NCBI GenBank assembly: GCA_964430885.1
Contig: CAYSHM010000026.1
Span: 1 to 46,505 of the forward strand
DNA from: an uncultured archaeon
Lineage (GTDB): Archaea > Thermoplasmatota > Penumbrarchaeia > JASLWR01
Direction of reading: 5' to 3'
Length of the DNA: 46,505 bases
Within the stretch, counting starts at the first letter, position 1; each line of letters opens with the position of its first letter. This document shows positions 1-46,505 of this stretch, piece by piece. The position numbers were made by a program, and so were the translations under genes. The notes below the pieces were generated by a model. It did not search any database, was not told where the DNA came from, and saw only the letters and a program-made list of their open reading frames with translations.

Positions 1-161
1 GTTATATCGATTGAAAAATAATCAAGAACTTGCACAAATTCTTACGAGGAGCCTATATTTATTCCATCATATACTGAAATAAAAAACAAGATGAAGGAGG
101 AAAAAATCAATTATATAATTTCAATACTTCACTAGTAACATATAAGAAGTAAAAAAGGTAC

Positions 162-193
162 AAAAAAAAAGGGCGGAACAAGCGGTTCCGCCC
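162..193 (-). terminator. Hairpin + T9 terminator after the large minus-strand gene
   Basis: Perfect 9-bp stem GGGCGGAAC(171-179)/GTTCCGCCC(185-193) with a 5-nt loop; A9 at 162-170 reads as a T tract on the minus strand, about 30 nt after the TGA at 226-228. Confidence 0.8.
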
Positions 194-225
194 AAAATAT
201 TATTATTTTCGGTTTATGGAAATAA

Positions 226-3200
226 TCATTCTTCTTCAGGGGGAGGCAAATCATCTTCATCCAAGGGCGGTGCGTCCTCATCGTATTCTTCTTCTTCTTC
301 TAATTCCTCTTCCTCCTCTTCATCCTCTCCCTCACCCTCTTCGTCCTCTTCCTCCTCTTCGAATTCGAACTCTGTACCGCATTCCGCACATTCCGTCATA
401 TCCTCTGTAACTTCCGCGCCGCAGGTGGGACATCTTCCATCATCAAAGGCCAATCCGCACTCAGGACACTCGGTCATCAAAGAGGTTACCGATGCTCCGC
501 AATCCGGACATTCCAGCTCCTCGAACTCTTCCTCTGTGATCTTCTTGGATTTCATTGCAAGAATAACTAGAACAACTATCACTATAATAATGATCACGAT
601 AGCGATGTAGAGAAGCATATTGCTACTGCCGGATGATTCAGTTTTACTTCCTGTCTTTATCTTCATATCTTCCTCTACCAGAGGCCAATCCGCTTCATAC
701 TCCTTACCATCATATTCGTATGTGATTGTGTCTCCTGCCTTGGGTCCCTGACCTTCTGGCAGCTGGAAAGTGGCTTTTCCAGAAGTATCAGTGATCCTCA
801 TCTTGTCACCGAAGTATACCTTTACACCCTGTAGATTATTTCCGTCACTGTCCACAAACGGACCTATCACCACATCGACCATGGTCAGTGTAAGTTCGAT
901 CTGAAGGTCCTTGTTCTCTGTGAGATCTATCTCGTTCGAATAAGTATCATAACTCTGGGCTGTAACCGTCAGGGTATAGGTTCCCTTCAATAAATGGATA
1001 GAGAAATGACTGCCATTGTGCTCCACAGTATTTCCGTCGACCTTTACCACCGCATCTTCAGGTGTTACGTTTCCACTTAGATAATACCAAATGGTCTCAT
1101 TTATTTCACCACCTTCGGATTCCATCAGTGTGAAATTGGCCCAGCTGACAAAATAGTTATCCAGCCAAACTTGAACCCAATTCTGATTAAAAATTTCCAA
1201 ATATTTTGTTTGACTTGTTACATTAGCCGATAAAAAGGTATAACCATCCTTCTCGATATTCAAGAACCATCGATTTTCTTCGGAAGGAGTGGGTATATTA
1301 TCAATGTGCTCCCAGTACTCCTTCAGACCTGTAGATTGAAGGATTTTTATATCACCCTCTGCTAGAGGAATATCCGTGATATTGAAAAGTCCAGCTGAAT
1401 CCGTAGTCCCGGTAATATTGTACCAGGTCCTTGTTGTTACATTCACAGTGATATTCTTGATGATACCACCATCCATCTCCTCTATTGACTCGGTCCTTTC
1501 CTCATCTGCATAAATGATCACAGTTATTTTGGCACCCTCGATCAACGATCCATTGGTATCCATAACATAACCCATCAATTTCGGAAGGGTTACAACAGGT
1601 TTCCTTTCAAGAGTGAAATTGATCCATTCTACTGTTTTGTTAACATTTAAAATAAAATTTTTCATAGATGGAGCTGAATTCTTGAATCCATTGTTTTTCA
1701 ACCAATCAAAATCGACTTTTAATACATAAATATCATTTTCTCCAGAAAGGAATGGTAACATTACTGAATAATTCCCCTGGCTATCCGTGGTAGCGTAGTA
1801 ATAAGTACCAATATTTCCATCCACGAGATTATAAATGACCAGTTCGACATCGGCCACCGGTTCACCAAGATCATTCAGAGCTCTCCCTCTCACATATCCG
1901 TCTGTTGGTGGCAGTACAAATAAGGGATACTTTTGTGTCGCATTGTCCAATGTGAAATTATCGCCATGCTCGTCCTCGGCTACAAAATAGTAGGTATGAT
2001 CGCCGTGTTCTGCGATCCAAGTATAGGTGAATTGTACTATATTTCCCCAGTCATCTGACGAATTGACCATCTGATGTGGTTGATCATCGATATACAAGGT
2101 AACGGTACCTGGATCGTTATTCAGGTCCCTGTAGTCCACCTGGAATATAACATTGGTATTCTGCGATACAATAATACCTGGCATTACAGATATATTTTCT
2201 AGGCCAGGGGCGATATTCGGCTGAGGGTCCACATCGATAGTTGTATCAATATAATCACCAGAACCGATCAATGTGGCCTTTAGAACAAAAGTGCCTTCTT
2301 CATCGCAGGACACATTCTCAAAGAATGCAAATGGATTGATTGGTTCTCTGCTGGAAGTACCACCCTGGGTAGGCTCTACAAGACCGGATTCTACTGTGGA
2401 TGTGTATATTATATTGGCAGGTTCTCCATCGGGATAAACGTCCAGCCTTACATCTGCCTTACCCTTTGCATTTCCCGTATTGTTCAATTGAACTCCGACA
2501 ATGAAATTATCATTTACAGATATGAAGGGCATTTCCATGAAATCCACCAAATGGAACTCGGTTATATTCTGAATCTGTATCTGCATACTCGATGTGTTTG
2601 TTGTTCCGGTATTGATATCCCTTACAATAACCTCAATATCAAAAGTGCCTTCGTGGGAGGGCTGCCAAGAGAAGAAAAGCTGAAGGGGGATGTCATCGGG
2701 TGAAAATGAATCCAGATCCAAGAATGGGGGTTGAACCTGTTCGGGATCATGGGTAGTATGGTCCTCGATGGTTACAGAAACATTTGTATTATCCACTTCG
2801 TAATTACCAGTATTGTTGACTATGTTATTGATAAGAATGATATCTTTGGGATAATAACCATCCTTTTCATTAGCGTCAATGGCAATATCGACATCATACT
2901 GTATTATCGTGCGGAACTCAGCATTGAACACATGATTTGAGGTTATTTCCGCTGTACCGTTCCACGCACCCACGGTAACATTGATATCGTATACGCCTTC
3001 ATTGGCGAAATCTATCTGGCATCCCTGGAACTGCTGTCCACCGGTCAGCACCTCGGGATTACTGCTGTTCTCAAAGTGGTATCCTCCTAGAGTGGCATTG
3101 ATGGTAACATTGACGTTCTCCATTCCGATCCCAAGTGTGAAGTTGACTATCAGCATCCACCTTCCATTGGCATATACTCCATTAGCCTCACTAACTGCAA

Positions 3201-3381
3201 AATCATCGCCCTGTATTATCATCAGATCATTAATTACAATGTCCGGATGACGTCCATTAGCTCTGCTGAAACCCATTTCGTTTTCCTGATCATCGTCCCA
3301 CACTCCTTGAACGGGGATCGCTATCAACAGCAATCCTACCAAAAGGACGCACAAGATCTTTTTCATATTTTCCATTATCAT
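226..3381 (-). CDS. Large secreted membrane-anchored surface protein (CARDB/Ig-like, carboxypeptidase-regulatory-like and PEGA-like beta domains, C-terminal TM, cytoplasmic double zinc ribbon, acidic tail), about 1051 aa
   Basis: Signal peptide MKKILCVLLVGLLLIAIPVQG; many N-x-S/T sequons; LNNTGN and GRALNDLGEPVADVEL..TTDSQGNYSV motifs; TM LLYIAIVIIIIVIVVLVILAM+KSKK; four CxxC (CPDC, CPEC, CPTC, CAEC); poly-Glu tail. Start moved from 3537 to ATG 3381 (AGGAG about 10 nt upstream); 3375 or 3366 are alternatives. Confidence 0.85.
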   Translation of the reverse strand: MIMENMKKILCVLLVGLLLIAIPVQGVWDDDQENEMGFSRANGRHPDIVINDLMIIQGDDFAVSEANGVYANGRWMLIVNFTLGIGMENVNVTINATLGGYHFENSSNPEVLTGGQQFQGCQIDFANEGVYDINVTVGAWNGTAEITSNHVFNAEFRTIIQYDVDIAIDANEKDGYYPKDIILINNIVNNTGNYEVDNTNVSVTIEDHTTHDPEQVQPPFLDLDSFSPDDIPLQLFFSWQPSHEGTFDIEVIVRDINTGTTNTSSMQIQIQNITEFHLVDFMEMPFISVNDNFIVGVQLNNTGNAKGKADVRLDVYPDGEPANIIYTSTVESGLVEPTQGGTSSREPINPFAFFENVSCDEEGTFVLKATLIGSGDYIDTTIDVDPQPNIAPGLENISVMPGIIVSQNTNVIFQVDYRDLNNDPGTVTLYIDDQPHQMVNSSDDWGNIVQFTYTWIAEHGDHTYYFVAEDEHGDNFTLDNATQKYPLFVLPPTDGYVRGRALNDLGEPVADVELVIYNLVDGNIGTYYYATTDSQGNYSVMLPFLSGENDIYVLKVDFDWLKNNGFKNSAPSMKNFILNVNKTVEWINFTLERKPVVTLPKLMGYVMDTNGSLIEGAKITVIIYADEERTESIEEMDGGIIKNITVNVTTRTWYNITGTTDSAGLFNITDIPLAEGDIKILQSTGLKEYWEHIDNIPTPSEENRWFLNIEKDGYTFLSANVTSQTKYLEIFNQNWVQVWLDNYFVSWANFTLMESEGGEINETIWYYLSGNVTPEDAVVKVDGNTVEHNGSHFSIHLLKGTYTLTVTAQSYDTYSNEIDLTENKDLQIELTLTMVDVVIGPFVDSDGNNLQGVKVYFGDKMRITDTSGKATFQLPEGQGPKAGDTITYEYDGKEYEADWPLVEEDMKIKTGSKTESSGSSNMLLYIAIVIIIIVIVVLVILAMKSKKITEEEFEELECPDCGASVTSLMTECPECGLAFDDGRCPTCGAEVTEDMTECAECGTEFEFEEEEEDEEGEGEDEEEEEELEEEEEYDEDAPPLDEDDLPPPEEE

Positions 3382-3933
3382 CTTCTTAACGCTCCTTGCT
3401 TTTTTGAATTGTAAAATTTTCCAAATCCATATCTTTTCTATCATTATATATACATATTCTTTTTCTTCGAAACTTGAAAAAAAATGGTGGATTGTGAGTT
3501 CAGGGGATTTTATACCTTGAATATGAAAAAATTTCAATAAAAATATTAATTAATTCATTATCTAAATTCATTCATTAGCCACTTAACAGTGTGATATTAG
3601 TATTAGTTAATATAGGAGTAAATTTTCATAAATAAAAAAATAATAAATACTATAGTATCTGAAAAATTTCGAATGATAAAAATTGATTGTTAAATAAATA
3701 TAATAAACTATTTTAGAAAATATTTATGAAAAATTCATTAAATTTTACCAGAGACCAAAAAAATATGCTCGATTTACGGCAGAAATTTAATTTTATAATA
3801 ATAGCGATTTTTTATTTTTCAAGAATTCAATAGAATATATATACAAGAAGATTTTCTAGTGAAAATCCAATCAAGTATTGGAAAAATGAACGCAAATAGT
3901 AGAATATATATGATACAAAAAGGAGGAGAAAAA
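3382..3933. promoter_or_regulatory. AT-rich divergent promoter region
   Basis: Very AT-rich gap between divergent genes with several TATA-like strings (e.g. TTTTATAA near 3791) and SD AGGAGG at 3921-3926. The functional boxes cannot be singled out. Confidence 0.5.
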
Positions 3934-6900
3934 ATGACAAGACCGAAAAATAAGAACCCTGCATTTAGAAGGCTGGCAATAATAGCTTTAGCCTTGATAA
4001 TGCTTATCGGAGGTCTCACAATGATAGTTTCGAACGAAACAAAGACCTCTGCCTTTGGGAAAAAAGCTGAAACCCTGATGGGATTTGAGCGGAGCAAAGG
4101 TACGAGAGCAGAGGAAGAAATAGCTGATTAGGTATTTGAGAACCCAAGCTTTGAGACTGGAAACTGGCAGGGATGGGAAATGGGGATACCCGGAGACACA
4201 TGTTGCTGCGGATCTAGAGTTACTACCGACCCTTATGGTTGGTGGCAGTATTACGGAAATGTTCCTGATGGCAACTATTGTGATGCTGGACCTTTTGACG
4301 GTTGCGGACCGGCCGAATATACTTTAGCCCAGGATGTCACTCTGCCAATGGGTGTCACAACTGTAGAATTTGATTGGGCTTATGATATCGATAACTGGGG
4401 CCAGCCAAGAGAAATGCGCGTTGATGTTGAACCAGTTGGCGGTGGACAGCCGCTTGAAAGATTCGTAGTTCAACAGATACAGGGCTCACAATGGAGTCAA
4501 TGGAGACATGATGTAGTTGACCTCAGTGGGTTCTTTGGTCAAACAGTAAGGATCAGTTTCGAATTTTATTGGCCCGAGTGTTACTCTGGCCCCGGATGTC
4601 ATGGTTTTGATAATGTTATATTGAAATACTTCGATGTTCCATTATATGAAGAAAGCTTCAGAACTGAACTTGACAATCCCGAATATCCCCCCTCAAATGC
4701 CTGGGATATATATTCCTCACAGGAGGAGGGGAAAAATGAAAGGGTGACCTTCTCACCGATACTTGCAGAAGTGAATCCGTTCACAAACCCGAGTTTCGAG
4801 ACCGGAAATACCAATGGCTGGATCGTGGACAATTCATGGCATGACTGGACAAACCAAAGGGTCTGGGGAGCCACCAGCAACAGCAATTGGAATTCTTATT
4901 TCGATACTGTTCCCGACGGTAATTACTATTACCATGTGGAAATGGACACGTGCTGTAACGAAAGGGATCGTCACTTTGCCATTGGTCAGGATATACAGCT
5001 GCCTGAGAACGCTGCAGAGATCCATTTCGATTATGGTTATTTTTTCGAAACATGCTGCGGATGGGGTGACCCATTCTATATAAGAGTGGACATAGAACCA
5101 TCCGGTGGAGGTAATCCTCTAGATTCGTTCATCCTGTATGAGAACAATTGGGATTCCTGGGGGTTGCACAAGGAAGATACTGCCAGTTTTGACGTCAGTA
5201 ATTTCGGAGGACAGGAGGTCAGAATTAATTTCAAGATAGTCGCCGACTGGTGGTTATATGTTTGGGGTCAATTCTCACTTGATAATTTCGTGCTGTATGA
5301 ACTTCAGGATCTGGGATTCCAGCCCTATGATGATGATCACTGCTGGAAGATGGAGAAGGACGAGACCAGGAACGGAGGTGCTAACCTCAATGAGATCACC
5401 CTTCACCTCGGACTTGTGGATGCTGGAAATGTGGAACTTTCTTTCGTGACACAGGCCTTCGGCGACGATCTTACACCCGACCCGCTCCCTGCTTCCTTTG
5501 AAGGGCATTCAAATGGAGACGGTGTTGCCATCAGCACTGACGGATTTACATGGTATACCATCTGGCAATATCAAGCCGGATTGAACGACTGGACCGAGAT
5601 CGGGCCTCTTGATATCAATGGGCTAATGGAAGCAAACGGAGGCGACATCTGCGAAACCCCCACTGATAGAGAAGATCTTTACATCAAATTCCAGCAGTAC
5701 GGTGATGGATTGATACCCGATAACGGAGGGATCGTATGGGACCTTATACATGTGGAAGGCGATGGTGACGGATGGTTCATATTCAATGTTCCCCGGATCG
5801 AGATAGATGCCACAGTAACTCCGGAATTACCTGAAATATTTGCCCAGAACCAAGGAGAACCGGATTTCTGCACAATGAAGGTCAACCTGACCACACATGG
5901 GGAAGCCGGAGAAACCGCAGCTGAAGAGGTTAGATTCACTTACACCAGACCTCAGGAACTTATTTTAGACGGAAACCCCTTGATCGAGGAGATCACATGG
6001 TCCTCTGCCGATGTACCGCCGCCCGGCGATCTGCTGGAAGCTGAGAACCATTTTGAATTGATTAACTCAGAGATCACAGCCGACGACAGCTATCTCGGGC
6101 CCCTTGGAATGTTTGACTATTCATACGAGGAATGGGACGGAGATTTTGTCAGTATCGAACAGAATGATCTAGGACTCCCTACCCTTAGGGTCATGTCCTT
6201 CGACCATGCTGAAATGTGGGGTGAATTCATCGCCAACAATGATGATCCAGGCAATATAATTTCCATGGAAGCCCTTGATGATTTCGGTCTGCCCATGCCC
6301 CCGCAGGATTTCGACAGCTGGGGCATCACCGGATTGGACGGAATAGATGTTGTGGTCGATAATGTCATTGATCCGGAAACAGGTCAGCCATTCCCACATA
6401 AAAAGAACGTGAAGATCACCGGCGGGGAGCCAGGAGACGAGGGAATCCTCACTGTCAGGCACGTTCCGGAAGATCAAACATTAGAATTTCCCATTGAATT
6501 GACCTGGGGAGAACCAACAGAAATTGATGCTTGGATGCAGGGATCCTACCAGTACGGACTTGAAGGCGTTCTTGTTGCATACATAAAGGATGAATGGGGT
6601 AATACTGTGGAGGATTATGCGGGTAGTTCACTTTATTTCCTTGACCTGCAGATACCCGATGGCGGTTCATTTGAGGTCACAGGGGATAACTTCGTGGAAT
6701 TCGACGGCGGCCAAAGAGGAGTGTGTACATTCTATATAACTCCCCGGGGTGACTGGTATGAAGAGCAGGGGGACCCTCCCTGGTATCCCGGATTCAGGCT
6801 GGCAAATACCTCTGGAAACATAGGACCCCAGCATATCTGGTTGGATGACATTATGACTGTTCACGCAGGACCGACCGTCGGGTTCCATATGGAAACAGCC

Positions 6901-7107
6901 CAGACAGAGCTCTATGCCGGAATGCCCTTCAACCTCTTTGTCCAGGCCAGAGATGAGACAAACCATAATAATATGACCTACACGGCACCGCTGATCTTTT
7001 CCCACAACTGTGATGGTACGGAAGATCTGGAACCAGTTCCCTGGAAGGATGCCGTGGGCACTGTGAGATACGACATGGTGGACGGTCAGTATGACGGCGG
7101 ACACGAT

Positions 7108-8360
7108 TTCTACTTCAACAAGTCCGGCGGATGGTCAATCGGTGTCAAATCCGGTCTGAACTACGCTATAGCCGGCAGCCTCAATATCGATGTCATGCCC
7201 GGTGAACTGAACTACCTGGCACCGACACCTGATCCCAGCGCGATCGTGGATCCCAACATTGTGGCCGACGGCAGACTGCTGATACCTGTATCAGGGGACC
7301 ATGTTTTTGATGCTATAGGTTACGATGCTTTCGGCAATCTCATTGACGGTTTCGAGATCACCGATTGGGATGTCATCGACGATATCGGCGAGATCAGCGA
7401 GGGAGAATTCCATGCTCTGGCATACTTCTCCTTTGATGATAAGACCGGAGTGAAGGAGGGCGAATATATTTTCAAGGACGGTGCTGTGAGAGTTACGGGC
7501 GTCGGACCTCTGGGCGTTGAAGTGAGCCACGATATTCTCATAAGGGTATACAATCCACTGAACATCTGGCTCGTCCCCGATGAGATCGAACCCTCCGGAA
7601 TCCTTCTGGACCATCCACTTGAACTGAAGGTCCCTGTCCATTACTACACACCATACGAGAACTTCCCGGACAACCTCCAGCTCAAGATATCCGCATATAT
7701 CATAACTGATGTGGACAACAACCTCAACGCCATCGGCGGTGAGCACCTGATCTTCACCAGCGGAGCACCCAACACCACCTTCAGGCTCATCAATCTCAAC
7801 GAGCCGGGCAATGTAGGTATTGCCACCTATTCTTTCCTGATACCCTACGAGAGCATCGCAGGTGTGATCGACCATGATCAGGAGAACAAGGACAATACCA
7901 ACTGGCTCAAGGTTGTTATAGAGGATGTGCCCGGCGGCGGAGAGATGGGCGACTTCCAGTGGAATCTGGCTGATGATGAGTCCAAAACCGAACTCTATGC
8001 AGTATATGCACCGCCTCCCAGCGAGACCCCGTCATTCGCACCTGCAATGGCCATTATGGTGCTTGCTCTTCTCGGAGGAGCAGTTGTGGCCAATCTCTAC
8101 GCAAGCAGTGGAGATAAGAAGGGACGAAAGGACGAGGACGGTGTTTCACCGGTCATTGCTATAATTCTGATGGTGGCAATTACCATCGTCCTTGCCGGTG
8201 TTCTCTGGCTCTGGGTATCGGGACTTGTGGATACGCAGAAGAGCAACGATATCGAGTATGTTGATACTGCCTGGGAAAGCCCGACGCTTCAGAACGACTA
8301 CCAGCTCATCATCGAGAATGTGAAGGATAAAGAATTCTCGGTTGAAGACCTGGAGTTCTC
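7108..8360 (+). repeat. Near-identical direct repeat, copy 1 (copy 2 at +5040)
   Basis: By eye 7108-8237 is identical to 12148-13277, with one mismatch at 8238 and identity again to about 8360. The ORF track shows identical shadow ORFs (7291..7875 and 12331..12915; 7925..8164 and 12965..13204). Confidence 0.9.
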
Positions 8361-8628
8361 CCTTATGGACGGTAACAAGGTTGACAAAAGCATGGGTCAG
8401 CACAAGGTGACTGCCATCTACGGCAAGTCCATCGATAACGAAACAATAGTTTCCTTCCATGACGGGGACCATGACGGATATCTGTCTACGGGCGACCGGT
8501 TCATCATCAAGAGCGAGGACCATGTCAACTACGACGGAACTCCCGACCCCGGTGAGGCTAGAGCTGGATACTATTTCGCTTTGAAGACCAAGGACAACGA
8601 GCTCTTCGAGGTGCAGATCGAGCAGTAA
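8026..8628 (+). other. TPSF-TM sorting-like signal + internal class III signal peptide + archaeal type IV pilin (mature part 8143-8625)
   Basis: ETPSFAPAMAIMVLALLGGAVVANLY-ASSGDKKGRKDEDG/VSPVIAIILMVAITIVLAGVLWLWVSGL, closely resembling the Haloferax PilA-type H-domain ([22 protein letters not shown]); DGDHDGYLSTGD is a DxDxDG Ca-binding-like loop. Confidence 0.85.
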
Positions 8629-8683
8629 GTGCGGAGAAAGAGAATAATTTGTTTTAATATTGTTGGTTGGAGAATATCCGACT

Positions 8684-8715
8684 GGGGCTCTTCGGGGCCC
8701 CTTTTTTATTTTTTT
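8684..8715 (+). terminator. Hairpin + T-tract terminator
   Basis: GGGGCTC-TTCG-GGGCCCC followed by TTTTTTATTTTTTT. Confidence 0.85.
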
Positions 8716-8877
8716 CAGTCATTCCGTAACTAATGATAATGCGGCCATCTAATTATTACATTGTTATATGTGGTTTTTGGCAATACATTTCCAATTCATT
8801 TGACCATCCAGGCTTATTATTAAAGAAAGAAAGCCCCTATATGATTGGATTTTATTGTTGTCAATAATTATTGTTAA

Positions 8878-8885
8878 TTATATAT
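8878..8885 (+). promoter_or_regulatory. Candidate TATA box for paralog 2
   Basis: TTATATAT about 95 nt upstream of the GTG start, in AT-rich context. Confidence 0.4.
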
Positions 8886-8979
8886 AGTAGTAAATTCTTA
8901 TTTATTCCTGCAAAGATTTTTAGGTCTTGTTTAGAAGTGCGGGAAAATAATCCATGATTTGAAACAAGGAGGAGAAACA

Positions 8980-11900
8980 GTGAAAGAAAAAAGGATGAAC
9001 ATATTTGGTAGAAATACCATATTGATTGTCATTATATCTCTGTTGATCATATCCGGATTCTCAATGGTCCTGGGTATGAAGTTCAACAATAGAGATATAA
9101 AGATCAAAGCATTGAATCCTGGAGATAGGTCTTCAGGGAAGAACACAGATGCAAGAGCCGATGATTGGCAAAGCATTTTTGCTGATGACTTCAGTGCAGG
9201 AGTGGGTGCCTGGACAACAGGCAATGAACCCATTACCGGGTCTGCACCTCAGTGCTGGGAGTGCTGCGGAAGCAGATCTTCAACATGGCAGTGGTACGCT
9301 AACAGGCATGGAGAAAGCGTTTACGGAAACCCCAATAACGGCAACATGGGTTCCGAGAACAGTTGGATCAAGACCGAAGAATTTACTGCAGGTTCCACCG
9401 GCGAACTGAAGGTGATATTCGATTCCTATTCCAACAATGAGGGCGGATTCCCTTGCTACTACGATGTTGAATGGGTTGAAATAACCACAAACGGAGGAGG
9501 TACTTGGACTCCGCTGCACGGCAACATGGGTGAACTCCACAATTACGGAGATAACACCTGGAGAAGAGGATTAACCATGCCCTATAATGTTGATCCTTAT
9601 GCAACATTCCAGATAAGGTGGAGATATGACACCTTTGATGGATGCTGCGGCCCAAATGATGGGTGGTGCATCGATAATGTTGACATCCAGGGAACTGGAC
9701 TTAGAATTGGTTTTTCCGAGACCTTCAAGAAGGATCTTTCGGATCCCGATTACTACGGTGGAAAGGCATGGTATACATATAGTAGTACTGATGAGGGGGT
9801 AAATGAGAGAGTAGTATTATCTCCAGTATTAGCAGAAGAAAACCCATTCACTAATCCGAGCTTTGAAACTGGAAATACCAATGGATGGGTCGTTGATAAT
9901 AGCTGGAATGATTGGAGCAACCAACGAGTTTGGGGTGGCACTAGCTCCAGCAATTACAATGCTTATTTCAACAGCATTCCTGATGGTAATTATTATTATT
10001 ATGTTGAAATGGACACCTGCTGTAATCCACAACCTAGATGGTACGGTATTGGTCAAGACATCCAGCTCCCTGAAAATGCCCATTCTATTGAATTCGATTA
10101 CAGTTATTATGTAGATTGGACATGCTGTCCCTACGGAGATCCTCTTGAAATAAGGGTTGACATAGAACCTGCTGGTGGAGGAAACCCGCTTGAAACCTTC
10201 ATACTTTATGAGACTGATTGGGACGTCAATATGCTTCATTCAGAAGGAGTATATGAAGTGGATATAAGTGCATATGCAGGGCAGGAGGTAAGGTTCAGCT
10301 TTGAATTTGATGCTTCTGATTGGTATTACGCTTTTTGGTGCCAGTTCGCTTTGGATAATTTCCTACTATATGTGACAGAAGATGTGGGATTCCTGGCTTA
10401 CGACGATATGTACTGCTGGAGAATGGACACCGGAGCTGAGACTAGAGATGGAGAGAACCTCAATGAACTTGTCGCTCATGTAGGTCTGCAAGACGTGGAC
10501 GTATGCAATCTCAAATTCGCAACCATGGCCTTCGGGAACGATCTTACACCCGATCCTATGCCCGCTTCATTCCAGGGACATCACGAATCGGATGGTATCG
10601 CAGTGTCAACCGATAATGAGACCTGGTACAGGCTGTGGCAGTACGAGAACGATCTAGATGATTGGGTGGAAAAAGGTCCATTTGATATCATTGCATTACT
10701 GGATGCTAACGGTGTGGAAACCTGCGACTCTCCGAGTACCAACGAGGATCTTTGGATCAAGTTCCAGCAGTATGACGACGGGGGAATCCCCGATTCGGGC
10801 ATTATATGGGATTTCTTGGATTGTGAAGCAAATGAGGACGCTGAAGGAATAACCCTTGATGTTCCCCGAATATGGGTGCACACGGAAGTATCACCTGATC
10901 CTCCTATATATTATGCTATGGACCAAGGTGATCCCGACTTGGGTACTGTGAACGTTACCCTTTTCGGCCTGGGAGATGAAGAAGAAGGAACTCCGGGGAC
11001 ATCAATAGATCTAGATTATACTCAAGCACCAGGGATTGTAGTGGACGGAACCCTTGATTGGTCAGCTCCAAGCATGGCTCCAGGAGATATCAATCTTGTA
11101 ACAGCAGATGTCACATCGATCCAGGGATTCCATGGTGACATCGGACCCATTGCACTTCAATACGAGGAATGGGATGGTGACATCTTCGAAACTGTTCTCG
11201 ATATGCCCATATTCAGAATAATGGCTTTCGAGTATGCAGAGATAGAGGGTTCAATAATCAAGAACAACGGTGCTGACCCAGGCGATCCTGGTTCTGAGAT
11301 TACACTGGTATCCTTCGATGATCAGGACCCCGCTCTAGAAATGCCCCAGCAGACATTCACCGATTGGACCCTTACAGGTCTTGACGACTGGTCCTTTGAG
11401 GACGTTATCGATCCCGAAACCGGTCAGCCCTTTCCCCACAAGAAGATAGTGAAGAGCACCGGAGGGGAGATCGGCGACGAGATAACTATCACCGCCATCC
11501 ATCAGCCTACAGAGATCCAGGTTTCATTCGATCTTGAACTCACAACTGGTCCCGCAACCACATTGGAACTTGTTCCGGCAGGCGCACTTCAGTATGGACT
11601 GGAGGGGGTTCTGGTTGTATATATTAAAGATGACTACGACAATGTCATCGAGGATTTCAGCGGCGAGACCATCTATTTCGTGGATATGCAGGAAGGGGAC
11701 GGCGGAGCATTCGATGTCACCGGTGATGATTTCCTCGTATTCGACGGCGGCCAAAGAGGAATGGGGACCTTCTACCTCACGCCCCGTGGAACCTGGTATG
11801 AAGAGCAGGGAGATCCTCCCTGGTATCCCGGTTTCAGACTTCAGAACACCACTGGAAACCCCGGCCCACAGGACCTTTGGCTTGAGGACATATTGACAGT

Positions 11901-13668
11901 GTATGCCGGACCCACTGACAGGTTCGAGATGGAAACTATCCAGACCGAGCTTTATGCCGGAATGCCCTTCAACCTGTTCGTCCAGGCAAAGGATGAGACA
12001 AACCATAATAATCTTACATACGACGCACCACTGATCTTCTCTCACAACTGCGACGCTACAGGTGACCTGGAACCGGTCCCCTGGAAGGATACCGTGGGCA
12101 CTGTGAGATACGACATGGTGGACGGTCAGTATAACGGCGGACACGCCTTCTACTTCAACAAGTCCGGCGGATGGTCAATCGGTGTCAAATCCGGTCTGAA
12201 CTACGCTATAGCCGGCAGCCTCAATATCGATGTCATGCCCGGTGAACTGAACTACCTGGCACCGACACCTGATCCCAGCGCGATCGTGGATCCCAACATT
12301 GTGGCCGACGGCAGACTGCTGATACCTGTATCAGGGGACCATGTTTTTGATGCTATAGGTTACGATGCTTTCGGCAATCTCATTGACGGTTTCGAGATCA
12401 CCGATTGGGATGTCATCGACGATATCGGCGAGATCAGCGAGGGAGAATTCCATGCTCTGGCATACTTCTCCTTTGATGATAAGACCGGAGTGAAGGAGGG
12501 CGAATATATTTTCAAGGACGGTGCTGTGAGAGTTACGGGCGTCGGACCTCTGGGCGTTGAAGTGAGCCACGATATTCTCATAAGGGTATACAATCCACTG
12601 AACATCTGGCTCGTCCCCGATGAGATCGAACCCTCCGGAATCCTTCTGGACCATCCACTTGAACTGAAGGTCCCTGTCCATTACTACACACCATACGAGA
12701 ACTTCCCGGACAACCTCCAGCTCAAGATATCCGCATATATCATAACTGATGTGGACAACAACCTCAACGCCATCGGCGGTGAGCACCTGATCTTCACCAG
12801 CGGAGCACCCAACACCACCTTCAGGCTCATCAATCTCAACGAGCCGGGCAATGTAGGTATTGCCACCTATTCTTTCCTGATACCCTACGAGAGCATCGCA
12901 GGTGTGATCGACCATGATCAGGAGAACAAGGACAATACCAACTGGCTCAAGGTTGTTATAGAGGATGTGCCCGGCGGCGGAGAGATGGGCGACTTCCAGT
13001 GGAATCTGGCTGATGATGAGTCCAAAACCGAACTCTATGCAGTATATGCACCGCCTCCCAGCGAGACCCCGTCATTCGCACCTGCAATGGCCATTATGGT
13101 GCTTGCTCTTCTCGGAGGAGCAGTTGTGGCCAATCTCTACGCAAGCAGTGGAGATAAGAAGGGACGAAAGGACGAGGACGGTGTTTCACCGGTCATTGCT
13201 ATAATTCTGATGGTGGCAATTACCATCGTCCTTGCCGGTGTTCTCTGGCTCTGGGTATCGGGACTTGTGGATACGCAAAAGAGCAACGATATCGAGTATG
13301 TTGATACTGCCTGGGAAAGCCCGACGCTTCAGAACGACTACCAGCTCATCATCGAGAATGTGAAGGATAAAGAATTCTCGGTTGAAGACCTGGAGTTCTC
13401 TCTAATGGATGGGAACAAGGTCGATAAAAGCATGGGTCAGCACAAGGTGACCGCCATCTACGGGAAGTCCATAGACAACGAGACCATCGTGTCCTTCCAT
13501 GACGGCGACCATGACGGGTATCTGTCTACGGGTGACCGGTTCATCATCAAGAGCGAGGACCACGATAACTACGACGGAACACCCGATCCCGGTGAGGCCA
13601 GGGCAGGATACTACTTCGCTCTGAAGACAAAGGACAACGAGCTCTTTGAGGTCCAGATCGAACAGTGA
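8980..13668 (+). CDS. Adhesin-pilin polyprotein paralog 2 (1562 aa): MAM/cleaved-adhesin-like jelly-roll and NPSFETG beta-sandwich domains, stalk, TPSF-TM, C-terminal type IV pilin
   Basis: GTG 8980 preceded by AGGAGG (8967-8972); N-terminal hydrophobic segment; IFADDFS..VEITTNGGGTW..FQIRWRY..GWCIDNV jelly-roll signature; TPSF at 13066; mature pilin 13183-13665. Confidence 0.9.
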   Translation: MKEKRMNIFGRNTILIVIISLLIISGFSMVLGMKFNNRDIKIKALNPGDRSSGKNTDARADDWQSIFADDFSAGVGAWTTGNEPITGSAPQCWECCGSRSSTWQWYANRHGESVYGNPNNGNMGSENSWIKTEEFTAGSTGELKVIFDSYSNNEGGFPCYYDVEWVEITTNGGGTWTPLHGNMGELHNYGDNTWRRGLTMPYNVDPYATFQIRWRYDTFDGCCGPNDGWCIDNVDIQGTGLRIGFSETFKKDLSDPDYYGGKAWYTYSSTDEGVNERVVLSPVLAEENPFTNPSFETGNTNGWVVDNSWNDWSNQRVWGGTSSSNYNAYFNSIPDGNYYYYVEMDTCCNPQPRWYGIGQDIQLPENAHSIEFDYSYYVDWTCCPYGDPLEIRVDIEPAGGGNPLETFILYETDWDVNMLHSEGVYEVDISAYAGQEVRFSFEFDASDWYYAFWCQFALDNFLLYVTEDVGFLAYDDMYCWRMDTGAETRDGENLNELVAHVGLQDVDVCNLKFATMAFGNDLTPDPMPASFQGHHESDGIAVSTDNETWYRLWQYENDLDDWVEKGPFDIIALLDANGVETCDSPSTNEDLWIKFQQYDDGGIPDSGIIWDFLDCEANEDAEGITLDVPRIWVHTEVSPDPPIYYAMDQGDPDLGTVNVTLFGLGDEEEGTPGTSIDLDYTQAPGIVVDGTLDWSAPSMAPGDINLVTADVTSIQGFHGDIGPIALQYEEWDGDIFETVLDMPIFRIMAFEYAEIEGSIIKNNGADPGDPGSEITLVSFDDQDPALEMPQQTFTDWTLTGLDDWSFEDVIDPETGQPFPHKKIVKSTGGEIGDEITITAIHQPTEIQVSFDLELTTGPATTLELVPAGALQYGLEGVLVVYIKDDYDNVIEDFSGETIYFVDMQEGDGGAFDVTGDDFLVFDGGQRGMGTFYLTPRGTWYEEQGDPPWYPGFRLQNTTGNPGPQDLWLEDILTVYAGPTDRFEMETIQTELYAGMPFNLFVQAKDETNHNNLTYDAPLIFSHNCDATGDLEPVPWKDTVGTVRYDMVDGQYNGGHAFYFNKSGGWSIGVKSGLNYAIAGSLNIDVMPGELNYLAPTPDPSAIVDPNIVADGRLLIPVSGDHVFDAIGYDAFGNLIDGFEITDWDVIDDIGEISEGEFHALAYFSFDDKTGVKEGEYIFKDGAVRVTGVGPLGVEVSHDILIRVYNPLNIWLVPDEIEPSGILLDHPLELKVPVHYYTPYENFPDNLQLKISAYIITDVDNNLNAIGGEHLIFTSGAPNTTFRLINLNEPGNVGIATYSFLIPYESIAGVIDHDQENKDNTNWLKVVIEDVPGGGEMGDFQWNLADDESKTELYAVYAPPPSETPSFAPAMAIMVLALLGGAVVANLYASSGDKKGRKDEDGVSPVIAIILMVAITIVLAGVLWLWVSGLVDTQKSNDIEYVDTAWESPTLQNDYQLIIENVKDKEFSVEDLEFSLMDGNKVDKSMGQHKVTAIYGKSIDNETIVSFHDGDHDGYLSTGDRFIIKSEDHDNYDGTPDPGEARAGYYFALKTKDNELFEVQIEQ
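12148..13400 (+). repeat. Near-identical direct repeat, copy 2
   Basis: Matches 7108-8360 at offset 5040. Confidence 0.9.
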
Positions 13669-13778
13669 TCAAAACAATTCGGCCTTTGTTTACAGTATAG
13701 CTCGGAAAGATTTATCAAGGTTCAAATGTGAACAGATATATTGAAAAAAATATATAAATAGATAAATTAATTATATCG

Positions 13779-13809
13779 GCCTCCGCCAGGGGGCATTTTT
13801 TTATTTTTT
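13779..13809 (+). terminator. Hairpin + T-tract terminator
   Basis: GCCTCC-GCCA-GGGGGC then ATTTTTTTATTTTTT. Confidence 0.7.
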
Positions 13810-13841
13810 GACTTTATTTTTTCTTCTCAAATTACATAATA

Positions 13842-13850
13842 TTTTTATAC
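13842..13850 (+). promoter_or_regulatory. Candidate TATA box for paralog 3
   Basis: TTTTTATAC about 62 nt before the ATG; the same string occurs at similar distance before paralog 5; SD GGAGTGA at 13899-13905. Confidence 0.55.
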
Positions 13851-13911
13851 TTGTCCTTTCCTAGATATTTTTACTCGTTCTTTTGGTTATAAAAAGATGG
13901 AGTGACGATCT

Positions 13912-16900
13912 ATGAAAGAAAATGGAGATACAAAAAATAATATCCGAAGGATATTGCTGATAATCGCTATCAGTGCACTGGTGCTCACAGGCATCGCTAT
14001 ACTGGTAGGGATTCTTTTTGAAGGAGATAGTACAGAGACCGTAACGGTAGAGGAAGTGGTTTTCCTTCCCTACCAGAATGAAAAGACCGTTGACGCCCAG
14101 ACCATGAGCTACGGGATGGCTGCTGTTTACAGTGACGGGAGCATAGGAAACCTCCCTGATGAGCCGTCTGACATGGCTGTAGATCTCGTCCTAGAAGAAG
14201 AGGTCCAAGTTCCCGAGAGGAAACGTGCTGTCGGCGATACCTATTCCTTCCAGTACACCGGAAATGATCAGAACTGGGAAGTACCTGAAGCAGGAACCTA
14301 CCTGGTGGAGATATGGGGAGCAGGAGGCGCAAGCAATGGCGGAACCCATGGAGGTAACGGCGGTGCTGTGACTGCAGAGGTTGAATTGGATGACGGCACT
14401 TATACCATAGTTGTCGGTGGTCATGGAGCACCCTCTAACTCCCACCGTTCAGGTAACGGTGCCGGAGGTTTCTCAGGAATTCTGCTGAACGGTGACCATA
14501 TCATATCGGCCGGTGGTGGTGGCGGTGCAGGGTCCCACAGCGGCAGTGGCCATGGTGGTAATGGAGGCTATCCCGGTGAAAAAGGTACTGATGGTCCTGG
14601 AGGATCTGGCGGTAACGGAGGAAGTATCGGCGATACACCCCAGGGTGGTGCTGGCGGTCTTGGACATTCGGACAATGGTGACCCAGGAACTGCCCAGGGC
14701 GGTGGACAGGGAGGAAGCGGTGGATCAAGTGCAGGTGCTGGTGGCGGCGGTGGCGGATACGGAACCGCTGCCGGTGCATCCGGTGGCTGCTACAGCTGCG
14801 GAGGTTGTGCAGGTGCAGGCGGTTATGGAGGCGGAGGAGGCGGAGGTGGAGGTGGATGCGGTGGCGGACCTACCCGATATTCCGGTGCTGGCGGAGGCGG
14901 AGGTGGATTCCGCGGTGGAGATGGCGGTAGGTGTTATAACTATTATGCTGGATACGGTGGCGGTGGAGGAGGCGGAGGGTGCAACTGGGCCGATCCCGAT
15001 TTCTGCGAAGAAGTTCAGCATACATCCGGAGGGGGCGCTGCACCAATGCAGAGCGGTAAGATCGAAATGGAGTACCTTGGTGGAGGCCAGAACTCAGATT
15101 ACGGAATGGAATACGAAGAAGGAACTGGAGAGACATATGAGTTCACAAATTGCGGTCGAGCCGGTCAGTATGGTCCAAGCCAAGGTCAGATAAACAATGA
15201 ATATAACGGAACAAACCTGCAGGGGCAGGTCACCTGGGTCTATAATGGCATCCAGCGCTGGACCGTCCCTGAGACCAATACCTATACAATCACAACACTT
15301 GGTGCAGAAGGCGGTTTCCAGAACGGGCAGAACAATGGTGGTTACGGAGCCAAAATGAAGGGCGACTTCTATCTTGAGCAGGGAACTGTACTGAAGATCT
15401 TAGTTGGACAAAAGGGTGAGAATGGTAATGGTTCCGGAGGTGGTGGAGGTGGCTCCTATGTCACACTGAATAATAATGATCCCTTGATAATTTCTGGTGG
15501 AGGTGGAGGAGGCCAATGGGGACAAGCTATTCAATCATACCAGCATGGGACCGTTGACCAGAGCGGTCAGAGCACAAATCACGTGAATGGTGGGACAAAT
15601 GGTTCCGGTGGTCAGGGCGATTATGGTGGCGGATGCTGTGGAGGTGGAGGTCTGACCGGTAACGGAGGCGGAGGAAGCTATGGTTCCCCAGGTATAGCTT
15701 TTGTCAATGGTGGAAACGGAGGTAACACAAGCTACCAATCCCGCGGTGGGTTCGGAGGTGGAGGAGGTACTCACGGCAACTCAGGCGGTGGCGGAGGAGG
15801 AGGAGGTTACTCCGGTGGCGCGGGAGGTTACCATAATGATACATGGGGTAATGGAGGAGGAGGAGGTTCCTACAACGATGGTGACAACCAGGACAACGAG
15901 ACGGGAGTCAACCAGGGACATGGTTTAGTGACCATTGCAGTAGCACCTGTACCTTTAGCCCGGTATTACAAGGAAACATTCACCGAACCCTTTTTAGGTG
16001 AGGATGCCAGTGAATTCGGTGTTTCATGGTATGATAACAGCGAATTGGAATCGGCAAGGAACCAGAGGATTGTTACAGAACCCGAGAGGATCGAAGCTGC
16101 AAACTATACGTTCACTAATTGTGGATCTACTGGTAGATACGGCCCAAGCCAGGCAAATGTAAATTCTGAATATTCAGGAACAAATCTCGATGGCAATGTA
16201 ACTGTCGGCCAACAGGGATACCAGGAATGGATAGTTCCTGAAACAGCCACCTATACAATTAAAACATATGGTGCTAAAGGAGGAAGCGGCAGTTCAAAAA
16301 CTGGCGGAAAAGGTGCAATGATGAGCGGTGAATTTGAATTGATCCAGGGAGATAAGCTAATTATTCTGGTAGGACAGAAAGGTATTGATACACAGGGGTC
16401 CGGCTGCGGCTGCGCTTCCGGTGGTGGCGGAACCTATGTTGCCATTGGTAATAATTATTCCAGTGCCGATCCCCTGATCGTTGCTGGAGCCGGTGGCGGT
16501 GCTTCGGACTATTCTGGAAGAGATGGTAATCCCGGTGTTACAACAGAATGGGGTTCCAATTATGCTGGAACATGCTGCGGAGGACAAAACGGAAACGGGG
16601 GCACAGGAGGCAACGGCGGACATGGCGCTGGTTTCTTCGGTGATGCAGGTTGGAGTAATTATGTCTATACAGTGGCCAAATCATACAGGAACGGAGGTGT
16701 TGGCGGTGATTATAGCTATAACACTGATGGTGGATTTGGAGGGGGAGGGGCATCCCATACATGCTGTGAACCTGGTGCAGGCGGAGGATACAGCGGCGGT
16801 TCTGCAGATTGGAGCGGTTATAGATTGGCCGGAGGCGGTGGATCCTACAATGACGGTGCTAACCAAGATAACCAAGAGGGCGCAAATAATGGACATGGCA

Positions 16901-19900
16901 TGGTAGAGATAATTATTTATGAAGACCTGGATGATCCAGGATTCGATGCATATGATCAAGAAGAACGCGGACCATACTGCTGGGTGATGGACAATCCTGA
17001 TCCGGTTGTTAGAGATACAAATCTCAATGAGATGGTCCTGCACATCGGTCTGGATGCAGGTGAAGAAGATGTCACGGATCTGACATTTGAATTTGCGACA
17101 GCTGTTTACGGTAATTGCGAGATCCTCCCGCCCAGTCTCTCCAACGGAGATGATATGGACTACGATGGTATACTGGTGAGTACTGATGGCGAGGATTGGT
17201 ACAAACTGTGGTCACCTGTCATAGCAGAAGAGAATTGGACGATGCACGAAGGGCTCGATATCCTGGCGGCATTACCTCCCAACAGTGTTGATCCCCAGGA
17301 AGATCTGTTTATGAAATTCCTGCAGTTCGGAAGCGGTACCTTCCCGGATGAGTGTATAATTTGGGATGAGATGACCTTAAGGGCGAATCCTGAAGTTGAA
17401 TTCATATTCGAAGTTCCATCTTTGGACTATCAATTGACCACCGATCCCGAAGATCCCTTCAGGATATATGCCGAAGGTCAGGGCGATCCCGATGTTGCCA
17501 CGGTAACTTTCAGCCTAGATGGAATCGGCGGTGCGGTAAACCCAGGAATGACAAGAGCGGATCCGATATTATACGAGTTCACCACCTGCGGGCAGACGGG
17601 TAGATACGGTCCTTCACAGGCTCAGGTCAATAACGCTTACTCTGGAACAACACTGGATGGTGCGGTAACATCAAATAACGGTATTCAGACATGGACTGTC
17701 CCCGACAGCGGTCTTTATATTCTAGAGACCTGGGGTGCTAAAGGAGGTGATGCTAATCATCAGGGCGGTAATGGAGCCAGGATGAGAGGTGAATTCGAAT
17801 TGGAAGAGGGGGATACTCTGAAAATACTTATTGGCCAGATGGGTATCGGAGGCGGCAGTGGATGCAGTAATGCATGCGGAGGCGGTGGAGGAACCTATGT
17901 GACATACGACGACAATACGCCACTAATAATAGCAGGTGGCGGTTCAGGTGATGACGGAGCTTCAAACGGATATGATGGCCGTATAGAGGAAAGCGGTGGG
18001 CAGGGTGAGAGCGGAGCTCCCGGTGGAACCAATGGTAACGGAGGAGAGGATGCGAACAGCTATGGCTGTGGATCCGGAGGTGGCGGCGGTTTGCTCACCG
18101 ATGGAGGTTCCGACGGCTGTTATGGTCATCAGAGAGGATTTGCCTTTGTAAATGGTGGAACCGGAGGCAGTTCCAGCTATGGTGGAAGATACGGAGGATT
18201 CGGCGGCGGTGCTGGAACTCACAGGAATAATACCGGTGGTGGAGCAGGTGGCGGTTATTCCGGCGGTGGTGCCCCGAGACATGGCTGCAATTATGCTGGA
18301 GGCGGCGGCGGTTCCTACAATGCTGGTGAAAACCCCGACAATGAAGCGGGTGCCAATTCCGATCATGGAAAGGTAGAGATCTCCTATATAGGTGGTGGAG
18401 ATCCAGCAGCCACAGAGGTAAGGTTCCTTTATGAGAGAGCAGACGGCATCGTCGTGAATGATGATCCATTTATCACTGAGATAGCATGGTCCTCACTTGA
18501 TGAATACCCAGATGATGATGCTGTTTTCATCAGCGATGAGTTCGAAATCGAGTTTACAATATCCAATCCTCAAGGATTCGCTGGTGAGATAGGAACATTT
18601 TCTCTTCAGTATATCACATGGGACAACGAGGTTGTGGATATTGAGTTGGAATCACCTTACCTCCGGATCCAGGAATTCTCATATGCCGAGTTCAGTGAGG
18701 ACTCTATGTTCATAGCCAATAACTATGGACAGGTCCCAGGCGGTGAGAACCTTATTACCCTTGTCGCATATGATGATCTGGAACCCTCTGGTGAAATGCC
18801 GCCTCAACAATACCACGGCTGGCAGGTTGACCTGCCCACTGTAGACAGCTTCCAGCTGATCGATACACCATCGAGTCACCAGAAATACCTGCATATTACT
18901 GGCGGAGAGCCAGGAGATACTGGTATGATCACGGTGACGCACGGACCCGGAAGAGGAACTGGTGATACATTTGAGTTACCCATCACTCTGACTTCCGGAC
19001 CTGCAACCACCGCTGATGTCACTACTATGGACCCATATATGTACAGTATGACCGACATATTGACGGTAGCAGTGCAGGATGACTATGGCAATGAAGCTGT
19101 GGACTGGACTGGGAAGATGTACATCAGTCTGCTAGCTGGTGAGGTCGAATTCTCAGAGGAAGTCGAGATTGAGGGCGACGGCGGTGCATATGACGGCTGG
19201 CTCTACTATGAGTTCACTCCGGCGGATCGTGCACTACATACCTTCTTCATAACCCCGTGGACCTACATGGGTGACGGCGATACCATCATTCATTTCGAAA
19301 CGGTAACGGGCATCAATGCTGATGTATCACTAACTGTGGATGCAGGACCTGTCAGTGATCTTGTGGTCACACCGGATTGGGATGAGATGGGTGTACTACC
19401 CAGGAATCCAGCCTATATCTATGCTGGTGAAACCCTTTATCTGGATGTCCAGGCAGTGGATATGGGTAACCATGTATCGACCTCCTATAATGCACCGATA
19501 ATAATAGGACATAATTCAGACGGCACAGGTACTTTGGAACCTGAACCATGGTTCACTGAAGAATCCAATGTGATCATGGAGATGGTCGATGGAGATATAA
19601 CTGCCCAGGATCAGTTGACAGAGTTCATTTTCTACAAAGCAACAGGAGATCTGGATATAACTGTGAAATCTGGTATCAACCACGCTATTGCGGGTAAACT
19701 CGACCTTGAGGTCAGAGCTGGCCCCTTGGCAGAATTGACCCCGATTCCTGATCCTGCTGTTATGGATGCTCTGCATGCTGCAGACGGAAGAATGCTTATA
19801 CCCGTCAGCGGAACCCAAACCTTTGATGTTCTCGGATACGACGAATGGGGTAATCCGGTAATGGACCTTTCCATTACCGAATGGGATGTAGACGAACCTC

Positions 19901-21150
19901 TTGGAATGATGGATGATGATGAGTTCCAGGCTGTTGATTACTTCAGTCTCAAGGATGGGCCGGGAATAGAACCTGGAGAGTATTCCTATCTCGATGGATT
20001 TGTCTATATAACAGCTGAAGATGATGATGAATATCTTGAAGGTGAAGTTATCCTGAACGTACCAATAAGGGTCTTCAATCGATTGAATGTCTGGATTGTC
20101 GAGGAAGAGATCGGAGCAACAGAATTCCTTCTGGATACACCGTTCGAACTGAGAGTACCAGTTCATTACAAGACACCTGCGAATTCTTTCCCGGACAACC
20201 TCCAGCTGCTGGTCAAGTGTACCATCTACCATGAGGTAAATGTGCAGGGTATTGAACAGGGTACCGGACACGTTATCCATACCAGCGGAGCACCCAATGG
20301 TACCTTTAGACTGCTGAACCTCATAGGTGAGAAGGATGGTATCAAAGAGTACAGTGTGCTTATTCCCTATGAAGGCATGGCAAGTGCTCTGAACTACGAT
20401 ATGGAGAATGGAAACACGCTGAATTATCTCAAAGTAGAGATATTGGATGTGCCAGGTGGCGCAGACATGGGTGATTTCCAGTGGAACGAGGAAGATGATT
20501 CTGCATTGACCGAACTTCACGCTGTAGCTACACCGCCTGCCAGCGAGACCCCTTCATTCGCACCTGCCATGGCCCTAATGGTGCTTGCCCTTCTGGGTGG
20601 AGCTGTTGTGGCCAACCTCTACTCAACCAAAGGAAAGAAGAAAGGACGAAAGGACGAGGACGGTGTTTCACCGGTCATTGCTATCATTCTCATGGTGGCC
20701 ATAACCATCGTCCTTGCCGGTGTTCTCTGGCTGTGGGTATCCGGATTGGTTGACACGCAGAAGAGCAATGATATCGAGTATGTGGACACCGCTTGGGAAA
20801 GCCTAACACTTCAGAACGATTACCAGCTCATCATCGAGAACGTGAAGGATAAAGAATTCTCGGTTGAGGACCTGGAGTTCTCTCTAATGGATGGGAACAA
20901 GGTGGATAAGAGCATGGGCCAGCACAAGGTGACAGCCATCTACGGCAAGTCTATCGACAACGAGACCATCGTGTCCTTCCATGACGGCGACCATGACGGA
21001 TATCTGTCCACGGGTGATAGGTTCATCATCAAGAGTGAGGACCATGTGAACTATGACGGAAGTGCGGATCCTGGTGAGGCCAGGGCTGGATACTATTTCG
21101 CTTTGAAGACCAAGGACAACGAGCTCTTTGAAGTGCAGATCGAGCAGTAG
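13912..21150 (+). CDS. Adhesin-pilin polyprotein paralog 3 (2412 aa) with four ALK/LTK-type glycine-rich domains
   Basis: Gly-rich domains at about 14233-15075, 15130-15940, 16102-16920 and 17566-18390 with the pattern FTxCG..G..GP.Q..GIQ.W.VP..Y.I...GA.GG..GA.M.G.F.L..L.ILVGQ.G; TPSF at 20548; mature pilin 20665-21147. Confidence 0.9.
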   Translation: MKENGDTKNNIRRILLIIAISALVLTGIAILVGILFEGDSTETVTVEEVVFLPYQNEKTVDAQTMSYGMAAVYSDGSIGNLPDEPSDMAVDLVLEEEVQVPERKRAVGDTYSFQYTGNDQNWEVPEAGTYLVEIWGAGGASNGGTHGGNGGAVTAEVELDDGTYTIVVGGHGAPSNSHRSGNGAGGFSGILLNGDHIISAGGGGGAGSHSGSGHGGNGGYPGEKGTDGPGGSGGNGGSIGDTPQGGAGGLGHSDNGDPGTAQGGGQGGSGGSSAGAGGGGGGYGTAAGASGGCYSCGGCAGAGGYGGGGGGGGGGCGGGPTRYSGAGGGGGGFRGGDGGRCYNYYAGYGGGGGGGGCNWADPDFCEEVQHTSGGGAAPMQSGKIEMEYLGGGQNSDYGMEYEEGTGETYEFTNCGRAGQYGPSQGQINNEYNGTNLQGQVTWVYNGIQRWTVPETNTYTITTLGAEGGFQNGQNNGGYGAKMKGDFYLEQGTVLKILVGQKGENGNGSGGGGGGSYVTLNNNDPLIISGGGGGGQWGQAIQSYQHGTVDQSGQSTNHVNGGTNGSGGQGDYGGGCCGGGGLTGNGGGGSYGSPGIAFVNGGNGGNTSYQSRGGFGGGGGTHGNSGGGGGGGGYSGGAGGYHNDTWGNGGGGGSYNDGDNQDNETGVNQGHGLVTIAVAPVPLARYYKETFTEPFLGEDASEFGVSWYDNSELESARNQRIVTEPERIEAANYTFTNCGSTGRYGPSQANVNSEYSGTNLDGNVTVGQQGYQEWIVPETATYTIKTYGAKGGSGSSKTGGKGAMMSGEFELIQGDKLIILVGQKGIDTQGSGCGCASGGGGTYVAIGNNYSSADPLIVAGAGGGASDYSGRDGNPGVTTEWGSNYAGTCCGGQNGNGGTGGNGGHGAGFFGDAGWSNYVYTVAKSYRNGGVGGDYSYNTDGGFGGGGASHTCCEPGAGGGYSGGSADWSGYRLAGGGGSYNDGANQDNQEGANNGHGMVEIIIYEDLDDPGFDAYDQEERGPYCWVMDNPDPVVRDTNLNEMVLHIGLDAGEEDVTDLTFEFATAVYGNCEILPPSLSNGDDMDYDGILVSTDGEDWYKLWSPVIAEENWTMHEGLDILAALPPNSVDPQEDLFMKFLQFGSGTFPDECIIWDEMTLRANPEVEFIFEVPSLDYQLTTDPEDPFRIYAEGQGDPDVATVTFSLDGIGGAVNPGMTRADPILYEFTTCGQTGRYGPSQAQVNNAYSGTTLDGAVTSNNGIQTWTVPDSGLYILETWGAKGGDANHQGGNGARMRGEFELEEGDTLKILIGQMGIGGGSGCSNACGGGGGTYVTYDDNTPLIIAGGGSGDDGASNGYDGRIEESGGQGESGAPGGTNGNGGEDANSYGCGSGGGGGLLTDGGSDGCYGHQRGFAFVNGGTGGSSSYGGRYGGFGGGAGTHRNNTGGGAGGGYSGGGAPRHGCNYAGGGGGSYNAGENPDNEAGANSDHGKVEISYIGGGDPAATEVRFLYERADGIVVNDDPFITEIAWSSLDEYPDDDAVFISDEFEIEFTISNPQGFAGEIGTFSLQYITWDNEVVDIELESPYLRIQEFSYAEFSEDSMFIANNYGQVPGGENLITLVAYDDLEPSGEMPPQQYHGWQVDLPTVDSFQLIDTPSSHQKYLHITGGEPGDTGMITVTHGPGRGTGDTFELPITLTSGPATTADVTTMDPYMYSMTDILTVAVQDDYGNEAVDWTGKMYISLLAGEVEFSEEVEIEGDGGAYDGWLYYEFTPADRALHTFFITPWTYMGDGDTIIHFETVTGINADVSLTVDAGPVSDLVVTPDWDEMGVLPRNPAYIYAGETLYLDVQAVDMGNHVSTSYNAPIIIGHNSDGTGTLEPEPWFTEESNVIMEMVDGDITAQDQLTEFIFYKATGDLDITVKSGINHAIAGKLDLEVRAGPLAELTPIPDPAVMDALHAADGRMLIPVSGTQTFDVLGYDEWGNPVMDLSITEWDVDEPLGMMDDDEFQAVDYFSLKDGPGIEPGEYSYLDGFVYITAEDDDEYLEGEVILNVPIRVFNRLNVWIVEEEIGATEFLLDTPFELRVPVHYKTPANSFPDNLQLLVKCTIYHEVNVQGIEQGTGHVIHTSGAPNGTFRLLNLIGEKDGIKEYSVLIPYEGMASALNYDMENGNTLNYLKVEILDVPGGADMGDFQWNEEDDSALTELHAVATPPASETPSFAPAMALMVLALLGGAVVANLYSTKGKKKGRKDEDGVSPVIAIILMVAITIVLAGVLWLWVSGLVDTQKSNDIEYVDTAWESLTLQNDYQLIIENVKDKEFSVEDLEFSLMDGNKVDKSMGQHKVTAIYGKSIDNETIVSFHDGDHDGYLSTGDRFIIKSEDHVNYDGSADPGEARAGYYFALKTKDNELFEVQIEQ

Positions 21151-21201
21151 AAAAAATGTAATTAATTAATGTTTTTCGAAAACATGGATGGTTTTCCATC
21201 T

Positions 21202-21227
21202 GGGACCCTTCGGGGTCCCTTTTTTTT
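21202..21227 (+). terminator. Hairpin + T-tract terminator
   Basis: GGGACCC-TTCG-GGGTCCC followed by T8. Confidence 0.9.
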
Positions 21228-21247
21228 AAATTTTTTATTCTAACAAA

Positions 21248-21256
21248 TTATAAATA
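21248..21256 (+). promoter_or_regulatory. Candidate TATA box for paralog 4
   Basis: TTATAAATA preceded by ACAAA (BRE-like), about 85 nt before ATG 21342. Confidence 0.5.
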
Positions 21257-21341
21257 ATCCAGTGATTCTAGATATTTTACTCCGGCTGCTTTAAATGAAA
21301 GCTGAAGTGAAACAATCTGAAAAAGGAAAGGAGATACTAAC

Positions 21342-24300
21342 ATGAACATGAAAAAATTGATATTGATACTTGCTATCAGTGCCTTGATCCTCACTGGATT
21401 GGCACTTTTAGTAGGAACTTTATTTGAAAGCAATAATGCTGAGAACGTAACTGTAGAGGAAGTGGTTTTTCTTCCCTACCAGAATGAGATAACTGCGGAT
21501 ACCCAAACCATGAGCTATGGTATGGCAGCCAAATTTTCTGACGGCAGTATCGGGCCAATGGGATCGAATCTGGACACTTTTGTTGATGATGTTAATACTG
21601 AACCAGAAACAGAATATCGAACAAGAGATGTCCCAACCCGCGGTGAAGAGATCTTTGAATTTTCAAACTGCAGTGCCACAGGTAGATATGGCCCAAGTCA
21701 GGGACAGGTGGATAATACCTATTCCGGTTCAACACTTGAGGGATCAGTTGTCCGGATTGGAAACGGGATCCAGCAGTGGGAGATTCCAGGTTCAGGCCAA
21801 TATGTATTTGAAGTAGCGGGTGCTGAATCGGGAAGGGATGGATACAATCAGAACACCGGTAATGGCGCCATCATGAGAGGTACATTCGAACTCGATGAAG
21901 GAGATGTACTGAAAATACTGGTCGGTCAACGCGGTGATTTTACAGGTTACTGCTGCGGTGCAGCTGGTGGGGGCGGTACATTTGTAACTTATTCAGATAA
22001 CACTCCATTGATAATTGCTGGCGGTGGTGGTGGATATAGGGCAGATTGGGGTGGTCTTAATTCCCAGTACCAGCAAGGAACTACAGAGCAGAATGGCCAA
22101 TGGGCCTATTGGAACGGCGAATGCGGACCTGGGGGTACAAATGGCAACGGTGGAGGCAGAGGCTGCGGTGGATGCGGCGGGGGCGGGGGCGGTGGTTTAT
22201 TGACCAATGGCGCTGGAGCGGGCTGCTGCGGTGGAACTGCTATGTCCTTCCTGAATGGAGGAGTTGGCGGACCTCAAGGCGGTCAAGGTCATGGTGGATT
22301 CGGCGGGGGTGGCGGAACTGGTTGCGGAGGCGGTGGAGGTGGAGGCGGATATTCAGGCGGGGGGTCCTGCGACTGGGGAAGTGCAGGAGGCGGAGGTTCG
22401 TATAACGATGGTGAGGATCAGGATAACGAAAGCGGGGCCAACAGCGGTCACGGATATGTTACCGTTACCTATACAGGAGGTGGAACTTCCTCTGAATACG
22501 GAAATGAGTATGAGGAAGGATCCGGAGAATCATATGTTTTCAACAATTGCAGTCAATCGGGAAGATATGGGCCAAACCAGGGACAGGTTAATTCGGAATA
22601 TGCAGGATCAAATCTTGAAGGTCAGGTGAACGTGTACACCCAGGGAATACAGGAGTGGACTGTTCCGGAAACCAATACTTACATAATTGAAACCTGGGGG
22701 GCCAAAGGAGGAACTAGCAACAGAAGAAGTCCCGGAAACGGCGCCTACATTCAGGGAGAGTTCGATCTTACCCAGGGCCAGGTTCTGAAAATAGTGGTAG
22801 GGCAGATGGGTATCGACCATGGAGACAACGGAGGCGGTGGAGGAGGTTCATTTGTCTATACCGGATCAATTGGCGGAGGAGGTTTGCTCATCGCCGCTGG
22901 TGGAGGTGGAGGTGCGGGATATAATTCAGCTGATGGAATGCCAGGTGTGACCACTGAGAACGGAACAGGATACCAAGGAAATTGCGGATATCAAGGCGGA
23001 ACCAACGGTTACGGTGGGCAGGGCGGTTATGCCGGAGGCGGAGCTGGTTGGAAAGGGGATGGAGGTGACCCCGGTGGAGGAGATAGATTTATCGGCGGTA
23101 GTTATTATGGCGGTCAAGGAGGTTTCGGGGGGGGCGGTGCAGGTACAAATGGGGATAATGGCGGAGGCGGTGCAGGAGGTTACTCCGGTGGAGCTAGCGG
23201 ATGTGACGGCGGTAACGGATACGGCGGCGGCGGAGGGGGCTCCTATAATGGCGGAGATAACCAATCTGGCTCAGATGGACAAAACAGTAGCCATGGAAAG
23301 GTCAAGATCACCACTCCTCCGGTAGTAATTGGAGTATATTACCATGAAACATTTTCTGATCCTTTATTCGGAAATGAAGCTTCAGAATTCGGTACTGCTT
23401 GGAACAGACAAAGCCAACTTGAGAGTGGAACAAATGAAAGGGCAATTACAGATCCTGGACAGATCATTGTTGGACAATATACTTTCACTAACTGCGATAC
23501 AACAGGCCGATTCGGACCTGACCAGCCCCAGATAAATACTGCTTACAGCGGTACTAGTTTGGAGGGTTTTGTTACTATCAACACCCCGGGAATACAAGAA
23601 TGGACTGTACCCCAGGATGGGACCTATACTATGGAGGCTTATGGAGCGCAGGGAGGAGATACAGGACAGAACTATGGTGGAGACCCTGATTATCCTGGGG
23701 CTAAAGGAGCTAAAATGGTGGGGGATTTTGAACTGAATGAGGGGGATGAATTGAAGATACTCGTAGGTCAGAAAGGAGAACCTACCCCCGGCGGTAACAA
23801 TTATGTCAGATTGTCAGGAGGAGGAGGGGGTACATATGTTACCCTTGACGATAATACTCCCCTTATAGTTGCCGGAGGAGGCGGCGGACACTATTTCAAT
23901 CAATCTCAGGGCGGACATCCTGGAGATGCGAGTATAGGAGGAAATACCAATGGAGGCTGGGGGGGTAACTCAGGTGGGGGTGGCGGAGGATTGATCGGAA
24001 ACGGAGGCGATATTCGTGGCGGGAAATCCTTCGTTAACGGGGGTGAAGGTGGCTATAGTTACAGAGCGGATTGGAGCGGGGACGGCGGTTTTGGCGGCGG
24101 CGGCGGAGCCCAACACGGCAGTTGGGGTGCAGGCGGTGGTGGATATCAAGGCGGAGATGCAGCTTCCTATAGGGGTTACGGCGGTAAATCCTATAATGAC
24201 GGAGATAACCAGGATAATACTAGCGGTGTCAATTTAGACCATGGAAAGGTAGTAATAACCATGTATGAAGATCTTCCAGACCCTGGATTCGATGCTTTTG

Positions 24301-27300
24301 AGGAGGAAGAACGAGGTCCTTTCTGCTGGAGAATGGATAATTCCAATGGGCTTCGGGACAACAATCAGAATGAACTTATCCTTCATATCGGGCTTGATGC
24401 AGGTGAGGAAGGTGAAGTTACGGACCTTACCCTTGATTTCGCTTCAGAGATATATGGGAACTGCGATCCAATGCCCCCCATGTTCGATTCGGAAGACGAT
24501 GCACACTATGATGGTGTGGCTGTAAGTGTGAACGGCATGAGTTGGTACAAGGTCTGGTCGCCTCCAAACCCCGCAGGGTGGTACATGCATGAAGATTTCG
24601 ACCTTTTGGATATTCTACCAAATAACAGCGTTGACCCGCAAGAGGACCTGTATATTAAATTCATGCAGTATGGAAGCGGGGCCATCCCTGATGAAGGTAT
24701 GTTATGGGATGAGATCACCATTCGATCCAATGCTGAGGTGGAGTACATATTTGAGGTTCCCTCTTTGCATGTATCTATTGATACGGACCCTGAAGAACCC
24801 TTCAGAATATATGCTGAAGGCCAGGGTGAACCGGATGTGGCCAATGTTACTATAAACATTGATGGATTGGGTGGAGCTTTAGCAGAAAATACAAGGGCAG
24901 ACCCTATTATATATACCTTTAATAACTGTGGCGCCACAGGTTACCAGGGACCGAATCAGGGCCAAGCTAACTCGGAATACCAGGGAACCACTCTCGAAGG
25001 CCTTGTAAGTATTGCAAATTATGGTATTCAGGAGTTCACCGTACCTAAATCCGGTAGCTACACCATACGCGCAGCTGGAGGTCAGGGCGGGGGTACAAAT
25101 GATCATGGAGGCAAGGGTGCGATTATGCAGGGCGATTTTGAATTGGAAACTGGAGATGTCATCAAGATCGCTGTTGGTCAGATAGGCAATCATGACAGGG
25201 GCGATCCAAATCCCGGCGGTGGTGGCGGAACATTCGTAGTTGATCAAAACAATCAAGCCCTGGTAATATCTGGTGGTGGAGGCGGTGATTCCTCATGTGA
25301 TGGCAGATGCGGAACACATTATTACGGCGGCCCAGGTCTGATCACAACAAACGGAGGAAACGGGGCAGGTAGTGATGGTGGTTCAGGCGGCACTAATGGA
25401 CAGGGAGGAAATTCAGGAGGATGCCCGAACAGAGGAGCTGGAGGTGCAGGATTCTTAAGTGCAGGTCAAGACTGCTGCGGGAATATGCAAGGCGGATTCA
25501 CATGGCCGGATATGAGGGGAGGGCACAGAACCAGCGCGGGCTATACCCCTGGTTCTTTCGGAGGATTTGGAGGAGGAGGTCAGGGAGGACATTGCTGCGG
25601 AGGCGGATATGGGGGTGGCGGTGGTGGCTACAGCGGTGGTGGAGGTGGAGGTTATGCATCACCTAGATCTGCAGAAGGCGGTGGCGGTGGCTCAATCAAC
25701 AATGGTGAGAATCAGGTCAATGAAGAAGGCGGTAATTCCGGATACGGATTTGTTGAGATCACATTCCTCGGAGGTACAACACCGGCGGGTCAGGAGGTCA
25801 GGCTGACCTATGATAGAGCAGATGGTATCATCATAGATAACAATCCGTCCATCACACAGATCACCTGGTCCTCAGCAGATGTAAATCCTGAAGATGATGT
25901 TGTGTTTGTTGGTGACGAGTTCGATGTGAATTTCTCCATATCCAATCTAGAGGGATTTGCAGGAGAGATAGGAACATTCACCCTTCAGTATATATCCTGG
26001 GATAATGAATTGATCCAGATGGAACTAGAATCACCATACCTTAGAATTCAGGAGTTCGCCTTTGCTGAGTTCAGTGAGGATTCGGAGTTCATAGCAAATA
26101 AACACGGACCAAACCCGGAGGATGGAAATTTCATCACATTACTTTCATATGATGATCTGGAACCCCCCGGTGAGATGATACCTCAGCAATTCCACAACTG
26201 GCAGGTTGATTTCCCCACCGCGGACAGTTGGCAGCTTTTCGATACAGCCGAGAGCCATCAGAAATACCTCCATGTTGTCGGTGGTGAACCCGGAGATGAA
26301 GGTTCCATTTCAGTCACCCATGGTGCTGCCAGAGGAACTGGAGATACCTACGACTTCTCAATAACCCTGACATCAGGTCCAGCCACCACTGCTACCGTAA
26401 CACCTTTGGACACATACATGTACTCTATGACCGACATACTTACAGTAGCTGTTCAGGATGACTATGGAAATGAAGCTGTTGATTGGACCGGGAAGATGTA
26501 TATACGGCTGGATGCAGGTGAAGTGGATTTCTCAGAGGAAGTAGAGATCGAAGATGACGGAGGACCGTATGACGGGTGGCTTTATTACGAGTTTACCCAG
26601 GCTGACAGAGCACTCCATACCTTCTTTGTTACCCCATGGACATACATGGGTGATGGCGATACCATTATCCATTTTGAGACAGTTGCAGGTTTGAGTGCCG
26701 ATGTTTCCCTGAATGTAGATGCGGGACCTGTGTCTGATCTGGTGGTAGTGCCAGACTGGGATGAGATGGGTGTTACATCTAGAGATCCTGCTTATATTTA
26801 TGCTGGTGAAACATTGTACCTGGATGTATATGCAACTGATGCTGGTGGTCACGTGTCCACAAGCTATGAGGCACCAATCATCATGGAACATAATTCATCT
26901 GCGACCGGAGATCTTGAACCTGAACCCTGGCATACTGAATCATCAAATGTGATCATGCAGATGGAGAATGGATCAATTATTGCAGGTGACCAAACCACAG
27001 AATTCATATTCTTCCAGTCGACTATAGATCTAGACATTAGTGCAAAATCCGGAATAAATCATGCTGTCAATGGAAAACTTGATCTGGAGGTGAAACCTGG
27101 TCCATTAGCCGAACTAACACCAATACCTGATCCTTCCACTCTGAGTATTGAATATGCAGCAGACGGAAGAATATTGGTACCCGTCAGCGGAACACAGAAT
27201 TTCGATGTTGAGGCCTTCGATCAATGGGGTAATCCCATCACCGAGTTTGACATTACAGATCGGGATGCTGATGAGATCATAGGCATTATGGATGAGGACG

Positions 27301-28535
27301 AATTTCAGGCTGTGGACTATTTCAGTCTAGAAGATGATCCAGGGATTGAACCAGGTGAATACTCCTACATGGACGGAATGGTATATATCACTGCAGAAGA
27401 TACAGATGAGTTTCTTGAAGGCGAGGTCACTCTTGAGATACCTGTTAGAGTGTTCAACAGGTTGAACATATGGCTTGTGGAAGAAGAGATAGGTGCTACA
27501 GAGTTCCTTCTGGATACACCTTTCGAACTTAGAGTTCCAGTCCATTACAAGACTCCTGCTGCCTCATTCCCTGATAATCTGCAGCTTCTTGTCAAGTGTA
27601 CTATATACCATGAAGTTAACCTTCAGGGTGAGGAGCAGGGTGAAGGTCATGTGATCCACACTAGCGGTGCTCCCAACGGTACTTTCAGACTGCTATATCT
27701 GCATTCTGACCAGGAAGGAATAAGGGAGTATGGTGCAATGATACCTTTCGAGAGCATGGCATCAGCCCTGAACTTTGATACAGAAAACGCTGATACGATG
27801 AACTATCTGAAGGTAGAGATATTGGATGTACCCGGTGGAGCTGACATGGGTGATTTCCAGTGGAATGAAAGAGATGACTGGACCTTGACTGAGCTTCATG
27901 CGGTTGCAGCGCCTCCGGCTTCCGAAACACCTTCATTTGCACCGGGAATGGCCATAATGGTTCTAGCCCTCCTAGCAGGAGCGGTCATTGCCAGCCTCTA
28001 TTCCCGAAGCGATGATAAGGGACGGAAGAGTAAGAAGGACGATGACGGTGTTTCACCGGTTATCGCTATCATTCTCATGGTAGCCATAACCATCGTTCTT
28101 GCCGGTGTTCTCTGGCTGTGGGTGTCGGGACTTGTTGATACGCAGAAGAGCAACGATATCGAGTATGTTGATACCGCCTGGGAAGGTCCGACGCTTCAGA
28201 ACGATTACCAGCTCATCATCGAGAATGTTAAGGACAAGGAATTCTCGGTTGAGGACCTGGAGTTCTCCCTTATGGACGGGAACAAGGTCGATAAAAGCAT
28301 GGGTCAGCACAAGGTGACCGCCATCTATGGTAAATCTATAGACAACGAGACCATTGTTTCTTTCCATGACGGTGACCATGACGGATATCTGTCCACGGGT
28401 GATAGGTTCATCATCAAGAGCGAGGACCACGAGAACTATGACGGCAGTGCGGATCCAGGGGAAGCAAGGGCAGGATACTACTTTGCCCTGAAGACCAAGG
28501 ACAACGAGCTCTTCGAGGTTCAGATCGAGCAGTAA
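21342..28535 (+). CDS. Adhesin-pilin polyprotein paralog 4 (2397 aa) with four ALK/LTK-type glycine-rich domains
   Basis: Gly-rich domains at about 21645-22475, 22525-23315, 23475-24265 and 24905-25770; TPSF at 27927; KGRKSKKDDDG/VSPVIAIILM; mature pilin 28050-28532. Confidence 0.9.
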   Translation: MNMKKLILILAISALILTGLALLVGTLFESNNAENVTVEEVVFLPYQNEITADTQTMSYGMAAKFSDGSIGPMGSNLDTFVDDVNTEPETEYRTRDVPTRGEEIFEFSNCSATGRYGPSQGQVDNTYSGSTLEGSVVRIGNGIQQWEIPGSGQYVFEVAGAESGRDGYNQNTGNGAIMRGTFELDEGDVLKILVGQRGDFTGYCCGAAGGGGTFVTYSDNTPLIIAGGGGGYRADWGGLNSQYQQGTTEQNGQWAYWNGECGPGGTNGNGGGRGCGGCGGGGGGGLLTNGAGAGCCGGTAMSFLNGGVGGPQGGQGHGGFGGGGGTGCGGGGGGGGYSGGGSCDWGSAGGGGSYNDGEDQDNESGANSGHGYVTVTYTGGGTSSEYGNEYEEGSGESYVFNNCSQSGRYGPNQGQVNSEYAGSNLEGQVNVYTQGIQEWTVPETNTYIIETWGAKGGTSNRRSPGNGAYIQGEFDLTQGQVLKIVVGQMGIDHGDNGGGGGGSFVYTGSIGGGGLLIAAGGGGGAGYNSADGMPGVTTENGTGYQGNCGYQGGTNGYGGQGGYAGGGAGWKGDGGDPGGGDRFIGGSYYGGQGGFGGGGAGTNGDNGGGGAGGYSGGASGCDGGNGYGGGGGGSYNGGDNQSGSDGQNSSHGKVKITTPPVVIGVYYHETFSDPLFGNEASEFGTAWNRQSQLESGTNERAITDPGQIIVGQYTFTNCDTTGRFGPDQPQINTAYSGTSLEGFVTINTPGIQEWTVPQDGTYTMEAYGAQGGDTGQNYGGDPDYPGAKGAKMVGDFELNEGDELKILVGQKGEPTPGGNNYVRLSGGGGGTYVTLDDNTPLIVAGGGGGHYFNQSQGGHPGDASIGGNTNGGWGGNSGGGGGGLIGNGGDIRGGKSFVNGGEGGYSYRADWSGDGGFGGGGGAQHGSWGAGGGGYQGGDAASYRGYGGKSYNDGDNQDNTSGVNLDHGKVVITMYEDLPDPGFDAFEEEERGPFCWRMDNSNGLRDNNQNELILHIGLDAGEEGEVTDLTLDFASEIYGNCDPMPPMFDSEDDAHYDGVAVSVNGMSWYKVWSPPNPAGWYMHEDFDLLDILPNNSVDPQEDLYIKFMQYGSGAIPDEGMLWDEITIRSNAEVEYIFEVPSLHVSIDTDPEEPFRIYAEGQGEPDVANVTINIDGLGGALAENTRADPIIYTFNNCGATGYQGPNQGQANSEYQGTTLEGLVSIANYGIQEFTVPKSGSYTIRAAGGQGGGTNDHGGKGAIMQGDFELETGDVIKIAVGQIGNHDRGDPNPGGGGGTFVVDQNNQALVISGGGGGDSSCDGRCGTHYYGGPGLITTNGGNGAGSDGGSGGTNGQGGNSGGCPNRGAGGAGFLSAGQDCCGNMQGGFTWPDMRGGHRTSAGYTPGSFGGFGGGGQGGHCCGGGYGGGGGGYSGGGGGGYASPRSAEGGGGGSINNGENQVNEEGGNSGYGFVEITFLGGTTPAGQEVRLTYDRADGIIIDNNPSITQITWSSADVNPEDDVVFVGDEFDVNFSISNLEGFAGEIGTFTLQYISWDNELIQMELESPYLRIQEFAFAEFSEDSEFIANKHGPNPEDGNFITLLSYDDLEPPGEMIPQQFHNWQVDFPTADSWQLFDTAESHQKYLHVVGGEPGDEGSISVTHGAARGTGDTYDFSITLTSGPATTATVTPLDTYMYSMTDILTVAVQDDYGNEAVDWTGKMYIRLDAGEVDFSEEVEIEDDGGPYDGWLYYEFTQADRALHTFFVTPWTYMGDGDTIIHFETVAGLSADVSLNVDAGPVSDLVVVPDWDEMGVTSRDPAYIYAGETLYLDVYATDAGGHVSTSYEAPIIMEHNSSATGDLEPEPWHTESSNVIMQMENGSIIAGDQTTEFIFFQSTIDLDISAKSGINHAVNGKLDLEVKPGPLAELTPIPDPSTLSIEYAADGRILVPVSGTQNFDVEAFDQWGNPITEFDITDRDADEIIGIMDEDEFQAVDYFSLEDDPGIEPGEYSYMDGMVYITAEDTDEFLEGEVTLEIPVRVFNRLNIWLVEEEIGATEFLLDTPFELRVPVHYKTPAASFPDNLQLLVKCTIYHEVNLQGEEQGEGHVIHTSGAPNGTFRLLYLHSDQEGIREYGAMIPFESMASALNFDTENADTMNYLKVEILDVPGGADMGDFQWNERDDWTLTELHAVAAPPASETPSFAPGMAIMVLALLAGAVIASLYSRSDDKGRKSKKDDDGVSPVIAIILMVAITIVLAGVLWLWVSGLVDTQKSNDIEYVDTAWEGPTLQNDYQLIIENVKDKEFSVEDLEFSLMDGNKVDKSMGQHKVTAIYGKSIDNETIVSFHDGDHDGYLSTGDRFIIKSEDHENYDGSADPGEARAGYYFALKTKDNELFEVQIEQ

Positions 28536-28584
28536 TGTACATCTGGAATCTCTATTTTTGATTTCTTGCTAGATAATTCCGAAC

Positions 28585-28613
28585 GGGTCCTTTGGGACCC
28601 TATTTTTTTTTTT
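28585..28613 (+). terminator. Hairpin + T-tract terminator
   Basis: GGGTCC-TTTG-GGACCC then TA and T11. Confidence 0.85.
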
Positions 28614-28615
28614 CT

Positions 28616-28632
28616 AGAAAACTTTTTTATAC
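28616..28632 (+). promoter_or_regulatory. Candidate BRE-TATA for paralog 5
   Basis: AGAAAA-C-TTTTTTATAC about 63 nt before ATG 28695; SD GGAGTGA at 28681-28687. Confidence 0.6.
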
Positions 28633-28694
28633 GTTAGCTTAGCTCATTATTTCTCTGAATTTAAATAAAAATATCAGATAGGAGTGATGAAATA

Positions 28695-31600
28695 ATGGTA
28701 GAAGGAGATACGAATAGACTGAAAAAAATAATCCTGATAGTCGCTATTAGTGCTTTGGTCCTTACTGGGATCGCAGTATTGATAGGAACAGTATTTGAAT
28801 GGGATAATTCCCGAAATATAACAGTGGAAAATGTTGTATATCTTCCCAATATGAACGAGGTTAATTCAGAAACCGATACAATGAGCTACGGAGCGGCAGT
28901 CCAATACTCCGACGGGTCCATAAGCTCTCTTGGGTACTCATTGGAGAGGATCAAGAACAGTGACAAGGAATCCTCGGATGAAAAAATTGAATTGGATGGT
29001 GAATCAACAAGAGCGGTTCCCAATGAGGGTGATTCATGGGATTTCTCATATACGGGTTCAGCCCAGGAATGGGAAATACCTGCCAATGGCATCTATAAAC
29101 TAGAGGTTTGGGGCGCAGAAGGGGGATCCACGAACTATGCTGCTGGTAAGGGAGGTTACGCCTGTGGTGATTACGAGTTCATCAATGTTGATTCGATTTT
29201 TGTTTATGTAGGTGAAAAAGGAACTACCATTCCAGGCTGCGACACCACTGGAGGAGGCGGTTGGAACGGCGGTGGTGACGGTTCAACATGGAATTGCGGT
29301 GAACACTACGGAGGCGGAGGTGGAGGTACGGACATAAGAAATGAAGGGGGAAACTGGGATAGCCAGCTGGGTTTGGATTCCAGAATAATTGTCGCGGGTG
29401 GTGGCGGCGGTGCAACCAATAACGGTAACTGTACTGGTGGTGCAGGTGGAGGTCTTACAGGTGGTAATGCAGGAGGCAACTATGGGGCGGGAATCGGAGG
29501 AACCCAGAACAATGGAGGCCAGAACAATGGAACATTCGGTAAAGGCGGTTCCTGTAATAACACTTGGAGCATGGGTTGGGTAGGCGGCGGTGGCGGTGGA
29601 TGGTACGGAGGAGGACACGGCAACGCCCATGGAGGCGGTGGTGGCGGTTCGTCTTACTACGGTGATCTAGAAAATTCTGGTACGCAGAGCGGTCAGAATT
29701 CAGGGCACGGGAAAGCAAAGATTACTCTTATAGAACTCGGTTCAGGAGGACCATCAGATTATGGAAATGAATATGAAGAGGGAAGTGGAGAATCCTATGT
29801 TTTCACCAATTGCAGTCAATCGGGAAGATATGGGCCAAACCAGGGACAGGTTAATTCGGAATATGCCGGTTCAAACCTTGCAGGTCTGGTAAACGTATAT
29901 ACCCAAGGAATTCAGGAATGGACCGTTCCTGAAACCAACACTTACATTATAGAATCCTGGGGAGCTAGAGGTGGAGCGGGACAGAATAGAAGTGCAGGCA
30001 ATGGAGCCTATATCAAAGGTGAATTCGATCTCACCCAGGGTCAGGTATTGAAGATCGTTGTAGGACAGATGGGATCTCCAGGGTCCAACGGAGGAGGAGG
30101 TGGTGGTTCATATGTTTACACCGGTTCAATTGGAGGAGGAGGTCTTCAAATAGCCGCTGGCGGGGGCGGCGGTGGAGGGTATAATTCAGCCGACGGTCTT
30201 CATGGAGCGATTACCGAAAATGGATCGGGTTATCCCTATAATTGCGGATATAACGGCGGGACAAATGGATACGGAGGACAGGGCGGCGCTGCAGGTGGAG
30301 GAGCCGGATGGAAGGGAAACGGCAGTGGTCCTGGAGGAGGATCGAGATTTATTGGAGGTAGTTATAATGGAGGACCGGGCGGATTCGGCGGCGGTGGTGC
30401 TGGAACCTATTCCGATAATGGTGGTGGTGGAGCTGGAGGCTACTCCGGAGGTGCATGCGGATGCGACGGCGGTAATGGATACGGTGGAGGTGGAGGCGGG
30501 TCCTTTAACGACGGTGACAATCAATCTGGTACTGAAGGACAGAACAGTGACCATGGTAAGGTCAAGATCACAACGCCTCCAGTCATTATTGGAGTATATT
30601 ATCATGAAACCTTTTCAGACCCCCTATTTGGTGAGAATGCTACTGAATTCGGTCCTGCCTGGGGAAGGGACAGCCAGCTTGAGACTGGAACCAATGAGAG
30701 AGCAATTACCGATCCGGGGCAGATCATTGTTGAACAGTATACATTTTCCAATTGCGGTTCTACTGGCAGGTACGGTCCGAATCAATCAGATGCCAACTCT
30801 GAATACAGCGGAACCAGCCTTGGTGGTGAAGTTACCATCAGCACTCAGGGTATACAGAAGTGGGTAGTTCCCGCGGATAATACTTATACAATAGAGGTAT
30901 GGGGTGCTTCATCCGAACCCCAGACACATAATTATTCCTCTTACACTGGGAGATATGGTCGAGGGGCCCGCATGCAGGGTGATTTCGAACTCAATGAGGG
31001 CGACACGCTGCAGATATTAGTTGGACAAAAACCCATTCAGAATAATTTCAACGGCGGTGGCGGAGGTACGTTCGTGGCTATAGGTCAATCCCATGCCAGC
31101 GCAGATCCTCTGATCATAGCCGGCGGTGGTGCATCATACCGTGTAGGGTACAATTATAACGGTGATTGGCAGACCATGATAGATGGAACTACAGATGAAT
31201 CCGGAAATGATGCTTATGGTAATGGAGGAGACAACGGGAACGGCGGATACTCCAATGCCTGCGATGGCCCCGGAGCGGGGTTCCTCACTGATGCCCAGGG
31301 TGGATGCTACACCCGTGCAAAGGCATTCCGGAACGGCGGAGTTGGTGGTGAATACAATACCAATGGCGGACAGAACGGAGGTTTCGGAGGAGGAGGACAC
31401 GGTGGCTGGGGTGGGTCCGGTGGCGGTGGAGGTTATTCCGGAGGCGGTGCAGGTTACAACAATCCTTTCCCTCCTTCAGGAGGTGGAGGTTCATATAATG
31501 AAGGTGACAACCAGGACAATGACGGAGGTGTGAACACCGGCCACGGAATGGTCACGATCACCCTTTACGAAGATCTTCCAGATCCCGGATTCGATGCCTT

Positions 31601-34600
31601 TGAAGAAGAAGATCGAGGACCCTACTGCTGGAGAATGGATAATTCCAATGGGCTCAGGGACAACAACCAGAACGAACTGATCCTCCATATAGGGCTTGAT
31701 GCTGGTGAGGAAGGGGAAGTCACAGATCTGACCCTGGATTTCGCTTCAGAGATATATGGGAACTGCGATCCAATGCCCCCCATGTTCGATTCCGAAGACG
31801 ATGCGCATTTTGACGGTTTGGCAGTAAGTGTGAATGGTATAAACTGGTACAAAGTTTGGTCGCCACCGAACTCTGCAGAGTGGTACTTGCATGAAAATTT
31901 CGATCTATTGGATATACTGCCCAATAACAGCGTGGATCCCCAAGAGGATCTTTATTTAAAATTTATGCAGTATGGAAGCGGAGCTATCCCTGACGAAGGT
32001 ATGCTATGGGATGAGGTCACTCTAAGATCCAATGCCGAGGTAGAGTTCCTTTTCGAGGTTCCCTCCCTGCATGTATCTATGGATACCGATCCGGAAGATC
32101 CTTTCAGAATATATGCCGAAGGACAGGGTGAACCGGACGAGGCAAATGTGACAATAAATATAGATGGATTGGGCGGTGCTTATTTTGGAGATACAAGGGC
32201 AGATCCCATTTTTTATGAGTTCACGAACTGTAATAAGACAGGAAGGGAAGGTCCTAATCAATCCCAAGTGAATAATTCATACACCGGAACCACCCTTGAA
32301 GGGACGGTAACCTCCAACAACGGAATACAGACCTGGACTGTCCCTGACGGCGGTTTATATTTGATCGAGACCTGGGGTGCTCAGGGAGGACAGAAAAATG
32401 GAAATCCCAATGGAGGAAAAGGAGCGAGATTACAAGGTGAATTTGAACTTGAAGAGGGTGACCAGATCAGCATAATGGTTGGGCAGATTGGAGGCTGCAA
32501 TGCGCCATGGGGCGGTGGTGGAGGTGGCGGAACCTTCGTTGTCAACAACAATGATCTTCTGATAGCTGCTGGTGGAGGAGGAGGCATCGATACTACTAGT
32601 AATGATGTAGATGCAACGCATAATGAACAAGCCTTTGACGGGTTTTCTTACTGTGGGAACTGTGCTGCCAGAGCCGGTTCACCGGGTCATGGTGGTACCA
32701 CTGATTCAGGTCATATGCAGTGTGCCGGAGCGGGAGCGGGATGGCTCTCTGATGGTGCAGATGCGTATAGTAACTGTGGAAGCGCAACCGGAGGAGACTG
32801 TTTTTCGAATGGCGGTCGAGGAGGATGGGGCAGTTGTTATCACGGACAAAACGGACGGCATGAGGGCGGATTCGGCGGTGGAGGAGGAGGAGGCTGTGGA
32901 GGTGCAGGTGGCGGCGGAGGTTATACAGGAGGCGGTGGTTCCTGGGGCGACGGGAATGGAGGAGGTGGAGGTTCGTTCAATAGTGGAGAAAACACCGAAG
33001 GAGAGAGCGGTGTTCAGGAAGGTCATGGAAAGGCGGTATTGACGTATATGGGTGGTGGAGATCCCGCTGCAACAGAAGTGCGTCTTACCTACAATAGAGC
33101 CAATGGGATAGTTATTGATAACGATCCTGGTATCACAGAAATATCATGGTCCTCAGCTGATGTCAACCCTGAAGATGATGCTGTTTTTATTGGTGACGAA
33201 TTCGAAGTGAATTTCTCCATATCCAATCCTGAAGGTTTTGCAGGAGAGATAGGCACGTTCACACTTGAGTACGTATCCTGGGATAACGATCTGGTCCAAA
33301 TGGAATTGGAATCACCATACCTTCGGATCCAGGAATTCTCTCATGCTGATTTCAGTGAGGATTCCATGTTCATAGCCAATAATCACGGGCAGATACCGGG
33401 TCAGGAGAACCTTATCACCCTGGCATCCTACGATGATCTACAGCCTCCCGGCGAGATGATACCCCAGGAATTCCATAACTGGATACTGGACTTCCCGACT
33501 GTGGATGATGTATGGCTTGAAGATACACCTGAAAGTCATCAGAAATATCTGCATATCGAAGGTGGGGAACCGGGTGATGAAGGTACCATCACCGTTACCC
33601 ACGGCGCTGCTAGGGGAACGGGTGATACCTTTGTTCTGCCGATAACCCTGACATCAGGTCCTGCCAGCGCGGCCACGGTTACAGCTTTGGATACATATAT
33701 GTACAGTATGACAGACATACTCACCGTAGCAGTTGAGGATAACTTCGGCAATTCAGCAGTAGACTGGACAGGAAATATGTATATCCGTCTTGACGCTGGT
33801 GAAGTCGATTTCTCGGCTGAGGTTGAAGTAGAGGACGACGGTGGTCCCTACGACGGCTGGCTATACTATGAGTTCACACCGGCTGACATGGCGCTGCATA
33901 CTTTCTTCATCACCCCGTGGACATACATGGGGGACGGCGATACCATAATCCATTTCGAGACAGTTGGAGGACTAAGCGCCGATATTTCGTTGGATGTGGA
34001 TGCAGGGCCGGTCCATCACCTTCTGGTCACACCGGACTGGGATGAGATGGGTGTTGCACCGAGACCCGAGAACTACATCTATGCAGGCGAGACCCTTTAT
34101 CTTGACGTCCAGGCGGTTGACATGGGCGACCATGTGTCAACCACGTACACTGCGCCCATAATTGCTGAACATAATTCTCCTGCAACGGGTGAACTGGAAC
34201 CTGAACCCTGGCAGGCAGAAGCATCTACTATCACCCTTGAGATGATAGACGGGTTGATAACCGGAGCCGACCAGTTGACTGAGTTCGTATTCTATCAGGC
34301 CACGGAGAACCTGGAGATCAGCATGAAGTCAGGCATCAATCATGCCGTGAACGGCAGGCTAGATCTGGAGGTCAGGGCCGGGCCGTTGGCAGAGCTGACG
34401 CCTATACCTGATCCATCTACCATGGATGCTCTGCATGGGGCCGACGGTCATCTTCTGATCCCTGTAAGCGGGACTCAATTCTTCGATGTTCTGGCCTTTG
34501 ACGAATGGAGTAATCCTGTTGCGGAGTTCGATATCACAGATTGGGATGCTGATGAAATTATCGGTATGATGGACGAGGCTGAATTCCAGGCAGTGGACTA

Positions 34601-35813
34601 CTTCAGTCTACTGGATAATCCAGGAATCAAAGAAGGTGAGTATTCCTACATGGATGGAATGGTCTATATCACAGCTGAGGACACTGATGAGTTCCTTGAG
34701 GGCGAGGTCACCCTGCAGATACCCGTTAGAGTGTTCAACAGGCTGAATGTCTGGCTTGTGGATGAGGAGATAGGGGCCACCGAGTTCCTTCTGGACACGC
34801 CCTTCGAACTCCGGCTGCCAGTCCATTACAAGACTCCGGCTGCCTCTTTCCCTGACAACCTGCAGCTCTTGGTCAAATGCTCGGTATATCATGAGGTCAA
34901 CATTCAGGGTGAACCTCAGGGTGAAGAGCATGTGATCCATACCAGCGGAGCCCCCAACGGAACCTTCCGCCTTCTATATCTGCATTCGGACCAGGAAGGA
35001 GTGAAGGAATACGGGGCTCTCATACCCTTTGAGAGCATGGCAAATGCCCTGAACTACGATAATGAGAACGGAGATAACTTGAACTACCTCAAGGTCGAGA
35101 TAATCGATATTGCCGGTGGTGCTGATATGAGTGACTTCCAGTGGAATGCTGATGATGATTCGGTACTGATCGAGCTCCATGCAGTAGCAGCCCCGCCTGC
35201 ATCAGAGACTCCGTCCTTTGCACCTGCAATGGCCATAATGGTATTAGCTCTACTAGGTGGAGCCGTCATCTCCACTCTGTATTCCCATGGAAAGGAAAAG
35301 GGACGCAAGAGAAAGGACGAGGACGGTGTATCACCGGTCATTGCTATCATCCTTATGGTGGCCATAACCATCGTTCTTGCCGGTGTTCTCTGGCTCTGGG
35401 TATCGGGACTTGTAGATACGCAGAAGAGCAACGATATCGAGTATGTTGATACTGCCTGGGAAAGCCCGACTCTTCAGAACGACTACCAGCTCATCATCGA
35501 GAACGTGAAGGACAAAGAATTCTCTGTTGAAGACCTGGAGTTCTCACTAATGGACGGGAACAAAGTGGACAAAAGCATGGGTCAGCATAAGGTGACCGCA
35601 ATCTACGGCAAATCCATCGACAACGAAACCATTGTTTCCTTCCATGACGGGGACCATGACGGATATCTGTCTACTGGCGACCGGTTCATCATCAAGAGCG
35701 AGGACCACGAGGACTATGACGGCAGTGCGGATCCAGGTGAAGCTAGGGCAGGATACTACTTCGCTCTGAAGACCAAGGACAACGAGCTGTTCGAGGTGCA
35801 GATAGAGCAATAG
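28695..35813 (+). CDS. Adhesin-pilin polyprotein paralog 5 (2372 aa) with four ALK/LTK-type glycine-rich domains
   Basis: Gly-rich domains at about 29030-29735, 29790-30575, 30735-31570 and 32210-33050; TPSF at 35208; mature pilin 35328-35810. Confidence 0.9.
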   Translation: MVEGDTNRLKKIILIVAISALVLTGIAVLIGTVFEWDNSRNITVENVVYLPNMNEVNSETDTMSYGAAVQYSDGSISSLGYSLERIKNSDKESSDEKIELDGESTRAVPNEGDSWDFSYTGSAQEWEIPANGIYKLEVWGAEGGSTNYAAGKGGYACGDYEFINVDSIFVYVGEKGTTIPGCDTTGGGGWNGGGDGSTWNCGEHYGGGGGGTDIRNEGGNWDSQLGLDSRIIVAGGGGGATNNGNCTGGAGGGLTGGNAGGNYGAGIGGTQNNGGQNNGTFGKGGSCNNTWSMGWVGGGGGGWYGGGHGNAHGGGGGGSSYYGDLENSGTQSGQNSGHGKAKITLIELGSGGPSDYGNEYEEGSGESYVFTNCSQSGRYGPNQGQVNSEYAGSNLAGLVNVYTQGIQEWTVPETNTYIIESWGARGGAGQNRSAGNGAYIKGEFDLTQGQVLKIVVGQMGSPGSNGGGGGGSYVYTGSIGGGGLQIAAGGGGGGGYNSADGLHGAITENGSGYPYNCGYNGGTNGYGGQGGAAGGGAGWKGNGSGPGGGSRFIGGSYNGGPGGFGGGGAGTYSDNGGGGAGGYSGGACGCDGGNGYGGGGGGSFNDGDNQSGTEGQNSDHGKVKITTPPVIIGVYYHETFSDPLFGENATEFGPAWGRDSQLETGTNERAITDPGQIIVEQYTFSNCGSTGRYGPNQSDANSEYSGTSLGGEVTISTQGIQKWVVPADNTYTIEVWGASSEPQTHNYSSYTGRYGRGARMQGDFELNEGDTLQILVGQKPIQNNFNGGGGGTFVAIGQSHASADPLIIAGGGASYRVGYNYNGDWQTMIDGTTDESGNDAYGNGGDNGNGGYSNACDGPGAGFLTDAQGGCYTRAKAFRNGGVGGEYNTNGGQNGGFGGGGHGGWGGSGGGGGYSGGGAGYNNPFPPSGGGGSYNEGDNQDNDGGVNTGHGMVTITLYEDLPDPGFDAFEEEDRGPYCWRMDNSNGLRDNNQNELILHIGLDAGEEGEVTDLTLDFASEIYGNCDPMPPMFDSEDDAHFDGLAVSVNGINWYKVWSPPNSAEWYLHENFDLLDILPNNSVDPQEDLYLKFMQYGSGAIPDEGMLWDEVTLRSNAEVEFLFEVPSLHVSMDTDPEDPFRIYAEGQGEPDEANVTINIDGLGGAYFGDTRADPIFYEFTNCNKTGREGPNQSQVNNSYTGTTLEGTVTSNNGIQTWTVPDGGLYLIETWGAQGGQKNGNPNGGKGARLQGEFELEEGDQISIMVGQIGGCNAPWGGGGGGGTFVVNNNDLLIAAGGGGGIDTTSNDVDATHNEQAFDGFSYCGNCAARAGSPGHGGTTDSGHMQCAGAGAGWLSDGADAYSNCGSATGGDCFSNGGRGGWGSCYHGQNGRHEGGFGGGGGGGCGGAGGGGGYTGGGGSWGDGNGGGGGSFNSGENTEGESGVQEGHGKAVLTYMGGGDPAATEVRLTYNRANGIVIDNDPGITEISWSSADVNPEDDAVFIGDEFEVNFSISNPEGFAGEIGTFTLEYVSWDNDLVQMELESPYLRIQEFSHADFSEDSMFIANNHGQIPGQENLITLASYDDLQPPGEMIPQEFHNWILDFPTVDDVWLEDTPESHQKYLHIEGGEPGDEGTITVTHGAARGTGDTFVLPITLTSGPASAATVTALDTYMYSMTDILTVAVEDNFGNSAVDWTGNMYIRLDAGEVDFSAEVEVEDDGGPYDGWLYYEFTPADMALHTFFITPWTYMGDGDTIIHFETVGGLSADISLDVDAGPVHHLLVTPDWDEMGVAPRPENYIYAGETLYLDVQAVDMGDHVSTTYTAPIIAEHNSPATGELEPEPWQAEASTITLEMIDGLITGADQLTEFVFYQATENLEISMKSGINHAVNGRLDLEVRAGPLAELTPIPDPSTMDALHGADGHLLIPVSGTQFFDVLAFDEWSNPVAEFDITDWDADEIIGMMDEAEFQAVDYFSLLDNPGIKEGEYSYMDGMVYITAEDTDEFLEGEVTLQIPVRVFNRLNVWLVDEEIGATEFLLDTPFELRLPVHYKTPAASFPDNLQLLVKCSVYHEVNIQGEPQGEEHVIHTSGAPNGTFRLLYLHSDQEGVKEYGALIPFESMANALNYDNENGDNLNYLKVEIIDIAGGADMSDFQWNADDDSVLIELHAVAAPPASETPSFAPAMAIMVLALLGGAVISTLYSHGKEKGRKRKDEDGVSPVIAIILMVAITIVLAGVLWLWVSGLVDTQKSNDIEYVDTAWESPTLQNDYQLIIENVKDKEFSVEDLEFSLMDGNKVDKSMGQHKVTAIYGKSIDNETIVSFHDGDHDGYLSTGDRFIIKSEDHEDYDGSADPGEARAGYYFALKTKDNELFEVQIEQ

Positions 35814-35863
35814 GCGAGAAGGAATTCTTTTTAATTGGTTCTGGACTGAATATCTGCCAATTT

Positions 35864-35891
35864 GGGGCCCTTCGGGGCCCTGGTTTTTTTT
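35864..35891 (+). terminator. Hairpin + T-tract terminator
   Basis: GGGGCCC-TTCG-GGGCCCT then GG and T8. Confidence 0.85.
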
Positions 35892-35975
35892 AAATTTTTT
35901 TAATATTTGGAATTTCTTTAATTTATTTAGTTTCGTTCAATTTCTTCAAAAAACATTTTTTTGATGTATATAGGT

Positions 35976-35983
35976 TTTAAATA
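35976..35983 (+). promoter_or_regulatory. Candidate TATA box for the ABC operon
   Basis: TTTAAATA about 55 nt before ATG 36038; SD GGTGA at 36026-36030. Confidence 0.5.
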
Positions 35984-36037
35984 ATGCTCCGGTTCGGCCT
36001 GACAAATTGTTCTTATGGTAAACAGGGTGAAAGAACT

Positions 36038-36739
36038 ATGCCAATTATTGAAACGAAGAAAGTGCAAAAGATGTATGATACTGGTAAAGTAAAGGTCCAC
36101 GCACTCCGCGGTATTGATCTAACGATTAAAAAGGGAGAGATGGTCGCGGTAATGGGGCCCTCCGGATGCGGAAAGACAACTCTTCTTAACTGTCTCTCTG
36201 GATTGGATGACCTTACCAAAGGAGAGGTCCTTCTGGAAGGAAAGAACATCCATAAAATGTCGGATAACGATAGAACCGAATTCAGGGCCAAGAAAATGGG
36301 TTTTGTTTTTCAATTCTACAATCTCCTGCCAGTGCTTACCGCTCTGGAAAACATAGAACTCCCATTATTGGTATCAGGTGTAAAACCGAAAATAGCAAAG
36401 GAGAAAGCCCTGAAGGTCCTTGATCTGGTTGGACTAAAGAACTGGGCAACCCACGTACCTTCGGAACTATCCGGAGGTCAGAGACAGAGGGTCACTATCG
36501 CAAGGGCATTGGTAAACGAACCGGCTATTGTATGGGCTGATGAACCCACGGGAGATCTGGATAAAAAAACCACCAATGAAATTATGGATCTGATGTGCCG
36601 ATTGAATACCCAGAATCAGCAAACATTCGTAATCGTAACCCACGACCCCTTTGTTGCCAGACGGGCTACACGCCAGATAGAGATGGAAGACGGAAAAATA
36701 GCCAGTGATAAAACTGTCGAAGGGAGAGAATGCAAGTAG
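36038..36739 (+). CDS. ABC transporter ATP-binding protein, LolD/MacB/FtsE family
   Basis: Walker [19 protein letters not shown], signature LSGGQRQRV, Walker [17 protein letters not shown]. Start taken as MPIIETKK after GGTGA. Confidence 0.95.
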
Positions 36740-36750
36740 GAGACATTCCC

Positions 36751-39700
36751 ATGAGTGTAACCAAAAAAATTGACCTGATAACTCCGCTATTCGCTATCAC
36801 CCTATTTTTTACTTTCATTGCAGCGGTGGCCATCAAACCGGGCATGACATTCTATTGGATAGTTATATTCATAGTAGTGGCTGCACTTGGAATATCGGCC
36901 ATAAATAACCTCATTATGTTCAAGATGGGTGTCAGGAACATATACCGAAGAAAGGGACATTCCGCGATCCTGATATCCGGCCTGATGATAGGTACGATAA
37001 TTATCGCTAGTTCCCTGATCGTAGGAGACACCATGGACGAGATGGTGACATCCCTGAATTACGACATATTCCACGAGGTGGATGAAGTTGTAGAGGCAAG
37101 GGATATCGATGGTTCAAGGGTTTTCTATAACCAATCCGTATATCATGAACTCCGGGAAAAAATACTGTCAATAGAAAATGTAGAAGATGTGACTGGAGAG
37201 ATACAGGAAGCAGTTTCAGTGATAAATATTGATGAGGGGCAGATAGAGCCCACATTCACCTTGATAGGCTATAACATATCATCGGGCAGTTTCGGAGAGT
37301 TCAAATCGGATGGAAAAACACTCCCCTTTGAAATCAGTGGAAGTGAGCTTTACATGGACAAGAACTCTGCTGACTCCCTCTTGGCCAAAAAGGGTAATAC
37401 TATTATGATTACAACCGCAACCGGTCAGCATATGTTCACTGTAAAGGATATAGTAGATGATGACGGCCGGACCGATTGGGTAATGGGCGGTGGTCTCTTC
37501 ATGCCCCTTAGCAGCGCTCAGAGGATATTGAATGAAACCGGCATCAACACAGCAAAGGTCACCAACAAAGGCGGAGTGGTGGGCGGTGAGAAATACTGCG
37601 ACGAGATCCAGGAGGGGATCGAGAAAATATTGGAATCCGGAGATTACGGTAATCTACAAATTACCCGAAATAAAAAAACCGAGGTCGAGGAAAGCAGAGA
37701 AGGAATATCCTCCTTTACAGACATGTTCCTTATATTCGGTTCCTTTTCGATCATTGCCGGTGTCATCCTCATAATCAATATTTTCGTGATGCTGGCAGAG
37801 GAAAGGAAATCTGAGATGGGTATGGCCAGGGCCGTAGGTATGAAAAGGATACATCTGGGCAGATCCTACCTTTATGAAGGAAGCGTGTATGCGTTCATAT
37901 CCGCATTCATCGGTGCCGTCTCCGGGATAATTGTTGCATATATTGTACTTTACTTCACAGATTCCATCATCTCGAGTGTGGGAGGAGGTATTAATTTCAG
38001 CATTATAGAAAATTTCAACTACCAGCCCATAAGCATTATCCAGGCATTTACCTTCGGCATGCTGATAACTCTGATAACCGTATCCTTTGCCTCTAAAAGG
38101 GTAAGCAAATTGAATATTGTAAGGGCGATACGGAACATTCCTGAACCCAAGATACCGAAGAAGAGCACCAGGATGCTGATCATCGGCGGGATATTGACCG
38201 CCCTTGGCCTGGCATTCATAATACTCAGCATAGCTAAACTCCAATCCTACCAGCTGGCGGCGTTCTACCTGGGAGCCTCTCTGGCAATTTTCGGCTCTGG
38301 TTTCTTGATGAGGCGCTACATGGACGATCGATGGGCTTTTACCATCGCCTGCAGTATATTATTGATAGTATGGATTATACCTGACAGATTCACCAAGGTC
38401 TCAACTTTGGTTGATGATATCGGCGACATTGAGATGTTCATACTTTCCGGTATGTTCATGGTCAGCTCAGCAGTGCTGATATTCATCTACAATTCCAAGC
38501 ATATACTTGATTTAATTCTGAAACTCTGGTCATATACAAAAAGGCCTACCGCTACCCTGAAGGCTGCCACATCCTACCCTATGAGGAACAAGTTCAGGAC
38601 TGGAATGACCATATTCATGTTTGCTCTGATCATATTCACTATTGTGGTAATGTACATGATTGTGGGGATTATGAGCTACAACATCGATAGGATCACCCAG
38701 GAACAGCTGGGCGGACTGGATATCGTAGGCACAACCAATCCAAACAACCCTATAATGGATATGTCAGGTAGTATAGAGATGAATGATAACCTCACGAGAA
38801 CAGATTTCAACTCAATTTACAACATCTATGCAGGTTATGTTGATATTGATACCTCCAACCTAAAACCTTCGCAGGGAACTACTAGCGGTGACGTGGATTT
38901 CATACCTGTTTCGGTATTCGGATTCGGTTCTAATTTTGCTAAGGAAAACAAATGGACATTTACCAAGTATCTTGACGATTACGGTTCGGAGAGAGAGGTT
39001 TGGGAGGCCGTTTATAACAACAACTCTCTTGTGATCTTGGATAATACCTTTATAACTGTAGAGGATATGGGGCCGCCAACACCTTATTCGGGACTGGGTT
39101 ACGACATAGGAAAGACCATTCAGTTGAAGAGCCCAACAGGAGAGGTCATGAACAAGACCATTGTTGGTGTTCTGGACCAATTTATATTCAATGGATTATT
39201 CGTTTCTGATAATGCGGTCAAGGAAGAAATGGGAGTTCCAATTCCTACGATCTATCTCTTCGATCTGAAGGACCCTGATAGTGCTGACAGCATTGCTAAG
39301 GACCTAGAGAGAGAATTCTCCATCAATACAATACCCCTTCGATCCACCGTAGAGCAGTTCACCAATATTATGGAACAGTTTTTCAACCTGTTCACGGGCT
39401 TCATGGCCCTGGGACTCGTGGTTGGTATTGCTGGATTAGGCATAATAACATTAAGAGCGGTCCACGAAAGAAGACTGGAGATCGGGATGCTGCGGGCCAT
39501 AGGGTTTAAAAGAAGGAACGTTACCATGGTTTTCATCCAGGAAGCGACATTTATCTGTATAGTGGGGATATTTCTGGGAGTTGTTCTGGGAATAATTGTG
39601 GGTTATAATATTTGGTATGACGGTTTCAAGGAGATGGATTATGAGTTCTATATCCCCTGGGTCAAGATACTAACAGTATCGGTGATCGCTTTTGTTTCAA

Positions 39701-39774
39701 CAGCAATTTTCACCATACCTCCAAGCTATATGGCCTCAAGAGTCGCCCCCGCTGAAGCCCTGAGATATGACTGA
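36751..39774 (+). CDS. FtsX/MacB-like ABC permease (duplicated, about 1007 aa)
   Basis: Two FtsX motifs (ERKSEMGMARAVGM and ERRLEIGMLRAIGF), many TMs, two large extracytoplasmic loops, C-terminal PAEALRYD. ATG 36751 follows AGGAGA. Confidence 0.92.
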   Translation: MSVTKKIDLITPLFAITLFFTFIAAVAIKPGMTFYWIVIFIVVAALGISAINNLIMFKMGVRNIYRRKGHSAILISGLMIGTIIIASSLIVGDTMDEMVTSLNYDIFHEVDEVVEARDIDGSRVFYNQSVYHELREKILSIENVEDVTGEIQEAVSVINIDEGQIEPTFTLIGYNISSGSFGEFKSDGKTLPFEISGSELYMDKNSADSLLAKKGNTIMITTATGQHMFTVKDIVDDDGRTDWVMGGGLFMPLSSAQRILNETGINTAKVTNKGGVVGGEKYCDEIQEGIEKILESGDYGNLQITRNKKTEVEESREGISSFTDMFLIFGSFSIIAGVILIINIFVMLAEERKSEMGMARAVGMKRIHLGRSYLYEGSVYAFISAFIGAVSGIIVAYIVLYFTDSIISSVGGGINFSIIENFNYQPISIIQAFTFGMLITLITVSFASKRVSKLNIVRAIRNIPEPKIPKKSTRMLIIGGILTALGLAFIILSIAKLQSYQLAAFYLGASLAIFGSGFLMRRYMDDRWAFTIACSILLIVWIIPDRFTKVSTLVDDIGDIEMFILSGMFMVSSAVLIFIYNSKHILDLILKLWSYTKRPTATLKAATSYPMRNKFRTGMTIFMFALIIFTIVVMYMIVGIMSYNIDRITQEQLGGLDIVGTTNPNNPIMDMSGSIEMNDNLTRTDFNSIYNIYAGYVDIDTSNLKPSQGTTSGDVDFIPVSVFGFGSNFAKENKWTFTKYLDDYGSEREVWEAVYNNNSLVILDNTFITVEDMGPPTPYSGLGYDIGKTIQLKSPTGEVMNKTIVGVLDQFIFNGLFVSDNAVKEEMGVPIPTIYLFDLKDPDSADSIAKDLEREFSINTIPLRSTVEQFTNIMEQFFNLFTGFMALGLVVGIAGLGIITLRAVHERRLEIGMLRAIGFKRRNVTMVFIQEATFICIVGIFLGVVLGIIVGYNIWYDGFKEMDYEFYIPWVKILTVSVIAFVSTAIFTIPPSYMASRVAPAEALRYD

Positions 39775-39831
39775 TCACATATATCTTAAACTTGCAAACA
39801 TTGTAGCTTTCCTTGCCGAATTGAAGGATAA

Positions 39832-41031
39832 TTATCTGCTGCGGGTTCTCTTCAGTGTCAAGACCGCTCCTGTAAGGAAGACCAAAATGAATCCTGCTAA
39901 AGCAAATAGGTCCAACCAAATATCGGTCAATCCCCATCCCCTGAGAAGTACAGACCTCAGAGCCTTTATTGCATAGGTTACAGGTATGAAATAAGACGCT
40001 GGGCGCAACCAAACGGGTATAGCCTCTAGAGGCCAGAATATCCCAGAAAGAAGAAAGGCCGGTAGAATTATCAGAGGCAGGAACTGAATGGCCTGTGATT
40101 CTCGGTGTGCAGCACTGCTCAGTAATATTCCGAGGGATATGCTCACAACTGCCAGCATGGAAGCAATAATGAAAGCTAGAAGCGGATTCCCCACAACCAT
40201 TATATCGAACACAACTATGGCCAAACCCATGAGAATACCGACCTGTATCATTCCAGTAACACTGAAAGCAGCAGCATAGCCAATGACTATCTCTCCCTCG
40301 GTAACAGGCGTTGCCAACAATCGCTGGAGTGTTCCCTGGGTCTTCTCCCCAACAAATGTTATTAGTGTGAGAATGGTGGTAAGCATGAAGATCGCAAAAC
40401 CGATTATTCCTGGAACGAACATATCAATGAACTCTGCGTTCTTTCCATATACTGGTTCTGAAGTATCGATTGATGCAGGTGACTTGAAACTCCTCTCCTC
40501 AAATATGTCCATTAAGGCTTCCCGAAAGCTCAATTGGATGGCGCTGGCTACATTGACATTGGTCTGATCTGAATGAATACTCAGCGCAGGATCGGTGGTC
40601 ATTTCTGAGCCAGATGTATTATTGGTAACGTTGGTATCATAGTTATTGTTGTTTTTTAGCAAATTCAATTTGATCATTATCTGATAAGTGAAATTCCCGG
40701 GAAATACAACAACCGAATAGCCGTCGCCCTTCTCAACCTCTCTTATAGCCTTTTCCACATCATCCATATATCTAATATTTACAACATCCCGGTCAACCTT
40801 TTCCAGAACGGCTTTGGACAAATAGAGGGTTTGGTTGGTGACAGGGTCCTTATACCCTCCATCCAAATTAACAACAATTACATCCACTTCCCTAACCTCG
40901 CCGCTGAAGGCAACCCCGAAGAGCAGCATTGCAAGTATGGGCGCCAATATTATAAGGGCCATGCTCCTCCGATCGTGTTTCAGGGTCCAGAATATCTTCT
41001 TTGTGACCATTAAAGCTCTGTGGAAATTCAT
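39832..41031 (-). CDS. ABC-2 type permease (YbhS/YhhJ-like)
   Basis: HDRRSMALIILAPI, large loop, FVPGIIGF, EKTQGTLQRLLATPV, LLSGIFWPLEAIPVWL..IPVTY. Confidence 0.92.
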   Translation of the reverse strand: MNFHRALMVTKKIFWTLKHDRRSMALIILAPILAMLLFGVAFSGEVREVDVIVVNLDGGYKDPVTNQTLYLSKAVLEKVDRDVVNIRYMDDVEKAIREVEKGDGYSVVVFPGNFTYQIMIKLNLLKNNNNYDTNVTNNTSGSEMTTDPALSIHSDQTNVNVASAIQLSFREALMDIFEERSFKSPASIDTSEPVYGKNAEFIDMFVPGIIGFAIFMLTTILTLITFVGEKTQGTLQRLLATPVTEGEIVIGYAAAFSVTGMIQVGILMGLAIVVFDIMVVGNPLLAFIIASMLAVVSISLGILLSSAAHRESQAIQFLPLIILPAFLLSGIFWPLEAIPVWLRPASYFIPVTYAIKALRSVLLRGWGLTDIWLDLFALAGFILVFLTGAVLTLKRTRSR

Positions 41032-41819
41032 TTACCATCACCTTCATTATTGACTGTCATATTATCAAATTCATTATCACCTTCTGCCAGATACAGAAAG
41101 GCATCTTCAAGATTGTTCGTTCCGGTCAGATCCATTATTCCCTGCGGAGTATCCTGTGCTATCAGTTTTCCATCCCTCATCAATCCGATCCTGTCGCAAT
41201 GCCTGGCCTCATCCATGTAATGGGTAGTTATTAGTATCGTAACGCCTTTCTTTTTTTCACGATTGAATGTGCTCCAGAATCCCGCTCTCAGCGGGGGATC
41301 AACACCTACCGTAGGTTCGTCCAGAAATAATAATTTGGGAGAATGGATCATTGACGCAGAAAGGGATACCCTGTGTCTCTGCCCACCGCTGAGCTTGGAT
41401 AGAATGAAATGCCGTCGATCATAAAGGTCGACAAGTCCCAATACCTCTTTCTCCCGTTTCAAATAACCTTTATTTGAAGAATTGTAAACTCCCCAGAACA
41501 TCTTCAGATTCTCACGAATGGTCAGATCGGGATAGAGGGCCGTCTCCTGAGGCATATAACCTATGCTGTAGGGAATAGACTTGTGGCCCATCATCTTACC
41601 CAAAATCTGCCCGTACCCTGAATCTGGTCTGACAAGTCCGCATAGTATCTTAATGGTGGTGGTTTTTCCGGAACCGTTGGGGCCCACAAGGCCGTATACC
41701 TCGCCTTTCTTTACAATCAGGTCAAGAGAATCCACAGCCTTAACATCTCCATAATTTTTCTTCAGATTCTTGGTATATATGGCCTTTTTATCAATGGTGA
41801 TATTACCTTTATCTTTCAT
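41028..41819 (-). CDS. ABC-2 (DrrA-like) ATP-binding protein
   Basis: GPNGSGKTT, LSGGQRHRV, LLFLDEPTVGVDP, TTHYMDEA; 4-nt overlaps with both neighbours. Confidence 0.95.
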   Translation of the reverse strand: MKDKGNITIDKKAIYTKNLKKNYGDVKAVDSLDLIVKKGEVYGLVGPNGSGKTTTIKILCGLVRPDSGYGQILGKMMGHKSIPYSIGYMPQETALYPDLTIRENLKMFWGVYNSSNKGYLKREKEVLGLVDLYDRRHFILSKLSGGQRHRVSLSASMIHSPKLLFLDEPTVGVDPPLRAGFWSTFNREKKKGVTILITTHYMDEARHCDRIGLMRDGKLIAQDTPQGIMDLTGTNNLEDAFLYLAEGDNEFDNMTVNNEGDGK

Positions 41820-42436
41820 TGAACGGCTCCCTCCATTTCACTTCTTAGACCAGTAATATAAAATTCTACGAATCCCCGTATAACAACTTCATCTAATTCA
41901 ATGAACTTATCCGTACCGAAAAAGGCATGTGAAATCGCAGAGCTGAAAAAGAAACTAAAAAAGGTCAGAGCCGCCATTTTCGTGTCCACGGAGCCTACAA
42001 AATTCCTATCCTTACATTTTTGGAAGTAGTCATTCAGACTGCAGATGAACTGTGTAGGAGCATTGGAGACATTCGCCCATATATCTGGAAAATTCCCGCT
42101 CTCCGTAAGAACTAGTTTGAGCACCGTTAATCGGGGTCTCATTTCACTTAGCAAGGTCAATCCGATTATTGTCAGGTCCCCGATCAAATCACCTGATGGT
42201 TCAGGCATTTTATTTATCATAGAGACCGAAATATCAATCTGTTCATCTATCATGCTAATGAACAATCCGGATTTCGTCCCGAAATTTCTGAATATGGTCA
42301 ATTCATTGACCTGGGCTTCTTCTGCAATTGCCCTTGTGGTCGTCCCTTTATATCCCCTTTGGGAGAATAGCCTGAAGGAAGCTTCAAGTATCCTTTCCCT
42401 TATGCTCTCTGATACATAGTTCGAAATATTTTTCAT
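41816..42436 (-). CDS. TetR/AcrR family transcriptional regulator
   Basis: RERILEASFRLFSQRGYKGTTTRAIAEEAQVNELTIFRNFGTKSGLF is a TetR HTH. Confidence 0.95.
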   Translation of the reverse strand: MKNISNYVSESIRERILEASFRLFSQRGYKGTTTRAIAEEAQVNELTIFRNFGTKSGLFISMIDEQIDISVSMINKMPEPSGDLIGDLTIIGLTLLSEMRPRLTVLKLVLTESGNFPDIWANVSNAPTQFICSLNDYFQKCKDRNFVGSVDTKMAALTFFSFFFSSAISHAFFGTDKFIELDEVVIRGFVEFYITGLRSEMEGAVQ

Positions 42437-42454
42437 TATTCACAGCCCCAATAG

Positions 42455-42470
42455 GTAAGCAAGTGCTTAC
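42455..42470. promoter_or_regulatory. Candidate TetR operator
   Basis: Perfect 7-2-7 inverted repeat GTAAGCA-AG-TGCTTAC, 18 nt upstream of the TetR start. Confidence 0.75.
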
Positions 42471-42655
42471 ATTATTGAATTCGAATATATCAATTTTTCA
42501 TTCCAAATGAATCCCTGTGTAATTCACTGATAGACCTGCACATCCCTATATCATCAAATAGATACTTCTAAATGCACAAAGGCATCATTTTTTTCACAAA
42601 ACCTATATACAAAATGGACTTATTCAGGGTGAGAACGAAATAGAAGGTGATAACA

Positions 42656-42814
42656 ATGTCAAAGGGTACTCCTTCAATGGGAAAACGTAACAAGAAGACC
42701 CACATTCGATGCAGAAGATGCGGGAACAATGCATACCACGCTAGAAAAAGAGAATGTGCATCCTGCGGGTTCGGTGTTACATCCAAGAGAAGGGAATTCA
42801 ACTGGATTAAATAA
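42656..42814 (+). CDS. rpl37e: 50S ribosomal protein L37e (52 aa)
   Basis: Hand translation [52 protein letters not shown]; C4 zinc finger; SD GGTGA at 42646-42650. Below the ORF-track length cutoff. Confidence 0.97.
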
Positions 42815-43030
42815 TCTTGAAATACTTAATTATCTCATGGTTTGAGAAACAGATTGTTTAATCCCAAACCTTCCTTTTCATTTCTTATTATTTTTAACCA
42901 AAGGGTTAGCTTTTTAACAACCTTTTCTTTTATAGATACGCGGATTTTTGGACAACTCTGTTCAAGGTCATTATCATTCACAACATCCAAGGTGAATGAT
43001 AAAAATCCTAAATTAAAGGACGTGTATGTT

Positions 43031-44128
43031 ATGAACGAGCAGATAGACCCTAGGATATATGAGAAGAGATGGGACAGGATAATCAAAGAACTTGAAAAAA
43101 ATGAAAAGGATGCTTTTATCGTATCTAACCCAGGAAATGTCAGATACCTTTCTTGTGCTCACATACCATCCTTTCCGCTTCTGAATCACATTGTTGTAGA
43201 AAGGGACGGAAAAGTAACCGGTATTACATCATCCCTTGAAAAGTTCAGAGCTTTAGAAGAAGCCCATGTTGATGAACTTCTGATCTTCACGACATATCCT
43301 GGCATCCATTCTGACGGCAAAACCCCTATTGGAACTTTGAAGAAATTGATAAAGGAAAAGGGATGGAAGAACGCCTTGATAGACAACCCAGTCAACACCC
43401 GATTGGTTAAAAAGGATACCTCAGGTTTGATCACAAAGATGAGAATGAGAAAGGACCCGCTTGAATTGAAGTTCATTCAAACCGCTGCTGAGATAACTGA
43501 TAGAGGAGCGGAGGAACTTCCGGAGCTTATTGACCCCGGGCTTTCTGAGAGACAGATCGCCAAGGAACTGAACCACATTCTCAGGGACGATGAGCGGGTG
43601 CAGACTGAAGCCTTTGAGACAATAATTGCTAGTGGTACAAAATCTGCCTTCTCACATCACGATGTTACAGATAGAAAGATAGAAAAAGGGGATGTAGTGA
43701 TCTGTGATTTCGGTGTTTATGTCAACGGATACTGTTCTGACTGTACAAGAACATTCTTTGCCGGAAATCCATCTGATGAAATGACGGACATCTATGAATT
43801 GGTACTGGAAGGGCAAGAATTGGGAATAGAGAGCGCGGTAAAAGGAAAAACCTACGGCAGTATAGACGAGAATATCAGGGATCTTTTTAAACAGACCGAT
43901 CATCACAAATATTTCGTTCATTCCACCGGTCACGGCATTGGACTGGAGGTACACGAAGCACCCAATGGTATCAGGATCGGAATGAAAACGAAGATCGAAG
44001 AGGACCACATATTCACTGTAGAACCTGGAATATATATACCAGGGCAGGGAGGGGTGAGGATCGAGGATGATATACTTATCAAGGATGGAAAACCCGTAAG
44101 CCTCACAAAATCCCCCAAAACATTGTGA
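43031..44128 (+). CDS. Xaa-Pro peptidase (M24B, prolidase/aminopeptidase P family), about 365 aa
   Basis: Creatinase-N-like N-terminus (SNPGNVRYLS), DFGVYVNGYCSDCTRT, HSTGHGIGLEVHEAP, TVEPGIY, GGVRIEDD. Start moved to ATG 43031. Confidence 0.95.
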   Translation: MNEQIDPRIYEKRWDRIIKELEKNEKDAFIVSNPGNVRYLSCAHIPSFPLLNHIVVERDGKVTGITSSLEKFRALEEAHVDELLIFTTYPGIHSDGKTPIGTLKKLIKEKGWKNALIDNPVNTRLVKKDTSGLITKMRMRKDPLELKFIQTAAEITDRGAEELPELIDPGLSERQIAKELNHILRDDERVQTEAFETIIASGTKSAFSHHDVTDRKIEKGDVVICDFGVYVNGYCSDCTRTFFAGNPSDEMTDIYELVLEGQELGIESAVKGKTYGSIDENIRDLFKQTDHHKYFVHSTGHGIGLEVHEAPNGIRIGMKTKIEEDHIFTVEPGIYIPGQGGVRIEDDILIKDGKPVSLTKSPKTL

Positions 44129-44221
44129 ATATTATCTTCATTGATAATTTTAACAATAAAAAAGGGTAATATGCACAATTTTCTATCTTACCATATACAT
44201 ACCGATCTATGCGGTAAAAAT

Positions 44222-45001
44222 CTATTGTTCATTATTGTAGGTATAATAAGTTGATCGTGTCTTTCCCTGCTTCAATATCTTACCCATTTCAATCAGTTCT
44301 CTAAGGTCGATCTGAAGAACGCGTCTAGATACCCCGGGAAAAATTCGTTCAATATCGTTGATCTTGAGCTTCTTACCCCTATTGGCAAAGAAAAAGAGTG
44401 AGATCTTTCCCCTCCGTTTCTCCAGCTTGCCCTTCCCTTCATCCTTTTTTCTCCGCCTTCTCCTGCTGACAGTTTGTATGGTATGTTTACGTGGAGATTC
44501 CTTCTTATAGGATATTATCTTATCTTGGCTGCCCGGACCGCCATCACCTACTGGACCTCCTGAAACGGTTTCAAGATCAGGATCGAATAGCGAGGGAACC
44601 TTAGCAGCAACTGAGGAACGAATAACCGTCTTCTCTGAGACCTTCCGGGATTTAACTGGTTTTTTCTTTGTACCTTTTCTCGGAGAGCGGACCCTACTTC
44701 CCGATACAAAGTTTTCCGGAACTGATTTTTTGGACATAATATCAATTACATATTCTGGCATGCTAGGCAATATTGAGGTTCTTATGGAAAAACCTCCGGA
44801 AAAATCTGATGTTCTATTGGCCAATACCAGAGCAGATTTGACTGCTGATGGTTTACCGGTAAATACTATTGTTACCAATCCTCCGCCTAGAATGTACCTT
44901 CCCAATATCTTGATCTTTACAGATCTGGAAATGGAATCCACGGCCATAAAGGCATCCAGAAGTCCACGCGTTTCAATAATTCCTACAGTTTTGCCTTTCA
45001 T
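44222..45001 (-). CDS. BMC shell-domain protein fused through a basic linker to a C-terminal winged HTH
   Basis: N-terminal VGIIETRGLLDAFMAVD..GGGLVTIVFTGKPSAVKSAL matches the EutM/PduA/CcmK pattern; Lys/Arg-rich linker; C-terminal INDIERIFPGVSRRVLQIDLRELIEMGKILKQGKTRSTYY is DeoR-like wHTH. Confidence 0.85.
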   Translation of the reverse strand: MKGKTVGIIETRGLLDAFMAVDSISRSVKIKILGRYILGGGLVTIVFTGKPSAVKSALVLANRTSDFSGGFSIRTSILPSMPEYVIDIMSKKSVPENFVSGSRVRSPRKGTKKKPVKSRKVSEKTVIRSSVAAKVPSLFDPDLETVSGGPVGDGGPGSQDKIISYKKESPRKHTIQTVSRRRRRKKDEGKGKLEKRRGKISLFFFANRGKKLKINDIERIFPGVSRRVLQIDLRELIEMGKILKQGKTRSTYYTYNNEQ

Positions 45002-45044
45002 TACTACACTTCCGTTCTATTCCAATAATTTCCAATCCTTCATT

Positions 45045-45581
45045 TTAATAGTATATCATTTGGTCGATCTGGTCACTTTTCGCCATGATAGTCGAATCAA
45101 TAATGTCAACATTATGGTCATCCCTCAGTTTAGCAAAATAGTCCTCTATCATGTATATCTTGCCGGATAGGAAGATAATACCAGTCATTTTCTCATAATT
45201 GAAATAAAAACCGACAACCTTCACATTGGTGTTTTTCAAGGCCGCATCCAAACACAATACCGCCGGGGTGTATCCTTTCACATCAATTACCCCCAGGTCT
45301 GCCCTGGGATGAAGGGTTTTTGGTTTCGTTATCCATTTAAGCAATCGTGGATGAGGGGAATGTATAATTGAAGCTTTGTAAAATAGCCCTTTCCTTTGAA
45401 AATCAATACTATCCAAGAGGACTGGAAGTTCAGTTCTGCTTCCAGATAGAACTGAAATAAAGTGTGCAGAGTCAGTATAACGGTTATATTCAATCTTTAC
45501 CTCACCTCTTCTGGAAATCAGAGACATAATGAAAAATCCGGATGATGCCGTATCCGCTTCAATTATCGCAACACTATTCAA
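45045..45581 (-). CDS. Divergent tandem-BMC (BMC-T, PduT-like) shell protein
   Basis: Two BMC-like halves: SVAIIEADTASSG..FISVLSG..IIHSPHP and LGVIDVKGYTPAVLCLDAALKNTNVKVV; 178 aa; TTG start after GAGG; lies between two other BMC genes. Confidence 0.7.
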   Translation of the reverse strand: MNSVAIIEADTASSGFFIMSLISRRGEVKIEYNRYTDSAHFISVLSGSRTELPVLLDSIDFQRKGLFYKASIIHSPHPRLLKWITKPKTLHPRADLGVIDVKGYTPAVLCLDAALKNTNVKVVGFYFNYEKMTGIIFLSGKIYMIEDYFAKLRDDHNVDIIDSTIMAKSDQIDQMIYY

Positions 45582-45723
45582 TACAATCGCCTCTGCGTCT
45601 ACAATTTCATTTTCATTGGGATCTAGGACTTATCGGATGGAGCAATCAGCCGATCAAAGGATCTGGATACTTATCGGGTTTGAAACAGGAGGGAAAAACC
45701 CGTTTCTCACGATGAAGGTCTAA

Positions 45724-45999
45724 TCAGTTTTCGTAAATCATTTCCCCGTGGATATCCAAAGTATCCAGTATGCCAATTATTGTTGCATCGATCATGGGTG
45801 ATTTACCTACGGATTGACTCACTAGAACCACATTTCCCAGAGAGGCGCCTATACGGTCCTCACATACCATTGATGTCCCGTCAGGTCTCATATTCATGGG
45901 ATTCAAAGGTAGAACCAGTAGGTATTTACTTCCTTCAAGACCCTTTGCCTGGATTGTGCTTGTCGGAGTTCCAACAACTTTACATATCTTCATACTCAT
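45724..45999 (-). CDS. EutN/CcmL family microcompartment vertex (BMC-P) protein
   Basis: MKICKVVGTPTST..LEGSKYLLV.P..VCEDRIGASLGNVVLVSQ..IDATIIGILD. The real start may be ATG 45993. Confidence 0.9.
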   Translation of the reverse strand: MSMKICKVVGTPTSTIQAKGLEGSKYLLVLPLNPMNMRPDGTSMVCEDRIGASLGNVVLVSQSVGKSPMIDATIIGILDTLDIHGEMIYEN

Positions 46000-46505
46000 T
46001 CCTCTTCACAATAGGACATTGAACATATCCCAAAAAGCTTAATTTTAATTTCGTAATAATCCTCATTGATTTAGGACACTTTTTATTAGCCGGTCATCGA
46101 AATTACGATAGACATTTAATTAAATTTGCAGATGTAGAGAAATAATAGATATTACCAAATAAACTGGAGATTATTCCACTGTTATATTTATAATAAAAAT
46201 ATATGATTATAATATAAAAATGTTCCTTTTGGAATTCAGGATTTGTTAAAATAGAAGTAAACCTGGTTTTTGTTTATCATTTAGCCAACAAGATAAAAAG
46301 TTAAAAAGTATCGGAAAGAAAAATATTGCTTTTATTAATAGGGACATGAATGATTTTCAGTAACTATTTTAAAAATCGGTAAAATATTCAAGCCCCAAAG
46401 CAAATGAAAAATATAAATTAAATATCAACAAAATTTAATTAAAGCTACTTATGAGCCCGCCTGAGTAATCCAATATCAAACCCCTGCTCATCCCTCCCCG
46501 CCTAT

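Follow-up and report, generated by a model that had tools for sequence, protein, structure and literature searches.

The question raised by this locus is how a complete type IV prepilin comes to stand at the end of a giant surface protein, behind a membrane anchor, and what becomes of the product. The window, that is, the whole stretch of archaeal DNA analysed here (46,505 nucleotides), contains five tandem plus-strand ORFs of 1482–2412 aa that run without a stop from a PSFAP motif through a transmembrane (TM) helix and a basic linker to (D/E)(D/E)G, followed by VSPVIAIILMVAIT and a tail of 161 aa (Table 1). Each translation passes from PP(P/A)SETPSFAP through a hydrophobic helix and a linker rich in K/R to (D/E)(D/E)G and VSPVIAIILMVAITIVLAGVLWLWVSGLV, with ∼130 aa more to follow; within the anchor, PSFAP precedes a helix of 19–22 aa, which is succeeded by the K/R-rich stretch. 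The class III site is thus internal, at residues 1321–2251 of proteins of 1482–2412 aa, and lies behind another TM helix. A first-pass annotation of this DNA had described every paralog as PPxSETPSF, TM helix, basic cluster, (E/D)DG and globular domain with no stop in between, and all five translations agree with it. The V codons of the mature pilins are located exactly where it had placed them (the first position of each pilin module in Table 1), and the tails are of 161 aa each.

Table 1. Features of the five-gene array, in window positions.
Feature	Positions	Strand	Content
Gene 1, 5′ piece	3934..4131	+	ATG, basic stretch, hydrophobic signal-anchor (MTRPKNKNPAFRRLAIIALALIMLIGGLTMIV...), in-frame TAG at 4129–4131; same frame as 4180–8628
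Gene 1 (P0001, 1482 aa from ATG 4180)	4180..8628	+	giant surface protein, anchor and pilin, by HMMs and hydropathy
Gene 1 anchor/linker, 38 aa	8029..8142	+	PSFAP, TM1, basic linker with DEDG end
Gene 1 pilin module, 161 aa	8143..8625	+	starts VSPVIAIIL; HMM matches
Gene 2 (P0002; likely start ATG 8995)	8959..13668	+	giant surface protein, anchor and pilin
Gene 2 anchor/linker, 38 aa	13069..13182	+	
Gene 2 pilin module, 161 aa	13183..13665	+	
Gene 3 (P0003, 2412 aa)	13912..21150	+	N-terminal signal-anchor, glycine-rich ALK/LTK-GRD-like repeats, conserved stalk, anchor, pilin
Gene 3 anchor/linker, 38 aa	20551..20664	+	
Gene 3 pilin module, 161 aa	20665..21147	+	
Gene 4 (P0004, 2397 aa)	21342..28535	+	build as gene 3
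Gene 4 anchor/linker, 40 aa	27930..28049	+	
Gene 4 pilin module, 161 aa	28050..28532	+	
Gene 5 (P0005, 2372 aa)	28695..35813	+	build as gene 3
Gene 5 anchor/linker, 39 aa	35211..35327	+	
Gene 5 pilin module, 161 aa	35328..35810	+	family-model matches

Five polyproteins had been counted from position 3934 onwards. Four of these are intact; gene 1 is broken or truncated, since as assembled it is interrupted by an in-frame TAG, the codon that also terminates the third and fifth genes (c and e). With this TAG upstream, the frame from 4180 has no N-terminal hydrophobic segment, whereas the other four genes encode one. Hydropathy analysis revealed three hydrophobic segments in 16 of the 17 full-length proteins, and the charge on the C-terminal flank of TM1 was +1 to +7 (at least +4 in 12 of the 17). 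The three-TM topology put forward at the outset is therefore in keeping with both the number of hydrophobic segments and the positive charge of the linker.

The fusion architecture was confirmed as real and not the result of chance. Ten fusion ORFs are present in the genome, five in this array, two on contig C15 and one each on C2, C37 and C1, and G occupies position −1 in all ten. The C1 copy is truncated by the contig end, which leaves nine complete paralogs. In each of these nine the linker is free of in-frame ATG, GTG and TTG codons, V1 being encoded by GTT or GTA, and production of a separate prepilin from an internal translation start was rejected for this genome on that basis. Three relatives (P0014, P0015 and P0017) have a Met right behind TM1, and internal initiation is therefore possible in them. 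No free-standing copy of the array's pilin was found in the genome, which is 91.6% complete.

A chimeric assembly, an overlooked stop or recoding site, or decay into pseudogenes might be suspected from the in-frame TAG of gene 1 and from the behavior of contigs from public sequencing runs, which stop at the repeated pilin module, where the summed depth is 3–5× that of the flanks. Such an origin is nevertheless highly improbable. The frame is open in ten copies despite about 10% synonymous-site divergence, purifying selection is strong, and the identical fusion is present in independent assemblies from several sources. In addition, the anchor-to-pilin junction of gene 4 (gene d) is bridged by 62 nt in an independent public-run DNA contig, the DNA contigs of runs X1 and X2 covering 24461–28112 of this gene.

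Two seawater metatranscriptome runs from one study yielded short contigs on genes c, d and e with 0–1 differences. Among the pieces listed, none crosses a junction, and transcript starts and ends are not visible from contigs; regions without RNA cover are uninformative. These contigs hint at transcription at most and may stem from DNA carry-over.

To place the C-terminal module, it was compared with models of archaeal pilins. PF07790 (Pilin_N) gave 36.2 and 34.5 bits on P0001 and P0003, respectively (cut-off 25.2), and TIGR02537 (arch_flag_Nterm) gave 37.7 and 37.6 bits (cut-off 20); for the isolated 215-aa module, the values were 38.7 (PF07790) and 41.3 (TIGR02537) bits. The pilin match foreseen by the first-pass annotation was thus obtained at the internal site with both models above their curated cut-offs. 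A profile of the module also matched solved Pilin_N-type chains (8fj5, E 2.5e-13; Natrinema PilA2 8gi2, 6.7e-13; 9myg, 8.1e-13), the best solved matches coming from entries with 20 chains or with a named pilin. Free homologues cover the whole pilin length (P0026, 177 aa, 57% identity; P0027, 40%) and align from their residues 6–8. A sister genus of the same family (G002) has three tandem ordinary prepilins, one of which reads NESG followed by VSPVIAIILMVAITIVLAGVLWLWVSD; no pilB/pilC-sized ORF adjoins these free pilins, as judged from the ORF list and translations. The module therefore passes the family cut-off for an archaeal type IV pilin and has G/A at −1 followed by a hydrophobic helix of ∼20–30 aa, its class III signal being internal instead of N-terminal.

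Conservation around the site was surveyed in 150 representatives, 19 of which had no match to the site pattern and were left unclassified; the internal sites of P0052 and P0147 were without a TM call. With a pattern that permitted any residue, position −1 was G or A throughout, both in the fused representatives (29 of 29) and in the free, N-terminal ones (100 of 100). Position −2 was E or D in 17 of the 29 fused representatives, as compared with 67 of the 100 free ones.

The giant half also has counterparts of its own. Homologous giant proteins end directly after the anchor, with SPSFSP, a TM helix and a terminal RRRRR in G002:C34 and with TPSFSP, a TM helix and a terminal RRQED in G005:C2 (1530 aa), where the unfused copy is in tandem with a fused one. 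P(S/G/A/T)F or a similar motif precedes TM1 in 26 of 29 fused representatives, and 22 further ORFs of the genome end in PGF (19), PEF (1) or PSF (2) followed by a TM helix and K/R (3 of 25 rows having been removed as one duplicate, one Fe-S-like ORF and one low-complexity ORF). Taken at the level of sequence, then, each gene joins two proteins that are separate in relatives: a giant, variable-headed, anchored surface protein and a complete archaeal type IV prepilin.

The term “sortase-type anchor” used in the first-pass annotation was borne out in part. No family among the CTERM models (PGF-/PEF-CTERM and others) matched the 54-aa anchor piece at E ≤ 10, so the label is based on the P(S/G)F-TM-basic pattern together with the homologues that end there. 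Plain PGF tails of the same genome also remained under the cut-off (Loki-CTERM, 14.8 and 18.1 versus 19.9 bits), and the failure of the models was for this reason rejected as evidence against an anchor; the CTERM models may perhaps not cover this lineage. Compared with a PGF-CTERM substrate, the fusions have the tripartite signal of motif, TM helix and basic cluster, but 161 aa follow it, whereas in the unfused homologues it is found at the extreme C terminus.

Across the nine paralogs, a dN of 0.009 and a dS of 0.68 were determined for the pilin, corresponding to a dN/dS of 0.013; upstream of the pilin, dN/dS is 0.14 in the anchor and 0.17–0.22 in the stalk. Given that the stalk dS exceeds 1.3, with many pairs saturated, the lower pilin dS shows that past gene conversion contributes some of the sameness of the modules. 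Gene conversion as the sole cause was rejected, as a dS of 0.68 accompanies a dN of 0.009. The first-pass annotation had proposed a search of other genomes for large proteins with an internal pilin H-domain; such proteins, with this same helix, were found there, and in other assemblies the same module stands behind different heads. A quick tree was built from 127 mature pilin segments, 27 of 154 ids having been excluded for want of a pattern match or for having <110 aa after the site; 15 of its 119 inner branches are starred. On this tree the fused state requires only 7 changes, versus a shuffled mean of 29, and several deep fused clades are apparent.

The enzymes that separation and anchoring would call for had been expected in the genome, and a divergent prepilin-peptidase homologue, pilB/pilC-type genes and one archaeosortase-family gene are all present. 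A direct search of the genome with PF01478 gave 0 matches at E ≤ 0.001 (best E 0.08). Absence of the peptidase was rejected as the meaning of this result because PF01478 matches are weak in relatives too (E ≤ 0.001 in 12 of 21 genomes, above the cut-off in 4 of 21) and because a four-relative ORF profile found a homologue at C5:80403-81545 (G000), which aligns with a relative's weak PF01478 match at E 4.8e-125. This homologue scores 49.5 bits with Arc_PepC_II (cut-off 29.9) and has an E of 1.2e-15 with FlaK_Arch; it is below the PF01478 cut-off (14.2 versus 26.5 bits) and far below the FlaK equivalog cut-off (57.7 versus 330). D26 and GGAD212xK are found without change in all 8 peptidase homologues. 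Pilus ATPase and platform genes are represented by five T2SSE and seven T2SSF genes. The one exosortase/archaeosortase-family gene lies on C4 (L027:1435-2403) and adjoins a gene for a PEF-TM-RRR protein; it scores 57.8 bits with TIGR04178 (cut-off 23), and its best subtype is ArtC at 82.4 bits, which is under the cut-off of 100.

No pilus machinery gene is located beside the array. MacB/LolD-like ABC genes lie downstream of it; none were seen beside the fused genes of relatives, as judged by ORF sizes. Elsewhere in the same genome, on C6, a pilus operon includes a second, unrelated polyprotein with two internal class III sites.

The best reading of these data, to which we give modest preference, is that the product is a polyprotein whose cleavage yields an anchored giant protein and a pilin. 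From hydropathy and charge, the precursor is predicted to pass the membrane three times, with an N-terminal signal-anchor, the giant part outside, TM1 running inward, a basic loop of 13–18 aa in the cytoplasm, the pilin helix running outward and the pilin globular domain outside. The cytoplasmic basic tail of the anchor would double as the prepilin leader. Cleavage behind the invariant G/A, directly before VSPV, would fall to the class III signal peptidase homologue, and this cut would free the 161-aa mature pilin for one of the type IV pilus machineries of the genome, at a predicted 1:1 yield with the giant protein. The giant protein itself would then end in a tripartite signal resembling PGF-CTERM, a possible substrate of the single archaeosortase-family enzyme. 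Each of these proteolytic steps, as well as filament formation and the choice of machinery, is what we infer; pilus subunits appear here to be cut off a much larger protein, a route previously undescribed in the literature searched.

A point against the cut is that the leader is tethered to TM1, so that access of the peptidase is assumed; to our knowledge, none of the class III signals tested to date has a leader of this kind. A second is the mostly acidic −2 residue, where characterised archaeal prepilin peptidases prefer K/R; free pilins of the same lineage, however, share the acidic residue. The peptidase scores below the PF01478 and FlaK equivalog cut-offs, the lack of a CTERM match, the ArtC score below its cut-off, the absence of machinery genes beside the array and the lower pilin dS also count against this reading. 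Taken as a whole, the interpretation offered in the first-pass annotation is partly supported: nearly all of its checkable predictions held, the exceptions being the lack of a CTERM match and the interrupted state of gene 1.

The precursor might instead remain uncut, TM1 and the pilin helix forming a permanent two-helix hairpin anchor whose outer domain either serves as surface decoration or attaches the giant protein to the pilus platform, e.g. as a last, basal, non-extractable subunit. We consider this rather unlikely. The charge pattern fits a hairpin topology, no machinery gene is adjacent, no experimental precedent for a tethered leader was found in the literature searched, and bulky modules can stay on the pilin module in bacterial modular pilins (10.1101/2021.01.27.428410). 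A plain anchor, however, would need neither the G/A that is fixed at −1 in all 29 of the deep fused representatives nor a dN/dS of 0.013 over the whole 131-aa globular part, it would not swap in evolution with ordinary prepilins, and TM1 alone suffices in the homologous giant proteins. Furthermore, given the established architecture of type IV filaments, a core helix extended at its N terminus should be unable to pack within the filament.

Separation of the halves without formation of a pilus appears improbable. The pilin-like protein would then be a membrane-bound or short pseudopilus-type partner, such as a scaffold for holding or exporting the giant proteins, or the archaeosortase alone would separate the halves at PSF. 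Class III signals are known on archaeal non-filament surface proteins, e.g. the sugar-binding proteins of Sulfolobales, a cut on either side of TM1 would part the halves, and the very fact of fusion speaks for a functional connection of the giant protein with the pilin. By contrast, the module finds its best solved matches in pilin chains of the Pilin_N type, from 20-chain or named-pilin entries, the near-identity of the ten copies suits filament subunits that must be interchangeable, and there is no evidence of any kind for a scaffold role.

Several known systems resemble the polyprotein proposed here in part. Archaeal type IV pilins and archaellins (PF07790; TIGR02537), which are cut by PibD, FlaK or EppA, share with the fusions a hydrophobic helix, G/A at −1, a VSPV(I/V) start and a globular domain of small size, and the genome likewise encodes peptidase, ATPase and platform proteins; the signal of the fusions, however, lies 1300–2250 residues inside the protein, and its leader is the cytoplasmic tail of a preceding TM helix. 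Substrates of the PGF-/PEF-CTERM type and their archaeosortases (ArtA, ArtC) offer the same P(S/G)F, TM helix and basic cluster together with a family gene in the genome, but the signal of the fusions is not C-terminal, matches no CTERM model and has PSF instead of PGF in most copies. Modular (bimodular) type IV pilins such as Streptococcus sanguinis PilB likewise combine a pilin module and a bulky adhesion-type module in one polypeptide; there, the pilin module with its single class III signal is N-terminal and the protein is uncut within the pilus, whereas in the fusions the order is reversed and a TM helix lies between. In autotransporters and in viral or cellular polyproteins, one precursor (passenger plus membrane module, or several mature proteins) is split by proteolysis. 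The likeness to these is one of analogy only, with no homology, and for the fusions the proposed protease is the class III signal peptidase, with its site of action inside the protein. The first-pass annotation knew of no such architecture, and the literature searched gave no description of it, although the supplementary tables of PMC4858521 and PMC13705601 might still list such fusions; the accessible portions of two archaeal type IV pilus surveys make no mention of an internal class III pilin fusion.

A wider, tentative reading would join these elements. In a marine Thermoplasmatota clade, the pilin may be made only as the tail of giant precursors, with the class III peptidase serving as an internal polyprotein protease; one cut would yield both the pilin N terminus and a PGF-CTERM-like end that licenses archaeosortase anchoring, so that the amounts of pilus and adhesin coat would stand in a constant ratio. 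The C6 polyprotein would suggest that this is a general mode of the lineage.

Class III signals are treated as strictly N-terminal, and pilin finders and type IV filament surveys look for them there, so a whole class of pilin genes is invisible to these methods. Cleavage of the internal site would mean that prepilin peptidases are able to process polyproteins in which the substrate is tethered, which would change ideas on substrate rules, and the action of Sec, class III peptidase and archaeosortase on one precursor would provide a simple, testable case. If it is not cut, the fusions would represent a new way to tie a large adhesin to the pilus machinery. In either event, assembly breaks at these loci in such genomes are explained, and a link is made, in uncultivated marine archaea, between the pili and the very large, variable surface proteins.

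The window comprises the whole of contig C26 of a 3.13-Mb genome (44 contigs, 91.6% complete), in which five plus-strand ORFs lie in tandem. All five translations share one C-terminal arrangement: the motif PP(P/A)SETPSFAP is followed by a hydrophobic anchor helix of ∼20 residues (TM1), a Lys/Arg-rich linker of 13-18 residues ending in (D/E)(D/E)G, and then VSPVIAIILMVAITIVLAGVLWLWVSGLV with ∼130 further residues. The frame from anchor to pilin is free of stop codons in each ORF, and both the first valine codons and the tail length of 161 residues in every gene agree with the first-pass annotation. That annotation had described five polyproteins starting with gene 1; genes 2-5 are indeed open, each opening with basic residues and a hydrophobic signal-anchor. 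In gene 1, the signal-anchor segment is present and is split from the remainder by an in-frame TAG. Given that TAG is the normal terminator of genes 3 and 5, gene 1 is considered interrupted as assembled. The pilin module of gene 1 remains intact, with the same protein sequence as the C15a module on contig C15.

Coordinates of features in the window and of related genes elsewhere in the genome
Feature	Position	Strand	Remarks
CarboxypepD_reg/PEGA protein	226-3537	-	1103 aa; C-terminal double zinc ribbons (domain content)
ATG of gene 1 signal-anchor	3934	+
In-frame TAG in gene 1	4129-4131	+
Five giant ORFs	4180-35813	+
First Val codons, genes 1-5	8143, 13183, 20665, 28050, 35328	+
Contig breaks with raised depth	20669-21335, 28006-28672, 35343-35990		public-run contigs
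Public-run contig across gene 4 junction	24461-28112		passes junction by 62 nt
LolD/MacB-type ABC ATPase and FtsX/MacB_PCD permease	35984-39774	+	251 and 1014 aa; directly downstream of array
BMC (bacterial microcompartment shell) domain protein	44222-45001	-	259 aa; 37.1 bits (cut-off 24.5); weak HxlR-like stretch
Prepilin-peptidase homologue (L037)	C5:80403-81545	-
Locus of the archaeosortase-family gene and its VWA-domain neighbors (L027)	C4:150481-154137
ORF with two internal sites (L038)	C6:139990-145143	-	1718 aa

Judged by ORF size alone, no ABC- or permease-sized ORFs were seen beside the fused genes of relatives (L041-L043). The BMC-domain protein is unusual in an archaeon.

The tail was assigned as a pilin in the first-pass annotation, and profile searches bear this out. 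At the internal site, Pilin_N (Pfam) scored 36.2 and 34.5 bits (cut-off 25.2) and TIGR02537 scored 37.7 and 37.6 bits (cut-off 20); the 215-residue module alone gave 38.7 and 41.3 bits, respectively. The solved archaeal pilin chains best matched by the module profile were 8fj5 (E 2.5e-13), Natrinema PilA2 8gi2 (6.7e-13) and 9myg (8.1e-13), with weaker matches to 8rey, 8fk7 and Iho670. Searching 1.84 billion representative proteins with the module returned 643 matches at E ≤ 0.001. Small proteins of 150-180 residues aligned to the pilin part starting at their own residues 2-9, and identity reached 57% for P0026 (across query 46-212) and 40% for P0027, both free pilins. On the basis of these HMM, solved-chain and small-protein matches, the 161-residue tail is homologous over its full length to ordinary prepilins.

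A six-frame pattern scan of the genome identified ten giant ORFs with this end: five in the window, a pair on C15 and single copies on C2, C37 and C1, of which the C1 copy is truncated where its contig ends. The same scan returned two ordinary prepilins (C10 and C3) and a 1718-residue ORF on C6, and a Pilin_N scan agreed (14 matches). Large proteins with an internal pilin, which the first-pass annotation had proposed seeking in other genomes, were found in other assemblies: seven of 1816-2655 residues have module identities of 53-55%, the site A↓VSPVIAIIL (the arrow marking the predicted cut site) and variable heads carrying glycine-rich ALK/LTK-GRD-like repeats, Kelch or BNR. Remoter fused forms (30-40% identity, up to 4539 residues) retain P(S/G/A)FxP, the TM helix, a charged linker and (G/A)↓VSPV. 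Among 37 genomes of the class, the full module within frames of more than 1000 residues was present in this genome, G003, G005 and G007, representing three families.

Each half also occurs alone. Three ordinary prepilins lie in tandem in G002, a genome of the same family; one (187 residues, ...NESG↓VSPVIAIILMVAITIVLAGVLWLWVSD...) clearly corresponds to the fused pilin, and another to the C10 pilin of the genome under study. A giant homologue on G002:C34 terminates straight after the anchor (...SPSFSP-TM-RRRRR-stop), and one of 1530 residues on G005:C2, adjoining a fused paralog, ends ...TPSFSP-TM-RRQED-stop. In the genome under study, a further 22 ORFs terminate in PGF (19), PEF (1) or PSF (2) followed by a TM helix and Lys/Arg, after 3 of 25 rows were discarded. 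Thus, two complete units, an anchored surface protein and a prepilin, are united in the fusion. The basic tail of the anchor and the leader of the prepilin are a single stretch; in the alignment, free prepilin leaders line up with the linker.

The 1718-residue ORF on C6, which adjoins pilC- and pilB-type genes, contains two internal class III sites (...KNG↓VSPVIGTILMVAIT... and ...DQKA↓VSSVVGTIMVV...), each preceded by a TM helix and then basic residues. Pilin_N scored 78.1 bits, with DUF7266 close to its cut-off. Both junctions are retained in open frames of G005, from another family (L046 and L051), as ...RTA↓VSNVIGAILVF... and, in a 5'-open frame, ...RRRQRRRR...DEDA↓VSPIVGTLLLVAIT.... From its predicted junctions, this ORF would make a three-part polyprotein.

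The topology of 17 full-length proteins was predicted from Kyte-Doolittle hydropathy, scanned with a window of 19 and a threshold of 1.6. Exactly three hydrophobic segments were found in 16, as the first-pass annotation had anticipated; P0001 (gene 1) lacked the first. Flank charge was positive at the N terminus, mostly negative or neutral before TM1 (-4 to +2; -2 in all five window genes) and +1 to +7 after it (at least +4 in 12 of 17). This pattern predicts that the giant part and the pilin globular domain lie outside, with the linker in the cytoplasm. Class III signal peptidases cut on the cytoplasmic side, as established for PibD/FlaK.

A PF01478 profile search of this genome gave no match at E ≤ 0.001, and matches in relatives were weak (4 of 21 genomes above the cut-off). 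A prepilin-peptidase homologue, as the first pass expected, was nevertheless located on C5 with a profile from four relatives (E 3.2e-93; E 4.8e-125 to a same-family relative's ORF). It is above the Arc_PepC_II cut-off (49.5 versus 29.9 bits) and FlaK-like (E 1.2e-15), but well below the equivalog cut-off. It carries ...MDIRTRKV... and ...GGADAKG..., with D26 and G209-G-A-D212-x-K214 invariant in all eight peptidase homologues. Given that prepilin peptidases from this class of archaea score below the PF01478 cut-off and are recognized by Arc_PepC_II, standard scans would call them absent. The expected pilB/pilC-type machinery is also encoded (five T2SSE, seven T2SSF), as is one exosortase/archaeosortase-family gene (TIGR04178, 57.8 bits, cut-off 23; best subtype ArtC, 82.4 bits, below its cut-off of 100). 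The latter is flanked by two VWA-domain genes, the upstream one ending PEF-TM-RRRIKD. The likeness of the anchor to PGF-/PEF-CTERM signals was not borne out by the models: no CTERM model matched it at E ≤ 10. Plain PGF tails of this genome likewise fall under the CTERM cut-off.

We infer, with slightly better than even confidence, that the genes encode polyproteins cut at G↓V by a class III signal peptidase into a mature pilin and an anchored giant protein. The precursor would be inserted into the membrane before the cut, which would free the mature pilin and leave the giant protein with its PGF-CTERM-like end; this end may then be processed by the archaeosortase-family enzyme. Cleavage either before or after TM1 would part the two halves. 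The sequences establish the architecture and how it is conserved, the homology of the two halves, the selection pattern and the set of enzymes encoded, whereas all proteolytic steps and the formation of a filament are inferred. That the fusion is an artefact is very improbable. Two marine DNA runs, which may derive from the source sample, yielded contigs that cover the window, and one contig passes the gene 4 junction; runs containing the window's sequence are marine and seawater metagenomes. Summed depth is 34-74 on the pilin modules versus 12-21 nearby (3-5-fold), and contigs break there, which is the behavior expected of a ten-copy repeat. Fused genes of relatives are likewise at contig ends (L041, L043 and L044); the pilin repeat breaks up the assemblies of such genomes. 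Two seawater RNA libraries from the same study yielded short contigs that fall on genes 3-5 with 0-1 differences; one of them falls on the pilin portion of gene 5. This is only a hint of transcription.

The main rival, an uncut hairpin that anchors the giant protein or docks it on the machinery, is possible but unlikely. Several observations are signs that the junction functions as a cleavage site. A survey of 150 best representatives, with a pattern leaving -1 unconstrained, gave 29 fused (an upstream TM and a site no earlier than residue 35) and 100 N-terminal sites; 19 lacked the pattern and two were set aside. Position -1 was Gly or Ala in all 29 and all 100, respectively. Asp/Glu occupied -2 in 17 of 29 versus 67 of 100 and -3 in 21 of 29 versus 61 of 100; 26 of the 29 fused have a P(S/G/A/T)F-like motif upstream of TM1. 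A quick maximum likelihood tree was built from 127 mature segments, 33 of them fused and 94 free, with 27 ids omitted. On this tree, the fused state required seven changes versus a shuffled mean of 29, at least two being forced by starred branches. The fused state fills several deep clades, and free P0026 and P0027 are sister to the window's clade (99, starred). Among nine complete copies in this genome, none has an in-frame start codon in the linker, and the first pilin codon is GTT or GTA in all. In relatives P0014, P0015 and P0017, a Met immediately follows TM1 (MYSGRRRKK..., MSRRRKKGRGK...); internal initiation there would yield a textbook prepilin. Neither a Pilin_N scan nor a module search found a free copy of the fused-type pilin in this 91.6% complete genome.

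A full-text literature search, covering main texts, found no description of class III signals at internal positions or of giant proteins with a pilin tail. The excerpts available from two papers surveying type IV systems in archaea (PMC13705601 and PMC4858521) do not mention such proteins, and those from PMC5069720, which reports high expression of a DUF1628 gene in archaea of marine group II, do not mention fusion.

Release of a pilin-like partner that forms no filament is a rather doubtful alternative to the cleaved pilin subunit, and selection on the nine complete paralogs bears on the choice. Across the last 161 codons, amino acid identity was 98.4% (dN 0.009, dS 0.68, dN/dS 0.013), compared with 73% (dN/dS 0.14) for the 40 codons of anchor and linker and 64 and 56% (0.17 and 0.22) for two 200-codon upstream stalk stretches. 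DNA identity was ∼90% over the last ∼480 nt versus ∼60% upstream. Given that stalk dS exceeds 1.3 and is saturated for many pairs, as against 0.68 for the pilin, the pilin part was homogenized at some past time; it has since gained numerous silent substitutions but hardly any replacements. One would expect such a pattern if the ten products all had to be one protein, for example interchangeable filament subunits.

Follow-up and report, generated by a model that had tools for sequence, protein, structure and literature searches.

What would an archaeon do with a set of microcompartment shell genes that has no enzyme beside it? Three co-oriented open reading frames (ORFs) on the minus strand, at 44222-45999 of the window (the whole 46,505-nucleotide stretch that was analysed, which is the entire contig C26), encode a BMC-P protein, a divergent tandem BMC-T protein and a BMC-H domain joined through a linker to a winged helix, here called P, T and H. 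The host is a marine archaeon of the Thermoplasmatota, from a small family in the JASLWR01 accession series. A sequence-only reading had assigned the genes to EutN/CcmL, tandem BMC and BMC plus winged helix-turn-helix (wHTH), and this assignment held: P, T and H alike scored above their Pfam cut-offs, and structural models of T and H agreed. Its premise that such organelles are regarded as bacterial has been overtaken by a November 2025 preprint (PMC12747264), the first report of archaeal microcompartments (AMCs), including those of JASLWR01 Thermoplasmatota, after which archaeal microcompartments are no longer new in themselves.

The surroundings of the trio are also as described (Table 1), with a convergent M24 peptidase, ribosomal protein L37e at 1.4 kb, an AT-rich stretch upstream of P, and Pilin_N domains on the same contig. 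The AT-rich stretch holds no ORF of at least 50 aa wholly inside it, and no Rfam family was detected anywhere in the window. In a sigma-70 and terminator scan, sites were no commoner than in shuffled sequences, the sigma-70 model being inapplicable to archaeal promoters. Judging from its orthologs, which start at its third residue, P probably begins at 45993; the M24 peptidase, whose relatives align only from residue 59-64 (63-66% identity), probably begins near 43031.

Table 1. Features around the shell gene trio, in window coordinates.
Feature	Position	Strand	Basis
Ribosomal protein L37e, archaeal/eukaryotic marker	42647..42814	+	PF01907, 81 bits
M24 Xaa-Pro-type peptidase, convergent with H	42842..44128	+	PF00557, 216 bits
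BMC-H/winged-helix fusion gene (H), 259 aa	44222..45001	-	PF00936 and model
C-terminal winged helix-turn-helix of fusion, aa 190-255	44237..44434	-	Model, HTH profile matches
Basic disordered linker of fusion, about aa 93-189	44435..44725	-	pLDDT, composition
BMC-H domain of fusion, aa 1-92, non-basal hexamer type	44726..45001	-	PF00936, Foldseek
Divergent tandem BMC-T gene (T), single-layer T^s-like, 178 aa	45045..45581	-	PF00936, AF2 model
BMC-P (EutN/CcmL) vertex-protein gene (P), 91 aa	45724..45999	-	PF03319
AT-rich region (25% G+C) upstream of P, presumed promoter region	46000..46452	-	Composition
Multi-copy repeat terminating the contig	46453..46505		Depth, recurrence at other contig ends

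P matched PF03319 (EutN_CcmL) over the whole profile (83 of 83 positions) with 54.6 bits, the cut-off being 25, and is by sequence a member of the pentamer fold family; its orthologs in the three other genomes of the host family (3/3) are 57-60% identical. T has diverged to the point where Pfam and NCBI annotation mostly overlook the tandem trimer. The PF00936 match (29.7 bits; cut-off 24.5) is confined to the second half, and TIGR02526 (PduT) aligned over residues 3-171 yet scored 37 bits against a cut-off of 250; matches to PduT-type and PDB profiles span the full length. The AF2 model of T (mean pLDDT 77.5, pTM 0.75) contains two BMC folds, each beta-alpha-beta-beta-alpha-beta, and its best Foldseek matches are BMC-T trimers (TMq 0.67-0.83), with Haliangium BMC-T1 at 0.79-0.83 and PduT at 0.69. 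Modelled as a homotrimer, T gave an ipSAE of 0.84 compared to 0.00 for the best of three controls; of the solved pairs 20 of 30 reach the mark applied, as does 1 of 23 single chains. Runs shared at least 85% of contacts, with partner pLDDT of at least 85, although the result may stem from the resemblance of T to BMC-T trimers whose structures are solved. On these models T is a tandem BMC protein predicted to form a trimer. It lacks the pore cysteine (CPGK-type, 4Fe-4S) of the PduT/AMC-T^s Fe-S subtype: its sole cysteine, at position 110, lies inside modelled helix 104-116 and outside the pore loop.

In H, a basic disordered linker connects the BMC-H domain to a winged helix. The PF00936 match of H (37.1 bits against 24.5, residues 6-65) models as a fold that aligned to CsoS1, CcmK, PduA and EutM with TM 0.74-0.85 (target-normalised) and an rmsd of about 2 Å, one listed BMC-H chain being the exception at TM 0.65. 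The domain is not of the basal, facet-forming type: in the window protein RSVK stands in place of KAAN and PSMP in place of (P/A)RPH, and the (P/A)RPH facet motif occurs in none of 10 H-wHTH family members. Across residues 93-185 pLDDT stays below 50 save for a few single positions, and aa 93-195 (103 aa) hold 28 K+R versus 11 D+E (pI 10.8). Ortholog linkers are shorter (67-69 aa) and nearly neutral (net +1 to +4), so that the linker is basic in the window genome only. The winged helix, modelled as alpha-beta-alpha-alpha-beta-beta over residues 190-255 with pLDDT of 85-93, was classed through Pfam and PDB profiles instead of a fold search with the whole H model, which returned BMC-H chains and no winged-helix match. 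An HxlR-type HTH scored 16.9 bits in window H, under its cut-off of 20.8, HTH_DeoR matched 5 of the 10 family members, and the C-terminal part of Fido-domain protein 8uqu was matched in the PDB profiles (E 0.0019). The trio had been called divergent and basic, and the second term fits H only (pI 10.65, net charge +33), P having a pI of 5.1 and T of 8.0.

The hexamer and winged-helix architecture appears in only a handful of the protein clusters inspected. An exhaustive H profile search of 1.84 billion representatives placed it in about six clusters among the matches inspected; these were, from the best 150, 10 besides two self-hits, picked for long coverage or two matched stretches. P0004, P0005 (a fragment), P0006 and P0025 have the same architecture, P0038, P0051, P0083, P0092 and P0146 a different C-terminal motif, and P0109 a low-complexity tail. 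This search superseded an earlier word-indexed one with the H alignment, in which ordinary BMC proteins crowded out the rest and left 3 proteins from 8,000 candidates scored. Scanning genome contigs with the P alignment confirmed 5 loci out of 76 pattern matches, and tblastn found no H-wHTH at the three bacterial loci among those 5.

That no cargo enzyme adjoins the trio is true within contig C26 and fails genome-wide, since an operon of sugar-phosphate type, with shell genes and enzymes, lies on contig C6 of the same genome. The first part of this operon encodes a BMC protein (209 aa), an unknown protein of 263 aa, P, AldDH, a PduS-like dehydrogenase and a tandem T with CPGK; the remainder encodes P with a K-rich tail, TPI, RPI, P, BMC-H (97 aa, with KAAK and PRPH motifs) and DERA. 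The C6 locus, but not the trio, contains everything that the preprint requires of a complete sugar-phosphate-utilisation (SPU) AMC (P, H, AldDH and DERA), with three P genes, H, AldDH (PF00171) and DERA (PF01791). The preprint reports SPU-type AMC operons in Hodarchaeales, JASLWR01 and SpSt-1190 (PMC12747264), and the C6 operon resembles them in its P triplet, its T^s with CPGK, its P2 with a K-rich tail and its AldDH, PduS-like MNdh, DERA, RPI and TPI. No PduL domain was found and one canonical H only, as the preprint states for JASLWR01. Unlike such an operon, the trio is a second cluster on another contig, without enzymes and with an H-wHTH fusion. Trio P is 24-34% identical to the operon P proteins, and trio T is 19% identical to the operon T^s.

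Trio and operon co-occur in the three family genomes in which the operon region is assembled (G000, G001 and G002). In G005, from another family and 82% complete, the operon is present and neither the trio nor an H-wHTH was found, indicating that the operon does not require the trio. We rejected G003 as an instance of a trio that persists in the absence of the operon: neither the DHH gene next to the operon nor the essential aIF2-alpha gene was found there. As aIF2-alpha flanks the operon in G001 and G002, the operon region is missing from this 88%-complete bin, and no empty operon site could be demonstrated in it, the upstream flank not being syntenic.

Among the origins offered by the sequence-only reading, a satellite of a BMC locus elsewhere is the best fit, given the shell-plus-enzyme operon on C6. 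The trio is also a satellite as defined by Sutter et al. 2021 (PMC8217296), whose definition covers loci distal from a main locus that hold shell genes with or without enzymes: the operon is on C6 and the trio on C26, where the sequence from M24 to the end of the contig encodes no enzyme. We give about an even chance to the explanation that the trio forms a shell module, transcribed separately and devoid of enzymes, that belongs to an SPU-type archaeal microcompartment whose enzymes and bulk shell genes lie on C6. Under this model P, T and H would be accessory tiles that enter or modify a shell built mainly of the C6-encoded basal hexamer, T supplying a pore that lacks the Fe-S site found in the operon T^s and H presenting a nucleic-acid-binding arm on the shell. 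From published shell structures, this C-terminal arm would face the cytosol. The arm might feed the deoxyribose-phosphate pathway with captured DNA or RNA, or it might anchor the organelle to the nucleoid. The RSVK of window H in place of KAAN and the lack of (P/A)RPH in all 10 members make canonical tiling with basal hexamers doubtful. Further points against the model are G005, where the operon is present and no trio was found, and the rapid evolution of T and H, which are 21-26% and 40-42% identical to their orthologs compared to 64-66% for M24.

Such a module has partial counterparts in known systems. Bacterial satellite loci such as CcmK3/K4 are likewise distal and shell-only, and Sutter et al. 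propose that distal shell-only loci tune shell permeability and that satellites are separately regulated (PMC8217296). The trio differs from them in holding H, T and P together, where that paper classes a locus with both H and P as a "main" locus, and in the fusion of H to a DNA-binding domain. The K/R-rich disordered tail of AMC-P2, which the preprint reports to bind DNA and RNA (PMC12747264), sets a precedent in this system for a nucleic-acid-binding shell appendage. It shares with the H linker a basic, disordered character (28 K+R in 103 aa), whereas the H appendage sits on a hexamer instead of a pentamer, ends in a folded winged helix and is basic in the window genome only. EutK of the ethanolamine microcompartment has the same order of BMC-H domain and C-terminal HTH, the latter described as suggestive of nucleic-acid binding in a protein whose role is given as still unknown (PMC5821096). 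However, the EutK model NF012010 meets only the BMC part of H (residues 5-60; 16.7 bits against a cut-off of 218), the EutK C-terminal domain is not among the PDB profile matches of H, and H differs further in its linker of about 95 aa between the domains and in its host, an archaeon with an SPU-type organelle.

An unlikely alternative is that H-wHTH acts mainly as a DNA-binding regulator or nucleoid-associated protein, with the BMC hexamer as its oligomerisation scaffold and P and T as co-regulated spare shell parts. Control of microcompartment genes would be one example of such a role. No part of the protein is better conserved or better modelled than the winged helix, and the DeoR-type matches in half of the 10 members, together with the loss of (P/A)RPH from all of them, are consistent with a regulator. 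So are the two H-wHTH paralogs of every family genome (4/4), one in the trio and one standing alone away from shell genes, the stand-alone copy of G000 having two HTH regions. ATCGAAT/ATTCGAT heptamers cluster upstream of P in the relatives, with three copies each in G003 and G001 and two in G002, but G001 and G003 are close kin, the window has 0 copies upstream of P, and no operator was identified. The trio orthologs of H moreover keep KGAN or KGSN at the KAAN site (with PNIS, PNMS, PNLS or PHIS at the other), and H stays linked with P and T in all four genomes, which gives the set the look of a shell.

Less probable again is that the trio builds a small shell of its own, separate from the SPU organelle and carrying nucleic acid on its surface or inside. 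H and P in one locus make it "main" by Sutter's definition (PMC8217296), so that an autonomous shell is formally possible, and the locus holds all tile classes, H, T and P. The high net charge of H and its wHTH would suit such a shell. The satellite P proteins form a clade apart from all three operon P genes in a tree of 96 columns with 28 of 53 inner branches open, a topology compatible with satellite P deriving from the operon P1 class or with a separate arrival. On the other side, the trio lacks a basal-type hexamer and no conserved cargo gene adjoins it: beyond P the relatives diverge, with a sulfotransferase in G003 and a VWA-HTH protein in G002. G003 is uninformative here, its operon region being unassembled. 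A bolder version, to which we assign the same low probability, has the BMC hexamer recruited in this family as scaffold for a new class of DNA-binding protein, with two paralogs in each genome, that with P and T would form a nucleic-acid-associated shell or platform, capsid-like or nucleoid-tethering, apart from the metabolic organelle. The repurposed minimal shell of the sequence-only reading is a possible option.

The trio is real, intact, vertically inherited and under purifying selection. A search of related archaeal genomes recovered it in all three other members of the family, each with the order L37e - M24 peptidase - H - T - P and a syntenic L37e of 78-84% identity (3/3). That it represents the decaying remains of a BMC locus acquired by transfer is very improbable. 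Decay could account for the extreme divergence of T (21-26% identity to orthologs, between genera), for the long branch of window P (0.54 compared to at most 0.14 for the others, on the same 96 columns) and for the interface motifs lost in H. However, P, T and H are intact in 4/4 family genomes, their models are confident, with T modelled as a trimer, and dN/dS is 0.03-0.23 (P 0.029, T 0.226, H 0.073; M24 0.088, L37e 0.027) in the sole unsaturated pair, the close kin G001 and G003. These values concern that pair and not the G000 branch, dS in other pairs being not computable or above 1.2 and thus saturated or nearly so.

A bacterial contaminant or chimeric contig is scarcely credible: the source genome is a 44-contig metagenome bin and the trio lies at a contig end, but three other assemblies show the same synteny of L37e, M24, H, T and P, the C6 operon lies ~6 kb from aIF2-alpha and PAC2, and single 10.7-kb contigs from runs X1 and X2, which may be source samples and thus not independent, bridge 42600-46481 with 0 differences. 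The suspicion of a misassembled join was therefore not borne out. Coverage of the stretch in runs X3 and X4 is partial and shallow.

The preprint focuses on Asgard archaea and enzyme-bearing operons and sets enzyme-less loci aside into Supplementary Table 2; its main text mentions neither the shell-only cluster nor the H-wHTH fusion, and Supplementary Table 2 or Fig. 1 may list the cluster (PMC12747264). A Thermoplasmatota family maintains, under selection, a second, shell-only gene set beside its operon. If H does present a DNA-binding arm on the shell, it would independently support the view that such organelles feed on nucleic acid and offer a natural handle to tether engineered shells to DNA; if H-wHTH is a regulator, it would be a new kind of transcription-factor scaffold.

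The window stops 500 bp past P, inside the multi-copy repeat. Depth over this terminal repeat is 150-186 compared to 15-20 (runs X1 and X2), and its first 30 bases are also present at the ends of contigs C22, C24, C29, C33 and C40.

The window is a complete contig of 46,505 bp from a 3.13-Mb genome in 44 contigs (91.6% complete, 1.4% contaminated). Three ORFs in the same orientation lie on its minus strand between 44222 and 45999, and profile scans confirmed the sequence-only reading of them as P, T and H shell genes, 1.4 kb from the L37e gene and on a contig that also encodes Pilin_N domains.

Shell proteins of the window, parts of the H product and terminal repeats of the contig
Feature	Position	Strand	Size	Remarks
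P		-	91 aa	BMC-P by PF03319, 54.6 bits (cut-off 25)
T	45045-45581	-	178 aa	PF00936 passed in second half only, 29.7 bits vs 24.5
BMC-H domain of H	residues 1-92			PF00936, 37.1 bits
Disordered stretch of H	residues 93-185			pLDDT <50
Winged helix of H	residues 190-255			confident model, pLDDT 85-93
Tail repeat	46453-46505			first 30 bases also at ends of contigs C22, C24, C29, C33, C40
Head repeat	1-30			also at ends of contigs C2, C10, C27, C32

The 259-aa H product consists of a BMC-H domain, a disordered stretch and a winged helix (wHTH). Foldseek aligned its BMC domain with CsoS1, CcmK, PduA and EutM at target-normalised TM scores of 0.74-0.85, with one listed chain at 0.65. The linker is strongly basic (28 K+R vs 11 D+E in 103 aa), and for full-length H the pI is 10.65; the earlier description of the products as basic holds for H but not for P, which is acidic, or T, which is near neutral. 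According to the accessible text of Sutter et al. [quoted passage not shown] Judged by sequence, H is a specialised hexamer rather than a bulk tile, because the window copy has RSVK and PSMP at these sites and RPH occurs in 0 of 10 H-wHTH family members; the trio orthologs carry KGAN or KGSN and no RPH, and the 97-aa H encoded on contig C6 of the same genome has KAAK and PRPH.

A family profile found exactly two full-length H-wHTH copies in each of the four genomes of the family, a trio member and a separate stand-alone gene, and none in G005, a genome of another family. The stand-alone paralog of the window's genome (L014:7679-8704, contig C3, 341 aa) combines a BMC domain with two HTH regions (HTH_DeoR, 23.9 bits), and its neighbours differ in relatives and are not conserved. 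Against 1.84 billion representatives, an H-wHTH profile yielded 4,611 matches, nearly all ordinary BMC proteins; among the top matches inspected, only the two proteins of this genome and the clusters P0004, P0005 (a fragment), P0006 and P0025 had the BMC-linker-wHTH architecture, and these clusters are tiny and unnamed. The closest described analogue is EutK, whose model aligns with the BMC part of H alone and whose C-terminal HTH is still without a known role in the accessible text of a review (PMC5821096). Beyond reviews and the works cited here, we found no literature report of a BMC-H fused to a DNA-binding domain or winged helix.

Both a PduT-type model and PduT-like chains of solved structure matched T over its full length. 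An AlphaFold2 model built from four orthologs (mean pLDDT 77.5, pTM 0.75) contains two consecutive BMC folds, and BMC-T trimers top its Foldseek list (TMq 0.79-0.83 to Haliangium BMC-T1, 0.69 to PduT). The three-copy model reached an ipSAE of 0.84 (best of three controls 0.00; partner pLDDT at least 85; contact agreement between runs at least 85%), passing a mark also reached by 20 of 30 solved pairs but by 1 of 23 single chains; because BMC-T trimers have already been solved, this score shows a predicted likeness to them and no proof of binding. At E <=0.001 among 4,444 candidates, T had only seven relatives, all orthologs, of which four carry no precomputed Pfam domain; NCBI names one 'hypothetical protein, Candidatus Thermoplasmatota archaeon'. 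The database entry for T (P0276) has only 160 of the 178 aa, so automated gene calling passed over a TTG start and the BMC fold lost its first strand. With four of the seven orthologs also lacking Pfam hits, domain-based mining will tend to overlook this gene.

No cargo enzyme lies beside the trio, as had been noted, but the same genome does encode such enzymes. A whole-genome scan gave seven BMC-domain and four EutN matches, most of them in one operon on C6, which makes the trio the satellite of a main locus elsewhere that the sequence-only reading had suggested. This operon encodes a 209-aa BMC protein, an unknown 263-aa protein, a P, an aldehyde dehydrogenase, a PduS/RnfC-like NADH dehydrogenase, a tandem T with a CPGK motif, a P with a lysine-rich tail, triosephosphate isomerase, RpiB, a P, the 97-aa BMC-H and a 479-aa DeoC-type aldolase (DERA). 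Some 6-7 kb further downstream lie genes for aIF2-alpha and a homolog of the PAC2 proteasome-assembly protein, so a second contig ties shell genes to archaeal information genes. By its predicted genes, the operon belongs to the sugar-phosphate-utilisation type that a preprint on archaeal microcompartments describes in its searchable text (PMC12747264). For JASLWR01 the preprint notes one H less, the absence of a phosphotransacylase and an additional T^dp; the operon agrees with the first two points, and the 209-aa protein may be the additional T.

The DERA gene is followed by one whose 619-aa product weakly matches DHH phosphoesterases (L013:622-2481). A DHH-family gene also adjoins the operon in two other family genomes (G001:C119 and G002:C50; 36-37% identity), and because it is kept there it may belong to the locus, possibly as a nucleic-acid-processing step. 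The PduS-like and DHH-family genes of G001 (C119:3887-5203 and 9955-11655) each contain one in-frame TAA, which could reflect sequencing error, pseudogenisation or recoding. DERA itself (L026:269-1708) matches DeoC at residues 270-469 only, with no Pfam match in its N-terminal ~260 aa, whereas the Hodarchaeales enzyme is a flavoprotein fusion according to the available preprint text (PMC12747264). In G003, a congener of G001, we found the trio alone, without operon shell genes, aldehyde dehydrogenase or PduS-like gene. We rejected this as a sign of operon-independent function, since the two genes that border the operon in G001 and G002, one of the DHH family and the essential one for aIF2-alpha, were also not found in G003, so that the operon region is absent from this bin.

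We give about an even chance to the trio being an accessory shell module, a reading prompted by the specialised H without RPH and by a T that lacks the pore cysteine of the operon T^s. P would supply a vertex protein, T an alternative pseudohexamer and H a hexamer whose basic arm is tipped by a winged helix. In known shell structures the BMC-H termini face the cytosol, so that here the arm would bind nucleic acid outside the shell; it could also tether the organelle to the nucleoid, of which carboxysome positioning makes use. Nucleic-acid binding would fit the DNA-scavenging proposal for the P2 tail in the available text of PMC12747264. It is unlikely, though worth weighing, that H instead uses the BMC hexamer as the base of a regulator or nucleoid protein, a reading favoured by its loss of the interface motifs and by the existence of stand-alone paralogs. 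Somewhat more doubtful again is an autonomous shell, even though the trio, with H plus P, formally satisfies the 'main locus' rule in the accessible text of Sutter et al. 2021 (PMC8217296).

Decay of the trio, another earlier suggestion, is very improbable. For G001 and G003, the one usable pair (all others being saturated or nearly so), dN/dS was 0.029 for P, 0.226 for T and 0.073 for H, and 0.088 and 0.027 for the neighbouring M24 peptidase and L37e genes, from which we infer that selection maintains the trio genes, with T least constrained. Identity across genera is 21-26% for T, 40-42% for H and 64-66% for M24. By their low identities to the operon proteins (P 24-34% to three operon P proteins; T 19% to T^s; H 35% over 51 aa to the 97-aa H), the satellite proteins are no recent copies of them. 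Satellite P proteins form a single clade on a long stem (56-row tree, SH-aLRT 99), with the window copy on a long branch and deeper placement unsupported. They comprise six 90%-identity clusters scoring 112-185 bits (the window's own P left out), beyond which come bacterial EutN proteins at 71 bits or less and 29-42% identity. EutN genes occur in 5 of 41 relatives, the window's genome counted. Across the phylum, 5 of 401 sampled genomes have them, namely all four of the JASLWR01 family and the only one sampled from another family.

We judge the proposed horizontal acquisition, at some point, to be right. The preprint reports archaeal shell genes in Hodarchaeales (66/111 genomes), JASLWR01 and SpSt-1190, ascribes them to transfer from Myxococcota, and demonstrates that shells assemble and that the K/R-rich AMC-P2 tail binds DNA and RNA (PMC12747264, available text). 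BMC genes in an archaeon, earlier taken as a surprise, are thus no longer new. The preprint's pipeline treats loci lacking AldDH and DERA as incomplete and places them in a supplementary table, and its searchable main text makes no mention of a shell-only satellite cluster or of an HTH/winged-helix shell protein or regulator; we found no other literature on JASLWR01. As far as searchable main texts show, novelty remains in the shell-only cluster, the H-linker-wHTH family (two paralogs in each genome) and the cryptic T.

The setting of the trio is archaeal, and an assembly artefact has a negligible chance: the feared chimeric join is contradicted by the order L37e-M24 peptidase-H-T-P in all three other family genomes, from two further genera, and by single 10.7-kb contigs that span 42600-46481 with no differences in two marine metagenome runs, which do not count as independent because they may be the source samples. 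Depth is about tenfold higher over the last 53 bp, and the first 30 bases of this stretch are found again at the termini of five other contigs, pointing to an assembly break at a repeat and not a false join. In both runs (X1 and X2) this tail is part of a contig of 1,582 bp with roughly tenfold the depth of the genome, which suggests a multi-copy mobile element. The heptamer ATCGAAT/ATTCGAT occurs upstream of satellite P three times in G003 (L015:7615-7862), three times in G001 (L016:7509-7808) and twice in G002 (L017:4302-4673), with 7, 8 and 6 copies in total in these 12-16 kb loci, and is absent upstream of P in the window. The Pilin_N domains (archaeal type IV pilin N-terminal domain) sit near the C-termini of giant ORFs at 4180-8628 and 13912-21150 on the plus strand (residues 1320-1393 of 1482 and 2250-2324 of 2412), unlike a class III signal peptide, which belongs at the N-terminus; five such giant ORFs stand in a row.
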